NCBI RefSeq assembly: GCF_004010195.1
Contig: NC_057717.1
Span: 103,940,282-104,004,281, forward strand
DNA: 64,000 nucleotides
Source of the DNA: Chiloscyllium plagiosum
Lineage: Eukaryota
Direction of reading: 5' to 3'
Part shown: positions 1-64,000 of the stretch, in pieces
Layout: every line of letters begins with the position of its first letter
Numbering within the stretch: the stretch's first letter is position 1
Translations under genes and position numbers: made by a program
Notes under the pieces: model-generated
The model's input: the letters and a program-made list of their open reading frames with translations, nothing else
Told to the model about the DNA's origin: nothing
Database searches by the model: none

Positions 1-173
1 CTCCTCTAGCTTATCTCTCCACGCTTCAGGCTCTCTGCCTTTATTCCTGATGAAGGGCTTTTGCCCGAAACGTCGATTTTGCTGCTCCTCGGATGCTGCC
101 TGAACTGCTGTGCTCTTCCAGCACCACTGATCCAGAATCTGGTTTCCAGCATCTGCAGTCATTGTTTTTACCT
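1..173 (+). mobile_element. Penelope-like element terminal repeat fragment (family A)
   Basis: CCTGATGAAGGGCTTTTGCCCGAAACGTCGA...GGATGCTGCCTGA...CCAGCATCTGCAGTC; related copies recur many times in the window. Confidence 0.7.
43..78 (+). ncRNA. Minimal type-I hammerhead ribozyme motif (family A)
   Basis: CUGAUGA (47-53), extra A, GGGC-UUUU-GCCC, GAAA (67-70), CG, UC; cleavage predicted after 74. Stem I is short and imperfect. Confidence 0.6.
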
Positions 174-175
174 CC

Positions 176-640
176 GTGCTCTACGGTCTGTTCCCCGGGA
201 CGCACTCTGAGGTGAACATCAACTGTGCCTGGAGGACCATCAACTTGGTGAAAGAAGCACTTTGCTCTGCTCTGGAATGTGCCTATGCAGAGGAAGTCTG
301 GAGAGGAATGCAGTGGTGTTTGTCAAGGTTCGTCCCGAGTAGCTCCGTGACGAGGGACTCTGTGCTCTACGGTCTGTTCCCCGGGACGCAGTCTGAGGTG
401 AACATCAACTGTGCCTGGAGGACCATCAACTTGGTGAGAGAAGCACTTTGCTCTGCCCGAAACTTGCTGGTCTTCCAGCTGAAGGAGGTGACCCTGACTG
501 AGTGTTGCAGACTGGCACATTCCAAGGTCCAGGACTACGTGTTGAGGGACGCACTGAAGCTTGGGGCAGCTGCCGCCAAGGCGCGGTGGGGAAAGACCAC
601 CGTGTAAGGACCTCCTGCCAAAGAACAACGTGGGGCCCAT
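176..640 (+). mobile_element. Tx1/L1-clade non-LTR retrotransposon 3' end, with internal duplication
   Basis: ORF ...LECAYAEEVWRGMQWCLSRF...VLYGLFPG...ARNLLVFQ...YVLRDALKLGAAAAKARWGKTTV* resembles a Tx1-type ORF2 C-terminus. 176-269 is duplicated at 362-456. Confidence 0.65.
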
Positions 641-2387
641 TCAGTGGGATTAGAATTGTTTGGTGGCTGATTTTGACTGGCCCAATTATGATGGGCTGAA
701 GGGCCTTTCTCTGTGCTGTCGCCCTCTGTGACTCCAAAAGATGAAGTGCCATCAAGTGTTTGGAATTGATCGCGGCTTGTAAAGTGCTGGAGTGGAGACT
801 GCACAAGGGCTTGAGGTGAGCAGAAATCACCAATAGGAAAAGAACATCAAGGGACTGGGCAAATTGGCAAGAAGGAAAGTGGACAAGCTCAAAACTCCTT
901 GGCTTTTTGGGTCTGCAAGGCAGAGAACCCATTAATGAAGAAAGAAAGCTCTACAAATAAAATCAGAGGCAAGGCTTGAGGCATGTCACCCAAACGTCAC
1001 AAAATCTAATAAATGATAAATAAAACTGGATGGGTTCTGTCAGAGCTCCACTGTTTAGAACGGTGATGAAACACTCATTTGTTGTGAGGAGATCACTTGT
1101 GGGCCTGCAGACAGCGAGCTCTCCTTATCTGTGCTCCTGTAAAGTTTCTGTCATTTGTCAACACCATTCCCTGTTTATTTATGCATTTAAAGAAAAAAAA
1201 CAGAGAAGATTGCATTGGAGTGTGTGCAATTTCGAAAAAGAGAGTAGCAGCAAACACATACAAATACAGAGATTTCTTGGTGGGAGTAAATTGGCATCTT
1301 CTTCAAATCTGACCTCTTGCACATCCAACACTTTCACAGTTTCACCACTGCCATCACACGTCAACTGCCCCAGCCTCATGTTAGAGTATTCTGCCCTTAA
1401 CCTTCCTACCTTCCGTAGGACAGGATAGCAACCTACCGTGGAGCAAGTGTTCAGTCACCGAACCTAATATCGTCCTTTGTGCTTCAGTGTCAAATTTTGT
1501 TCGAGAATTCACTTCTGCGAAGTTTTACGTCGCTGATGGTGCCCTATAAATACGGGCCACTATTGGTGGGGTTAGGCAGATCCCAGCGTGAAAACACACA
1601 CACACACTGTTGTGCAATGTCATGGAAAACCTCTTTTCTGCACAAGTTATCACTGGTATACAGCCCCAGCTGTATGACACTGGTACATAAGTCTCTCTCG
1701 CAGGCAGTCCCTCAGAGGGTGTGCAGTTCCTTGCATACATACACACGCATGATAATGCTATTCAGCTCTGAGATCAGTGCTGTAGCTTTGTAAGAATTGA
1801 AACATTGTCCTGTTAACTGGTCAATTACCATATGAATCTGCTGAATGGCATCCGGCTGCCATTAATGCACTGAATACTGGTACTGAACCTCAAAGGGCAA
1901 GCTTTCACACTTGTCAGTTTAATGTGGCCTAGAATTTTATTGACCAGTCCTGCAGGGATAAATTACAAAGAATTACTGAAAGATCAATCAATGGAGTGTA
2001 GTTTTTCAGTTTTGGATAAATGGAAAACAGTAAAAGTATTAACCTATTTTACCCAAATAAAACCTTTTAAAATCCAATTGACTATCTTGACCCGTGTTTC
2101 TTTTTAGCTGAACACAGGTGCGTTAAGCTCACTGTCAGGTTGTGGTATAAAGAGCGCTCCAGCAAGCAGCTAAAAGCCAAGAAAGACATTGTGCGGCATG
2201 TTATCAGTATTACATAGTGCATTCCACTAAGTAAAGACAGGAAAACCTGCTGTCGGCAGTCACACAACATACATCGTACCAGCCGGGAAACTGACTTCAC
2301 AGTACAAGGTGCATAAATAGAAATAGAAATTGCTGGAAAAGCTCAGCAGATCTGGCAGCAATCTGATGAGAGAAATCAGAGTTAATG

Positions 2388-3385
2388 TCATAGAGCTATA
2401 GAGATGTACAGCATGGAAACAGACCCTTCGGTCCAACCCGTCCATGCCGACCAGATATCCCAACCCAATCTAGTCCCACCTGCCAGCACCCGGCCCATAC
2501 CCTCCAAACCCTTCCTATTCATATACCCATCCAAATGCCTCTTAAATGCTGTAACTGTACCATCCTCCACCACTTCCTCTGGCAGCTCATTCCATACAAT
2601 GCACCACCTTCTGTGTGAAAACATTGCCCCTTGGGTCCCTTTTATATCTTTCCCCTCTCACCCTAAACCTACGCCCTCTAGTTTTGGACTCCCCCAGCCC
2701 AGGGAAAATACTTTGTCTATTTATCCTATCCATGTCCCTTGTGATTTTATAAACCTCTATCAGGTCACCCCTCAGCTTCCGATGCTCCAGGGAAAACAGG
2801 CTCAGCCTGTTCAGCCTCTCCCTGTAGCTCAGATCCTCCAACCCTAGCAACATCCTTGTAAGTCTTTTCTGAACCCTTTCAAGTTTCACAACATCTTTCC
2901 GATAGGAAGGAGACCAGAATTGCACGCAATATCCAAACAGTGGCCTAACCAAAGTTCTGTATAGCCGCAATATGACCTCCCAACTCCTGTACTCAATACT
3001 CTGACCAATAAAGGAAAGCATACCAAACGCCGCCTTCGCTATCCTATCTACCTGCAACTCCACTTTCAAGGAGCTATGAACCTGCACTCCAAGGTCTCTT
3101 TGTTCAGCAACACTCCCTAGGACCTTACCATTAAGTGTATAAGTCCTGCTAAGATTTGCTTTCCCAAAATGCAGCACCTCACATTTATCTGAATTAAACT
3201 CCATCTGCCACTCCTCAGCCCATGGGCCCATCTGATCAAGATCCCGTTGTAATCTGAGGTAACCCTCTTCGCTGTCCACTACACCTCCAATTTTGGTGTC
3301 ATCAGCAAACTTACTAACTATACCTACGTTCATATCCAAATCGTTTATATAAATGACAAAAAGTAGTGGACCCAACACTGTTCCT
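2388..3385 (-). mobile_element. CR1 LINE, 5'-truncated
   Basis: 263-aa ORF LGPLLFVIYINDLD...KFADDTK...LYRTLVRP...RLRGDLIEVYKI, followed by a CR1-type 3' UTR and ctctat tail. Confidence 0.92.
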
Positions 3386-3821
3386 TGTTCGGTTTAGGTT
3401 GAAGAAAGACACATATGCTTGAGATAAGCCCTAATGAATTTACAATATGAGCAAGGGCATTGCAGGGGTCCTCAACTGTGGGGGATAAAGGGAGCCAGGA
3501 AAATATACAAATAGGAAGGGTTTAGAGGGATATGGGTCAAATGCTGCCAAATGGGACTAGATCATTGAATGATTTCAAGGGGCAACCAAATATAGCACCA
3601 GGGAGGAGTGGGACCAAACATTATGGGGAGAAAGCAGCATTGGGCTATTAAGTTGGGCAAACGGCCATGATCATGATGAATGGTGGAACAGGCTCAAAGG
3701 GCTGAATGGCCTCCTCCTGCTTCTATCTTCTATGATTCTATTAATTTAGGGTATCTGGTCGGCATAGTCGAGTTGGACCGAAGAGTCTGTTTCTAGTCCA
3801 TATAAAGCTATGACTGAAGCA

Positions 3822-4235
3822 TGATTTGGAGATGCCGTGCACCCTCTCACAGACTTAAGACAGTCTGCACCCACTGCACACACACATACACTCTCTCACA
3901 CTCACAACCCCCAACCCAGACACACACACACACACACACAGACAGACAAAGACCCACATGCACACATATATTTTGTGGGGTGAATTTGTACTTGCAGGGT
4001 TACATTGTACTTTGCTCAAAAACTGTGAAACTAACATGGTCATTCAAACAGATGAGAGACTTAACAAACAATCAAGGTATTTTTCAATGTATAATTTCAG
4101 TAAATTTTTGCTATAAATTCTGTGTTAGGATCGAGCCCTCCACAACCACCTGATGAAGGAGCGTCGCTCTGAAAGCTAGTGTGCTTCCAATTACACCTGT
4201 TGGACTATAACCTGGTGTTGTGTGATTGTTAACTT
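3822..4235 (+). mobile_element. Penelope-derived insertion (family B) containing a (CA)n tract
   Basis: Perfect 13-bp TSD TATGACTGAAGCA at 3809-3821 and 4236-4248; carries a hammerhead motif. Confidence 0.75.
4147..4181 (+). ncRNA. Minimal type-I hammerhead ribozyme motif (family B)
   Basis: CAC-CUGAUGA-A-GGAGC-GUC-GCUCU-GAAA-GC-UA-GUG: stem I CAC/GUG, stem II 5 bp, palindromic AGCU at stem III. Confidence 0.65.
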
Positions 4236-4403
4236 TATGACTGAAGCAGACATCAAAACTTCCAACAGGGGCAGTTAGATGGACGCACTTCTCTTTTAGA
4301 CCAAATGTGTCACACTATTATATAAAAGAGGCAACTTGCCCAAATACCCACTTATCCCAGTGTTAACATTCGTGAAATCATCCTGCATTAAAGTCATCAT
4401 TAC

Positions 4404-4565
4404 CCATGAATCCAATTCCCAGAGGAGGAGACGGCAGGTATTTGGAAGCCGCACTGAGCAGCGGATCGAGGTGCTCTGTCCCTGCTGCAACTTTACTCGG
4501 ATCCCAGCTTCCGCTGCAGAATCTCCGGATCTTTTTCCCTAGGATTCCATTCACTTCTAACAGGG
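4404..4565 (-). CDS. SLC27A1: SLC27A1 coding exon 3
   Basis: 162 bp, acceptor tttctattccAG, donor GTAATG. Encodes ALLEVNGILGKKIRRFCSGSWDPSKVAAGTEHLDPLLSAASKYLPSPPLGIGFM(D), in frame with exon 2. The next exon (YIYTSGTTG motif) was not found in the window. Confidence 0.9.
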
Positions 4566-5704
4566 CTGGAATAGAAACAAAAGGTATAAACCAATCAGGT
4601 GTAGCCCGAGGCAGCGACAGTGCTTCCAGCCTGCTGCAGTCATGGTGCGTTTACTGCATTCTGGCCACAGAACTAACACTGTGACACTCTGTGAGCAACC
4701 CAAATCAGAGATTTTCAAAAATGTGAAATGCAGGTTTGGTGCAGAAAGAGGGTTAATTTAGAAGAAACCTCATAAATCAAGATTAAACTTCATGGACTTG
4801 GGCCAGGATTTAACAAAGCAGGAGGCCATTTGGCCCATTCTATACGAGCTAGCCCTTGGTAAAAGCTAGGCCATTTTCCTTTTGGGAAGACGCTATTGAA
4901 CTCTGTTCTCCAACCTTTTGAGAATTGGAAAGCTCTGGGCTGGTCTATCAATCCCAAGCGGACAGTGCACTGGGCAAAGGGTTAGGCATTGTCAGTGGTC
5001 TCATTTCTAAGAGAACCTGATGTTGGAAACCTCTGTCCATCTTGTCGGTAAGGCTTTCACTTCCTCCTAACGAGCTTGTGTATCATGCGATGACACAAAC
5101 ACATCAACAGACCATACAGCCTGTTACGCCCACACAATGAGCCCTGCCCCTCCTGCTCTTACACTAGCCCTAACTGTTTCCTTTTGAAGTATTTCTCCAA
5201 TTCCTTTGAAAGGTATCCAATTTGCTTCCAACACCTTTATAAGGAATTCATTAGGGAAACAGGTGCAGTACAATAGTGCATCCAGCTAAGAGACTGGGTG
5301 ATACAGCCTTGGCTATTTTCCAGGGCAGTGCCGGACTTTCACCCATCACCTTTACCCCAATCCATATTCTGCATTAAGGGTCGATAGGTATAGGTGGCAG
5401 GCCCTTGATTGAGATCTCTAGCACAAAGATGGAAAGAGTTACCACTCCAGGGAAATAGGTGCAAAGTCCAGGTCATCACTCCAGCTGAGAGAGTGCTGCA
5501 CTGACAGTGATGCTGTATTTATGGTGACAGGTATAATCGTTTGCTCTTTCCAGGCTGCTGTGCACAAGTTGGCTGCATAATGCCCTGTTAAATGACTGGG
5601 AATGCTGTGTGTGTGTGTGTGGGTATACGCATATGTGTCTGTGTGCACGCGTGTGCCTGTGAATTGCAGGCGCTTGTCTTTTTAGCTGTATACTGCAGAC
5701 TCAC

Positions 5705-6099
5705 CATCGTTCATCTCTGCGCCAAAGATAATGGCCTTGGCTCCTGACACAGACAGGCAGTGAGTGAGTGCGTCGAGGCGGAGATTGAAGTTGAGCAGTG
5801 CCCCCTCCACTCCAACTTTAGCCATCCCAAGCCACAGCCCGACAAACTCCGGCCTGCTCTCCATGAACAAGGCAATGACATCACCCGGTCCGTAGCCTTG
5901 CTCCCGAAGGAAGTTGCCCACGGCATTGGAATACTCGTCGAGGTCCCTGAAAGTCCACTTTTCGTCAACCCCTTCATAAATGAGGGCAACCTTATCTGGG
6001 TGTTTCTGCACTGTGTCGTGAAAGATCTTCGGGATAGTGCTGTCTTCCCGTTGGTGTTTCCATACAGCTAACTTAACCCTCAGCAGCAACAACAGACCA
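5705..6099 (-). CDS. SLC27A1: SLC27A1 coding exon 2
   Basis: 395 bp, acceptor ctctttggcAG, donor GTGAGT. Encodes [19 protein letters not shown]...[12 protein letters not shown]...[16 protein letters not shown]...[21 protein letters not shown]...IIFGAEMND, typical of the FATP N-terminal domain. Phase continues from exon 1. Confidence 0.95.
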
Positions 6100-6432
6100 C
6101 TGCCAAAGAGGGGAAAAAGAAAAACCACACACCATTACTTTACATTTCATTCTCCAGGGAACTTGTGAAATCACAGATAACCAACAGGTGCTCCAGTCAG
6201 AGATATGATCTGCAGTTTTTCACCGAAAGCCTAACTGGTGACTACCATTGATTGTCGGAAAACATCCTACCTGCGCTGCTACGGTCCTTGAAGGAACAAA
6301 ATCCGCTTTCCTGACCTGGTCTGGCCTGACTGTGACTCCAGAACCACAGCAAAGTGGTTTACTCTAAAATGCTCTCTGAAATGGCCAAACCAAATATTGC
6401 CCTTGAGCTAATTTGGGGATGAGCAGTAAATG

Positions 6433-6627
6433 GGCTGAAAATGTGTTGCTGGAAAAGCGCAGCAGGTCAGGCAGCATCCAAGGAACAGGGGAATCGACGT
6501 TTCGGAAGAAGGGCTTATGCCCGAAACGTCGATTCTCCTGCTCCTTGGATGCTGCCTGACCTGCTGCGCTTTTCCAGCAACACATTTTCAGCTCTGATCT
6601 CCAGCATCTGCAGTCCTCACTTTCTCC
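6433..6627 (+). mobile_element. Penelope-derived fold-back insertion (family A)
   Basis: Inverted arms 6434-6505 and 6521-6592; perfect 14-bp TSD ATGAGCAGTAAATG at 6419-6432 and 6628-6641. Confidence 0.8.
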
Positions 6628-6709
6628 ATGAGCAGTAAATGTAAACTTGAACAGTCTTGAATGATTATGCTGATTCCAATCTTTCATGGGCACTTTATGA
6701 AGGATTGAA

Positions 6710-7366
6710 AAGATAGTGAAGAAGGCGTTTGGTATGCTTTCCTTTATTGGTCAGAGTATTGAGTACAGGAGTTGGGAGGTCACGGTGCGGCTGTACAGGA
6801 CATTGGTTAGTCCACTGTTAGAATATTGCATGCAATTCTGGTCTCCTGCCTATCGGAAAGATGTTGTGAAATTTGAATGGGTTCAGAAAAGATTTACAAG
6901 AGATGTTGTTAGGGTTGGAGGATTTGAGCTGTAGGGAGAGGCTGAACAGGCTGGGGCTGTTTTCCCTGGAGCATCAGAGGCTGAGGGGTGACCTGATAGA
7001 GGTTTATAAAATCATGAGGGGCATGGATAAGATAAATAGACAAAGTCTTTTCCCTGGGTTGGGGGAGTCCAGAACTAGAGTTGATAGGTTTAGGGCGAGA
7101 AGGGAAAGATATAAAAGAGGCCTAAGGGGTAACTTTTTCTCGCAGAGGATGGTACGTGTATGGAATGAGCTGCCAGAGGAAATGGTGGAGGCTGGTAACA
7201 TTACAACATTTAAGAAGCATTTGGATGGGTATATGAATAGGAAGGGTTTGGAGGGATATGGGCCGGGTGCTGGCAGGTGGGACTAGATTGGGTTGGGATA
7301 TCTGGTTCAGCATGGACGGGTTGGACCGAAGGTCTGTTTCCGTGCTGTACATCTCTATGACTCTAT
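6710..7366 (+). mobile_element. CR1 LINE 3' fragment
   Basis: KAFGMLSFIGQSIEYRSWEV...RLRGDLIEVYKIMRG...WNELPEE; same subfamily as 2388-3385. Confidence 0.9.
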
Positions 7367-8299
7367 GAGCGGCGCTGGAAAAGTACAGTAGGTCAGGCAG
7401 CACCCGAGGAGCAGGAAAATCGATGTTTCACCTCTTGTCCCCTTTTTGCCCTCCTGATTTCCCTCTTAAGTACACTCCTACTGCTGTAATGCTCCTTTAA
7501 GGATTGACTCGATCTCTCCTGTCTATACCTGACATATGCTTCCAGACACAAAGAGACAGACAGAGAGAGAGAGAGAGTGGTGGACAGGCAGTCAGAGAGA
7601 TTGAGATGGAAGTTTATCTGTGATATGGAAATAAGTGTTTCCTGACTTCCCCCCGAATGCCTTGACTCGAATTTTAAAATGATACTCCCTTTTGCTCGAT
7701 ACCCTGACTGGAGATTTTAATTAGTCTGTCCCAGCCTGTTCAAATCCATTTAAAATCCCAAGAGAACACACCTCAATCGTCTCCAAACACAGCTGACGAT
7801 CTTCCTCACTGAAGCCTGAGCCCTTCCCAAAAGAATCTTAATTTTTAAAAATGGCCTTCTCCAGGCCTAGGCTATGGGAAAGATAAGGAAGCAACTCCTC
7901 ACGAGCCTCTCCAACAATCGGAAACAATGTTATCCACAATACTGGTTTCAGCAGAACTGGCACAAGCTTGCTGGCGACAGACCAGGAAGATTTGAGCAAT
8001 GCTTGCAATTCAACCCACTGTTCGCCTCCCAGAAACGATGGCTCACATTTCACCAGGCCTTCGGGAGAGGAAGTGTGACCAAGTGAACTTCAAATCACGT
8101 GAACCTGTGTAACCTTTGGAGAGAACCTGCACCCATGTTAGAAAAGGTCCAGAAAGCTTAGTCACTTTCAGAAGCTGTTTTCTGTTAATAAATTTCTTTA
8201 GGCAAGATCGCTGTGCAGATTAGACTTTTAATTACAGTTACAGAACTTTTCCAACTTTCCTACACGTAGGGTAAACAAACTATTTTAAAGATTGACAGA

Positions 8300-9425
8300 T
8301 ATCTTCCATACCCTTCTCCATAGTAAACACTGATGCAAAATACTCGTTTAGTATCTCCCCCATCTCCTGTGGCTCCACACACAGTTTGCCTTACTGATCT
8401 TTGAGGGCTCTATTCTCTCCCTAGTTACCCTTTTGTCCTTAATATATTTATAAAATCCCTTTGGATTCTCCTTAACCTTATTTGCCAAAGCTACCTCATG
8501 TCCCCTTTTTGCCCTCCTGATTTCCCTCTTAAGTACACTCCTACTGGTTTAATACTCCTTTAAGGATTGACTCAATCTCTCCTGTCTATACCTGACATAT
8601 GCTTCCATTTTTTTCTTAACCAAAACATCAATTTGTTTAATCATTCAGCATTCCCTATACCTACCAGCCTTTCCTTTCACCCTGACAGGAATATACTGTC
8701 TCTGGACTCTCGTTATCTCACTTCTGAAGGCTTCCATTTTTCCAGCCGTCCCTTTGCCTACGAACATCTGCCCCCAAATCAAGTTTTGAAAGTTCTTGCC
8801 TAATACAGTCAAAACTGACCTTCCTCCAATTTAGAACTTCAACTTTTAGATCAGGTCAATCCTCTTCCATCAGTATATTACAATCCCAATAAGGTGATCA
8901 TCCCTTTCTTAATTCTCAGTTCCACCCAAATAACTTCCCTGGATGTATTTCCGGGAATGCCCTCCCAAAGTACAGCTGTAATATTATCCCTATTCAAAAA
9001 CGCTACACCCCCTCCCTTCCTGTAGCATTTGTATCCTGGAACATTAAGCTGCCAGTCCTGCCCATCCCTGAGCCATGTTTCTGTAATTGCTGTGATATCC
9101 CAGTCCCATGTTCCTAACCACGCCCTGAGCTCATCTGCCTTCCCTGTTCGGCCCCTACCAGTTCTACCTTGTTCTCTGCTTTGTCCCTACCTGCCCTGAC
9201 TGTTCCGACTCGTTCCTTCCCCACCCCCACCTTACTTGTTCAAATCCTCCCGAGCAGCTCTTGCAAATCTCCCTGCCAGGATACTAATCTCCTTCCAAAT
9301 TCAGGTGTAATCTGTCCTCCTTGTAAAGGTCACTTCTACCCCAGGAGAGATTCCAATGAGCCAAAAGTGTGAATCCTTCTCCCCTGCACCAGCTCCTCAG
9401 CCACAGATTCATCTGCTCTATCCTT
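8300..9425 (-). mobile_element. CR1 LINE internal ORF2 fragment, decayed
   Basis: Minus strand gives KVKENPKGFYKYIKDKRVTRE...MGEILNEYFASVFT. Part of it (about 8497-8605) recurs at about 7432-7546. Confidence 0.75.
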
Positions 9426-9593
9426 AAGTTTGTTTACATCACATGGTACAACATGAAATGAGGTATAGGAACAGGAAAAGACCATTCACCCCCTCTAGCT
9501 TCACCTATATTCAATCAGACTTCGGCTGATCTGTAGTTTCACTCTATCTGCTGTTTTCATTTCCTGTCACTGAATGCCATCACCTACCAAAGC

Positions 9594-10040
9594 AGGGTTG
9601 AAGGTTTTGACCTATAGGGAGAGGTTGAACAGGCTGGGGCTGTTTTCCCTGGAGTGTCAGAGGCTGAGGGGGTGATCTTATAGAGGTTTTTAAAATCATG
9701 AGGGGCATAGATAGGATAAATTGACAAGGTCTTTTTCCTGGGGTGGGGGAGTCCAGAACTAGAGGGCATAGGTTTGGGGTGAAAGGGAAAAGATTTAAAA
9801 TGGACCTAAGGGGCAACCTTTCCATGCAGAGGGTGGTGAGTGTATGGAATGAGCTGCCAGAGGAAATGGTGGAGGCTGGTACAATTACAACATTTAAAAG
9901 GCATTTGGATGAGTATATGAATAGGAAGGGTTTAGAGGGATATTGGCAAAGTGTTGGCCAATGGGATTAGATTGGGTTGGGATATCTGGTCAGCATGGAC
10001 GGGTTGGACCGAAGAGTCTGTTTCCGTGCTGTACATCTCT
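9594..10040 (+). mobile_element. CR1 LINE 3' fragment
   Basis: Same CR1 3' sequence as 6710-7366. Confidence 0.88.
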
Positions 10041-10792
10041 GCCTTTCAAGTCTTTCACGTTTGAGTTGAATGCCAGCATGGGGGGGGGGGGGGGGGGGAG
10101 AGCTACAGATTCCATTCCTTTTCAAGTGAAGTTGGTGATGATACTGGGGAATATTTGCAGTGAATGATGGAGCTTTATGTCTTAAACCAGTTGAGGCAAT
10201 ACCTGGTTCAGGATAATCAGATTGAGAAACATGGTATTTTCTAACGAGGATTTCACACCTGCTCAGGTTGACATGAGAGAGAATCTATGCCTGGTATCTG
10301 AGACAACGTGACCACCTTAACAAACAAAAGCCAGATTAACTCGCTGCATGGCTCACTTGCAGCTTGAGAGAAGATGCGCACTAATTGGTCCTTATGTATG
10401 TTTTCCTTAATTCTTTCACACCGTACCAACCTCACTGACAAGGTCAGCAATTACTGCTAATTCCTAATTGCCCTTGAGGGCGTGATCACCGGCCATGTTC
10501 TTGAACTCTTCCAATCCATGAGATGCCTGTGCACACACAATGCTGTGGAGAAGAGTTTATTCTATTACTGGCAAGAGCATTGAATTGAATCTGAAGGACT
10601 TTGGGATGCTCTGTGAATGTAATAATGGCGGTTACATCAATGCAAGCTCTTCTTCACTCTTAAAGAAGTGGTGAAAAAAAACTGATGTCCCAAAGAGCAG
10701 ATACAGTCTAATCCGAGACAGTCACTGGGCTTTGTGGAGTTGCATTTGGCTGTCACCAATGCTCTGTTTTTAGTAAAAGTGGCATTCTGACT

Positions 10793-11091
10793 TTAGATTA
10801 GATTCCCTACAGTGTAGAAACAGGCCATCCAGCCCAACAAATCCACACAGTCCCTCTGAAGAGCAACCCACCCCCCTACATTTACCCCTTCACCTAACAG
10901 TATGGGCAATTTAGCACGGCCAATTCACCTAACCTGTACATTTTTGGACTGTGGGAGGAAACCGGAGCACCCGGAGGAAACCCACTCAGACACGGGGCGA
11001 ATGTGCAAACTCCACACAGTCAGTTGCCGGAGGTGGGAATTGAACCCGGGTCTCTGGCGCTGTGAGGCAGCAGTGCTAACCACTGTGCCGC
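10793..11091 (-). mobile_element. tRNA-derived V-SINE (HE1-like)
   Basis: Reverse complement of the GGTTAGCACTGCTGCCTCACAGCGCC head, the GTGTGGAGTTTGCAC...GGGTTTCCTCC core and a (TAATC)n tail. Confidence 0.85.
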
Positions 11092-11194
11092 ATTCTTATT
11101 TAACTTAGCATCAGGCAACCTTTCAGACTATTGAGGAGTGCAGACCCACAAAGTGAAAAGAGAGTTCTAAAATAAAATAATGTTGGCTTCAGGT

Positions 11195-11312
11195 AGAAAG
11201 TGAGGAGTGCAAACGCTGGAGCTCAGAGTCGAGAGTTTGGTGCTGGAAAAGCACAGCGGGTCAGGCAGCATCCGAGGAGCGAGAGAATCAACATTTCGGG
11301 CATAAGTCCTTC
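11195..11312 (-). mobile_element. Penelope-derived fragment (family A), hammerhead core truncated
   Basis: Reverse complement matches the family A terminal repeat but lacks CTGATGA. Confidence 0.65.
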
Positions 11313-12276
11313 CTTGTACAATTGAAATATGGACGGCGGGGTAAATGGGAGAGACCTGCACTTGATTGGAAAGGTTTGGAAACCGGATTGGAATTTGGGT
11401 GCTTAGCTTTTGTTGCTTTAACGCTTAGACAATGTGCTCCAATATTAATAAGGTATTAAAAAGGAGGCGAGAGGGGGGCACGCAGGAGTGGATGGTTAGG
11501 GAATGCACCAAGGTTCAGCTGCAATTGATAGAACACAGGGAAGTGAGAGATATGCAAAAGGAGTCGCAGAAACGTCGCGGTTTTGGAAAGGTTGCATAAT
11601 TTGACTGCTGTGAAACAGTGCAGAAGCAATGTTGTCATTTCAATATATCATCATTCTGTCAGCCTCCTTAATCCCACACTAAGTACAATTTAATCAATGT
11701 GAACGTCAACAAGATACAGGGCAACATCTACTGCTGATGAGAATAATATGGTTTCTTTAAGGTGGTATGCTTGTGGTTTGAGACCCTGTACCACATAGCA
11801 TTGCTTAGTACAGAATTAACAGCAGTGAACAAACTGTTCCCTTTAAAGAAAGGTGGCTGTTTCAACAGACAGAGACCAACTCCACTGCAAGGGTGTCACC
11901 AGACTGACAGCTTCACACAATGTCTGTCTACACCTTAGAATGACTTGCAGGTCAGACAGGGCTGAAGCCAGAAGTTGAGGCAGACGTTCAGGTCTAATTA
12001 GCTGACCAGCCAAGTTAGGTGCATGCATCCCCAGTAATCCTTTATTCAAAAGAAAGAATAAAGTGAGATATTAAATCCTTATCCATTCTGAAACGGTTAG
12101 AAAGTATCAAATTAAGATAACTCCCCAACAGAGTTAAGGATTCCTGCAGCAGTGGAGAATGCAGCTCTGCTTTGAATACCAGGAGTAATGTGTCAAATGG
12201 GTCTTTTCACTGTCTAAATGCAGAAAAAGAGGCCGATAATGAAAGGATCTTTTCTTCAATTGCTAATTTTGAGGGG

Positions 12277-12550
12277 GAGGCAATGGCATAGTGGTATTAT
12301 CACTGGACTATTAAATCCAGAGACTGAGGTAATATTCTGGGGACCTGGGTTTGAATCCTGCTATACGGCAGATGATGGAAGTTGAATTCAATAAATATCT
12401 GGAATTAAGAATCTAATCAATTGTTGAACCATCTGCTTCACTAATGTCCTTACCTGGTCTGGCCTACATGTGACTCCAGCTCCACAGCCTTAGGGACAAG
12501 CAATAAATGCTGGTCTAGTCAGTGACACATTCATCCCATGCATGAATTAA
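12277..12550 (+). mobile_element. Second tRNA-derived SINE family
   Basis: GGAGGCAATGGCATAGTGG A-box-like and GGTTTGAATCC B-box-like head; CCTTACCTGGTCTGGCCTACATGTGACTCCAG body. Related copies at about 6230-6430, 21250-21510, 53340-53550, 56610-56935 (-), 57230-57410 and 61217-61520. Confidence 0.7.
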
Positions 12551-12964
12551 AAAAAAAACGTAATTTATCACCTTTATTTTGGCCAATCTGAAATGTAATA
12601 TCGGGAGTGGCAAATCCAAGTTGCATGTATCAATATGAATCACGATCAGATAGACTAACTGGTAAAGGAACATTTCAAAACATGTTGCAACAAATTAGGC
12701 AAAGGGCAAGGACAATTTTATAAGGCTATGGTGAAAGAGCAAGGGGATGGAAGGAATTGGTTGAATTAGTTTCAATAGTAACACGGTTAGCAGACATGGT
12801 GGGCCAAAGGGCCTGTTTCTGTGCTGCATTGTTCTCTGTTCTAAAGGCACAATGGGCCAAGTAGCCCTCTCCAGGGCTGTATAATTTCACTGTGACAGTG
12901 ACCGAGTTGGGAGACGTGAGATCTGCTATTTAGGGAACACTGTCTGCATTAAAGCAGAACAAAT

Positions 12965-13272
12965 GGGTGGCACGGTGACACAGTGGTTAGCACTGCTGCC
13001 CCTCAGCGCCAGAGACCCGGGTTCAATTCCCACCTCAGGTGACTGTCTGTGCGGAGTTTGCACATTCTCCCCGTGTCTGCGTGGGTTTTTCCTGGGTGCT
13101 CCGGGTTCCTCCCACAATCCAAAGATGTGCAGGTTAGGTGAATTGGCCATGCTAAATTGCCCATAGTGTAGGGTCTGGTTGGGTTGCGCTTCGGAGGGTC
13201 GGTGTGGACATGTTGGGCCGAAGGGCCTGTTTCCACACTATAAGTAATCTAATATAATATAATCTAATCTAA
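12965..13272 (+). mobile_element. tRNA-derived V-SINE (HE1-like)
   Basis: GGTGGCACGGTGACACAGTGGTTAGCAC...GGTTCAATTCC head, V-domain core, AATCTAATCT tail. Confidence 0.88.
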
Positions 13273-13398
13273 ATGAACCAACTCTGGGAAGAGATATCCG
13301 TGACCAAATGACCTTTGTCAAGAGATTGGGATGATATACAACACTGGCAACAGACCTTAATACACAAGGTGCGCACGTACGTTCTCAGTGCAACTTAC

Positions 13399-13565
13399 AA
13401 GAGATCTCTTGGTGCAGTTTTTAACAGTATCCGAATAAACCTCCATCCTCCACTTCCCAGATAAATGCCAAAGCTTGCAGCTATAGTCCAGGTCCAGGAA
13501 ACGCCAAAGAGCTGCATCAATCCCAGAGATCCCAGGGACACGCTGCAACTAGCCACACTGTGCAT
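13399..13565 (-). CDS. SLC27A1: SLC27A1 (FATP1, long-chain fatty acid transport protein 1) first coding exon
   Basis: Minus-strand translation MHSVASCSVSLGSLGLMQLFGVSWTWTIAASFGIYLGSGGWRFIRILLKTAPRDL(F) resembles the FATP1 N-terminus. 167 bp, ending at donor GTAAGT. An acceptor (tttctAG|GAAGG ATG) sits 5 nt upstream of the ATG, implying an upstream non-coding exon. Confidence 0.92.
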
Positions 13566-13699
13566 CCTTCCTAGAAATTGCCTGTTAAATACAAAAAGAG
13601 CTCATTGTTAATTATCTGATGTTATCATGTCCTCATTGAAACAAAATAATTCTTAGGGGATCTGACAGGGTAAATGTGGAAAGGTTGCTTCCCCTCATG

Positions 13700-13903
13700 G
13701 TTTGGAGGAGCCGGTGTTGGACTGGGGTGGACAAAGTTAAAAATCACACAGCACCAGGTTATAGTCCAACAGGTTTATTTGGAAGCACTAGCCTTCGGAG
13801 CGCTGCTCCTCCACAACCACCTGATGAAGGAACAGCGCTCCGAAAGCTAGTGCTTCCAAATAAACCTGTTGGACTATAACCTGGTGTCATGTGATTTTTA
13901 ACT
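13700..13903 (+). mobile_element. Penelope-derived fold-back insertion (family B) nested in an old CR1
   Basis: Inverted arms of about 78 bp (13733-13810 and 13828-13905); TSD TTCCCCT(C/A)ATG at 13689-13699 and 13904-13914. Confidence 0.78.
13818..13852 (+). ncRNA. Minimal hammerhead ribozyme motif (family B)
   Basis: CAC-CUGAUGA-A-GGAAC-AGC-GCUCC-GAAA-GC-UA-GUG, with one mismatch in stem II. Confidence 0.6.
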
Positions 13904-14084
13904 TTCCCCTAATGATTAGCCTAGACCCAGATGGTATATCCGGAGAGTAAGTTAGGGCTGAGATGAGGAGGAATTTCTTCTCTCAGCGGTGAGTCTTTGG
14001 AATTCTGTATCACAGAGGGCTGTTGAGGCTGGGTTGTAGATATATTTAAGGTTGAGATAGGCAGATTTTGAATCAGTGAGGAAT

Positions 14085-14260
14085 CTGCGTGGGTTTCCTC
14101 CCACAATCCAAAGATGTGCAGGTCAGGTGCATTGGCCGTGCTAAATTGTCCCTAGTGTTAGGTGCATTAGTCAGAGGGAAATGGGTCTGGGTGGGTACTC
14201 TTCGGACGGTCGGTGTGGACTGGTTGGGCCGAAGGGCCTGTTTCCACACTGTAGGGAGTC
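14085..14260 (+). mobile_element. Truncated V-SINE
   Basis: CTGCGTGGGTTTCCTCCCACAATCCAAAGATGTGCAGG...GAAGGGCCTGTTTCCACACTGTAGG. Confidence 0.75.
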
Positions 14261-15339
14261 TAAAAAAAAATTAAAGAGTTAGAGGGAAATGGAGGAAAGT
14301 GAAGTGAAGGATTATGAAATCAGCCATGATCACGGTGAATAAAAGAGCAGACCCGATGGGCTGAATGGTCTCTCTTTGCTCCTGTGTTATGTCTAACAAC
14401 GAAGCTCAGAAATATTTGCACGAAGGGTTACAATAAGGTTTTAATATCAATATTCACTGCCAGTTGGTTACTGGAGGAATTGCAAGTTTAGCAGGTTCAT
14501 GTCAGTGTTACCAGTTCAAACAACATTAGAGTTCTCCTTGGAACTAAGGGCAACTCAGCAAATCTGTAAATGTCCCATCACATCAGGCATGGGCCATCCT
14601 GTGTAAACTACCTGAAATAAACAGGTCCACTCATCAATATTGTATGCAACTGGCCCTTTGTGGGCCTGAAAACCCTGCCCCAATTTTAAATAGAAGGACC
14701 AAATCTTGCCCCTGCAATTAGTCCTTGGACATTCCCAGCCCAAGCTGCCCTCTCTTTCTCAGCACTAACATTGGCTGCCAAAGACATTTCCTGATATTGA
14801 GGCTGTCCTCTATAATGCCGGCTTTCCAGCTCTGAACTCAAGCTCGTTGAATTCGGAGACTGTCCTTTCTCACTTGGGTAAGGTCCAGGAGTTAAAGCAA
14901 CCCTGATCTCACACTGAAAGCTCCACAGGCTGCTGAGAGTGCTACAGTATGGAGTTCAAACACAAGAAATGGGAGGTCACTCTTTGAGCCTGCTCAGCCA
15001 ATAAGACCCAGGTTGACTCCTTACCTCATCTTCAGTTTTGTGCAATATTCCCAAATCCTACGTATTTCCTCTGTAGCTAAAAAAAAACCTAAATGATCTC
15101 TCCTACCGAACACACACAGCCACAGAATGTTAGACTAGAATACACCAACCTGACCATGTTTTGCAATCCCCTTCCTTATCAGAACATAGATAAACTTCAT
15201 AATTCTGGCAGAGGGAAGACATTGGCAATAAAATATTAACTAGCTTATTTAACTGTTAGGCAACTAAATATTTAGCTACAGCACTACGCCTGTGTAGAAA
15301 TGGTCTGGCTGCAATTCCTTTTTTCCTGATTCTGGGTGA

Positions 15340-15725
15340 AATGCCTAATGTTCTCTTTATCCTGGATGTCACCTCTCAGTCAGATGATTGCTCCAGAGAA
15401 CAGAATCTCCCGTGCAGTACTGAAGTACTGGTCAGTCAGAGGAACCATCTTTCAGGTGAGGCACTAAAACAAGACCTCTTAATTGGACATAAATACCCTG
15501 TGGCACGATTTCTAGGGAGAGAAAGGAGTCCTCCTCAGCTTCTGACCAATATCTAGCCCTCGACAAACATCACAAGTCAAGACTGGTCGGACATTACCTG
15601 ATCGCTTGCTGTACAATGTCACACTGTACAACAGTGGCTTCATTTTATCTATTTGATTGAACATAAAGTGCTTTGTGATGTACTGGGATCGTGAATGATG
15701 CTATAGAAATGTAAATCTTCTTTGC
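15340..15725 (+). mobile_element. Old Deu-SINE-like (SacSINE1-like) element
   Basis: Diverged similarity to reverse-strand copies at about 42490-42670, 44120-44300 and 62130-62500. Family assignment is from memory only. Confidence 0.45.
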
Positions 15726-18700
15726 TTCTTTATAAGCCTTACATAACATGCACCATTACATGGCTTTGGCTCAATAAGGTCTGGAAGAACAAAAGGAAAC
15801 ATAGTTTTCTCTAAACACTCCATGTTTGTCCCAGTACACAGCTACTTTGGGATGGTGGTGCAAACTACACACAAGATTTTAGGAAGTCATTAGCGGAACT
15901 GTCCATTCTCATTCCTCGGTAGGTAACTCAACATGGTTCCTTCAATGTACAGCCATCTCTCTGCAATGGCGTTCAGATTATGCATTTTTCTCTATGTTTG
16001 AGCTGTCACTTTATCTGTGTTGTTCCGAATGCTGAGTACATTCAAACACTGAACCTGTAGTTCTGTGGTTCAAAGCAAACCATCAACCAGAATATAAAAG
16101 CAAAACCGCCAATCTAGAAAGAATGCCCACCGGAAAATCACCTAACCCAATCAGGGAGTGTACGTATGCACTGACTAACTAGATTCAGCACACATTTCAG
16201 GAACAGTAAAAATAGAGTTGTTGTACGGAGGTAGAATTGAGGGGAAAGAAGGAACAGCGTTACAACTGAGCAACAGGCAAGCTGTTTACTTAGATCCTGT
16301 CGCCATCAAATTACCTACTTTGCCAGTTCTCGAAAATGCTCAGTGTTCCTCAAACCGCTCCCACAAACCAACAAGATTTACTGGTGCCTCCCTGGTTTTA
16401 AAAAAATGCTGCACCGTGAGACTGAATCATTGAAGAGGTTCTATTAGTCATTGGGGGAGGGAATATCCATTACATTGACTTTGTGCAGTCTGACTGTTTA
16501 ATATACTCCACAATAGAAACCCAAAACAGGACCTCTCACTGTTTGAACAAAACCTACCTCTTTGACCAAGCTTTTGGTGACTGGGTTCTAACATCCCATG
16601 AGGCTGGGTGGTATATCTTGTTTCATCATGCTTTTGTGAACTGTCTTGAAGCGTTTAATTAGATTGAAGAAATGAATACAAGTTACAGCTGTTGCTCACA
16701 GGATTCAGCATAGTATATCATTTGAAAATAAAATTCAATAACTGAACGATGGAGCTTCTTACACAAGAGACAATTCAATCCATTACGCCCGTGTCATCTC
16801 TCTGAAAGAACTTAGTCACAAAGCACTCCACCCTCGAATCCTTGCAAATACTTTCCTTTTCAAGTATTCATCCTGTTCACTTTAAAAAGCTATTCTTCCA
16901 TCAGCTTCCAGGCTGCACATTCCAGATCATGACAACTTGCTGCTCATTCTCATTTCCCTCTGGTCCCTCGGTTAATCGCTTTAAAGTTGTATCCACTGGT
17001 TACCCACGTTGTTCTTTCTTCTGATTTTCCTTCAAACATCCCCTTCAATCTTTGCTGTTCTTGAGAGAATTATTCCAAACTTTCGTAGGCTCCGAGCTCA
17101 CTCACCCGTGTGCCACCAAGTGATTTAGGCTGTGCCAGAGTCCCAATGTCACGATTCCTTGCCCATTTTTTTACCAGATGCTTTTGAGGTCCCGTTCCCA
17201 CCCACTGAGCCTGATTTTCTGGCACCATTCAGTCTCCTGATCCAACTAGCACCAATCAAAAATCCCCCTGACCGACCTGACAACTGAGACAGTATAGCGC
17301 ACCATTCCACAACAAGCATTGCACACAAAATAAAATCACTCAAGGGATTAGAAAGCTCCATTGTCTCAATCTTTGGAACAGTCTTCATTTGAAACGTGGA
17401 GGGTTTTATGGGTCGTGATTGAAATGGGAGGGCACCCTCCCTTCATCTCAAATGGTCAATTTAAATATTTAACAATTTAGAATTATTCTTTCATCATTGT
17501 TACGCATTTACATTAAGGAATAAGAAAACAGGTAATTGAGTTCACTTCTCTACATTAAAATACGGTACAAACATTTTCAAGTGAAAAGCTGTTTTAGCTA
17601 AGAGAAGCTCAGAATCAACAACTCACCAGATCTGTAACAACGGTTTAGGAATTTCCCAGCACACAGAATCTGAACTGCAAACCAACGAGAATTTCTTTGC
17701 TGGAAACAATTTCTTTTTAATGTTCAGTTGGGATTCCTGGACGAAACAAGTTCACATCGAAAGCAAGGAGATCTCACCTCCCATTAGCATGCAGCAACTT
17801 TCCTGTTTTGATCTGTTTCACTGTACACAAAGATACCTCATTGTGGCTCTGTGGAGCAGCGCACAGGCAGTGTTCCAGCAAGGCTGCTGTTCCATTTTCA
17901 AACAAGTGCTCCACTCACTGGAAACCTCTCAGAGAACCACAAAGTTCTCTGTTAGCTCCTCCCCATCGCCATTCACGGGGGCAGGCGCAGATCAATTGGC
18001 AGAAAAAAAACCTCAAATCCAAATAGATTCTATAGGTGATTACTTCAAAAAGAGCCGTTTTCAAGAATAAACTGTGCAGAATCCCATCGATTTGAATGCT
18101 CTCTCTGCTAATGAATGCCAAAGAAACTGACCTCAGGATAGTTCCAGCTCTAAGTGACACATAATAGGATCAGGTGACAAAAGATATGCACCAAAGATTT
18201 CAGAATAACCCACAGGTTAACACACAGTCTTTTGTTACATAAAATATAGGGGAAGATTACGATTAAGAGAACTCTTATGTAAACTTTAAACTGATCAAGT
18301 TGACCAATGTTAGTTCTGGGGAATGGCACCTTCAGCAATTACAGGAATCTAATGCAATGCTTAAGTGAAGCAATCAAATATTTTCATAATATTACAGCAA
18401 TCTTTCAATATGAATGTTTCCATCATCACATATTCCTACACATGGGGACGCAAAGGTATTTCCCAACAAGACAAGCGACGCTCGGCTTTTCATCGAAGCA
18501 AGTCAAAGTCCCAGACAACTATGTTGAGAAGATATACTGGACAGAAACGTATAACTGCACCATAAAATGCACAGAACACCTGGTTCACAATCCTAATCAA
18601 TCTTATCGGTAGACATGGCTTGAACTGGAGACTTTTGTTGAGAATCCAGGTGAAAGACAACACCATTGGCTAGGATTACAGAACAAAAGCTGAGGAAATG

Positions 18701-19461
18701 AAGCTCTGGTAGCGGGATATAAATCACAAGTTTTATGAAGTTTGTAAATCTGTTAAAGAATAAGCTGAAACAGAATACGGTGCAATTCATTTCTGACCAT
18801 AACAAGGAGGAAGCATACATAAGCATTACAGAATATATCCACAGTTCAGAAGATATTAAGGCTGGAAAGAGAAGAGAATGCACCATAGTCTTATCTATTT
18901 TCTTCACAAAATAAAAACTGCTGAGATCTGGGAAGCAAGCCAGCAAGGCAACAGACAATATAGATTAGTGAACAATATATATTACCTGGGATGGACAAGT
19001 GAGAATCTCTAGAAGTGAGACTTGAGGTGCAAAAAAAGGCAAAGAACTAGTGAAGTAATAATACTGAATGCAGAGGTCAGCATGCAGTTTCTGGGTGTGT
19101 TATCAATTACTCACAGCTCCCTCAGACATTCAAGTCAGCAAAATATGATCAGAAAGAAACGAGACAGGTTCCAACATTCACTTCAACACAAACTGCAAGG
19201 CACATTGCAGTAAGAGTACAATATGCACCCCTAAACCAAAATCAAGCGACAAAACTCACAGTTCACACGGGAATATCAAACATGGGATGGGGGGGGGGAA
19301 GCGTGGTAAAGGAGGCCAGAGTAGTGGTGCTTAACAATCTTGGCAGAGAAAGAAACTTCTCAGAAACTGGGGAAGGAGGAGATAGAATTCAGGGGCAGTA
19401 GGAAGGGGAACTATCAAGGATGGGGAGAAGGGATTCAGTGATGGAGTGATCACTAATGGCT

Positions 19462-19961
19462 NNNNNNNNNNNNNNNNNNNNNNNNNNNNNNNNNNNNNNN
19501 NNNNNNNNNNNNNNNNNNNNNNNNNNNNNNNNNNNNNNNNNNNNNNNNNNNNNNNNNNNNNNNNNNNNNNNNNNNNNNNNNNNNNNNNNNNNNNNNNNNN
19601 NNNNNNNNNNNNNNNNNNNNNNNNNNNNNNNNNNNNNNNNNNNNNNNNNNNNNNNNNNNNNNNNNNNNNNNNNNNNNNNNNNNNNNNNNNNNNNNNNNNN
19701 NNNNNNNNNNNNNNNNNNNNNNNNNNNNNNNNNNNNNNNNNNNNNNNNNNNNNNNNNNNNNNNNNNNNNNNNNNNNNNNNNNNNNNNNNNNNNNNNNNNN
19801 NNNNNNNNNNNNNNNNNNNNNNNNNNNNNNNNNNNNNNNNNNNNNNNNNNNNNNNNNNNNNNNNNNNNNNNNNNNNNNNNNNNNNNNNNNNNNNNNNNNN
19901 NNNNNNNNNNNNNNNNNNNNNNNNNNNNNNNNNNNNNNNNNNNNNNNNNNNNNNNNNNNNN
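19462..19961. other. Assembly gap (exactly 500 N)
   Basis: N run of round length, suggesting an unsized scaffolding join. Confidence 0.99.
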
Positions 19962-20688
19962 TTCCTATCGATGGTGCCCCCTGTTCCTGTCGATGGTGCT
20001 CACTGTTCCTAGAGATGGTGCCCTCTGTTCCTATAGAAGGTGCCCACTGTTCCTGTCGATGGTGCGCTCTGTTCCTGTCGATGGTGCGCTCTGTTCCTGT
20101 CGATGGTGCCCTCTGTTCCTATCGATGGTGCGCTCTGTTCCTATCGATGGTGCCCTCTGTCCCTACAGATGGTACCCTCTGTTCCTATCGATGGTGCGCT
20201 CTGTCCCTGTCGATGGTGCCCTCTGTTCCTATCGATGGTACCCTCTGTTCCTATCGATGGTGCCCTCTGTTCCTATCGATGGTGCCCTCTGTTCCTATCC
20301 ATGGTACCCTCTGTTCCTATCGATGGTGCCCTCTGTTCCTATAGATGGTGCCCTCTGTTCCTATCGATGGTGCCCTCTGTTCCTATCGATGGTGCGCTCT
20401 GTTCCTATCGATGGTGCCCTCTGTCCCTACAGATGGTGCCCTCTGATCCTATAGATGTTGCCCTCTGTTCCTATCGATGGTGCCCTCTGTCCCTACAGAT
20501 AGTGCCCTCTGTCCTTACAGATGGTGCCCTCTGTTCCTATAGATGGTGCCCTCTGTTCCTATCGATGGGTGCCCTCTGTTCCTATCGATGGTGCGCTCTG
20601 TTCCTATCGATGGTGCCCTCTGTTCCTATCGATGGTGCATACTGTTGCTATAGATGGTACACGCTGTTCCTGTCGATGGTGGCCTCTG
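19962..20688. repeat. 22-bp minisatellite (ATCGATGGTGCCCTCTGTTCCT)n, about 33 visible copies
   Basis: Direct tandem units; runs into the gap, so the true length is unknown. Confidence 0.95.
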
Positions 20689-21684
20689 TGTCAGTGGTGA
20701 AGGGAGTGAATGTTGAACCTTAACCCTATAGCAGGTGCCATTCAAATGGGCTGTTTTGTCTTGGGTGACATTGAGCTTATTGAGTGTTGTTGTAGCTGTG
20801 ATAAATAACAATTAGAGTCCCTGAAGTTTTACACAGACCTGCGGTAAGGGCAGGTTTGGATAGTTTGGCCAGCGAACACCTTTGTGTGCCGTTGCAATCA
20901 GAGGTTTGGCCTTAGTTTGAATGTGCAGCTTGTTTAGATGGAGAAAGCTGGTAATGATTTACACTGTCACAAAGTACTGCACTCCCACATCGTCCTTAAA
21001 TCATTCCTAAGTTGTCAGCACTTCCAGTGAACAAACAGAACTAGGGCAGAAGATGTGGAACACTTTAACCTAGTTACTTACTCAAAACTTGCAAAGCAAT
21101 ACAGTGTTTTGTTCATGTTCAGCGAACTGGCTGTGCCCCACAGAGGGCTCTCAGCTCAGGCAGTGTTTGGGGGAGGTGGGGATGGGGGGTTGCCTCGACA
21201 CCTTGTCTAAACCAGAGTCAGCCTGACCTTTCATGGATACAGTAAATTGGTGGATATGTTCATCGGATAATAAGTCAGGGACCTGAACTAATTATCATAA
21301 GAGTCATAAAAAGCGCCATCTTGTTTATCAGTATCCTTTAGGGAAGGAAATCTGCCATCCTCACTCAGTCTGGCCAACATGTGACCCACAGCAATGTGGT
21401 TGACTCTTAACTGCCCTCAGAATTGACCCAAACCATTTGTGGCTCACTACTGCCTTCTGAAGGGGTAGGAGTTTACGGGCAATAAATGCTGCCCTTACCA
21501 GCAATGCCGCCACTCTGTTAGCGACAAGAGATGACACTTCCGCAACTTCCTGTCTTTCCCTGTGCACGGATGTTGATTGGTCCACTGCAGTGTTTTGAGC
21601 CTCAGTCCCTGGTTTCCCCACGTTTGTGGAGTGTTGCTTTCGGTTGTCTGTCCCACTGACAGTTCCATTCCGTTTTCTGGCCAG

Positions 21685-21831
21685 GTATCGAAGGGAAGGC
21701 TGGAATGGCTGCCATCGCTGATCCCAAGAACAAAATCAATCCTGACCTCTTCTCCCAGGACCTGATAAAGGTGCTGCCTCCATACGCCAGGCCAGTCTTC
21801 CTCCGCATCCTCCCTGTCGTGGATACCACAA
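21685..21831 (+). CDS. SLC27A1: SLC27A1 penultimate coding exon
   Basis: 147 bp, acceptor ttttctggccAG, donor GTACGT. Encodes [49 protein letters not shown], with the FATP motifs EGKAGMA and LPxYARPxFLR. Confidence 0.93.
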
Positions 21832-21859
21832 GTACGTTACCGGGAGAAGATCATTAAGC

Positions 21860-22332
21860 TCCAGAGGGTTCACAAAAGATTTATCACGTTGTTGCCGAGA
21901 ATGGAGAGTTTGAGATTAAAAGATAGGCTGGACTTCATTTCACTGGAGCGGAGGAGGTTGAGGAGTAAACCTTTATTGAGGTTTATAAAATCATGAGGGG
22001 CACACACACAAGGTGAATGGCAGGTGTCTTTTCCCTAGGGTGGGGGCGTTCAAGACCAAAGGGACATATTTTTAAGGTGAGAGGAGAAAGATTTAAAAAA
22101 GGACACCGGGGGTAACTCTTTCTATGCAGAGTGTGGTTTGGATGTGGAATGAACTTCAGAGATCGTGGTGGTTGTGGGTACATTTGAAAGGCGTGTATAA
22201 GTTCCTGCATAGGAAAGGTTTGGAGGGATGTGGGCCAGGAGCAGGCAGGTGGGACTAGTTTAGTTTGGGGATATGGTCAGCATGGACTGGTTGGACCGAA
22301 GGGTCTGTTTCCGTGCTGTATGACAGTGACTC
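21860..22332 (+). mobile_element. Diverged CR1 3' fragment
   Basis: GAGGTTTATAAAATCATGAGGGGC...GGAATGAACT...GGTCTGTTTCCGTGCTGTA. Confidence 0.8.
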
Positions 22333-23789
22333 TACACAGCTAACGCATGCAGCGAGTCCAGTTCCGCCGGACGTGTACTTGCGTGTTTGGGACTATGTGA
22401 TGTCAAGTTTTAATTTTTCCCATTTGCAGAAGTGGATGTCTTGTAGCCGTGTCCCAGGGAGTGTAGCACACGGTGGTCAGTCAGTGTGCGTTTCTCTTGA
22501 CACACCTTGATCATCTCAACTTTTCCATACAGATGAGGCAGGGGCCTGATAACAGACCTTGTCTTAGCCCTCTGGACTGGAGCTGGCTTTGCTCTGGCCC
22601 ATTAGTTACTGCAGGATACCACTCAGCCTCTTGCAGCCTGTTCCACCGTTCAATAAATCCTGGCTGAAATTGAATCATGACTCCACATCTCGTAACATCA
22701 TCCTTAACAAAACTCAACCCACCTGCACTCCCTCCACCAGCCTCAACAACTTTCTGGGATGGAGGTTTCTAGATCGTTACTTCTCTGTTGCCTGATATCA
22801 GCCCTGAAAACCCACCATTAATTGTAAGGTTACCCTCTCCATGCCCCTCTTCATTGCCTCCCACCAGAACTGGTTCCTCAGTCAAACCTATCAAGTGTTT
22901 TCATCATCGTAAACCATTCTTCCTTCGTTTAGTTTAATTTATTTCAAACGTTCTTCGTTCTCAGACTGTCTTTGCCTCCCTGTTCCATTCAGCGACTACA
23001 CAATTACTCAGTCCTTTCAGATGAAGCTCCTTGCTGTGTCAGTGCTGAGCTCTCCCCCTGGCCTCCTTTGTGAGTGGTGTCACTTGTAACTGGGATCCTG
23101 ACGGACGCTCCCCTCCCTGTCTCTGCAGAGTTTCACATGTTGTGTTTTTTCTCGTTTTCCCATTCAGAAAACAGCTCTGTCTCAGTGCAAAGGACCTGGC
23201 CACCAGGTTTCCAGCAAATGTTTCTCCAAGTCACCCGAGGATCCCTGTCCATGGCCTTGTGATCCCGTCCACCATCACGGAGTCAGTTCTCAGGCTGTAT
23301 GGAAGCCTGCCCAGATCGGTCTCCTTTCCCCATGTTGAAGTACAATCTTTTCAACCTTCAAACCAAGCCCTCTTTCATCAGGAAGACTGGAGACATTATT
23401 CTAGTTCACTTGATCTACTCCCTCTGACTCTGACTCAGACTCGGACCTGGACCTCCTGTCCAAAGCTAACCTGCAAGCTTCACAAACTAGTTGTCGCTGA
23501 AGGCTACTCATTATCATGTTTGTGATGTTTCCCACCTCAGCTCCCACTGTTAAAACCCCCTTGAGTCTGCTTTTATCTCTTGGCAATTGGTTCTGCCCAC
23601 CCCACCTTCCAGCATCTTCAGCTATTGTTGCAGGGGTCCAGTAAACTCAAGGTCCAGACGCGCCAACAGCCATTCTCGGCCTTGTTTCCACCATCTTCCC
23701 CTCACCTGCCCCCACAGCTTTCCACTGTCCCCACTGCTGTTCTGTGCAGCTCCCCTTCCCTTCCCTCAGGATTTCCAGGCTCTGTGTTG

Positions 23790-25335
23790 GAGCTAAGGAT
23801 AGATAAGTCTCCTGGCCCTGATGGAATGCATCCCAGGGTTCTAAAAGAGATGGCGGGAGAAATAGGTGGACTGGCAGTAATTTTCCAAAATTTGCTGGAC
23901 TCTGGGGCAGTCCCAGCAGATTGGAAAACAGCAAATTGATGCCACTGTATAAAAAGGGAGGTAGACAAAAGATGGGGGATTATAGACCAGTTAGCTTAAC
24001 CTCTGTAGTGGGGAAGATGCTTGAGTCTGTTATCAAGGAAGAAGTAGCGGAGCATCTTGAAAGAGATTGTCCCATTGTACAGACGCAGCATGGGTTCATG
24101 AAGGGCAGGCCATGCTTCACATATCTTTTGGAATTCTGTGAAGACATTTCAAGCAACGTGGACAAAGGGGACCCAGTGGATGTGGTGTACCTAGATTTCC
24201 AAAAGGCCTTTGACAAGGTGCCACACAAGAGGCTGCTGCATAAGATAAGGATGCAAGGCATTATGGGTAAAGAATTAGTATGGATAGAGGATTGGTTTGC
24301 TAACAGGAAGCAAAGAGTGGGGATAAATGAGCGCTATTCTGGCTGGCAATCAGTAACTAGCGATGTGCCTCAGGGATCAGTGTTGGGACCACAATTATTC
24401 ACAATTTATAAAGATGATTTGGAGTTGGGGACCACGTGTAGTATGTCAATGTTTACAGATGAGACTATGATTAGTGGACTCTGAAACTTTGTAGAGGAAC
24501 AAGGATACTATGACTGAGTGGGCAAAGGTCTGGCAGATGGAGTACAACGTTAATAAATGTGAACTCCTATATTTTGGGAGGAGTAATAGTAAAACAGACT
24601 ATTACATGAGTGGTAAAAAGTTGTAGCATGTGCAGAGGGACCTGGGTGTCACAGAGGGTTGGTCTGCAGGTACAACAGGTAAATAGGAAGGCAAATGGAA
24701 TATTGTCCTTCATTGCTGAAGGGGTTAAGTTTAAAAGCAGGGAGGTTATGTTGCAGCTGTACAAGGTGCTGGTGAGGCCACACCTGGAGTACTATGTGCA
24801 GGTTTGGTCTCCTTACTTGAGAAAGGATGGACTGGCACCGGAGGGGGTGCAGAGGAGGTTCACCAGGTTGGTTCTGGAGTTGGGGGGGGGCGGTTGGCTT
24901 ATGAACAGAGATTGAGTAGACTGGGATTATATTCATTGGAATTCAGAAGAATGAGGGCGGGCTCTTATAGAAATATAACTTTTATGAAGGGAATAGATAC
25001 GATAGAAGTAGAGAGAATGTTTCCACTGGCAGGTGAAACTAGGACAGGAGGCATAGCCTCACGATTAGGGGGAGCAGATTTAGAACTGAACTGAGAAGGA
25101 ACTTCTTTACCAGAGGGTTGTTAATCTGTGGAATTCCCTGCCCAGGGAAGTTGTCATCACTACTTCAGTAACTAAGGTAGATATGTTTTTGAACAGTAAA
25201 GGGATTAAGGGTTACAGTGAGCAGGCAGGTAAGTGGAGCTGAGGCCATGGAAAGGTCAGCCATGGTCTTATTGCGTGGCGGAGTGGGCTCGATGGGCCAA
25301 ATGGCCTACTCCTGCTCCTGATTCTTATGTCCTAT
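23790..25335 (+). mobile_element. Decayed CR1 LINE with RT domain
   Basis: DKSPGPDGMHPRVLKE...YRPVSLTSVVGK...QHGF...YLDFQKAFDKVPH...VPQGSVLGP, interrupted by stops, frameshifts and deletions. Confidence 0.92.
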
Positions 25336-25888
25336 GGTAGAGTACTTACCATAGTAAATGATGTTCCTCCCAGAACCCATGCTGTGCAGTGTCAGCAGTA
25401 TGGTTGGGTGTTGATCTAACGATAGATTCACCATTAATGTTTGCAACAGAGTTTGAACGAATGTGGATGAACCCTAGAGTACAATCCTTGCAGTGTTTTT
25501 TTCCCTTTCCTGATTTTAAGTTAAACATTCACAAATAAATCCCTCCAGTTCCACACTCTAACCTGACGTGGCCTGTTCTATTACTGTGGTTTCTGTGTTC
25601 CCTCGTTTCCCAGAACTTTTTTGCCTGGGTGAGAATGTGATCCTTCCTTTTAATCCATTGCCAGTGTGTGGAGATGCTGAAGGTTGTACAGCATGTACGC
25701 AGTGAGGAATGGAGTGATAGTCTCAGTCTCAGTTCTTAGACCTGCCACCAGAACTGGTGAGCTGAAACATTGACTCGATTTCTGTCTCCACAGATGCTGC
25801 CCGGCCTGCTGAGTCTCTCCTGCATTCCTCCCCACCCCCACCCCCTCCATTCTCAGTATTTTGTTTTTGTAGCTATCCTTTTTTTTGA

Positions 25889-26220
25889 GTGGCTCGGTGG
25901 TTAGCACTGCTGCCTCACAGCACCAGGGTTCCTGGTTTGATCCCAGCCTCGGGTGACTGTCTGTGTGGAGTTTGCACATTCTCCCCGTGTCTGCATGGGT
26001 TTTCTCCGGTTTCCTCCCAAAGTCCAAAAGATGTGCAGGCTAGGGTGGATTGGCCATGGCAAATTGCCCATTGTGTCCAGGGATGTGTAGGTTAGGTGCA
26101 TTAGTCAGGGGTAAATGTAGATGATTAGAGTAGGGACTGGGTCTGGTTGGAATACTCTTCGGAAGGTGGTGTAGACTTGTGGGGCCAAATTACACTTTCC
26201 ACGCTATAGAAATTCTATGA
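25889..26220 (+). mobile_element. V-SINE
   Basis: Same head, core and tail as 12965-13272. Confidence 0.85.
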
Positions 26221-26350
26221 ACTTTGGGGATGAATTCTTCTTAACAGTAGCTCTCAAATGGTTTTGATAGTGAAAATGAGTGCATTCAGGAGGTGAATGT
26301 TTGCATCCTCCCCAGGCAGAGTTGGTAATCAGGTTTTTGTATGGTTCCAG

Positions 26351-26508
26351 GTACTTTCAAAATCCAGAAGACAAGATTGCGAAAAGAGGGTTTTGACTTG
26401 CACCAGACAAATGACAGACTGTACTTCCTGGATTCCAGACTGGGGAAGTACATTCCCCTCGATAAGAACGTCTATGACGCTATCCTGGCTGGAAATTACC
26501 ATCTATAG
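26351..26508 (+). CDS. SLC27A1: SLC27A1 last coding exon
   Basis: Acceptor ggttccAG. Encodes (S)[51 protein letters not shown], then TAG at 26506-26508; matches the FATP1 C-terminus. Confidence 0.93.
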
Positions 26509-29500
26509 TTCGATGAATCGAGTACTGGGCAGTTAACAATGTTTCTCTTTTTAAAAAAAAAATCACCAAGAAAAGGATGAAGGGCTTGACTTGTCTGAAG
26601 AGTTAAATTAAAACCTGCCCAGAGCAAGAAAAAAACAAATGTGAAATGAAACATTGGCTAACTTTAGAGAGCTGAGTGTGATCCCATCTGAGTACTGTTT
26701 GTCATAAAGAGCGAACTCTTGTTTCTCCAGGTGACTGTCAGGATGGCTCATAATCTGCACTCAATGCCCTCCGTTCCAATCTCCAATCTAGAATTCATAC
26801 ATTGGAAGAAGCAATACTGATGCCTGAGGAGGAGGGATGGACAGATCTGATTCCGTATCACCACCACTCGAGCAATTAAACTCTCCTACAGCTTGCTTCA
26901 TCCGTTCCATTGTGCCCTTGCAAACACACCATGTGCTCAGAGTCCAGAAGATGCACTAAGCTGTTAACTCTCTACAGGAACGCTGGCTTCAAATGCGAGC
27001 ATTACCAATGTCTCTCTCCCTTTGCCCTCACTGCAGTCTGCCCACAGCCAACCATTCTGTGCTAAACCTCCAATCTCTCTATAATCCTGTGTTGTTTTTT
27101 TTTGATTAATTACATGTGGCTGCAGTCACAGAGCAGTTACTACACAGAAGGAGCCCTGTCTGCCCCACATGCTCCCTTTCACCCTGCCCTCTGAACTCGG
27201 TTTACCATTGTGCAACTGCAAGTGGCCGGGGAGATGTTTTGGGGTCGCACGGGGGGGCAATGAGATTCTGTGCCCCAGCCTGCCTTGGTAAATTCTTTGC
27301 AACAAGGATGTGGCTCATTATCCTGTAACAACCGTGTCCGTGCATTCACCGACAGGGGCTCAGAAAGGCTTGATTCACTATCCAGTTGTCTGAACCTGGA
27401 AACTAGACAGATTTCTTCCTTAAAATGATTTGGTCGTTAATGCTCAACATGGCTACGCTCAACTTATGGTCAATGAGAACATTGAAGGAAAATGAGTTGA
27501 GTTTGCAGTGGTTTGACCAATGTTCTTGCCAGTTAGTCCCTTCATCCTCCTAAATCTATTCACCCTCAGTAGATGCACTACCACTCAACTTATGGTCAAT
27601 GAGAACATTGAAGGAAAATGAGTTGTTGAGTTTGCAGTGGTTTGACCAATGTTCTTGCCAGTTAGTCCCTTCATCCTCCTAAATCTATTGACCCTCAGTA
27701 GATGCACTACCACCTCTAATGGAGGTTTATATGACTCGTGATCAAACAAAATGTATCCTTTGACTTTGCCCCACCCCCTTTGCCAAAAGTGAAAACTCCC
27801 AAAATATTAGCCGACTGCTTTTTAAAGTTTTGAAATAATTTTGGTGTTTAAGTCAGGGTAACCTCATTAATCCGCCCTGAATGTCAAAAGGCAAACTTCC
27901 CGCTTAAGGTCAGACACACCCAACCTGCTGTACCAGGGTCTGCAGTCCCAGCCACATCCCAATTCTGGGCTCAGTCTCTGGCTTTGCTGCAAGGAAGGGT
28001 GGGTACCCTAACTCCAGTGTCGGCATTGGCCTGCCAATCTCCACGGAATCAGCCTTGAATTCAGGCCTGGGTTGGAAGATTAAGCACTGTTCCTGCTGGA
28101 GGACGGAAAGAGGAAGTGGGTTGCAGTAAGGGGAAGTAAAAGCATTCTGGTGCACGTTCGCTTGGTCTGGGACAGTTTCACTCCCTAACAGAATGAATTT
28201 GCTGTTCCCCTCACGGAGCAAGATGGGCAAACAATACTGATTCCTTGCTGTGGTGCCAACCCCACAACAGGAGCTGCTGTAAACACAGGCCCAGTGACGC
28301 TGAGAGCATGGATATTGAAGGGAAATGCTGTCAGTAACATCCTCTGCCACTATTACTTTAAATGTTTCCTGACAGGCCAGTCATACAGTGCTCTTACCTC
28401 AGTTATGTTAGAACAGTGTATAAACACTACTGTAGATTTGTACCTGTCCTATTCCCCTCTGTCTATACCTCTGAGATACTCCCTCCTGATGACTCACTGC
28501 TTCCTTCCGATTCCCAGCCAACTCCTTGTCAATAAGACATTCTTCACACAAGTCAGTGTGACTTATGTGTCACTTGGTGCAGAATCATAACATCTTGTGA
28601 TTGATATTCAGACTCGGCTTTCTCTCTGGAAGGGGTGACTGGGCAATGATCAGGCGTGCCCAGCCTTCATGGAACCTCCCTCACCCTCTAGCCCCCTCAT
28701 TCAGGGTCAGAGAGCTTGTCTGGTGTGCAATTGCTGCTATCTTCATCGCAACTGGAACCAACATACAACTGGAACCAACTATTTTGAATAGGCCAGTTAG
28801 GTCAGCGCTGTGTCCTCTCTAACTGTTCACAGTCCAACTTTGACTGACTTTGTCTGCATGAGACTGAATGATCTCTGGTTGCTGCTGCACTCTCCACTTT
28901 TAACTGTCTGCCTCTTCCCCCCCCCCCCCACTCCCCAGGTAACGGAGTCAGTGAAGTGTTTCTGAGGTTAGTGCAAAGCTAGTCTCAACCGAAAGGAGAT
29001 TGTCAGTGATGGGAGGTTTATGGGCAGTGCAAGCGATTGGCTGTGAGACAACAGTGTGCTGTAGATAAGGAAACGTTTTGATTATTACATTTCGGAACCG
29101 GCACAAGAGTCTGGTTTGTAAAATTTGTTGGAAAACTTGCCCGCAGCCTGTCTGTCCAGCACCAGATAAGGCCCCGTCTGAAGAACAGCCTGTTTGAGGC
29201 CCCATTGTTATTTTTCTAGAAGTCAGGATATTAGCAGACACCTCGCAGCAGCTTTGGTCCCTATCTCATCCTCGCTGCACCTGGGAATAACCCCTCATCC
29301 CTTCCATTGATCCCTGGAGCAGAAACATGGCGTGGGGACCAACAGGAATGGTCCCGGGATGTGGGAAACAAAGGTGTTCGGAGTCGGGAGAGGTGGGGGA
29401 GGTGAAGTTGCAGGGTGGAGTTGGAAAGGGTGGTTAAGGTTCCATCTCCTAAATATCCCAGGGCTTTTTTTTAAGGGAGAGAGAGCAGGGGGGAAAGTCA

Positions 29501-30300
29501 GAGTGCAGGCCCCAATGTCCAGACCAGGATATGAGGCTGCTACCTGGTCTTTCCTCACTCCCCCTCCATAGAGATTTACTGGTGGTGACAGGGTTGCAAA
29601 ATGTTTCTGAGTACACCTTTTGGTCCACTTGAATTATGCTTGCGTCTCGTTATTAGAACCTTAACAATGGGATTAAAGGGAATTTTTCTTTTTCGCAAAG
29701 ACTTGACCATTAAAGAAGCTAGTGCAGGACTAGTCAAAGTTAGACACTAGTAATGAGTTCTGAAAGCTAACACCCTCTAAAGAAATATATTTTCTTAATA
29801 TACGGAATGTGAAAATGCTCAGATAAGGAATATTAAAAGCTCATAGGATTTGTCTTGTCCTTCTGGTTCGTCCGCTCTGAGGATGCTACTGGAAGTTTTA
29901 GTGTGGGACTTGGCTAACTTAAAATGCATTTCACTTTCCGAATAACTTTGCTTTTTATCGATGGGCGAAGCACAAATGAAACTTTTTAACAGGAAAAATG
30001 TGTTTGAGCCGCCTGTTAATGAGTGAATACAAGGTGTCCGCACCCAAGCAATGGTGTACAAGGTGACATTTAAAAGCAATAAGAGTGATGCATTGATCAG
30101 AAACACCTTCTGTTCGAGTATTGGTTTCCCTTTGTGTCACAGATTGATGTGTTAATGTTAATGTTCCTCGATGTGTTTTAACCATATGGGTCACTGCTGC
30201 CTGTACCTGTGAACACATTGCAGAACCGCTTTCCAGAGTGTTGTACTCTTCTGTCTGTCTTGATAGAAATGCCATTAAACTTTGTGTGCCTTAAATATTC
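26509..30300 (+). other. SLC27A1: Probable long SLC27A1 3' UTR
   Basis: About 3.8 kb after the stop with no recognisable TE, unlike the flanks. Candidate ATTAAA at 30274-30279 followed by GT-rich sequence; other ATTAAA sites also exist, so the end is uncertain. Confidence 0.4.
27458..27713. repeat. Two-copy tandem duplication of about 126 bp
   Basis: CTCAACTTATGGTCAATGAGAAC...GATGCACTACCAC starts at 27458 and again at 27584; the copies differ by a 3-bp indel and one substitution. Confidence 0.92.
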
Positions 30301-30384
30301 ACTCCATGTCGGTGGGTGAGGATTATTCCAATTAGCTATGGAATGGTACCCAAGTTGTTGAATTTCAATAGAATATTTAGAATG

Positions 30385-30655
30385 AGTAGAAACTCCACGG
30401 TGTGGAATCCGGCCATTCGGCCCATCGAGTCGACACCAGCCCTCTGGAGAGCGTCCTACCCAGGCCCAATCTCCTCTACCCTACCCCTGTAACCCTGCAT
30501 TTCCCATAGCTAATTCACCCAGCCTGCACACTACGGGCAATTTAGCATGGCCAATCCACCTAACCTGCACGAGAATGTGCAAACTCCACACAGTCACCCG
30601 AGGCTGGAATTGAACCTGGGTCCCTGGCGCTGTGAGGCAGCAGTGACCACCACAG
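30385..30655 (-). mobile_element. V-SINE, diverged
   Basis: Reverse complement of the V-SINE consensus seen elsewhere in the window. Confidence 0.75.
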
Positions 30656-31531
30656 AGGTGGGATTTCACCAGAAGCTAGATCCAGTGTCACGTTTAGGGA
30701 CATTCCTGTTGGTCCCCCAGCCATGTTTCTGCTCACTCTGGTAAGTAGACCTTGCGTGTTTTACAATCTGCGATGTCCCTTAACCACACCTAGTATTTGA
30801 GTAAAGGATAGTGACTGTCCACCTTAGACTCTGTACACCAGTCACTAAATATTACCAAGAGAAATAGTTCTGTTTTAAAAAGCAGACTGAATGCACACTG
30901 TCAGACCCATCAGAGTGGTTTTATTTTAAACAAATTGATAATTGCCTTGTTTCTTACATTCCAACAGTGACTGCATTTCCAGATGAATTTAATTGGCTGT
31001 GAATCACATCTTTCTCCTCTCACCTTAAAAATATGCAGCTAGTTTTGAACTCCCCGAACCTAGGGAAAACACCCTTGCTGTTCACCCTATCTATGCCCCT
31101 CATGATGTTACAGACGTCTATACAGTCGCCCATCAGCCTTGCCAGTGGACACTCAAATCTTGCATTCCCAGCAATATCCTAGTAAATCTTTTCCGATCCA
31201 TCTCCAATTTAATAATATCCTTCATATATCAGGGCAACCAGGACTATATTCCAGAAGAGGCCTGATCAGTGATATCACAAAAATGGAAGTAGATAGTCTT
31301 GGTGGAGTTGATATGGGTTCAGAAACTTTGCAGCTTCAAATGCAAAAAAAAGAGATTCAATGTCAAATAGCAGCCGGGAACTGATGAGAACCTGAACTTT
31401 GTGAAAAGTTATTTTCCTACATTAACAAAACTTCATTTTTTGTCCAGTTGCCCAGGTATCTCCTAATGCTGTGTATCCACCACATTCTATGCACGGTGTT
31501 TAAGGATATTCTGAAAAGAATATTGCAAAGG

Positions 31532-31845
31532 ACGGTACGGTGGCTCAGTGGTTAGCACTGCTGCCTCACAACACCAGGGACCCTGGTTTGATTCCAGCCT
31601 GGAGCAACTGTGTGTGGAGTTTGCATATTCTCCCCATGTCTGTGCAGGGGTTTCCTCCCACAGTCCAAAGATGTGCAGGTTAGGTGGATTGGCCATGGGA
31701 AATTGTCTTGTAGTGTCTAAGGATGTGCAGGCTTGGTGGGTTAGCCATGGTAATCTCAGGGTTGCGAGGATAGGGGCTGGGTGCCAAACTTTACAGACTT
31801 AATGGGCTGAAGGGCCTCCCTACAAACTGTAGGGATTCTATGACT
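31532..31845 (+). mobile_element. V-SINE
   Basis: GTGGCTCAGTGGTTAGCACTGCTGCCTCAC head and V core. Confidence 0.82.
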
Positions 31846-32641
31846 CAGTAATTTGCTGCTGATGTCCAGAATATCTCTCGATCTCTGTCCAATGTTTCTA
31901 GATAAAATGGAATTGCAGTCCTGCAACAATCAGCTTTGTTTATTTGGCTGAGGGATGTCTGATTCGTATAAACGTAGAAAATAAGGGTAGACCATTCAGC
32001 CCTCTGATCATCCAGCTGAGTAACCTGATCTCACCTTCTATCCATACCATAGAGTCATTCAGCACAGGAACAGACCCTTCAGTCTAACTCTTCAATGCCT
32101 ACTCTTTGATACCTTTAGAGCTGTATCTCTACTTATTTGAAGATGCAGCAGTTCTGTACCTTTGAGACTTCTTGTATAAAACTACACTCTCCTGCAGTCG
32201 ATTTCCAAGACGTTTAAGTAAGCCCAGCTCAGTAAGACAAAGATGGAGAGAAACCTCATGTTCCTGATTTCTTTTGTTAGCCGTATTTTTATGCACGGTC
32301 ACGAAAATCCAGCCTTTAAGCTCCTCTGCGTTCTGTTTCTCCGAATCAATCACTCGGGTTTCCACAATGAACAAGCTCTCGTCTGCCAAGAGCCGCTTTG
32401 TGATTTTTCTCCGGTGTTCCAGCTATTTGTGAATGAAACTTCCTGAGGATTGGTGCCAACCCATTCATGGGCCCAGGTCATGAGGTAGACACTCTCTCCT
32501 TTCCCAGGACTCTCCCAGAGTGTACGCTGACGAGAGATCGCGACCCCTTGGCCAATCACAAAGCCCTTTTTCTCACGCTGAAGAAATGTCGGCAGTAGCG
32601 CACTCTCAGTCCCAACCCCTGTATCCACTGAGCTGCAATCT

Positions 32642-33090
32642 CACAGAGTCGGAGAGGTGTACAGCACGGAAACAGACCCTTCAGTCCAACTCATTATCTG
32701 GTCCCATTTGCCAGCACTTGGCCCATATCCTTCCAAACCCTTCCTATTCATGCCCTCATCCAGATGCCTTTTAAATGTTGTAATTATACCAGCCTCCACC
32801 ACTTCCTCTGGCAGCTCATTCCACACACGTACCACTCCTTCTGCATGAAAATGTTGCCCCTTCGGTCCCTTTTAAATCTTTCCCCTCTCACCTTAAACCT
32901 ATGCCCACTAGTTTTGGTTCCCCTACCCTGGGGAAAAGGCCTTGGCTTTTCATCCTATCCATGCCCCTCATGATTTTATAAACCTCTATAAGGTTTTATA
33001 AACCTCTGTACCCCTCAGCTTCCAACGCTCCAGGGAAAATTCAGCCTCTCCCTGTAGCCCAAGCACTCCAATCCCGGCAACATCCTTGAA
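32642..33090 (-). mobile_element. CR1 3' fragment
   Basis: Minus-strand VRVWNELPEEVVEAG...FKRHLD plus CR1 3' UTR. Confidence 0.85.
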
Positions 33091-33756
33091 AGGGCTCAGA
33101 AGATTTACAAGTTTAACAGCATCTTTCCCGTTGAAAACAAAAAATGCTGGCAATCACAACAGGTCAGGCAGCCTCCGTGGAGAGAGAGCGTGAGCTAACA
33201 TTTTGAGTCTAGATAATTCTTCATCAGAGCTTGCTCTCTCTCCATGGAGGCTACCTGACCCGCTGCGATCTGCAGCCCTTTCTGTTTTCAGTACGGATTC
33301 CAGCGTTGGCAGTAATTAGCTCCAAGGTATGTCCTACAGCCGGGAGACCAGAATTGAACGGAGTGTGCCAAAAGGATTCTCCCCAATGTCCTTAAAGGGC
33401 CAGACCATGGGAGATGGTGCTGCGGCAGAGGCCTATGTTTTTGGTGGAGTTGGAATCCCTCCGGTTTGGTTCAGTAAAGGGTGGGCCTGTGCCTTTTGAG
33501 GAGAGCAATAAGGAACTCCGTTATAGCAGCTATTAATCAAGAGGAGGCGAGCGTGTGGTGCTGGGAAAGCACAGCAGGTCAGGCAGCATCCGAGGAGCAG
33601 GAGTATCAATGTTTCGGGCAAAAACCCTTCATCTGGAGGGTAGAGGCCAGCGAACGGTTTCCAGCTCCACCTTGTTATTTTGTGAGGCCACACATGGGGA
33701 TATGCACAGCCCAAGGATAAAACCTTTCTCTTTTCCTCCTTCATTTTGCTTAGCGA

Positions 33757-34146
33757 GTTTTGAGAAGATTTATAGCTCAGGTTGAGGTTCTGGATGTAGG
33801 TTTGCTCGCAGAGCTGGAAGGTTCATTTCCAGACGTTTCGCCACCCTACCAGTTAACATCTTCAGTGGGCCTCTGGGCGAAGCCTGCTGACCCTCTCTCA
33901 CTAGTATCCTCACATACGGATGAGGAAGGACACCACTTTGAATGGGACAACACATCCATCCGAGGACAAGTGAAACAGAGACATGTATGAGAATTCCTAG
34001 AAGTGTGGCATTCCAACTGGAACTCTATCAACAAACACATCGAGTTAGACCCCGTCTACCACCCCCTGAGAATAATAACAGGAAATGACATCACCACAGG
34101 AAATGACATCACCAACCCAAACATATAAATAGAAAACAGGAATCAT
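33757..34146 (+). mobile_element. Penelope-like element fragment (family C): inverted terminal repeat plus ORF C-terminus
   Basis: Decayed ORF HTDEEGHHFEWDNTSIRGQVKQRHV*EFLEVWHSNWNSINKHIELDPVY resembles the PLE GIY-YIG C-terminus. Preceded by an inverted segment carrying a hammerhead motif. Confidence 0.7.
33829..33868 (-). ncRNA. Minimal hammerhead ribozyme motif (family C)
   Basis: Minus strand CCA-CUGAAGA-U-GUUAAC-UGGUAG-GGUGGC-GAAA-CG-UC-UGG; stem I CCA/UGG. Confidence 0.6.
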
Positions 34147-34523
34147 TTTGCTTGGAAGGAACTGCCTCATTTCCATTTTTACCACCATCAGTCCAGAGCT
34201 CAGTCAGTCTGGACTGGGTACAGTTTCTGCATCACTCTCCATCCCCTCACTGCTGAACGCAAAACCTCTTTTTAACAGGGAAAGTTTCTTTTTTTAACAT
34301 TTTCAAAACCTTGGTAATTTATGGATGTCAGCTCCTTCAGACAACAATTAGAATAACACCGCTCAGGGGCTCTGCCATTCGGTCCATTGTGACTGTGCTG
34401 GCTGCTTGAAGGAGCTCTCCAGTTACGTCCCACTCTCTTACCCCAAACTCAGCAAGTTCCCACCTTCCAGTATCTATTCCAACTGCTTTTAAAAACTTAC
34501 TGTTGAATCAAGACCTTCAGGCT

Positions 34524-34855
34524 GTGAGGAGAAAGTGAGGACTGCAGATGCTGGAGATCAGAATCAAAGAGTGTGGTGCTGGAAAAGCACGGCCGGTCAG
34601 GCAGCATCCGAGGAGCAGGAGGGTCGAGCATACGCCCTTCATCAGGAATGTGGAGAGGGGGCACCAAGGGGACTGAGAGGTGAATGGGAGGGAAGGGTGG
34701 GGCAGGAGGGGATGATCCCACTCCTATTCCTCCCCAGTCCTGGGGAAGTGTTTCAGCCTGAAACGTTGACTTTCCTGCTCCTCGGATGCTGTCTGACCTG
34801 CCGTGCTCTTCCAGCTCCGTATCTATTGACTCTGACTTCCAGCAGCTTCGGTCCT
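34524..34855. mobile_element. Penelope family A inverted pair
   Basis: Reverse copy at about 34524-34660 and forward copy at about 34755-34850. Confidence 0.7.
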
Positions 34856-35136
34856 CCCTGGCTCCCATTCCTTCCCTTTCTTGTAGCTTTACTCGTTGGA
34901 TTCTCTGTCACCATGTCCTCTCTTGTCTCCACCCAAGCCCAGTGAGACTGTCTTCTTTCCAATCTGGGAGTTAGACACACACCATTGTTCTTCCAGCCTC
35001 ACGTTCCAATCCCCACTTTATCTGAACTATCAACACCCTTTCTTTCCCCAGAACTCCATCCCACCCCTTCCATTATTACATAAATGTTGCCCCTCTATCT
35101 AGACTCGAAACTTGCTGTCTCTGCATTGTTTTATTC

Positions 35137-35407
35137 TAGATTCCCTACAATGTGGACACAGGCCCTTCAGCCCATCAAGTCCACACCGACCCTCCGAAGA
35201 GTAACCCACCCAGACCCATTCCCCTCTGACTAATACACTTAACACTATGGGCAATTTAGCATGGCCAATTCACCTGAGGAGGAAACCCACACAGACACGG
35301 GGAGAATGTGCAAACTCAACACAGACATTTGCCCGAGGCTGGAATTGAACCTGGGATCCTGGTGCTGTGAGGCAGCAGTGCTAACCACTGTGCCACCGCG
35401 CCACCCT
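35137..35407 (-). mobile_element. V-SINE
   Basis: Reverse-complement V-SINE with an internal deletion. Confidence 0.82.
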
Positions 35408-35881
35408 TAGTTACTATTAAATCTGCTTCTGTCACCCTTTCAGTCAGCTCATTCCAGATCCTAGCAACTGGCTGTGTTTAAAATATGATCCTTATCTGCT
35501 CCTTGCTTCTGGGCGTGTTACCTGCTTGTCCTATGAAAAAAAGGTTAGGTCTATACTCATTCGAGGAATAAAAGGTGATCTGAATGAAATGTGAAAAAAA
35601 GAATGCCATTTTAGGGTGGGTGCACTCAGCCTTTTTCCCAGGGTTTGGGAATCGAGGACCAGAGGGCATCAGGTTAAAGACGAATAAAAGGGAACCCGAG
35701 GGGCAACTTTTTTACCCAGAGGGTGAGATGCGTATGGAATGAGCTGCCAGTGGAAGTGGTTGAGGAGGGTACACTAACAACATTTGAAAGGCATCTGGAC
35801 GAATACATGGAGAGGAAAGGATTAGAAGGATGTGGGCCAAGTGCAGGGAAATGGGGTTAGCGTGGATGGACATTTTGGTCG

Positions 35882-36598
35882 TGTTATGTCACAGGTTAAA
35901 CTCTCCTGCTTAATTTAAAACTAGCAACACAGAAAAGATTTATCCCATGCAGCAATCTGTAAACGTTCGAGTGGCCAAAAACTATGTAAAGTAAAAATTA
36001 ACAACTTTGTTTCTTAAAGTATAACAGAGAATAATTAATTAACCCCTATTTACAATTTCTTTCTCTAACCTATCTTTTACCTTCCCTTCTATAATACTAG
36101 TCCAATAACACTCCCAATTAAGATTTACAAAACCACATTTCATATCTCAAAACCAGGCAGCGGTAAGTTCTTGTCTTCAAATTTTCCTGTGTCATCTTTT
36201 CTCCTTGTTAGGAATTTCTGCAGTCACAGGTTACTGATCAAAAAGGGACTTTTAAGAGAGATATTTTTTCAAGCAGTCTACATGCTAGGACTTGGCAGTT
36301 CTCCTCTCAACTGTTCAACTTTCCCCCTGGTCTTATACCCCAGACCATCGAATTGTGTCATTGATTTTAAGATTGTCAATATTCTCAATTCAAACTTGAT
36401 TGGAAATTGGTATTTTTTCAGGGTATAATTTAAACTGATTGGCCAAATACAAATATGATTTTGTCTCCAGGCAACTAGTCAATCAAGTTGTTCGACCAAG
36501 CGTTACATACATTGTTGCCTTATTGAGAACACTTGGTGCTGTGTCCGGTAGTTCTGCTGCTTTTAACTCTCTTAAAGTACACCCACATCTTCATACCA
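35882..36598 (-). mobile_element. Solo LTR (Gypsy-like), 717 bp, nested in a CR1 3' tail
   Basis: TGTTATG...CATACCA termini; 4-bp TSD GTCG/GTCA. The host CR1 tail resumes at 36599. Homologous to 63477-64000. Confidence 0.8.
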
Positions 36599-37444
36599 GT
36601 CAGCATGGACCAGTTTGGGCCGATGAGCCTTTCTCGGTGCTGTAGGACTCTACGACTCCTGGGGGCTGACTTTTAGCCACTCCTTCATCTGTTCAACTGT
36701 TTTTATGTCTTAATAAAAATGGAAAGAAGTGCAGATGCTGGAAATCAGGAACAAGAACAGAAATTGCTGGCAAAGTTTCAGCAAGTCTGGCAGCATCTGG
36801 GGAGAGAAATCAGAGTTAATGTTTCAGATCCAGTGACCCTTCCTCAGAGCAATTTTAAAATAAGAGGGCTCCTGCTTAAGACCGAGATGAGAAATTTCTT
36901 TGTTTGACTTTGGAGACTTGACCCCAGAGAGCACTGGAGGCTGGGTCATTGAATAAGTTCGAGGCTGCGTTTTTGATTGACGTCAGTCTAACCATGTTAG
37001 CGGCAGGCAAGAAGATTATTTTTATGACCACAATGAGATCAGCAAAGGTCTTATTAAACAGTGGTGCAGGTTTGAGGGGCCGAATGGCCTACTCCTTGTG
37101 TTTTGTAAGACTTTCATGCATTGCAGAGTTACTCCTGGGAAAAACAGCTGACCACATTAACCACAGCTGTGAGTAATGTTTCTATTTATTTTACAGCACT
37201 ACTTCCTTCGACAGTCCTACAACCCACCAAGACCTCTGTACTCTGATTCCAGCTTTTCCTGATTTGAATGACTACACCAGTTGGTGTTCAGGTGCCTGGG
37301 ACCCAGACTCTCGAATTCCCTCCCTAAGACTCAACACATCTCTCTTTTCCCCTTTAAAGATCATCTTTCAAACATAACTCTAACTCAGTTTGCCATCTAC
37401 CCTAATTTGCCTTGATGTGACTTAGAGTTGTATCGGTTAATGAG

Positions 37445-37645
37445 TCAGATTTGGAGGTGCCAGTGTTAGACTGGGGTGGACAAAGTTAAAAATCACACAC
37501 AGCTATAGTCCAACAGGTTTAATTGGAAGCACTAGCTTTCGGAGCGCTGCTTTTCACAACCACCTGATGAAAGAGCGGCGTTCCGAAAGCTAGTGCTTCC
37601 AAATAAACTTGTTGGACTGTAACCTGGTGTTGTGTGATTTTTAAC
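37445..37645 (+). mobile_element. Penelope-derived fold-back insertion (family B)
   Basis: Same structure as 13700-13903; TSD TTAATGAG at 37437-37444 and 37646-37653. Confidence 0.75.
37561..37595 (+). ncRNA. Degenerate hammerhead ribozyme motif (family B)
   Basis: CAC-CUGAUGA-A-AGAGC-GGC-GUUCC-GAAA-GC-UA-GUG; stem II is partly mutated. Confidence 0.5.
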
Positions 37646-38269
37646 TTAATGAGCCTGTGACATCTTAGGATCGACATTCAAGGCACTATGTAAATGTAAG
37701 TCATTGTTGAATATATATGTAGAGTAACATGGCAGCTTTTCAGTAATAAAGTTTATAAATAGCTATTTCAGTACTAAACTGCTCAACAAAGGTTGTGTTG
37801 AGTTTGCCTAATCATATCTCTGTTGAACCTTGCCAAACCCTCTGATTCAGCATATTCTTTTGTACAGCAAAGCAACTGAAAAGCAAAAATTGGTCACCAA
37901 AGCCTGATGTTAAAATTGTCATTCTTGTTTCAAATCCCTTCAAGGTCATTGGGTTGGTCTTTCTGTACCCTTCCAGCATTCATCTACTTTTTGTCTCTTC
38001 CACGCCTTCATTTTCTTTGAATTACTATTTGGTAACTGTGTCTCTAGCACCTTAGGCCCTGTGCTCTGGAATTTATAGAAGCCCATCAGTTAGGAGCCTG
38101 GAGAGGCCACTCAGCAAGATGATTTCCCCATTACATCTCCTTTATGATGACCCTTATAACAGATCAACATTTCACCTTTTGTCTGGTCACCCTCCTGTGC
38201 AGCACTTACATAGGGCATCCCATCTTACCTTCATCACCCTGCACCACTCATTACTAATCCACCTAGCCT

Positions 38270-38457
38270 GCATACCCCCAGCCGCTACAAGCAATTTAGC
38301 ATGGCCTATCCACCTAACCTGCATCTTGGGAGGAAGGCAGAGCAACTGGAGGAAACCCATGCAAACACGAACTCCACACAGACAGTCACCCAAGAGTGGA
38401 ATTGAACCCAGGTCCTTTGCACTGTAAGGCAGCAGTGCTAACCACTGAGCCACCATG
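38270..38457 (-). mobile_element. V-SINE, diverged
   Basis: Reverse-complement head and core. Confidence 0.7.
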
Positions 38458-39164
38458 CTGCAGTTCATTCTGGTGAGGCTGCTATGGTGAAGAATCATAT
38501 TATAATTGAGGTGTGGCAAGAAGGGGTAGAAAATATACACAGAAAAGTGCAGCAGAAATTAAAACCATAGTAAGAACTCAAGGCTCTTTATGAAGAGCAC
38601 GGAGGCTACAAATTAGTGTCATTGCTTTCAAAATAGAATTAGAAATCACTCTGCCAAAAATAACCAGAGTCATGGAATTTTAACTGCACAGTAAAAGGCC
38701 CTTTGGCCCATCATTGGCAGCATGGGTCATCAAACATTGATCTATTCTAATGCTATTTCCTAGCATTTGGCCCATAGCTTTGATACTGTGGTGTTTCAGG
38801 TGCTCATCGATATACTTCCTAAATGACTTGAAGGTTCCTGTCTCTTCCACCTTTCAGGCAGTGAGTTCCAGATACCCACCACCCTCTGGGTGAGAATGTT
38901 TCTCATCACCTTCCCTCATAAACCTCCTGGGCCTCACATTTAAAACTGCACCCCAGACCTTGATCCCTCCACTAAAGTAAAATGTTTCTCTTTATCGATG
39001 CTATCTGTGCCCCTCATAACTTTTTACACCTCTATCAATTCCCCCTCAGACTTCTCTGCTCTGAGGAAAATAATCCAGGCCTAGTTTGGAAGTGTCTTTC
39101 ACAAATAAAAATAATTGAACTTCGATTGATTGTTAAAATATAAAGTTGGAGAACAAAAATCTAT

Positions 39165-39728
39165 TGGTTAGGCCACTTTTAGAATACTGCATTCAATTCT
39201 GGCCTCCCTGCTGGAGGAAGGATATTGTGAAACTTGAAAGGATTCAGAAAAGATGTATAAGGATGTTTCGAGGGTTGAGGGGTTTGAGCTACAGGGAGAG
39301 GGTAGAATAGGCTGGGGCTGTTTTCCATGGAATGTCAGAGGCTGAGGGATGACCTTATAGAGGTTTATAAAATCACGAGGGGCATGGTTAAGGTGAATAG
39401 CCAAGGTCTTTTCCCTGGGATAGGGTAGTCCCGAACTAGAGGACATAGGTTTAAGGTGATGGAGAAAAGATTTAAAAGGGGCCCGAGAAGCAACCTTTCC
39501 ACACAGAGGGTGGTACGTGTATGGAATGAGCTGCCAGAGGAAGTGGTGGAGGCTGGTACAGTTGCAACATTTTAAAAGGCATCTGAATGGGTATATGAAT
39601 AGGAAGGGTTTCGAGGGATATGGGATAAGTGTTGGCAAATGGGACTAGATTAATTTTGGATATCTGGTCAGCATGGACAAGTTGGACTGAAGGGTCTGTT
39701 TCCGTGCTGTGCATCTCTATGACTCTGT
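39165..39728 (+). mobile_element. CR1 3' fragment
   Basis: Homologous to 6710-7366. Confidence 0.88.
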
Positions 39729-40079
39729 CATTTGAGGGCCTTTATGAAGTCCCACTTAGACTAGGGAGCCTTGTTGGTTGTTAACAGGGCGATAACAATC
39801 AGCGTTAACCTGCTAACCCATCTGCACCATTTCCTCCTGTGTTATTACAATTAATTATGATTGTCTAAATTTGACATTCTTGTGTTTTGTCCTGATGAGG
39901 TCAAGACCAATATCTTCAGTTTCTCAGTATCACAATATGTATGGACTGGGAATAGAATGTGTTGTTGAGAACCTGGGATGGGAAAGAAGCGACTGGCAGA
40001 ATGGATTGAGATGACTAGCACAGATTCGATGGGCTGAAAGGCCTGATCCCAGCTCGTTATGAAGGCGGTGACATTGCAG

Positions 40080-40849
40080 TTTTTAATCCACCAATCAAAG
40101 ATAAGGGAGGCGGTGGTTACTAGGGCGTGTGATGTCCATCCACCAATCGGATTAGGGCTGTGGGTGGGACTTGTTACGTCTTGAGAATGAGCGAGCTCGA
40201 GCCGCCTGACAATGGGCGGAGGACTGGCGTTGGAATCGTCCATTCGAATTGAAGGGCGATTTGACTGACCGGGCAACAAGCCAATCGCAACGGAAGGTTG
40301 GCATAGAGACGGGTTTGGTCACCCGGACTGGCCAACCATTCAGGATTGGGGGGTGTGACTGAGGGGGACTCCATCAATCAGGATGAAGTGATGCTAATTG
40401 ACAGCAGGCTCAACCGATAGCAATGCAGAAATACAGCAGGATGGACCAATTGGGAAGGGGAACGTTTTGATTGACTGTGAGCTAGACCATTCGGCTAGGA
40501 GTGTGGGCGGTAGGCGGAACCATAATGAAGGGCGGACCCTGTGTTTCTCAACCGTGAAGGGAATGGACCAATTATTGATGGACATTGAGTGAATGACTGT
40601 GAGACGCACCAACCGTGTAAGAGTATTTGCGGAGGGCGGGAACATCATGGAGGCGGATACAAAACACATTGGATCAATCGCGACGGATATTCTACTGAGC
40701 GACTGTGACATAGACCAATCAGAAAGGTCTCTTCAGGGACTGACGGTGAGACGGACCAATCGCCGATGGCACAGGGCGCGGCTTTGGCGAATCCGAGGCG
40801 TGTTCAGTGGTGCCTGGGCGGGGCTGTAGTCGGAGCCGCCTCAGTCGGC
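40080..40849 (+). promoter_or_regulatory. PGLS promoter with CCAAT and GC boxes
   Basis: CCAAT at 40091, 40143, 40281, 40446, 40568, 40715 and 40756; ATTGG at 40449 and 40668; several GGGCGG boxes; no obvious TATA box. Confidence 0.75.
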
Positions 40850-41175
40850 ATGGCCGCCCCTCGGGTTACAGTGTTCCCCTCGGCCCGGGAGCTGGGCCCG
40901 GCGCTGAGCCGCTTCGTGTTGGCCGAGGCCGCCCGGGCGGTGGGTGAGCGCGGCCGCTTCGCCGTGGCGGTGTCCGGGGGCAGCCTGGTGTCGCTGCTGG
41001 CGGCCGAGCTGCCCGAGGCCGGCGCCCGGGAACCCGAGCATCCCGGGGCCGAGTGGAGCCGCTGGATCCTCGGCTTCTGTGACGAGAGGCTGGTCCCGTT
41101 CGAGAGCCCGGACAGTACCTGCGGCCTGTACCGGGTCAGGGGTCAACTGTGGGGTCGGGGGTCAACTGTGGGGTC
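40760..41175. promoter_or_regulatory. CpG island over PGLS exon 1
   Basis: Strong GC and CpG enrichment relative to the CpG-depleted surroundings. Confidence 0.8.
40850..41134 (+). CDS. PGLS: PGLS (6-phosphogluconolactonase) exon 1
   Basis: ggcATGG start. Encodes MAAPRVTVFPSARELGPAL...RFAVAVSGGSL...WILGFCDERLVPFESPDSTCGLYR with the 6PGL motifs SGGS and DERxVP. 285 bp, donor GTCAGG. Confidence 0.95.
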
Positions 41176-41820
41176 NNNNNNNNNNNNNNNNNNNNNNNNN
41201 NNNNNNNNNNNNNNNNNNNNNNNNNNNNNNNNNNNNNNNNNNNNNNNNNNNNNNNNNNNNNNNNNNNNNNNNNNNNNNNNNNNNNNNNNNNNNNNNNNNN
41301 NNNNNNNNNNNNNNNNNNNNNNNNNNNNNNNNNNNNNNNNNNNNNNNNNNNNNNNNNNNNNNNNNNNNNNNNNNNNNNNNNNNNNNNNNNNNNNNNNNNN
41401 NNNNNNNNNNNNNNNNNNNNNNNNNNNNNNNNNNNNNNNNNNNNNNNNNNNNNNNNNNNNNNNNNNNNNNNNNNNNNNNNNNNNNNNNNNNNNNNNNNNN
41501 NNNNNNNNNNNNNNNNNNNNNNNNNNNNNNNNNNNNNNNNNNNNNNNNNNNNNNNNNNNNNNNNNNNNNNNNNNNNNNNNNNNNNNNNNNNNNNNNNNNN
41601 NNNNNNNNNNNNNNNNNNNNNNNNNNNNNNNNNNNNNNNNNNNNNNNNNNNNNNNNCGGGGGTAATGGGTCAGGGAAAATGGGTTGGGCTTTAATGAGGT
41701 CAGAGGAAATGGATCAGTGGATAACTGTGGGGTCAGGGGTAACTGGGGTCTGAGGGCATCTAGGGTCAGGGGGCAACTGTGGGGTCAGAGCAAATGGGTC
41801 AGGGGCCAACTGTGGGGCCA
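41135..41820 (+). repeat. G-rich minisatellite, unit about 19 bp (GGGGTCAACTGTGGGGTCR)
   Basis: Units visible at 41135-41175; degenerate units at 41657-41820. Confidence 0.75.
41176..41656. other. Assembly gap (481 N) in PGLS intron 1
   Basis: N run flanked on both sides by the same G-rich repeat. Confidence 0.98.
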
Positions 41821-43111
41821 CCGCACAGGATGCAGGGTATTTGTGGGTAAAAGTTTCGTTGTGAAGGAGTAAAATGTGGTAATTTCAGGATGACTGGGTA
41901 TTGATGGTGTAATAGTGTCAGGACTGATGGAGATTGCAGGTTTGGAAGGTGCTGCACAGGAAACCTGACTGAATTTCTGCACTGCTTCATGTAGATGGTA
42001 CATGCTGCTGTGTGGTGGTGGTGAAGGGAGTGAGTGTTAGTTGGGGAGCGAGGCTAGTGAAGAGTTCTATCACTTACTGCCTTGTGGATTTTCGGATAAG
42101 CTTTGAGGAGTTAGGACATCAGTTCTTGTTGCAGGATTCCTAGCCTCTGCCTGCTGTTGTCGTCAGAGTAATTATAAAGCTAGTTTCTGGTCAATGGCAA
42201 AGCCCAGGCTGTTGAAAGTGGGAGGTTCAGTGAAGGTAATACCACATGGAATGCCAAGGGGCGATGGTTAGATTCCCTGTTATAGCCTGTTGGTTATAGT
42301 TGGTTATAGCCTGTGCCTGACTATTTATGACACAGATACATTTTACCACAAGTCAGCCCATACCTGGATATTGTCCAATTCTTGCAGCATTTGGACATGA
42401 GTTACTTTAGTGTCTGAGGAGTAATGAATAGTGCTGAGCATTGTGTAATCATTGGCAAACAATCCATTTTGACATTAATTATGTTAATGAAAAGAAAGAC
42501 TCTGGTGTCTATAATGCTTTTCACTACCCCAGGATATCCCAAAGCGTTTTAAAACCACTGTAAAATGTAGTTCTTGTGGTAATGTGGAAAATACAGCACA
42601 GCAAGCTACCGCATGCAGCAGTATGATCATCCGATAATTTTGTTGTTGTGATGTTGATTGAGGGTTAAGCAATGTGGCTAAGTAAGATTTGCGTTAGTAA
42701 TATTAGTGCTGTGGGAAAGACAAGGGTTGGGTAAGAATTTGGGGTAACAGTGGGCTGGCAATGGGGCTGTTGATAGTTGTGGAAAACCTGGGGGGGGTTG
42801 ATTTGAGAGGAGTGGGAGTTTTAATGACACGGTAAGGACCTTTGTGAAAATTAATTCCAAGATACCTACAGGTTTCGATTAGCTTTAGAAGACATCTCGT
42901 ACTGGAGATACCGAAGCAGACAAAGTGTGTGTCTGTTTTCTGCAGCTTGTTTTTCCTGACTGGACAACTACTTTGCGATGCAGTGATGTCGACGCTATGG
43001 ATTCAGTTCCTGTACTGGCTGAGGTTTTAGTGAAGGTCCATCTTGCTCATCCTCGGCCCTTGCTTGAGGTGTGATGGCCCTCTGGTTAAACCACCAACAG
43101 TTTTTTTCTGT

Positions 43112-43435
43112 ATAGAATCCCTACAGTGTGGAAACAGGCCCCTCGGCCCAACAAGTCCACGCTGACCCTCAAGAGTAACCAACTCCAGACCCATTCCCCA
43201 TTATTCTACGTTTCCCCTGACTAATGCACCTAACCTATACATCCCTGGACGCTATGGGCAATTCAGCGTGGCCAATCCACCCTAACCTGCACATCTTTGA
43301 ACTGTGGGAGGAAACCCACACAGACACAGGGAGAATGTGCAAAATCCACACAGACAGTCACTCGAGGCTGGAATTGAACCCAGATTCCTGGTGCTGTGAG
43401 GCAGCAGTGCTAACCACTGAGCCACCATGCCGCCC
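43112..43435 (-). mobile_element. V-SINE
   Basis: Reverse-complement, near full-length copy. Confidence 0.85.
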
Positions 43436-45512
43436 CTCAATTGTATCTCTTTAATGAGAATGCAGCCCTGTGGTCCTCTGGGACTAGGGTGATTTTACTT
43501 GATTCTTCTTTGGAGCAGATCAATAGCTGAACCGAGAGGCTTTATACCCTCCAATGTGAATGTTGCTAAACTGCATCAGGCCTGCTCTAAACAAGAGACT
43601 CTGCTGCTGTTACTACCCGGCATAGGTGTGTTAGAAGAGTTTACAGGTTGATAGTTGACCTATCTGGCGACTTTATGTGCGCACCTTACTTGGCCATGAG
43701 TGATTCTCGGGCATCTTGATCTGCTCTTTATTTTTCTTATCAAGTCTGCTTTGCTCAGTGCTCCCTTATGTATCTTATTACCCCAATCGTGCTTGTTCTA
43801 ATCACTCATCATCGCCTTTGTGAAGATAAGGATAAAAATCACACAACACCAGATTACAGTCCAACTGATTTAGTTGAAAGTACAAGCTTTTGGAGCACTG
43901 CGCCTTTGTCAGGTAGCTAGTGAGGCAGATAGACATATTCATCTGAACTATGCGTTCTTAAATTCCTCGTCATGAGAATTCCCTTCACTTCCTTTCCTCC
44001 TGTCTCCTGATGTGGTTTGGTCCTGCATTATAGACCTTGATTCTTCTCGTTTTGAGTTTTCTTGATCAAACATTTGTAACGGAGGCATTTGTTGTGGTCA
44101 CGTTTTGAACCAGTGACTTTGATTTATAGCGTACGTTTTGCAATCTTGGAATGTCCCAGAGTTCTTTACAGCAAGTGAAATAATTTTGAGATGTAATTAC
44201 TAAATTAATATCGGGAACACAGCTGTCATTTTGTACACCGCAAGCTCCCATAAACAGCAGTGTCACGATGACCAAATAACCAGTTTCATTAATGTAGATT
44301 GAGGAATTTTCCTGTTATAGCACCAAGCAATATAGCTCATGCATGAATCCAGTCATAAGTCAGAGAGATGTACAGCATGGAAACAGACCCTTCAGTCCAA
44401 CCCGTCCATGCCGACCAGATATCCCAACCCAATCTAGTCCCACCTGTGGCTGCACCTTGGAAGGGTCTAGCCAGTGACTTTTCTCTTGCTTTATTTGGTC
44501 AAGTGGGTGACTGGTTTGGAGGCACTTTAATTCAGCAATCAGTTCCTGAAGGTTGCTAACCTCGAAGCTTTCCACTTCCTGATCTGGACTATGCACACTC
44601 ATAAAGTCACTCTATTTGCTATCCTTGGCAAATTCCGATTGTCACCAATCGTAAGTTTGTTTCGATGAGCGAATGGCTTCCCTGCAGCTTGCTCACCCTG
44701 ATTTTTATCCAGGCTCGAGTCATCTCTTTAAGCTCGAAAGAATCATTCCTTTGTTCCAAACTCATCTACCATCTTGAGAAGGCTATCGACATAATCCCAG
44801 AGCAACCCAGCTCACCTCTGTCCTGTCCCCACATTCCGAACAGTTGTAGGCTGGGTTAGTAATCGCTGCAGGTTAGATTTCATGCCATTCATTTCACAAT
44901 CTCACAACATGACTTAAACATGAGGTTGCAGAGATGATAAAGCAGTTTCACAGCAACTCCATCTGGAAAGGGAAGCAGGTGGCTGAATGTTTGAGAATAC
45001 GGAAGAGCCTGCCTTTGGCTATCCTCTAGTTTTGGGTTAGGCCCTCTTCACAATCTCTGTAACCATCCTGTTGACTCTCTCTGCTCACTCCTATTTGTCA
45101 TCTCCAATTGTAATTGCCTGGATCCCAAGCTTAGGGATTCTCTCCCCAAATATCTGTCTGTTGTCAGAACTACGCTACTTGTCTAAGCTTTTGGTCACTT
45201 GGCTTAATGTGTCTGTGTGCAGATCAGTGTCCGATTTTGTTTTTTGATGTTGTTGTGAAGCATCTTTGGGTGTTTTAGTGCAGGTGGCTATGTAAATGTA
45301 GTTAGTTTCAAATTTGTCCATGTTTGACAATAGGTTACAATATTTTTTATGTGCCAAGGTTTTAACAGATAGGGTCTCTAAGTGTTACTTAAGTGGTCAT
45401 CTCAATTGATTGTTTGAGAGCAGAATAATCTTTGCTTTGCTATATTCTAGTCATACATAACTGCAATAATTATATTTCAGTCACGCTTAACTGTCAACAT
45501 TTTCTGTTTCAG

Positions 45513-45620
45513 AAACAACTGCTGTCCAGAATCTCCATTCCTAATAACTATGTGGTTGCGATTAACCCCGCGTTGTCTGTGGAGGAAGCGGCAGACAAAT
45601 ATGCTGAAAGATTAAGAGAG
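45513..45620 (+). CDS. PGLS: PGLS exon 2
   Basis: 108 bp with AG/GT boundaries; KQLLSRISIPNNYVVAINPALSVEEAADKYAERLRE. Confidence 0.93.
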
Positions 45621-46593
45621 GTACGGAACAGCGTTGAAAATACGGTCATGTCCCAGTGATATGGTGTGAGAGCATTGATCAGAAACTCACCGGGACACAA
45701 GGCCAACCGCTCCACTTGGGAGGCTAAGGGAGTGTCAGGGAAGGAAGGGTTCCTGTCTCTGTGTATGTGTGTTTTTGCAAGCACCTTGTCTGTTTCACTG
45801 TATTGCCAACTCTAGAGTGGAAGCAATAACAGTTACAGTGACTCGCGAGGTGAGGAGCTCAGATTATTCTAGAAGCAGGCTGTGCTCGCTTTTTAGAGGT
45901 TTTTGATCAAGTTTATATTGTTTCCACTGACTGGAGGATACAGGTTTAAAATAATTGGCAAAAACACATTGCAAATGATCAGAATCTTATTTCATGCAGT
46001 GAGTTATTATGACGTGGGATGCAATGACTGAAGGGGTGGTGGAGGCAAATTCAATAGCAGATTTTAATTTCACATTTTCAGTTTTATGCTAGAGACAATA
46101 GCTTGTACCTCTGCAGGTACCATTCTGACTTGAAACTATATTGCTGTTTCTTCACTGTCACTAGGTGAAAATCCTGAAAATTCCACACCCCCACCCCCCG
46201 AACCTCCAAAAACAGAGCTACTAAAATGTAGGTGTCCCAACACCAGATTGACTGAAGCAGTTCACAATGCAGCTCATCACCACCATCTCCAGGGCAGTTA
46301 GGGCATGGGTAGGAAGCCCGAAACATTGATTTTCCTGCTCCTCGGATGCTGCCTGACCTGCTGTGCTTTTCCAGCACCACTCTCATCTCCAGCATCTGCA
46401 GTACCCACCTCTGCCGTGTTGGAATTTTACACTTGCTGAATCTGATCCGGCTACAGAATTGGACAGATAGTGAGGAATTTGAGAATCCAGTCCTAAACAC
46501 TGCATATATTTTTACTTTTTCCAAGCTGGTTTCTTATCAGTCTGGACAGGTTCTTCATTCTAATACTGCCTCTTTTCCTTTGTTCTGTTCTAG

Positions 46594-46695
46594 CTGTTTC
46601 CAGGTGATAACCTGCCAGTGTTTGACCTGGTAATCCTGGGGATTGGGCCTGATGGACACACTTGCTCTCTCTTTCCAGATCATCCCCTTCTGCAG
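46594..46695 (+). CDS. PGLS: PGLS exon 3
   Basis: 102 bp; [34 protein letters not shown] contains the catalytic FDLxxLGxGxDGHTxSLFP motif. Confidence 0.96.
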
Positions 46696-46886
46696 GTAAC
46701 TTGAACGTGACTGTATTGAATAGGAATGCAGACAGAAATGGGAAGTGCAAGTGTGTAAGATGACAGACTAAACACTTCATGGTTTTGAAGAAGTTATAGT
46801 TGAGCTGGATCAGTTGGTTGATAAGTAGTTTGGGCTTTGCTCTCTTAGGGAAAATAAACAGAGGTGACCTAGTTCCCACTGTTTAA

Positions 46887-47410
46887 GATCATAGACTCAT
46901 AGAGATGTACAGCACGGAAACAGACCCTTCAGTCCAACTCATCCATACTGAACAGGTATCTTAAATTAATCTAGTCCCATTTGCCAGCACTTGGCCAATA
47001 TCCCTCCAAAACCTTCCTATTGATATACCCATCCAGATGCCTTTTAAATGTTGTAATTGTACCAGCCTCCACCACTTCCTCTGGCAGCTCATTCCATACA
47101 CGTACCACCCTCTGTGTGAAAAAGTTGCCCCTTGGGACCCTTTTATATCTTTCCCCTCTCAACTTAAACCTATGCCCTCTAGTTCTGGACTCCCTGACCC
47201 CAGGGAAAAGACCTTGTCTATTTTACCCTATCCATGCGCCTCATGATTTTATAAACCTCTATAAGGTCACCCCTCAGCCTCCGATGCTCCAGGGAAAACA
47301 GCACCAGCCTCTCCATGTAGCTCAAATCCTCCAACCCTGGCAACATCCTTGTAAATCTTTTCTGAACCCTATCAAGTTTCACAACATCTTTCTGATAGGA
47401 AGGAGACCAA
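46887..47410 (-). mobile_element. CR1 3' fragment
   Basis: Minus-strand WSPSYQKDVVKL...RLRGDLIEVYKI...WNELPEE. Confidence 0.88.
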
Positions 47411-47474
47411 TCCTGAGTGATAGGTGTAATTGTCGAAGTGGAGAGAGGGTGACTTGCTCCAACACAGATCATTG

Positions 47475-47752
47475 GAGGTTTAAGGTGAGAGGGCAAAGAT
47501 ATAAAAGAGACCTACTGGGCAGCTTTTTCACACAGAGAGTGGTATGGGTATGGAATGAGCTGCCAGAGGAAGTGGTGGAGGCTGGTACAATTACAAAGTG
47601 TAAAAGGCATTTGGTTGGGTATATGAATAGGAAGGGTTTTGGAGGGATATGGGCCGGGTGCTGGCAGGTGGGACTAGATTGGGTTGGGATATCTGGTCGA
47701 CATGGACGGGTTGGACTGAAAGGTCTGTTTCCGTGCTGTACATCTCTGACTC
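47475..47752 (+). mobile_element. CR1 3' fragment
   Basis: FKVRGQRYKRDL...WNELPEEVVEAG plus 3' UTR. Confidence 0.88.
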
Positions 47753-48073
47753 TGAGTGCTCACCATCTCTACGTTAAAACAATGCTCCCCCCCACCCCCC
47801 ACCCCCCCCCCCCCCCCCAAACATAATTTAAACATTAGTATTTATTTGGCTGTAAGATGTTTTGGAATGTCCCGAACTGGTGAAAGATGCCATTCAGAGG
47901 AACAGTCCTTTGTTCAGTGGACAAAGGAGAGTAAGTTCATTAGGGGATGGATAAGGATTAACGTGATAAGCTGTATTGAAATGTTTCCAAATGGCACTGA
48001 TAGAGATCTGCTGATTCTAACCCCAGCATTATAATGTCTCCATTGATGTAGTGTCTCCTTCTCTCTGGGACAG

Positions 48074-48214
48074 GAACAAATCAAGATCATTGCTCCAATC
48101 AGTGACTCACCGAAACCACCACCAAAACGTATCACCATGACCCTGCCGTTGCTGAACGCAGCACGTTGTGCTCTGTTTGTGGTAACTGGGGACAGTAAGG
48201 CTGCGGTGTTAAAG
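48074..48214 (+). CDS. PGLS: PGLS exon 4
   Basis: 141 bp; [47 protein letters not shown] (SPKPPPxRxTxT motif); donor GTAAGA. Confidence 0.96.
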
Positions 48215-48928
48215 GTAAGAAGCTGCTTTTAGCAACATAGAGCTCAGTCAGCCCCAAAATTGCATCGGTCAGTTCACACACGTGTATCCTAACTCTCTAT
48301 CCGTTAATCATGAAAACAAGATCCACTCTCTGATTTGACACACTCAATAGGTTTTGTTGTAGAAGAGAGTTCCAGATTTCCACATTCGCTGTGGGAGGGA
48401 TTCCTCACATCACCCCGAACTCTCATTTTGAGGTTTGACTCGTTGTTCGGGACTCTCTTACCAAAATGAATAGTTTCTCTCTCTCCCTGTCTCTGTCTGT
48501 GTCTCCACCCCCCCCCCCCCCCCCCCCCAGTTCAATCCAGTTCGCTCCATTATCTGTGTCCAAGACTACACTAACCTGTACTGTGCATTTTCTTCATCTG
48601 ACTTAAGCATCAGTAACACTGGTGAATTTGCACGACTCCCAGTTCATAGCCAGTGTGTCCTGCCTGAGGTGTGGTACCCAGAACTACTCTAACCAGAGCT
48701 TTACAAAAACAAATGGACTCTCTGCTGGTTTGCATTCTAACTTGGATTGCTTTTTGAGACCTTACGCCCTCAGTATTGCACTACAGTAGCGATTACTGCT
48801 CAATACTAATGTTTAAATTATGTTTAGCAGGTTTCAGTCAACATTGAGAGTGCAGAATGCTTCGATATTCCTGTTTGAAGCGATCTGGGACTTGGTTTCT
48901 CAGTTACTTTCTATTATTGTCTACCTAG

Positions 48929-49063
48929 GACATTCTGGAAGGTCACCATGAGAACCCACTCCCTGCTGCTCGTGTCAGACCAGTGAAAGGTGAAGTGCAC
49001 TGGCTTATTGATGAAGCTGCTGCAAGCAAGTTGACGATTAAGGTGGATCGGCCATCGCTGTAG
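48929..49063 (+). CDS. PGLS: PGLS exon 5 (last coding exon)
   Basis: DILEGHHENPLPAARVRPVKGEVHWLIDEAAASKLTIKVDRPSL, then TAG. Total CDS is 771 bp (256 aa). Confidence 0.94.
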   Translation, partial: DILEGHHENPLPAARVRPVKGEVHWLIDEAAASKLTIKVDRPSL

Positions 49064-49635
49064 ACACCAGCAAAATACTGTGGATGTAGATAACTTGGAA
49101 TTTAAAAAAAGAACAAAGTGCTGGGAATGCTGAGCTGTTTGGGCTGCATCTGTGGAGGGAGACCAGAAGTGTTTCCTGATGAGGACCTTCCATCTTATCT
49201 GCTCCCTGGGTGATTACAAAACTGCTTTGACAAGAGGTCCCTGATCTAAAATATTAATTCCCATCTCCCCCTCCACAGGTGCTACTCGAACTGCTGAGTA
49301 TTTGTCACCTCAGGAGGTGTGAAGGCACCTGATATGCTCAGGCCTACGTTTTTGGTTTAATGATCCCGGATTCCACGCTGTTTTTAAAAAGAACCAACCA
49401 AAAAGTCCTTTTGGGGTTGAAAATATCACTTTGTTAACTTGTAATTCTTCTTCCACATTCCCCACAGACCCTTTCAGAACATTCCAGAAACCATTCTCCC
49501 CTCAGAATCAGGAACCAAAGCTCAATGAAACCATTGGAGTCTTTAGATGGCATACCTCGGGGATATTGATGAGTAAATATGACCCTGATTCTGCAAATTA
49601 CTGAATGAAGACCTTGGGGAAATGTATTTACTGTA

Positions 49636-49641
49636 AATAAA
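49636..49641 (+). terminator. PGLS polyadenylation signal
   Basis: AATAAA about 570 nt after the stop, preceded by TGTA and followed by a T/GT-rich tract. Confidence 0.7.
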
Positions 49642-52404
49642 CATTTAAAATTTCTGTTGTTTACTTTCAGTGGCGTGTTCCCCCTAACATAGGTTTTAAG
49701 TTATTTCCTTTCTGTTCGCATTCCAACTTAGTGATTTTTTTTACATTCTTGACGTAAAAGTTCGGCGTGACTCCCCTCACCTGAAGGACCTTGCCCATAG
49801 TGTGTCAGTCGCAGGGTTTTGGCCAAACCAGCACAACTGGGGACCGCACCTTGAGGCGGGGTGAGGCCATATCGCTGCAGTCCATACGCGGGAGTCCCTG
49901 TCTGAACACTCCATGGTTTTGGTGAGGGTCAGTGTGTGCTTGAGTCAACTGAACCAATGTGACAGACTGACCAGTTGTTCAGTAATGGACCGAACCCCGG
50001 TAGGAATCCTTGTGTTCATTTCCAACCTTACCTACAAAATGATTTGCTCGCAGGATATTTGTAAGAGAACACTGATCCTTTTGAAGGGTCTGTACATGCC
50101 TGGTGTGAGCTGCATACTTATTTGGTGGTGATTTTCCCCACATCTGATCTTCCCTTTGGGTTCCAGGCTCCGCGTTAGCTCACCAAACGGCCACCCAGTT
50201 TATAACTGGTGCTGAATTCAAAGGAATGATTGACTAGAATGCTGTGTTTATGTTCTGACCTGGAAGTAGATAGCACCAGCAATGGGATTGGCTGGAAGGA
50301 ATGAGCTTGTTAGTTGGTTATTATGTAAGACACATGTAACCGACGCACCACCTCAAAGGGGAACATCGGCTGGAAGGAAGAAGCTAGGGAAACTATTACA
50401 ATAATGTGCTGTGAAAAACCAATAAATCTTGCTTGTACACGATTCTGGGATGTTGTATCTTTGTTTCCTTAAAGTGTACCCCTCAAACCAGGATATCATT
50501 ATCTAATCAGTCCCTACATTAGGTGCAACACTGTCCTCTCCTCTTGCAGCTGAAGAGTCTATTAAAGCACAACAAAAATATGCATCTTCTTTCTCCCCCC
50601 CCCCCCCCCTCCCAACCACCCCCCTCCACCCATCTGTAAAGTATCCTACCCCGTTTTAGCAGAGTCGGCCATTCAGCCCCTCAAGCTTACTACATCCATC
50701 GATAAGAGTAAGGTTGATCTATAGGTGTTTCCAGCTACCTTGGTGACCTTTGACTCCCAGGTCTCCACCAGAACGTATCCAATTGCTATGTTGGAAATAT
50801 TCAATGACCCTCCTCCATTGTATTCAGAGGTAGGGAGTTCCAAAGTCAGACAACCCTCTGTCAGAGTCTTGTCTTAGCAGGGTGACCTCTACTCTCTCAA
50901 CAAGTGTGCCCTTGTAGGCGAGGAGCCAGTCCCGGATTTTGTGACTGATAATTCAGAAACAAAAGGCTGGGGAGCACATCTGTCTGCTTTTGCAGAAGTA
51001 CAAAGAAACTGAGCCCCAGCCTAAAACTTCACACGTGGTTTTAAAAATCCCACTGAGCAGAGGGAAATTATCCTTCCAACTGTGTGCCGTTGTGTTGGAA
51101 GAGGGCCAGGGGTGGGGGTATTGATTTGTGGAAATCCTGCGAGCAGAGTTCCATATTGACTGGAATAAAAACAGAACAAAAATAGAGCCCCAATTCTCCG
51201 CTCCTTGTGGAAGGTGCCTTCCTCTCCAAATTCCATCTCTTGGTCAGAGAGTCCTTATAAATAGGAGTCACTTTTGTCAGTCGTTTAAGTTGGCCCACGT
51301 ACACTGTTAAGCTCTTCAAACTACGCAACCATGAAAGGCACGCTGAGAAAGTGGGTCCGCACTGCAAAGCCGAAAGGCAATATTTTAGGGAGAGAGAGAG
51401 AGAGGGGGGGGAAAGAATCCTTACAATCAGAGCTGGGTCACTGCACCAACCTTTCTCTTAACTTTGTGTGTGTGTGTGTGTGTGTTAGAGGGGGAGGAGG
51501 GGATTAGAATATTTTGTTTGCAGTGGGAGGGAGGGGAGAGGGAGAGGGAGGAGAGAGGGGGGTGGCTCAGAAGTCCGGTGCAGTCAGCTGGGAGGTGATC
51601 CGAGGCAGTAGCGAGCTGCCGCTGGTGACTAAGCACTGGACAGCACAACGTCGGGCTTGACAGCTGAGCGAGAGGCAAAGCCCGTGTTGGGAGGAGAGGG
51701 GCGAAAGTGAGAGAGGAACTAAATGGGACAGGGGTCTTGTTTGAAATGAACCAGCCAGTGGAGTGGGGGGGGGGGGGGGGTTTAAATGCCAGTTAGATGG
51801 CAAGATTCCAACCCTGTCAGAGTGGCTTTTGCGTTCGAAGTCAAAGTTTATATATATATATATATATCCAAAAGGAATCTTCTAATCAGTGGCTTGCTGC
51901 ATGAAGTTTCTGCTGGTGTGTACTCTGATCTGTGGCATGGGTCACATGTCGAAATTTGAGTTGCTGTTTATGTCCCCCTCTCCTCAGGAGGGAGTGGGAA
52001 ATCAGAACCATTTCTCAACATTTTTATTTTTGTTAATAATCGTTCTCCTGAGTCGCAAAACGAAGCCGAACCGAGCAAGATTCAGAAGTGCAGTGCTCCC
52101 TGTCTTTTCAGAGATATAATCTGGGAGCTCCTGTATGTCTGCCCTGAGGAAGGCCTCCTGTTTGTTCAGGCCTGTTACTCTGACCTGGCCCCTGTCCTCT
52201 TTGGCTGAGAGGCAATTAGCTATTTATTTACTATTGCACAATTTTAGAATGACCACAGAATTCACAGCACAAAATCTGGCCACTCGGTCCATCTGATTGG
52301 CATTTGCTCTCCAACCAAGTCTCTTCCCAGACCGCCCCTTCTCTCTCTCTAACGAAACATCTTTCATTCCCTTCTCTCTCTCTCTCTCTCTCAGGTCTTT
52401 ATAG

Positions 52405-53015
52405 GGTCACACAGCATGGAAACAGACCCTTCGGTCCAACTTGTTCATGCTGACCAACTTTCCCAAACTCAGCTAGTCCCACCCTATTCATGTCCCTGTC
52501 CAAACGCCGCCTTAATGCTGTAACTGTACCTGCATCTACCACTTCCTCTGGCAGTTCATTCCACATATGAACTACCCTCTGTGTGAAAAAGTACTCCTCA
52601 GGTCCCTTTTAAATCCTTTCTCTCTCACTTTAATATTAAGCCAAGAGGGTGATGCTGGAAAAGCACAGCAGGTCAGGCAGCACCTGTCCCGCTGCGCTTT
52701 TCCAGCACCACACTCTCGACTCAGATCTCCAGCATCTGCAGTCCTCACTTTTGCCGTAACATTAAGCCCTCTGGTTTGAACCCCCCCCCCCACCCCTCCA
52801 TCCTGGTGAAAAGACTTTGTTCACCCTGTCCAGGCCCCTCATGATTTTTTCTTGTTGGGCCGAAGGGCCTGTTTCCACACTGTAATGTAATCTAATGTAA
52901 TGTAATCTAATCATAAACCTCTATAAGGTCAACCCTCAACCTCATACACTCCAAGGGAAGAAAGTCTCAGCCTCTCCTTCTAACTTCAACGCCCCAGTCC
53001 CGGTGACGAACCTGC
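52405..53015 (-). mobile_element. CR1 3' fragment with two nested insertions
   Basis: Interrupted by a family A fold-back (52643-52756, TSD TAA(T/C)ATTAAGCC) and by a SINE/LINE tail (about 52851-52912). Confidence 0.75.
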
Positions 53016-53643
53016 CCTGGTAACGACCGAATTCGAAACGTGCTGAGCCTGCTCTGTCATTCGCTGAGGGTTGTGGCCCTGTCAGCACGTCCTCATCTCC
53101 CCTCCAGACACTACAGAATTTATCCAACTGTCTTAAAAAATATTGTGACGTCCTGCCTGCCTCCTCTACTCTCCGGGAGGAGGGTTTCGCAGGCTCTCAA
53201 CCCTCAGAGACAATTCTCCTCACTGTTGTCTTAACCGGGAGACCCACCACTCCCACTTTCTGACCCCCTCCCCATAGGGAACGTTGTCTCTCCATCAGCC
53301 CTTGGTTTAAGCATCCATTAGCCTCTGCTGCATTCTCTGGGGAGGCAATGGCCCTTAGTATTAATGTTCGAGGGACCAAGGTTCAAATCCCACCAGGACA
53401 GATGCTGGAATTGAATTTAATAAAAACCTGGAATTAAGCGTCTAATGGTAACCATGAATCCATTGTCAGAAGAATGCATCTGGTTCGCGAATGTCCCTTA
53501 TTACTGTCCTTACCCGGTCTGGCCTACATGTCACTACAGACCCGCAACAATGTCATAGAGATGTACAGCATGGAAACAGACCCTTCGGTCCAACCCATCC
53601 ATGCCGACCAGATATCCCAACCCAATCTAGTCCCACCTGCCAG

Positions 53644-54143
53644 NNNNNNNNNNNNNNNNNNNNNNNNNNNNNNNNNNNNNNNNNNNNNNNNNNNNNNNNN
53701 NNNNNNNNNNNNNNNNNNNNNNNNNNNNNNNNNNNNNNNNNNNNNNNNNNNNNNNNNNNNNNNNNNNNNNNNNNNNNNNNNNNNNNNNNNNNNNNNNNNN
53801 NNNNNNNNNNNNNNNNNNNNNNNNNNNNNNNNNNNNNNNNNNNNNNNNNNNNNNNNNNNNNNNNNNNNNNNNNNNNNNNNNNNNNNNNNNNNNNNNNNNN
53901 NNNNNNNNNNNNNNNNNNNNNNNNNNNNNNNNNNNNNNNNNNNNNNNNNNNNNNNNNNNNNNNNNNNNNNNNNNNNNNNNNNNNNNNNNNNNNNNNNNNN
54001 NNNNNNNNNNNNNNNNNNNNNNNNNNNNNNNNNNNNNNNNNNNNNNNNNNNNNNNNNNNNNNNNNNNNNNNNNNNNNNNNNNNNNNNNNNNNNNNNNNNN
54101 NNNNNNNNNNNNNNNNNNNNNNNNNNNNNNNNNNNNNNNNNNN
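53644..54143. other. Assembly gap (exactly 500 N)
   Basis: N run; CR1 tail on the left, (CA)n on the right. Confidence 0.99.
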
Positions 54144-54614
54144 CACACACATACACACACACACACAGAGCACTGCTAGCCTCTCGGCTGACTGCACCTG
54201 GTCAGCAGCCAGCAGACTTGCTTGTAAACATCTTACAGCAATAAATGAGCCGTGTCCATTCCGGGGAGGTGAACAGAGGTCTTGTTCCACAGCCAGCTCC
54301 TTCCTGGTACGCCTTCCTGCTGGCCTGCCCCTGGGACATTGGCTAATCTGAAGGGAAAAACTATTTAAAAAAAAAGACTTTGGAACTGAGTTAAAGAGAT
54401 CCAAATCATCGTGTACCCGTGAAAACAGAGTTCATTTACAAGTTTCATTGCATTTCTTTTCAATAAACTGCTTTTCCCTCTGTCCCAATGATTATTGAAG
54501 TTCTTATTAGGGAGTACAAAGAGAGAATTGACAAGGATCTTCATGGGGCGAACACACACACACCAAAATCTGTTCCACCAGTCACTCGAGATGATCGAAA
54601 CCATGGTTTAGAGG

Positions 54615-54792
54615 TGATTTGGAGATGCCAGTGTTGGATGACAGACTTAACAAACAATCCAGGCCGTTTTCAATATATAATTCCTGTTACATCACACTGT
54701 AAACTTTTGCTATAAATTCTATAATTTTGCTATAAAGCTAATGCCTCCAAATAAACCTGTTGAACTATAACCTGGTGTTGTGCGATCTTTAA
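54615..54792 (+). mobile_element. Penelope-derived insertion (family B), internally deleted
   Basis: TGATTTGGAGATGCC start and CCTGGTGTTGTGCGATCTTTAA end; TSD CATGGTTT(A/G)GAGG at 54602-54614 and 54793-54805. Confidence 0.7.
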
Positions 54793-55072
54793 CATGGTTT
54801 GGAGGCAGCATTCATCCTGATTTTCCCTGTCATTCTCCAAGAATTTGCTATTAGCCGACATCCAGCAGATCAATCATAAGATATTGAAATAACAATGTGC
54901 GTGATGGATTTAAAATTTATTTTGAAAATGTGTTGTCCATAAAAGGTACTGAAAGGTGATGGACTTAACCGTTGAATATCATCCAAGCTGTTAATTGAGA
55001 ACAGGCTCAGCCCACCAGTCGTTATGGGGAGACAGAGATGTTGAGTGATCAATGGTGCAGGGGCAGGCGGGT

Positions 55073-55105
<33 letters not shown>

Positions 55106-55294
55106 ACACTGTTAGAGGTGGGTGGTCATATCTTGAAAACCTCCCAGGCATGTGAACAATGAGGATTAGAAACAGAATGAGGAATCCAATTCCAGTGTCT
55201 GGAGGTGACGAGGCCCTGTGGGATGGAAGACTGAGTTGTAACTGCTGCTGCCAATTCCTGTTGACATGGACAGAACTGGGTAGGGGTCCGTTTT

Positions 55295-55770
55295 ATGAAT
55301 ATAAGAACCAGGAGCTGGAGTAGGTCATTCAGCCCCTCGATCCTGCTCCACCTTCACTATAATCATGGCTGCTCTCATCTCGACCTCAACCCCCCCTTGC
55401 CTGCCTGCTATCCCGATACTCATTAAAAATCTGTCCATCTCCTCCTTAAATTTACTCAATGTCCCGGCATCCACTGCCCTCTGGGGAAGTGAATTCCACA
55501 GCCTCACCACCACCTTAAGTGAGAAGACATTTCTTCTTGTCCCTGTTTTAAATCTGCCACCCTTTACCCTAAAACCATGACCTCTCATTCCAGATTGACA
55601 CCCACACGAGGAAACATTCTCTCTCCATGTACTCCTAATGATCCCTTTGGCATCTTCTATACCTGAATTAGATCTCCCCTCATTGTTCTAAACTCTGTAC
55701 CTGCTCAATCCCTCTTCACCTCGAGTGAACTTCCTCTGAACAGCCTCCAACACAACCCCAGGCTTCAGTG
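55295..55770 (-). mobile_element. Older CR1 3' fragment
   Basis: Minus-strand RGHGFRVKGGRFKT...LWNSLPQRAVDAG. Confidence 0.82.
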
Positions 55771-56154
55771 TAAGGGTTTGATCTGCCTCTCTGTAACATG
55801 CAGGTGAGGTAAACCCTCATTAGGGTGGGGAGGGATCAATCACTTTGTTATGCACTCAAAGATTTCCTGCATTGTTCCTCTCTCAGAGACGGAGATGATA
55901 ATTGATTTACCTTCACTAGAAACAGTCAAGACATGACTTGCATTTACATCGCACTTTAGACCCAGGACTGGCACACAGCTAATGAAGTCATCTTCTGAGG
56001 TGGAACATGGGCATCACTGACAAGTCTGGCATTTAGTAGCTAATTGCCCTTCAACTTGCCGCCTGGATGCTGCCTGACCTGCTGTGCTTTTCCAGCACCA
56101 CACTTTTTGACTCTTGACGGTTTCAGCCATATCAGAGTCAGCCCCATTGCTACA

Positions 56155-56447
56155 ATTAGATTAGATTAGATTCCCTAAAGTGTGGTAACATGCCCTTCGG
56201 CCCAACCAGTCCACACAGACCCTCTGAAGAGTAACCCACCCAGACCCATTTCCCTCTGACTAATGCACCTAACACTATGGACGGTTTAGCATGGCCAATT
56301 CACCTGGCACATTTTTGGACTGTGGGAGGAAACCCACGCAGACACGGGGAGAATGTGCAAACACCACATAGTTGCCTGAGGGTGGAATCGAACCTGGGGC
56401 CCTGGTGCTGTGAGACTGCAGTGCTAACCACTGAGCCACCATGCCAC
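56155..56447 (-). mobile_element. V-SINE
   Basis: (TTAGA)n tail and reverse-complement head. Confidence 0.85.
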
Positions 56448-58289
56448 GGGTCTGCAGTCACCTACAGGCCAGACTGGGTAAAGATGGCAGATTTCCCTCC
56501 CTGAATGATATTAGTGAACCAGATGAGTTTTCACACCAATAGTTGACACAGTCACCACTGATGACTAGCTTTCTATTAATCAGATCCTTTTAGTTTTTTT
56601 AATTAATGGGATGTGGGTGTCATGGACTAGAACCTTTGTTGCCCCATCCCTAATTGCCCAGAGAGCAGTTAAGAGTCAACCCCATTGCTGTGGGTCTAGA
56701 GTCACATGTAGGCCAGACTGGGTAAGGACTGGTTTCCTTCCCAGAAGGACATTAGTAAGCCAGATGAGCTTTTCCCTGACAATGAATTCATGGTCATCAT
56801 TAGATCCCTAATTCCAACTTTTTGTTGGATTCAAACTTCAGCATCTGCCATGGCAAGATTCGAACCTGCATCCCCAGAACGTTGTCTGTGTCTTTGGATT
56901 AGCTGCTCAGCGATAATACCACTAGGCCATCACCTCTCACTTCCAGGCCCTTCATACGGTGGGATTTGAACCCAGGTCTACACCCAGCGTGCAGTTTACA
57001 TTATCACCACGTCACTGTTTCCCTATCTACCTGTAGGCAATGGGAGCGACTCAAGGCTCTGATGAAATCAGAACAGAATTAGCAAAAATAATTTCTTCTA
57101 ACGTGTAGAAAGTGGTGACTTTTCACCCAGCAATCCTCAACTGAGGTGTAATAGGGGGGATGGGAGGGGAATGCGACAGGGACATTATTCCTGCTCCATA
57201 TGGGCGGTGGAGATTTGGATGGACTCGATCGTTGTGGAAACCCCATCTGGTTCACCGCCATTCCGTCTGGCCTACATGTGACTCCAGACCCAAAATGGCC
57301 GACTCCCAAACTGCAGCAGGAACCCACTCAGTTCATGGGCAACTGGGAATAGACAATAAATTCTTACCATCAACACACACACACACATCCCATGAAATGG
57401 AGAAATAAAAAAGATGGATGCTCACAGCTATGAAGTTGGGCGATGTTAGGGAGGCAGAAATAAACAGTTGGTACTTCATTTCAGGGTCAAAAGTGGCTCC
57501 AAACCTCCAACCAGCCAGGCGTAATCTGAGATGTTGAAGAGAGAGAGAGAGATTCTGGCAGTAGTCAGGAGGGAATGATCTCAGAACTTCAAGTGAAGTG
57601 TGCCTCTAAGCTTATCCCTGACTAAGTCAGCCTGTAATGAATGTGCCTTGTGTTTGACAACACGATGGGAGAAGACTCACACATAATAACCCATGTAGTC
57701 GAAAGATGTCATTAGGAGCTGCAATAAATTATAGCCTTCTGTCTGACAGAAGTGTTCCAAGCATGCTACATTAGACACAACCACAGACCAACCATAATCT
57801 ACTCCGGCGTTTCATTCCAAACCACAGTCTCAGCAAACACAACCTCAGATAAATACAAAAACGTGCCTAGAATTCCATCTAGGGACAAGCTATTAAGCTC
57901 ACTCCACTGTCGATAAGAATGTTATTTTTAACTAACTCATTTGTCCATCTCCAGGACAGTTGGGATCTGAACCTCAATCTCCTGTCCTCGAGAATGGGCC
58001 GTTACCACTTGTGATATGAATGTTAGTGTCGACTAGGTTCTGTTAGTGGTTGTTAGATATGTGGTGCTTGAAGGTATACAAAGGTGTTGAATATCGATTA
58101 GCCGATTGTACTATGGTGTGTACCCCCTCTATTAGTTTTCTAGTAAGATTCGTAATGGAATTTTTGGCTGCAATTCAGCTCCACGTTCCTAACCTTAGGA
58201 ATCCCAGTGCGGAGGGAGTATGGACACATTGGAGATTCTCCCTGTGTGTCAGATCCTGGGCTCAGCCGAGGTAACTATCCAAGCCTTGT

Positions 58290-58870
58290 GTGATGGTGCT
58301 GCTCCTTTAACAAGGTTATATCATCCTTGCCTTTTTTTTTTAGAGAGGTTGCAAAACCAGCGATTCCAAAAAGTCTAAAGTTGAAGGGTTTTAGGGCCAG
58401 TTTGATTACAGCTAATAGATACTGCCTCAGGAAAAAAGGCTTTCAAGGTTTCGTTTTTTAAAAAAAACTGAAAGGGGAGTGGCTCGTTCTCCCAGCTCAG
58501 CTTTTCTCTGGTTTGGTTTTAGCAGTCTGGTTGTTCACTGAAAGCAGGCAGTCAGTTTGAGGCTGCTGGCCCAAGAAACAGCTACATGGAAGAAGGTGTT
58601 CCATGCTGCCATCTCTCTATTTCCTGTAAGCCCCTGTGCTTAATTTTACCTTTTGTGCCAAGGAGTGTTTATGAATATTGTTGCAAGTATTTGGAACAGC
58701 ATCATTAGGTTGGGTTAATCTGTTGGGTTTTCAGATAGATTATGTTGTTCTCTATTCTGTACTCTTTTGTTTGTGTTTCATTCAGTAATCTTGTAAATAA
58801 ATTCTGTTTTGTTTAAAATCAAGTGGTTTGACCACCTGTATCTTTCCTGGAATATCCACTTTACACCTAC
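58290..58870 (+). mobile_element. Probable LTR fragment (second family)
   Basis: Starts with TGTGATGG and has LTR-like composition with AATAAA near 58796. The right end abuts a CR1; no TSD was confirmed. Confidence 0.45.
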
Positions 58871-59850
58871 ACTGTGGGAAAAGCAGTTCCTCCTCATCCC
58901 TGTCCTAAATCTACTCCTCCTGATCTTGAGGCCATGTCCCCTAATCTTAGTTTCACACACCAGCTTGCCTTCCTCTATCTTATCTGTCCCTTTCGTGGTT
59001 TTATATGTTTCTATAAGTTCCCCTCTCATTCTTATAAATTCTAGCGAGTTTAGTCCCAGGTGGCTTAACTTCTCCTCATAGGGTAACCCCCTCATCTCCG
59101 GAATCAACCTGGTGAACCTCCTCTGCATCACCTCCAAAGCCAGTATATCCTTCCTCAAGAAAGGAGACTAGAACTGTGCACAATACTCCAGGTGTGGCCT
59201 CACCAACACCTTGTACAATTGCAGCAGAACCTCCCTACTTTTAAATTCAATCACTCTAGCAATGAAAGCCAATATTCTGTTTGCCTTCCTGATTTCCTGT
59301 TGCACCTGCAAATCAACTTTTAGCAATTCATGTATGAGCACTCCTAAGTCCCTCTGAACGACAGAATGCTGCAATCTTTCACCATTTAAATAATACTCTG
59401 ACCTACTATTTTTACTTCCAAAGTGCATAACCTTACATTTACCAACATTGTCCTCCATCTGCCAGACCCTTGCTCACTCACATAACCTATCTAAATCTCT
59501 CTGCAAACCCTCTACATCCTCTGCACAATTTGCCTTTCTACTGAATTTAATGTCATCAGCAAACTTGGATATGTTACTCTTGGTCTCCTCTTCCAAATCA
59601 TTTATATTTATCATGAACAGTTGCAGGCCTAACATTGACCCCTGTGGGCACCCCGCTCACCACTGATCTCCAACCATTTATCCCAACTCTCTGCTTTCTA
59701 TTGGTTAACCATTTCTCTATCCATGCTAGTACATTCCCTGTAATTCCATGCATTCTTATCTTGTAGATGAATCTTTTATGCAGCACCTTATCGAATGCCT
59801 ACTGGATCTCCAAGTATGTAACATCTACCTGTTCCCCTCCATCCACCGTG
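58871..59850 (-). mobile_element. Decayed CR1 LINE
   Basis: Minus-strand KIRMHGITG...WLTNRKQRVGING...KCKVMHFG...LYKVLVRPHLEYC...RRFTRLIPEM. Confidence 0.9.
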
Positions 59851-62795
59851 CTTGTTATGCTAATACACTCTTGAATTGTAGATGTTTCAGAGAGTCAGGA
59901 GTTGAGTTACTGAGCAAAGAATCCCTAGCCTCTGACCTGATCTTATAGCCACAATATTCACATGGCTGGTCCAGGTGACTTTCTGGTCAAGTTGAGAAGG
60001 ATAACTGAATATTATGAGTTCAAGATAAATTCAATAAGACTAAGTGAAGAAAGTATACAGAAGAGCACATATTTCCACTATTCTGTGGTAACCCAATGCT
60101 ACTTTAATAATTTATCTCCCACATAAGACTTTCCTATGTCAACAAAGCTGAAAAAACAAATCTCTAGTAAAAGCTTCCATTGCATTAATTAGACTTCAGG
60201 CTGATCACATCTGACAACCTGCTCAGGAAACTCTGCTCACATTAGATTAGATTCCCTACGGTGTGGAAACTGGTGAGCGTCAAGTAGGTGAGCTGTCAAA
60301 ATAACAAGCAGTGGAACCGACCAAGTGTGTAATGTTTGGGATTATGATGTGCTTCAAGTCAACACTAGGAACATTAAGGCTTGGCTTGAAATTTTCTGTA
60401 AAGTTGAGATTATGTTGAAAATGTAAATAGGTTTTCATTGTTTTCTGTTACAGCTTAAAGCCAGCCAATGGAGTTGAAGTGCAGACCAGCCATGTTCAAA
60501 ATGAACAGCAGGACAGGTTCAAGGGCCCAAATGCCCTTCTCTTGACTCCCCCAGCAGAGTTTGGGAGGACTGGGAATCAAGGATTAAGGATGAGCAACAC
60601 TACTGAGAAAGAAAGAGCTCTCTGTCTCGACAGTGCTTCCCCCTGAAAACCTCTCTCCTGAAACCCCTCCACTGGCTGGTGTGTATTTTTCACCACACCC
60701 CTCAGGTTCCCTTTCTGTTTCTGAAATTCCTCTCCACCTTCTTCCTTTTCCTTCTGCAACTCCCACCCTCCCAGCTCCTCCACGCCCCTCAAAGGTTCTA
60801 TGAAATAACCTTGAACCCTCATTCTCTGTCACTTTCTATACAGTGCACTGCGTCCTGTCACAGTGCTCAGGAAAGGATATGAAAACCATCACTGCATTCG
60901 GGCACAGTCTGCTCTATAGCTCAGACAGCGGAGTCTAGGAAGAAGAGATTGGTATATTTACAAACTTTCTGTAGTTGTCAGTATTGAACCTGGTTTGAGC
61001 AGCTTTGCCTGGCACACATTGGTCTTGATTCTCCGTTGGTAGGATTCCAGTTGATGTTATTTCTGGACAAGTCAGATCCCAGATGAATCCTGGCTTGATA
61101 GATCATATTTTTTCCCACTTCTTTGGTTTCAAGGAGACAGTTTTCCACTGAAACACTGGCAGGTAATGCTGAAGATTTGGTTTTAAACAATAAAATAAAG
61201 GATCGCTATGCAAAAAGGAGGTGATGGCCTAGTGGTGTAATCGCTAGACTATTAATACAGAGACACCAGTAATGCTCTGGGGCCCTGGCTTCAAATTCTG
61301 TCATGGCTGGAATTTGAATTCAACAAATAAAAATTTGGAATTAAGAATCTATTGATGACGATTGTTGGAAAAACCCATCTGTTCATTAATGCCCTACTTT
61401 AGGGAATGAAACTGCCATCCTTACCTGGTCTGGCTACATGTGACTCCAGACCCAGAGCAACAAGGTTGAATCTTAACTGCCGTCTGGGCAATTAGGAATA
61501 GGCAATAAATGTTGGCCTCAAAAAGAAATAAATTTAGCTGTTTATATACAATGCAGGTTTAAAGATTTAAAACATACAGTGAAATATAACCTAGAGCTCT
61601 CAGAACCTGTGTCTTTACGACCGCTTTGAAATAGGACCAAGGACAAGATAACCTTATTAAAGGAGCAGCATCCCATCACAGGAGTTTGTGTGTTCTACCA
61701 GTGTCTGTGCGTGTTTGCTCCAGTTTCCACAGTTCAAAGATCTGCACTTGGATGGATAGGCCATGCTAAATAGCCCATAATGCCCAGCGGATGTGGACGA
61801 GTCATGGGATATGCAGGGCTACATGGTAGAGGGTGGAATGCTCTTCAATGGGTCAGTGCAGATTCAATGGCCTGGCTGGTCTGTTTCTATACTGTAGGGA
61901 TTCTATGATTCAAGTCTCTTTCTCATTGTGTTTTGAAAGAAAATACAATGGCAAAAGAAATACTTATAAGTTAATCACTAAAACCTTCACAAACCCATAT
62001 CAAAACCACATGCCACTACTTCAAAATCCAAACATGTGGGGGGGGCAGTGTGTGTGCCTTACTGCCTACTTTGGATTGGGCTGTCACTCAGAGTGCTCTA
62101 ATTCATTAACGTTACATTAAATACACAATGTCAGTTAGACCTGCATTTATATAGCACTTTTTAAGATTGTTGGCCATGTCCTCACACTGTATAGCTAATG
62201 AAGTACTTTTTGAAGTGTTGTAACATATAAAACATGGCAGCTAATTTGTACACTGTAGGCTTTCAGAAGAAGACAATTCACTAATGCCCCAGAAGAATTT
62301 CTTTTTGTGATGTTGATAAAGAAATTAATATTAGTTGAGACACAGTGGGGAAAGTCCTATGCGTTTGGTGGAAATAGCTGAGTGGAATCTGTCACAGCTA
62401 CCTGAGGAGGTCTCTGGGGCCTCGATTCAATGTCTCATCTGAAAGATGGTATCTTGGACAGTGCAGCTCTCTGTTAGCACTGTACCAGAGTGTCAGTGTT
62501 CATACACACAGCTCTGTGTTATATGAATATACCTGTTTCTGACCTCCTATGTTCTACCCTCCATAAAGTGAGGTCATCCGAAACTCTGATGGCTACATCC
62601 TTACTTACACTAATCTCTGAAAATCCCTCCCCAACTTTATCTGGCTCTTTAAGACACTCCTTAAAATCTACCTCTTTGGCCAAACTATTGGCTGTCTGCC
62701 CTACACTCGCTTTATATCGTTCTACGTATAGGTTTGCCTTAAGAATGCTACTATGAAGCAATTTGACACTTTCTTTACAATAAAAGGAACAAACA

Positions 62796-63108
62796 GGTGG
62801 CACGGTGGCTCAGTGGTTAGCACTGCTGCCTCACAGCACCAGGGACCCGGGTTCAATTCCTGCATCAGGTGACTGTCTGTGTGGAGTTTGCACGTTCTCC
62901 CCGTGTCTGCGTGGGTTTCCTCCGGGTGCTCCGGTTTCCTCCCACAGTCCAAAAATGTGCAGGTCAGGTGGATTGGCCATGGGAAATTGCCCATAATGTT
63001 AGGTGCATTAGTCAGGGGCAAATATGGGGAATGGGACTGGGTGGGCTACTCTTCGGAGGGTAGGTGTGGACTTGTTGGGCTGAAGGGCCTGTTTCCACAC
63101 TGTAGGGA
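62796..63108 (+). mobile_element. V-SINE, near full length
   Basis: GGTGGCACGGTGGCTCAGTGGTTAGC...GGTTCAATTCC...GAAGGGCCTGTTTCCACACTGTAGG. Confidence 0.88.
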
Positions 63109-63476
63109 ATGGAAATGGAACAGATTTAAGTTGTTGCGTTGTTACTTATTGACCTGTTTGTGTTTTATACTGAACAGGAAAAACTGATATCTGAAATTCT
63201 CACTTCTTTATTTTTTTCCAATTTATTCCTGTAACCTATAATGCTGGACTTTTTAATTTTGTTACTTTTCTAATTTTGTTTTGTTTCTTAAGAATTTGAT
63301 CTTAAGTAACTGTATCTGGTTACCTTTGTGTCTAAGATGGTGCTGTAATATGGTGACTGTAAACTTTGCACATCACTCAGCTTTGGATAGGTGACAATAA
63401 AGTTAATTCAATTTGTATGTTTGAAAGGAGGGAATATCATGTCGGATTTATAAGGCACACAATTTTGGCAAAACAG

Positions 63477-64000
63477 TGTTATGAAGATGTGGGTGGACCT
63501 TCAAGAGAGTTAAAATCAGCAGAACTACCAGACACAGCACCAAGTGTTTTCAAGAAGGTAACAACATAACACTTGGTCAAACAATTCGATCAGCTTGTTG
63601 CCTGGAGACAAAAACAAGTTCGAATTCAGCCAATCAGTTTAATTATACTCCGAAAAAATAGCCATTTCCAATCAAGTTTGAATTGAGTATATTCACAATC
63701 TTAAAAGCCAATGACACAATCCGATGCTCTGGGATATAAGACTGGGGGGGGGCGGGGGGAATGGAACAGTTGAGAGGAGATCTGTCAAGTCCTAGCATGT
63801 AACAGACGGCTTGAAAAAATCTCTCTCTTAAAAGTCTCTTTTCGATCAGTAACCTGTGACGCAGAAATTCCTAACAAGGAGGAAAGATGACACAGGAAGA
63901 TTTGAAGACGTGAATCTGCCGCTGCCTGGTCTTGCGATAAGAAATGTGGTTTTGTAAATCTTAATTGTTATTGGACTAGTATTATAGAAGGGAAGGTAAA
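63477..64000 (+). mobile_element. LTR of the same family as 35882-36598, running off the window end
   Basis: Starts TGTTATGAAGATGTGGGTG and aligns by eye to the reverse complement of about 36598-36080. Confidence 0.8.

Follow-up and report, generated by a model that had tools for sequence, protein, structure and literature searches.

Three repeat families with probable Penelope-type minimal hammerhead ribozyme motifs in the genome of Chiloscyllium plagiosum

Minimal type-I hammerhead ribozymes (min-HHRs) have been described beside the reverse transcriptase/endonuclease (RT/EN) open reading frame (ORF) in the pseudo-LTRs (pLTRs) of Penelope-like elements (PLEs; Cervera and de la Pena 2014, PMC4209133). 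The text of that study gives an extra base between positions 9 and 10.1 and a palindromic 15.2-16.2 as hallmarks of these motifs, and reports that fungal PLE hammerheads cut well as monomers and metazoan ones weakly as dimers. Small PLE-associated hammerhead variants are also described as cleaving as dimers (Lunse, Weinberg and Breaker, via PMC6765202). For the Poseidon element of the anole, PMC11167929 describes cleavage that is helped by protein and that insertion in vitro does not require, RNA-seq data in which no ends fall at the cleavage site, and two mutations, C3G and G8C, that each abolish cutting of the motif and partly restore it when combined. PLE insertions, in the account of PMC8557442, show 5' truncation, an adjacent inverted truncated copy and an optional tail of 30-40 bp.

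Here we analysed a 64,000-nt stretch of C. plagiosum DNA (GCF_004010195.1 NC_057717.1:103940282-104004281; 'the window' throughout), for which an earlier note had listed five hammerhead motifs in three sequence families. All five were found again exactly where the note had placed them, and the division into three families was borne out by motif comparison and by genome-wide family counts. The motif-bearing copies and their relatives in the window are as follows.

2..173 (+): PLE 3' tail of family 1; core 47-74, with cleavage predicted behind C74 (GUC)
4042..4238 (+): family 2 tail; hammerhead 4147-4181, core 4150-4178, CUA; pair 10.1-11.1 is G.U
13733..13905 (both strands): family 2 fold-back insertion; inverted arm 13733-13810 (-), cut off inside the motif; forward arm 13808-13905 (+), with hammerhead 13818-13852 and AxC in helix II
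37482..37647 (both strands): family 2 fold-back insertion; inverted arm 37482-37546 (-); forward arm 37555-37647 (+), with hammerhead 37561-37595 and AxC at 10.1-11.1
33791..33890 (-): family 3 copy; hammerhead 33868-33829, core 33865-33832, GUC; one broken helix II pair
6443..6615 (both strands): decayed fold-back pair of family 1 (CUGAAGA subfamily); forward core CGGAAGA
33555..33637 (-): decayed family 1 copy; core CAGAUGA, site GAAACAUU
34540..34815 (both strands): decayed inverted pair of family 1; 34540-34618 (-) without the 3' half of the motif, 34738-34815 (+) with a mutated core
43826..43914 (-): decayed family 2 copy, additional to those in the earlier note; CUGACAA ... CAAAAGCUU
54677..54793 (+): family 2 copy that has lost its hammerhead segment
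7365..7429 (-): piece of a family 1 tail, 5'-truncated within the motif
11238-11312 (-), 46316-46381 (+), 56062-56101 (+) and 2331-2370 (-): fragments like 7365..7429
52649-52743: an inverted pair of such fragments

These motifs are very probably PLE-type min-HHRs. At all five sites the catalytic core (C3-U4-G5-A6-N7-G8-A9 with G12-A13-A14) is present, together with A15.1-U16.1, a loopless palindromic 15.2-16.2 and an N17 other than G (ACGU-C or AGCU-A), the predicted cleavage site being GUC or CUA in every case. The family 1 core at 47-74 (+) reads CUGAUGA-A-GGGC-UUUU-GCCC-GAAA-CGU-C; the three family 2 cores at 4150-4178, 13821-13849 and 37564-37592, all (+), follow CUGAUGA-A-(GGAGC-NNN-GCUCC with one or two changes)-GAAA-GCU-A; and the family 3 core at 33865-33832 (-) is CUGAAGA-U-GUUAAC-UGGUAG-GGUGGC-GAAA-CGU-C. 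The extra base after A9 that the note had pointed out occurs at five of five sites (U in family 3, otherwise A), as does the palindromic mini helix III (ACGU or AGCU), and since PMC4209133 counts both features as hallmarks, they are typical rather than unusual. Helix I has just 2-3 contiguous pairs, with mismatches beyond them in the pair table for all sites. A G10.1-C11.1 pair with a loop-closed helix II is the commonest form in all three families; among the window copies this pair is kept at 47, 13821 and 33865, and it is G.U at 4150 and AxC at 37564. The description of some motifs as near-intact fits the family 2 copies, all three of which carry helix II transitions (C11.1 to U at copy 4150, giving the G.U pair; G10.4 to A at copy 13821, giving AxC; and G10.1 to A at copy 37564, giving AxC, with one further G.U). 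The family 3 copy differs by three changes from the commonest form of its family, one of which breaks a helix II pair, and helix II defects are present in four of the five window motifs.

The likeness to the min-HHRs of PMC4209133, as that text presents them, extends to type-I topology, the conserved core, the base between A9 and 10.1, G10.1-C11.1, the loopless palindromic 15.2-16.2, a helix I that is short in both, the occurrence of several consensus families in a genome, location beside an RT/EN ORF, and copies that are mostly single, dispersed and truncated, with opposite-strand pairs 100-700 bp apart. Helix II measures 4-6 bp here as against 7-8 bp in the Schistosoma families of that study, and the 2-3 contiguous pairs of helix I compare with about 4-5 bp for the min-HHR class; the D. 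virilis variant in PMC4209133 has a helix I of 2 bp. The variants of Lunse, Weinberg and Breaker share the very short palindromic helix III, which implies dimers. This kind of element has already been described, the features other than helix I length matching the published PLE pseudo-LTR minimal hammerheads, and what the note had given as known about PLE hammerheads agrees with the text of PMC4209133. Our literature searches found no published description of these particular families.

Stem covariation across copies, to which the earlier note had looked, is seen between the three families, where helix pairs tabulated by script (over helices of unequal length) covary in both helix I and helix II. 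Pair 10.1-11.1 is constantly G-C; 10.2-11.2 is G-C or U-A; 10.3-11.3 is G-C, A-U, U.G, U-A or C-G; and 10.4-11.4 is C-G, G-C or A-U, while the first pairs of helix I are, by family, G-C/A-U, G-C/U-A/G-C and U-A/G-C/G-C. Compensating changes occur between families and also among relatives of family 3; within families the differences are mostly single-base helix II changes, many of them transitions, among which no clear compensation was found. In contigs from two runs, no site varying at 10% or more fell within 47-74 and such sites numbered 7 in 81-129 and 5 in 22-41, which hints, weakly, at constraint on the motif in master copies.

The bare core pattern is not enriched in the window (12 matches, where the expectation is 6.86 +/- 2.94 and a count of 12 was attained by 6 of 100 shuffles). 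A strict descriptor, which adds G10.1-C11.1, a paired helix II, a palindromic helix III and a non-G N17 to the core, gave 2 matches in the window, and neither the reversed window nor any of 100 first-order Markov simulations yielded one. The family 1 copy at 47-74 passes it, and all three window family 2 copies fail it because each has helix II transitions. Over the fetched genome loci, many of them chosen for their motif, it matched 87 times in 284,224 bases (0 reversed). The large genome-wide load that the note had expected is evident from loose core patterns far above their reversed controls (138,121 versus 491, and 42,798 versus 111), from exact motifs of family 1 (19,641; control 0) and family 2 (12,631; control 0), and from 218 motifs of family 3. 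The loose counts here greatly exceed the loads of about 4,000 in the coelacanth and 9,000 in Xenopus given in PMC4209133, which were obtained with different descriptors and hence are not directly comparable. Among Rfam models, no hammerhead family reached the gathering score or E <= 10 in the window, the canonical type-I model included; we would expect this silence, because the motifs lack a closed helix III.

The Penelope-like carrier that the note had assumed is shown for family 1 and in part for family 2; for family 3 it was not found in the loci examined. Family 1 is a PLE tail, because its motif follows the stop of an RT plus GIY-YIG ORF at a distance of 51-88 nt (homology in 8 of the 19 loci for which the ORF tail was included); the 3' end comes about 100 nt beyond the motif. 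The green-anole element PAc of PMC11167929 is likewise an endonuclease-positive PLE of a vertebrate whose pLTR carries a hammerhead, with an optional tail extension of 30-40 bp and RNA-seq ends absent from the cut site, but its ORF starts inside the motif. A GIY-YIG domain forms the end of the ORF that precedes family 1 (with Pfam, 2 of the 8 locus ORFs score 23.1 and 23.5 bits, the cut-off being 22.6; matches stay below threshold in 2 more of those 8 and in 2 of 3 ORFs of a separate set). Among 70 longer homologues of this ORF, RVT_1 is present in 48 and both RVT_1 and GIY-YIG in 18; protein P0013 scores 42.4 and 32.4 bits for the two domains, and one locus (L055) has a colinear match to residues 226-800 of PLE protein P0002. 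An endonuclease-positive PLE ORF (RT, then C-terminal GIY-YIG) was found for the family 1 carrier at other loci and not in the window, where tblastn with 70 PLE proteins gave 0 matches. DNA farther upstream of the window matches residues 78-115 of P0002, which makes it probable that 2..173 belongs to a long copy as its tail. Two RT fragments in the window, 2587-3393 (-) and 23822-24484 (+), have Pfam RVT_1 matches, yet 0 of the 70 PLE proteins match them, and they were rejected as carriers.

For family 2, three places (L018/L019, L059 and L015) have remnants resembling a PLE RT upstream of their motif; these are the few loci on which the carrier assignment rests. It is shown in part that this family stands at the end of a PLE derivative that lacks the endonuclease and has amplified: the full 501 nt recur in 22 other places with 96-99% identity, and first-look candidates number 3,024. 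For family 3, no PLE ORF was found within 1.5 kb in four loci, nor in the window; upstream are units of about 300 nt, again as inverted pairs, and a distant RT-like remnant near one locus (L066) is ambiguous.

The anatomy of the insertions here, with heavy 5' truncation, a head-to-head inverted truncated copy and an optional extension of about 40 nt, is that given for PLEs in PMC8557442. Among the first 100 family 2 matches listed, pairs within 1.5 kb comprised 9 divergent, 1 tandem and 0 convergent (about 0.55 expected by chance, by our arithmetic), and a divergent partner is present at 10 of 26 distinct family 2 places. The palindromic junctions of inverted pairs vary in position, with spacers of 9, 15, 19, 34, 230 and 263 nt. 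Two window tails have close relatives elsewhere (2..173 is 97.7% identical to the L006 copy across 172 nt; 4042..4238 is 96% identical to the L019 copy across 137 nt), and the family 1 element ends at about 172-173, where contig and read boundaries fall (172/173). Every genomic copy keeps both sides of the predicted cut, with ends near 43 and at 172/173, not at 74/75; the integrated templates were therefore uncut at that motif, or religated. The window copies themselves are short, 5'-truncated or fold-back, most of them truncated or decayed, and are dead insertions rather than working units, because there is no PLE ORF, helix II is defective in four of the five motifs and fold-backs enclose two of them. 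In those two, if transcribed, the core would be sequestered in a perfect hairpin; 13733-13880 is predicted to fold as a single hairpin (-93.9 kcal/mol, z -16.8), as is the fold-back at 6443..6615 (-130.8 kcal/mol, z -19.8).

Taken as a whole, these observations are in all likelihood best explained by min-HHRs of the PLE pseudo-LTR or 3' tail kind. On the mechanism drawn from the literature, the motif in transcripts of master elements would be unable to close helix III alone and would be cut after GUC or CUA only once two copies pair through the ACGU or AGCU palindrome, or else with help from the element's protein or a chaperone, and such cutting would process multi-copy PLE transcripts. That the families cleave in vivo at a useful rate we regard as about an even call, leaning slightly towards doubt. 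Predicted monomer folds did not surpass shuffled sequences in stability (z -1.01 to +0.67), with the hammerhead pairing mostly not formed, and the shared helix III did not form in predictions of dimer co-folding; we judge such predictions uninformative for motifs this small. In RNA run X21 (a single-cell polyA library of which about 2% was read, and so a weak test), 769 reads over 41-175, about equal between strands, showed no dip at 74|75 and no clustered molecule starts or ends.

The last result would also suit a motif kept as an RNA structure that is recognised by the PLE protein at the 3' end, with a role in template binding or in the start of reverse transcription, and for which cutting is incidental or negligible. 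We consider this unlikely, while several observations lean its way: the motif, some 100 nt away from the 3' end, adjoins a block of about 80 nt common to subfamilies; among unselected family 1 matches, similarity starts no more than 12 nt from C3 in 18 of 33 and its ends cluster at +80; integrated copies are uncut at the predicted site, where read ends are also absent in the one RNA run; the anole element, as described in PMC11167929, initiates internally near its 3' end and inserts without cleavage; and hammerhead-free PLE clades proliferate well according to PMC8557442. A mere binding hairpin, however, would not require conservation of a catalytic core, and three families with differing helices all retain an exact core, G10.1-C11.1 and a non-G N17. 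The cutting of fungal monomers and, weakly, of metazoan dimers reported in PMC4209133, and the loss and partial rescue of anole cutting by C3G and G8C in PMC11167929, likewise speak against this reading.

The same boundaries might be read as those of a SINE-like lineage of hammerhead plus ~100-nt tail units that parasitise PLE machinery, with the 5' end set at helix I, so that not every short unit would be a truncation dead on arrival; we hold this reading to be improbable. If true, it would make the hammerhead-tail block a minimal mobilisable module and account for a single vertebrate-type genome carrying about 1.8 x 10^5 motifs with an intact core. The starts near C3 and the common boundary near position 43 in reads and contigs could equally be limits of subfamily similarity or fold-back junctions.

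Animal non-LTR retrozymes (PMC7229834; 10.64898/2026.07.22.740005) are alike in their type-I hammerheads, non-autonomous units and proposed PLE origin, and the preprint 10.64898/2026.07.22.740005 argues that they arose from PLE pLTRs and reports them for the single cartilaginous fish it covers. The family 2 derivative, being endonuclease-less and hence non-autonomous, and amplified as described above, would fit such short tandem units, each with its hammerhead, that are cut to unit length, circularised and copied back to DNA. Retrozymes, however, form tandem arrays giving circular RNAs, whereas the copies here are dispersed, truncated or fold-back: Tandem Repeats Finder reported no array at any window motif, in the first 100 matches listed for each family, pairs on one strand and within 1.5 kb occurred once for family 2 and twice for family 1, the usual partner copy is on the opposite strand, and no back-spliced ('goes back') joint was supported by raw reads. 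That these repeats are retrozymes is accordingly very doubtful.

The notion that the inverted-pair hairpins are the functional unit (for example a small-RNA precursor or a type-III hammerhead whose helix III is long), with the CUGAUGA and GAAA boxes incidental, can draw on their very stable folds and on weak miRNA-model matches at 6464-6562 and 52635-52723 (E 0.064 to 6.4, far below gathering scores) but is hardly credible, given that the apex differs between places (spacers of 9-263 nt), as fits independent fold-back insertion events, that the inverted arm is absent from many copies, and that an adjacent inverted truncated copy is a described feature of PLE insertion (PMC8557442). A type-III reading was ruled out, on our reading of some 22 unpaired bases between N17 and helix I, and the miRNA-type Rfam matches were rejected as miRNAs, being instead fold-back repeat hairpins (at 6464-6562, that of 6443..6615).

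For annotation, then, motifs of the PLE min-HHR kind and the perfect fold-back hairpins around them are repeat relics, not independent ribozyme genes, and the hairpins explain spurious miRNA-like matches. Proposals for the role of the hammerhead in PLEs include transcript processing, circle-making and a passenger's part. In the C. plagiosum genome the copies are very numerous and fall into several young families (a pair at 97.7%; the family 2 derivative at 96-99%), and the presence of autonomous and endonuclease-less carriers in one genome makes it a convenient place for testing cleavage and its need for a dimer or a protein.

Sequence reading at all five places bore out the hammerhead motifs that the earlier note had described in the window, which fall into three sequence families (cleavage site GUC in families 1 and 3, CUA in family 2):

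47-74 (+), site 1, family 1: core with CUGAUGA, extra A, helix II GGGC/GCCC, loop UUUU, GAAA, CGU, C17
4150-4178, 13821-13849 and 37564-37592 (+), sites 2-4, family 2: cores with CUGAUGA, extra A, GAAA, GCU, A17
33865-33832 (-), site 5, family 3: core with CUGAAGA, extra U, six-pair helix II, GAAA, CGU, C17

A loop-less palindrome (ACGU or AGCU) occupies 15.1-16.1 in all five sites, and helix II of sites 2-4 has five pairs of the GGAGC-NNN-GCUCC type. Each family 2 window copy carries one or two helix II transitions (the 10.1-11.1 pair is hit in two of the three), and the family 3 copy lies three changes away from the commonest form of its family.

The two core boxes alone were not enriched in the window (12 matches versus 6.86 expected, with at least 12 in 6 of 100 shuffles). 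A strict descriptor, adding to the core boxes a base-paired helix II with G10.1-C11.1, the palindrome and an N17 other than G, matched twice in the window versus never in the reversed window or in 100 simulated sequences; the three family 2 copies fail it because of their helix II transitions. An Rfam search of the window returned no hammerhead even at E <= 10, which we attribute to the missing closed helix III. Across the 3.56-Gb assembly containing the window, reversed patterns served as controls:

Genome-wide matches to hammerhead patterns
Family 1 commonest form, exact (loop UUNU): 19,641 matches; reversed control 0
Family 2 commonest form, exact: 12,631 matches; reversed control 0
Family 3 commonest form, exact: 218 matches; reversed control 0
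CUGANGA-N10-24-GAAACGUC: 138,121 matches; reversed control 491
CUGANGA-N10-24-GAAAGCUA: 42,798 matches; reversed control 111

The two loose patterns thus confirm the large genome-wide load that had been extrapolated from the window. By arithmetic, a density of about 51 motifs per Mb predicts about 3 per 64 kb, so the five seen here are typical of the genome. Matches to the CUGANGA-N10-24-GAAACGUC pattern also included further subfamilies (CUGAAGA with loops UUAU, CUGU, UCAU or UAAU) and relatives of family 3.

Sequence common to family 1 copies starts a few dozen bases 5' of the motif and stops at a fixed 3' terminus ~100 nt past it; in longer copies, the tail of an open reading frame (ORF) lies directly 5' of the motif. 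A six-frame search with this ORF tail gave 170 matches among 191,672 first-look candidates, and the reading frame continues through a CxxC...GIY...YIG region (Pfam GIY-YIG at 23.1 and 23.5 bits versus a cut-off of 22.6 in two locus ORFs, sub-threshold in others). Among 70 longer database homologues, RVT_1 was listed for 48 and RVT_1 with GIY-YIG for 18; in one of these Penelope-like element (PLE) proteins, P0013, both RVT_1 (394-575) and GIY-YIG (806-886) exceeded the cut-off. One genomic locus (L055) aligned colinearly to residues 226-800 of another, P0002, long stretches of which also occurred at four further loci (L043, L047, L048 and L056). Of 19 loci retrieved via the ORF tail, 8 had a motif that began 51-88 nt past the point where ORF homology stops; in the remaining 11, the motif pattern was absent within 600 nt or located further away. 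Canonical endonuclease-positive PLEs encode a reverse transcriptase (RT) followed by a C-terminal GIY-YIG domain, and the family 1 carrier is such an element.

The 70 PLE proteins had no matches inside the window itself. DNA upstream of it matched P0002 residues 78-115, suggesting that site 1 is probably the tail of a long PLE copy. Readable flanks upstream of hammerhead tails at several loci and beside the window matched PLE protein. Just 3' of the family 1 motif, an ~80-nt block (75-155) is common to subfamilies whose sequences diverge both upstream of the motif and beyond the block, and could serve the element for protein binding or initiation; ends of similarity among family 1 copies cluster at +80, +111-113 and +125-126 from C3. 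Sampled words of the tail (1-175) were present (share 0.53-1.00) in public runs bearing four distinct organism codes, indicating a family nearly unchanged across several species labels.

The Penelope-like affiliation proposed for all three families extended to family 2 at a few loci and found no counterpart in family 3, for which no PLE ORF was found at the four loci and the window copy searched. Most family 2 copies are short. Upstream of the motif, L018/L019 and L059 carry an RT-like PLE remnant on the same strand (matching residues 334-673 of the PLE protein P0005 at L059). The ORF homology ends just at the point at which the GIY-YIG domain begins in family 1 ORFs, followed by ~340 nt of non-coding tail, the motif and ~90 nt to the element end, which points to an endonuclease-less PLE form as carrier. 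This form has been amplified, with 22 other places matching all 501 nt at 96-99% and 3,024 first-look candidates. L015 has a PLE C-terminus 478 nt 5' of the motif. Two 3' end variants of family 2 differ by ~40 nt, resembling the optional 'tail' of PLEs as described in PMC11167929 and PMC8557442.

Among the first 100 family 2 matches, 10 pairs lay within 1.5 kb of each other (nine divergent, one tandem and zero convergent; about 0.55 expected by chance, by arithmetic), and of 26 distinct family 2 places, 10 had a divergent partner and one a convergent partner. Junctions of the inverted pairs are palindromic, with apex distances varying from 9 to 263 nt; the anatomy is also present in family 3 and, in the window, in these inverted pairs:

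13733-13905
37482-37647
6443-6615
34540-34815
52649-52743

Fold-back pairs form perfect predicted hairpins (-93.9 and -130.8 kcal/mol), in which the ribozyme core would be buried and which account for weak miRNA-model matches. Standard features of PLEs, as described in PMC8557442, are extensive truncation at the 5' end, partial tandems and a truncated copy lying adjacent in inverted orientation.

Other features of the window were also recorded. An open frame at 5682-6134 (-) strongly matched a Pfam AMP-binding enzyme (E 3.6e-23, profile positions 1-99) and probably represents an exon of a host gene for an acyl-activating enzyme; the hammerhead repeats may therefore sit in introns of that gene. 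Pfam RVT_1 fragments at 2587-3393 (-) and 23822-24484 (+), matched by none of the 70 PLE proteins, are presumably LINE-type and unrelated to these repeats. A 22-nt-unit tandem array (19962-20689; 33 copies, 88% matches) explains a cluster of long ORFs that overlap in every frame around 19.3-20.7 kb, and a 129-nt unit occurs in two tandem copies, 96% alike (27458-27713). A short repeat (family D8) that we take, by eye, to resemble a tRNA-derived SINE has six copies (11001-11087, 30571-30657, 35306-35392, 38363-38449, 43335-43421 and 56349-56435).

Motifs of this kind are described as unable to close helix III alone and are thought to act as dimers via the palindrome, with low in vitro activity (PMC4209133, PMC6765202); for an anole element, cutting is reported to be protein-assisted and dispensable for in vitro insertion (PMC11167929). 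Folding as monomer and dimer gave no support for the active hammerhead fold, one raw-read RNA run (a single-cell polyA library, about 2% sampled) gave even two-strand coverage over 41-175 with no end pile-up at the predicted site 1 cut (74/75), and integrated copies are unbroken across that cut and terminate at about 43 and 172/173; together, these observations argue against efficient cutting. By analogy with the published systems, the motif in master elements would act as a dimer through the palindrome or with protein help.

Every testable defining feature of the published minimal type-I hammerheads of PLE pseudo-LTRs is present here, except that helix I length is borderline, and the motifs very probably belong to that described kind. 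They fall outside the Rfam type-I hammerhead model, and the copies do not fit the definition of retrozymes (tandem arrays). Literature searches turned up no description of these particular families; a 2026 preprint (10.64898/2026.07.22.740005) sampled one cartilaginous fish.

The core, extra base, G10.1-C11.1 and palindrome are constant across the three families. The remaining helix II positions vary in sequence but stay paired (10.2-11.2 as G-C or U-A; 10.3-11.3 as G-C, A-U, U.G, U-A or C-G; 10.4-11.4 as C-G, G-C or A-U), and so do the opening two or three pairs of helix I in all families. Within families, helix II differences are mostly single-base, many of them transitions, with no clear compensating changes among the copies compared. 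Sites variable at >=10% in contigs of two runs numbered zero in 47-74 versus seven in 81-129 and five in 22-41, a low variation that weakly suggests constraint on the motif in master copies. Preserved pairing despite differing helix sequences among the three families argues that the hammerhead fold is under selection.

Follow-up and report, generated by a model that had tools for sequence, protein, structure and literature searches.

Opposite-strand exons of a shark SLC27A1 gene probably reflect a misoriented 39.8-kb assembly piece between two 500-N gaps

The window, which is the whole 64-kb stretch of shark DNA analyzed here, holds parts of SLC27A1 (FATP1), a gene that looks broken on its scaffold: coding exons 1 to 10 lie on the minus strand of G000:C8 and exons 11 and 12 on the plus strand (Table 1). 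A 646-aa shark FATP1 (P0004) served as the guide for tblastn and for a protein-guided search of the whole genome. Within the window, tblastn placed aa 1 to 241 in three minus-strand exons and aa 547 to 646 in two plus-strand exons. Together with the GT-AG exon boundaries, this bore out an initial sequence-only reading, in which exons 1 to 3 had been assigned to the minus strand and the last two exons to the plus strand. That reading had also reported the middle exons, including the one that encodes YIYTSGTTG, as missing from the window and had proposed to look for them upstream of position 1 on the minus strand. No match to aa 242 to 546 was obtained in the 64 kb with P0004. As predicted, exons 4 to 10, which encode these residues and the motif, were located on the minus strand at G000:C8 103921127 to 103930415, that is, 9.9 to 19.2 kb to the left of position 1 and in collinear order.

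All 12 coding exons were found once each, with exons 1 to 10 collinear on the minus strand. Per-exon E-values between 1e-11 and 1e-72 exclude chance matches. The whole-genome search returned 34 matches, 12 of which fell on this scaffold, one for each exon; SLC27 paralogues are located on scaffolds C30, C2, and C32. FATP1-type exons 11 and 12 are single copy in the whole genome. When exon 2 was used as the query, the best matches were shark FATP1a proteins (81 to 92%), with FATP4 models scoring lower (62 to 67%). The outermost exon boundaries of SLC27A1 in the window, 4404 and 26508, are also the start and end given at first reading.

Table 1. Positions of SLC27A1 exons, gap, repeat, and neighboring features
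Feature	Window position	Position on G000:C8	Strand	Remarks
Assembly piece with SLC27A1 exons 1-10	-20317 to 19461	103919964-103959742	-	39,779 bp
In-window share of the 39,779-bp piece	1-19461		-	Remainder lies left of the window
SLC27A1 coding exon 3	4404-4565		-	aa 188-241; acceptor ..ttccag, donor gtaatg; identical to P0133
SLC27A1 coding exon 2	5705-6099		-	aa 56-188
SLC27A1 first coding exon (exon 1)	13399-13565		-	ATG at 13565; GT-AG boundary
Sequence 5' of ATG exon to end of piece	13566-19461		-	Without CpG island
Scaffold gap	19462-19961	103959743-103960242	.	Exactly 500 N; site of strand switch; N-run map
Minisatellite, one half of intron 10 array	19962-20689		+	Period 22 bp; 33 copies; 88% matches
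SLC27A1 coding exon 11	21685-21831		+	aa 547-595; acceptor ..ctggccag
SLC27A1 last coding exon (exon 12)	26351-26508		+	aa 596-646; stop TAG included
PGLS-type gene	40880-48217		+	PF01182 matches at 40880-41134, 46606-46716, and 48071-48217
SLC27A1 coding exon 4 (contains YIYTSGTTG)		103930346-103930415	-	tblastn with P0004

The switch of strand coincides, as had been noted at first reading, with a gap of exactly 500 N that is bordered by a minisatellite. A second gap of exactly 500 N was located at G000:C8 103919464 to 103919963, 1,163 bp beyond exon 10. Between the two gaps lies the 39,779-bp piece that carries exons 1 to 10; an exact 500-N run stands at each of its ends, and neither junction is present as sequence. 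The piece to the right of the strand switch (window 19962 to 53643; 33.7 kb), which carries exons 11 and 12 and PGLS, is likewise situated between two exact 500-N gaps. Runs of this length make up three of the nine N runs in 164 kb, the other nearby ones measuring 69, 147, 290, 143, 2105, and 481 N. By convention, a gap of exactly 500 N is the mark of a Hi-C join. The literature yielded nothing specific on a 500-N convention, only a general fixed-gap statement for Hi-C scaffolders, which are described in one paper as putting in arbitrary fixed gap sizes (PMC8389630). As queries, the terminal 800 bases of each non-repeat gap end matched nothing genome-wide but themselves and, for one of the two ends, a dispersed short repeat. 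No unplaced contig was found to bridge the ends, and the junction expected from a flip was likewise not seen.

The minisatellite starts directly to the right of the gap at the strand switch. Its reverse complement was found at G000:C8 103919976 to 103920191, adjoining the left 500-N gap and opening the 39,779-bp piece. Genome-wide, a pattern of two minisatellite units gave 302 matches, of which 100 were listed (all of those with 0 to 1 mismatch and some with 2). Among the 100 listed, the only sites on chromosome-size scaffolds were these two places (16 matches). The remaining 84 were distributed over nine small unplaced contigs, in which the repeat covers nearly all of the known sequence, about 14.9 kb in total. 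Eight of the nine consist of the repeat nearly from end to end; the ninth has 618 unique bases past 9,612 N, and these matched nothing else, whether genome-wide or within the 164-kb region.

When the 39,779-bp piece is flipped, the two halves of the minisatellite come to stand head to tail and in one orientation on either side of a single gap. The gene is restored as well. The exon 10 donor, CCAG/gtaagc (phase 1), is phase compatible with the exon 11 acceptor, ctggccag/GT ATT, and the predicted splice junction of the two exons reads ...GTGCCAG/GTATTGAA.... After the flip, the 12 spliced exons amount to 1,941 nt and 646 aa with no internal stop, and all introns are GT-AG. The spliced protein differs from the FATP1a of a congener at 7 of 646 residues (99% identity), as befits an SLC27A1 orthologue. 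An AMP-binding domain (PF00501) was matched at aa 82 to 448 of P0133, the public model of this locus, with an E-value of 9.6e-57, and YIYTSGTTG is encoded by exon 4. Among RNA-derived ORFs, none near 100% identity spanned both sides of the exon 10/11 join (proteins of 30 to 354 aa; 120 listed of 1,786). Among those 120, the join was covered on both sides only by partial genomic models of relatives, P0153 and P0188.

P0133 is 575 aa long and ends after exon 10 via intron read-through. It shows no differences from exons 1 to 10 over 546 aa and then continues for 29 aa into intron 10. A related shark had been proposed as a comparison, and the gene of the congener is indeed intact: its model, P0134, lies on a single 64.5-Mb sequence, is complete at 646 aa, and aligns with every one of the 12 exons, differing at 4 of the 546 residues of exons 1 to 10 and at 3 of the 100 residues of exons 11 and 12. 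An older draft of the congener has SLC27A1 split at the same intron onto two contigs; P0128 comprises exons 1 to 10 on 34.5 kb, and P0188 comprises translated minisatellite followed by exons 11 and 12 on 47.5 kb. The C-terminal 100 aa are the faster-diverging part in every shark pair compared, and six other shark comparisons gave 4 to 13 differences over this stretch. Relaxed constraint on exons 11 and 12 was considered and rejected, the divergence being in line with other shark pairs. The flipped gene has the same length as the shark FATP1a orthologues P0134, P0124, P0132, and P0004 (646 aa). The gene itself is no different from them; only its layout in this assembly is.

What the assembly itself shows is the placement of the exons, the two gaps, the opposite orientation of the array halves, and the open frame that a flip restores. 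An order or orientation error of some kind at this locus is, in our judgment, very likely. More specifically, the strand split most probably represents a scaffolding misorientation of the 39,779-bp piece (probability of roughly 0.85), as the sequence pattern suggests: gaps lie on both sides of the inverted segment, and the flip restores both the gene frame and the repeat array. We infer that the scaffolder rather than the animal's genome is the cause. The sequence-only reading had taken the left contig to be inverted, and this interpretation gained support from the second 500-N gap, the reverse-complement minisatellite, and the 646-aa frame obtained after the flip. The case that would have counted against it, a complete minus-strand gene with last exons of its own, was not encountered within 100 kb on the left side, and the genome has a single set of FATP1-type exons 11 and 12.

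Misorientation would imply one intact SLC27A1 (FATP1a) gene that is merely displayed as broken by the assembly. The contig break that created the piece would have fallen inside the long 22-bp minisatellite of intron 10, and the other break beside a GC-rich CpG island. The scaffolder would then have assigned the piece to its correct place and reversed it, with a 500-N placeholder gap on each side. Flipping it would restore a plus-strand order of promoter-like CpG island, exons 1 to 10, intron 10 with a continuous minisatellite, exons 11 and 12, and PGLS.

Both ends of this predicted order can be compared with the assembly. The PF01182 exons of PGLS lie 14 to 22 kb downstream of exon 12 and on its strand; SLC27A1 and PGLS are same-strand neighbors in human, too. 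At the opposite end, an acceptor AG is present 16 nt upstream of the ATG in exon 1, and therefore a noncoding exon is expected farther upstream. The stretch that separates the ATG exon from the right gap has no CpG island. The only one adjoining the piece occupies the end of the left contig (G000:C8 103919032 to 103919481), and there a plus-strand donor, GAGG/gtgagt, points into the gap. We consider that this island and its donor may belong to SLC27A1.

Errors of this type have been described. In the HiC-Hiker benchmark, Hi-C scaffolders misoriented short contigs, with a local orientation error of 4.3%, and such errors are said there to harm gene prediction (PMC7672694). The SLC27A1 locus resembles the errors described there in that a short piece (39.8 kb) would be reverse complemented in the right place, between fixed-size gaps, with mutually consistent neighbors and a truncated gene model, P0133. 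Unlike the benchmarked errors, the putative misorientation here is classed from the sequence pattern.

The alternative that survives best is an error in the other piece. The 33.7-kb piece with exons 11 and 12 and PGLS could be both misplaced and misoriented, belonging to the left of exon 10, with the gene truly on the minus strand. That piece, too, is short and flanked by exact 500-N gaps on both sides, and at the gene level the outcome would again be one intact gene. However, two mistakes, in order and in orientation, would be needed instead of one, and the CpG island at the left end, with its plus-strand donor, would be left without a gene to serve. We consider this arrangement unlikely.

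It is even less probable, to a degree that makes it very doubtful, that the assembled order is literally correct and that this animal or species, or its lineage, carries a genuine inversion of some 40 kb, with one breakpoint in the intron 10 minisatellite and the other 5' of the exon that holds the ATG. FATP1 would then be truncated to 546 residues, lacking the last part of its C-terminal domain, and exons 11 and 12 would persist as intact orphans beside PGLS. A breakpoint in the array would equally produce inverted array halves. Continuous inverted junctions are the hallmark of a real inversion, yet both supposed breakpoints are placeholder N runs, and no unplaced contig overlaps their ends. 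If the non-repeat gap ends abutted the array, they should enter the minisatellite, but at neither gap do they run into it. No damage is seen in any of the 12 exons, in the splice sites, or in the reading frame; divergence over the C-terminal 100 aa does not exceed that of other shark pairs; and the congener gene is unbroken. Such an inversion would also cut the AMP-binding C-terminal domain, at aa 523 to 598 in P0134 (Pfam score of 20.2 bits, below the 24.5-bit cutoff).

Repeat-mediated inversions that break genes are known, an example being the factor VIII intron 22 inversion in hemophilia A. The layout of SLC27A1 is similar to it in that an inverted block parts the first from the last exons, with a repeat at a breakpoint. 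The factor VIII type arises between inverted copies of a repeat, and its junctions have been sequenced, whereas the SLC27A1 locus has a single tandem array, and N placeholders stand at both junctions.

A pair of partial paralogues, also raised at first reading, or of pseudogene fragments that resemble halves of one gene can be discarded, as each residue has exactly one match (1 to 546 in one half and 547 to 646 in the other, without overlap and with matching phases). Opposite strands are all that speaks for this option. A single FATP1a orthologue is matched by both halves at 97 to 99%, and the FATP1-type exons 11 and 12 have no second copy. The C30 paralogue has its own collinear exons to the last, the weaker sets on C2 and C32 lie elsewhere, and all of these keep to one strand.

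For a misoriented piece, the consequence is one for curation and not for biology. The public model comprises 575 instead of 646 aa; it closes with 29 aa of translated intron and lacks the final 100 aa of the protein, a truncation that would be due to the assembly error at this locus. Comparisons of synteny or gene families among cartilaginous fishes that took the layout at face value would register an inversion or a gene loss specific to this species. Misoriented pieces in such assemblies could be flagged with a simple test for three coinciding signs: a short piece flanked by fixed-size gaps, a gene with exons on both strands, and a tandem array whose halves stand inverted at the two gaps.

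The flanks of the locus were scanned against Pfam. In window 26600 to 64000, 150 of the 174 ORFs of at least 62 aa were compared, and none gave a match; N-containing ORFs, including PGLS exon 1, were excluded from this set. To the left of the piece, 103 of the 218 ORFs of at least 80 aa, representing the nearest 40 of 80 kb, were compared, and three of them gave matches: Amidase_2, RVT_1, and TCAD3, the last of which was below its cutoff.

Translation of a minus-strand stop-to-stop frame at window positions 5682 to 6134 gave a typical FATP N-terminal segment. In the protein collection (652 candidates, 241 proteins with an E value of ≤0.001, best 120 of the 241 seen), its top matches were 646-amino-acid (aa) shark models named "long-chain fatty acid transport protein 1/1a" with 81 to 92% identity, and FATP4 models ranked below these. 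Coding exons were mapped by a whole-genome search with a 646-aa shark FATP1 guide (P0004), by tblastn on the window and the 100 kb to its left, and by a splice-site search. The guide yielded 34 matches from 40 scored candidates. Twelve were located on C8, the scaffold carrying the window (G000:C8 103940282 to 104004281, plus strand), one per coding exon, and the remaining 22 represented three paralogous loci, each confined to one strand, on C30 (11), C32 (6), and C2 (5). The sequence-only reading, in which SLC27A1 is split over opposite strands at a 500-N gap with exons 1 to 3 on minus and exons 11 and 12 on plus, was correct in all points. As it had predicted, the middle exons, 4 to 10, were found on the minus strand beyond position 1.

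Coordinates of SLC27A1 coding exons and of PGLS-type and retroelement features in the window
Feature	Window	C8	Strand	Basis or location
Exon 1	13399-13565	103953680-103953846	minus	tblastn, splice sites
Exon 2	5705-6099	103945986-103946380	minus	tblastn, splice sites
Exon 3	4404-4565	103944685-103944846	minus	tblastn, splice sites
Exon 4 (with YIYTSGTTG)	left of window	103930346-103930415	minus	tblastn, splice sites
Exon 5	left of window	103929753-103929844	minus	tblastn, splice sites
Exon 6	left of window	103927483-103927592	minus	tblastn, splice sites
Exon 7	left of window	103925407-103925616	minus	tblastn, splice sites
Exon 8	left of window	103923851-103923977	minus	tblastn, splice sites
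Exon 9	left of window	103922204-103922341	minus	tblastn, splice sites
Exon 10	left of window	103921127-103921291	minus	tblastn, splice sites
Exon 11	21685-21831	103961966-103962112	plus	tblastn, splice sites
Exon 12 (stop included)	26351-26508	103966632-103966789	plus	tblastn, splice sites
PGLS-type exons (PF01182)	40880-41134, 46606-46716, 48071-48217		plus	
Reverse-transcriptase-like frames (LINE-type)	2587-3393 (minus), 23822-24484 (plus), 6870-7286 (plus)			in/around SLC27A1 introns

Window positions 19462 to 19961 (C8 103959743 to 103960242) are exactly 500 N. The 3' boundary of exon 10 is 1,163 bp away from another run of exactly 500 N, at C8 103919464 to 103919963. Exons 1 to 10 therefore sit in a 39,779-bp piece (C8 103919964 to 103959742) framed by two exact 500-N runs. 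The right-hand neighbor piece (window 19962 to 53643, 33.7 kb), which carries exons 11 and 12 and PGLS, is also flanked by exact 500-N runs. The N-run map showed nine runs in 164 kb (69, 147, 290, 143, 500, 2105, 500, 481, and 500). A gap of 500 N is a common default size. Arbitrary gaps of fixed size are put in by Hi-C-type scaffolders (PMC8389630). The 2,105-N run (C8 103938177 to 103940281), located in intron 3 within the piece, extends right up to the first base of the window and may be a sized gap or a withheld stretch; in both cases, the exons flanking it share one strand.

Joining the 12 exons by script gave 1,941 nt encoding 646 aa, with zero internal stops and eleven GT-AG introns. 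Exon 10 ends in GTGCCAG/gtaagc (phase 1) and exon 11 begins at ctggccag/GT ATT GAA; this join splits a GGT (Gly) codon, and the resulting protein sequence, VPG-IEGKAG, matches that of relatives. Compared with the full 646-aa model of a congener (P0134), the joined protein differed at 4 of 546 residues in the part from exons 1 to 10 and at 3 of 100 in that from exons 11 and 12. The C-terminal 100 residues were also faster in six other shark comparisons (e.g., 7/546 versus 4/100, 17/546 versus 8/100, and 35/546 versus 12/100). Thus, no decay of exons 11 and 12 was seen in the residue differences from P0134 and in these six comparisons. The cut, at aa 546/547, falls within the AMP-binding C-terminal domain PF13193 (aa 523 to 598 of P0134; match of 20.2 bits, under the 24.5-bit cutoff).

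A minisatellite with 33 copies of a 22-bp unit (window 19962 to 20689; 88% matches) abuts the right gap, and the reverse complement of this unit was found at C8 103919976 to 103920191, where the piece starts after the left gap. A two-unit pattern with ≤3 mismatches matched the 3.56-Gb genome 302 times (269 forward and 33 reverse), and the reversed-pattern control gave 0 and 0. Among the 100 matches listed, which comprise all with 0 or 1 mismatch and some with 2, 16 were at these two C8 places and 84 on nine small unplaced contigs, which together hold approximately 14.9 kb of array. In eight of the nine (1,012 to 3,969 bases), the repeat extends over nearly the entire length. Most simply, intron 10 would hold one long array that was impassable for the assembler. 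The two edges of this array would be those now separated by 40 kb, oppositely oriented and each next to a 500-N gap. If the piece were flipped, they would stand head to tail over a single gap, and intron 10 would then comprise 1,163 bp, the array, and 1,723 bp. The ninth contig, an unplaced 12,000-base scaffold (G000:C93257), contains 1.77 kb of minisatellite, 9,612 N, and 618 GC-rich, promoter-like unique bases with no other match in the genome. This scaffold represents either a chance mis-join or sequence that one of the gaps lacks.

Twelve named proteins belong to the 90%-identity cluster of P0004, among them a 575-aa public model (P0133) recorded on a 107,641,581-base sequence, a size equal to that of C8. 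P0133 showed 0 differences from exons 1 to 10 in 546 aa, and its final 29 residues are a read-through of intron 10 (C8 103921038 to 103921126). P0133 is thus the public model for the locus, cut short by the break. The congener's complete P0134 lies on a 64.5-Mb sequence. In the congener's older draft, the gene is cut at the same intron 10 into two contigs, one of 34.5 kb with P0128 (577 aa; exons 1 to 10 plus read-through) and one of 47.5 kb with P0188 (112 aa), which opens with translated minisatellite, followed by exons 11 and 12. On these grounds, the array is a conserved breaker of assemblies in the genus, and in the congener it precedes exon 11, with both on one strand.

The left contig ends at C8 103919463, inside a CpG island (C8 103919032 to 103919481) with a GC content of 0.62 and an observed/expected ratio of 0.75. 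The part up to the contig end, C8 103919032 to 103919463, is 8751 to 9183 of L041, a stretch left of the window. The island contains three direct copies of a ACTACATTTCCCGGCGTGCAA-like motif, similar to the ZNF143/SBS promoter motif. A consensus splice donor on the plus strand (GAGG/gtgagt) lies 20 bases ahead of the left gap, an acceptor precedes the ATG of the first coding exon by 16 nt, and a CpG-island scan found none between that exon and the right gap. From these sequence features, we infer that the island is a candidate promoter and noncoding first exon of SLC27A1, a role that would be compatible with the flipped orientation only. Longer isoform models from other sharks (P0126, P0127, and P0138) have 6 to 10 extra residues (M..QPLDR, MLQNWRSLDR) ahead of the usual Met, and the 16 nt between acceptor and ATG in the window encode QFLGR in frame, so an upstream exon could provide an alternative start in some species.

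We consider it probable, at roughly 85%, that the 39.8-kb piece is misoriented in the assembly. The split SLC27A1 is a feature of the assembly file and very probably not of the animal; it has little biological interest and is of value for curation. Some other error of order or orientation, which would mean the same for the gene, is unlikely. Were the 33.7-kb right-hand piece the wrong one, two errors would be needed versus one for the 39.8-kb piece, which is more parsimonious and also fits the CpG island. A real inversion is more doubtful still. With one breakpoint in the array, the same inverted array halves would be expected, and the array test alone does not decide. However, both supposed junctions are placeholders without sequence, and neither of the two nonrepeat ends continues into the array, as each would had it truly abutted it. 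Moreover, SLC27A1 is intact in all readable respects, the congener's gene is intact, and misorientation of short contigs is documented as a frequent error of Hi-C scaffolding (PMC7672694). The genome search found no contig bridging the nonrepeat ends at the two gaps, and no RNA-derived open reading frame of Chiloscyllium plagiosum across the exon 10/11 join was present among 120 of 1,786 protein collection matches listed. Two partial paralogues are scarcely credible; FATP1-type exons 11 and 12 were single copy in the genome search, and tblastn found no minus-strand copy of them in the 100 kb left of the window.

In the window region 40551 to 41656, PGLS exon 1 and its CpG island (window 40551 to 41200; GC content of 0.62, observed/expected ratio of 0.99) both end about at the 481-N gap. 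Taken with the island that terminates the left contig, this points to GC-rich promoters as a repeated source of gaps in the assembly. About 17 kb left of the piece, a minus-strand 276-aa open frame (1916 to 2743 of L040, another stretch left of the window; C8 about 103902197 to 103903024) has an Amidase_2/N-acetylmuramoyl-L-alanine amidase domain (PF01510, E value of 7.8e-11) and would represent a peptidoglycan-recognition-protein-like (PGRP-like) gene. An RVT_1 frame, a reverse transcriptase fragment left of the window (L041:4328-4861), is similar to the reverse-transcriptase-like frames in the window. Approximately 1 kb past the SLC27A1 stop codon, a 129-bp unit occurs twice in tandem (window 27458 to 27713; 96% matches), possibly within the 3' untranslated region.
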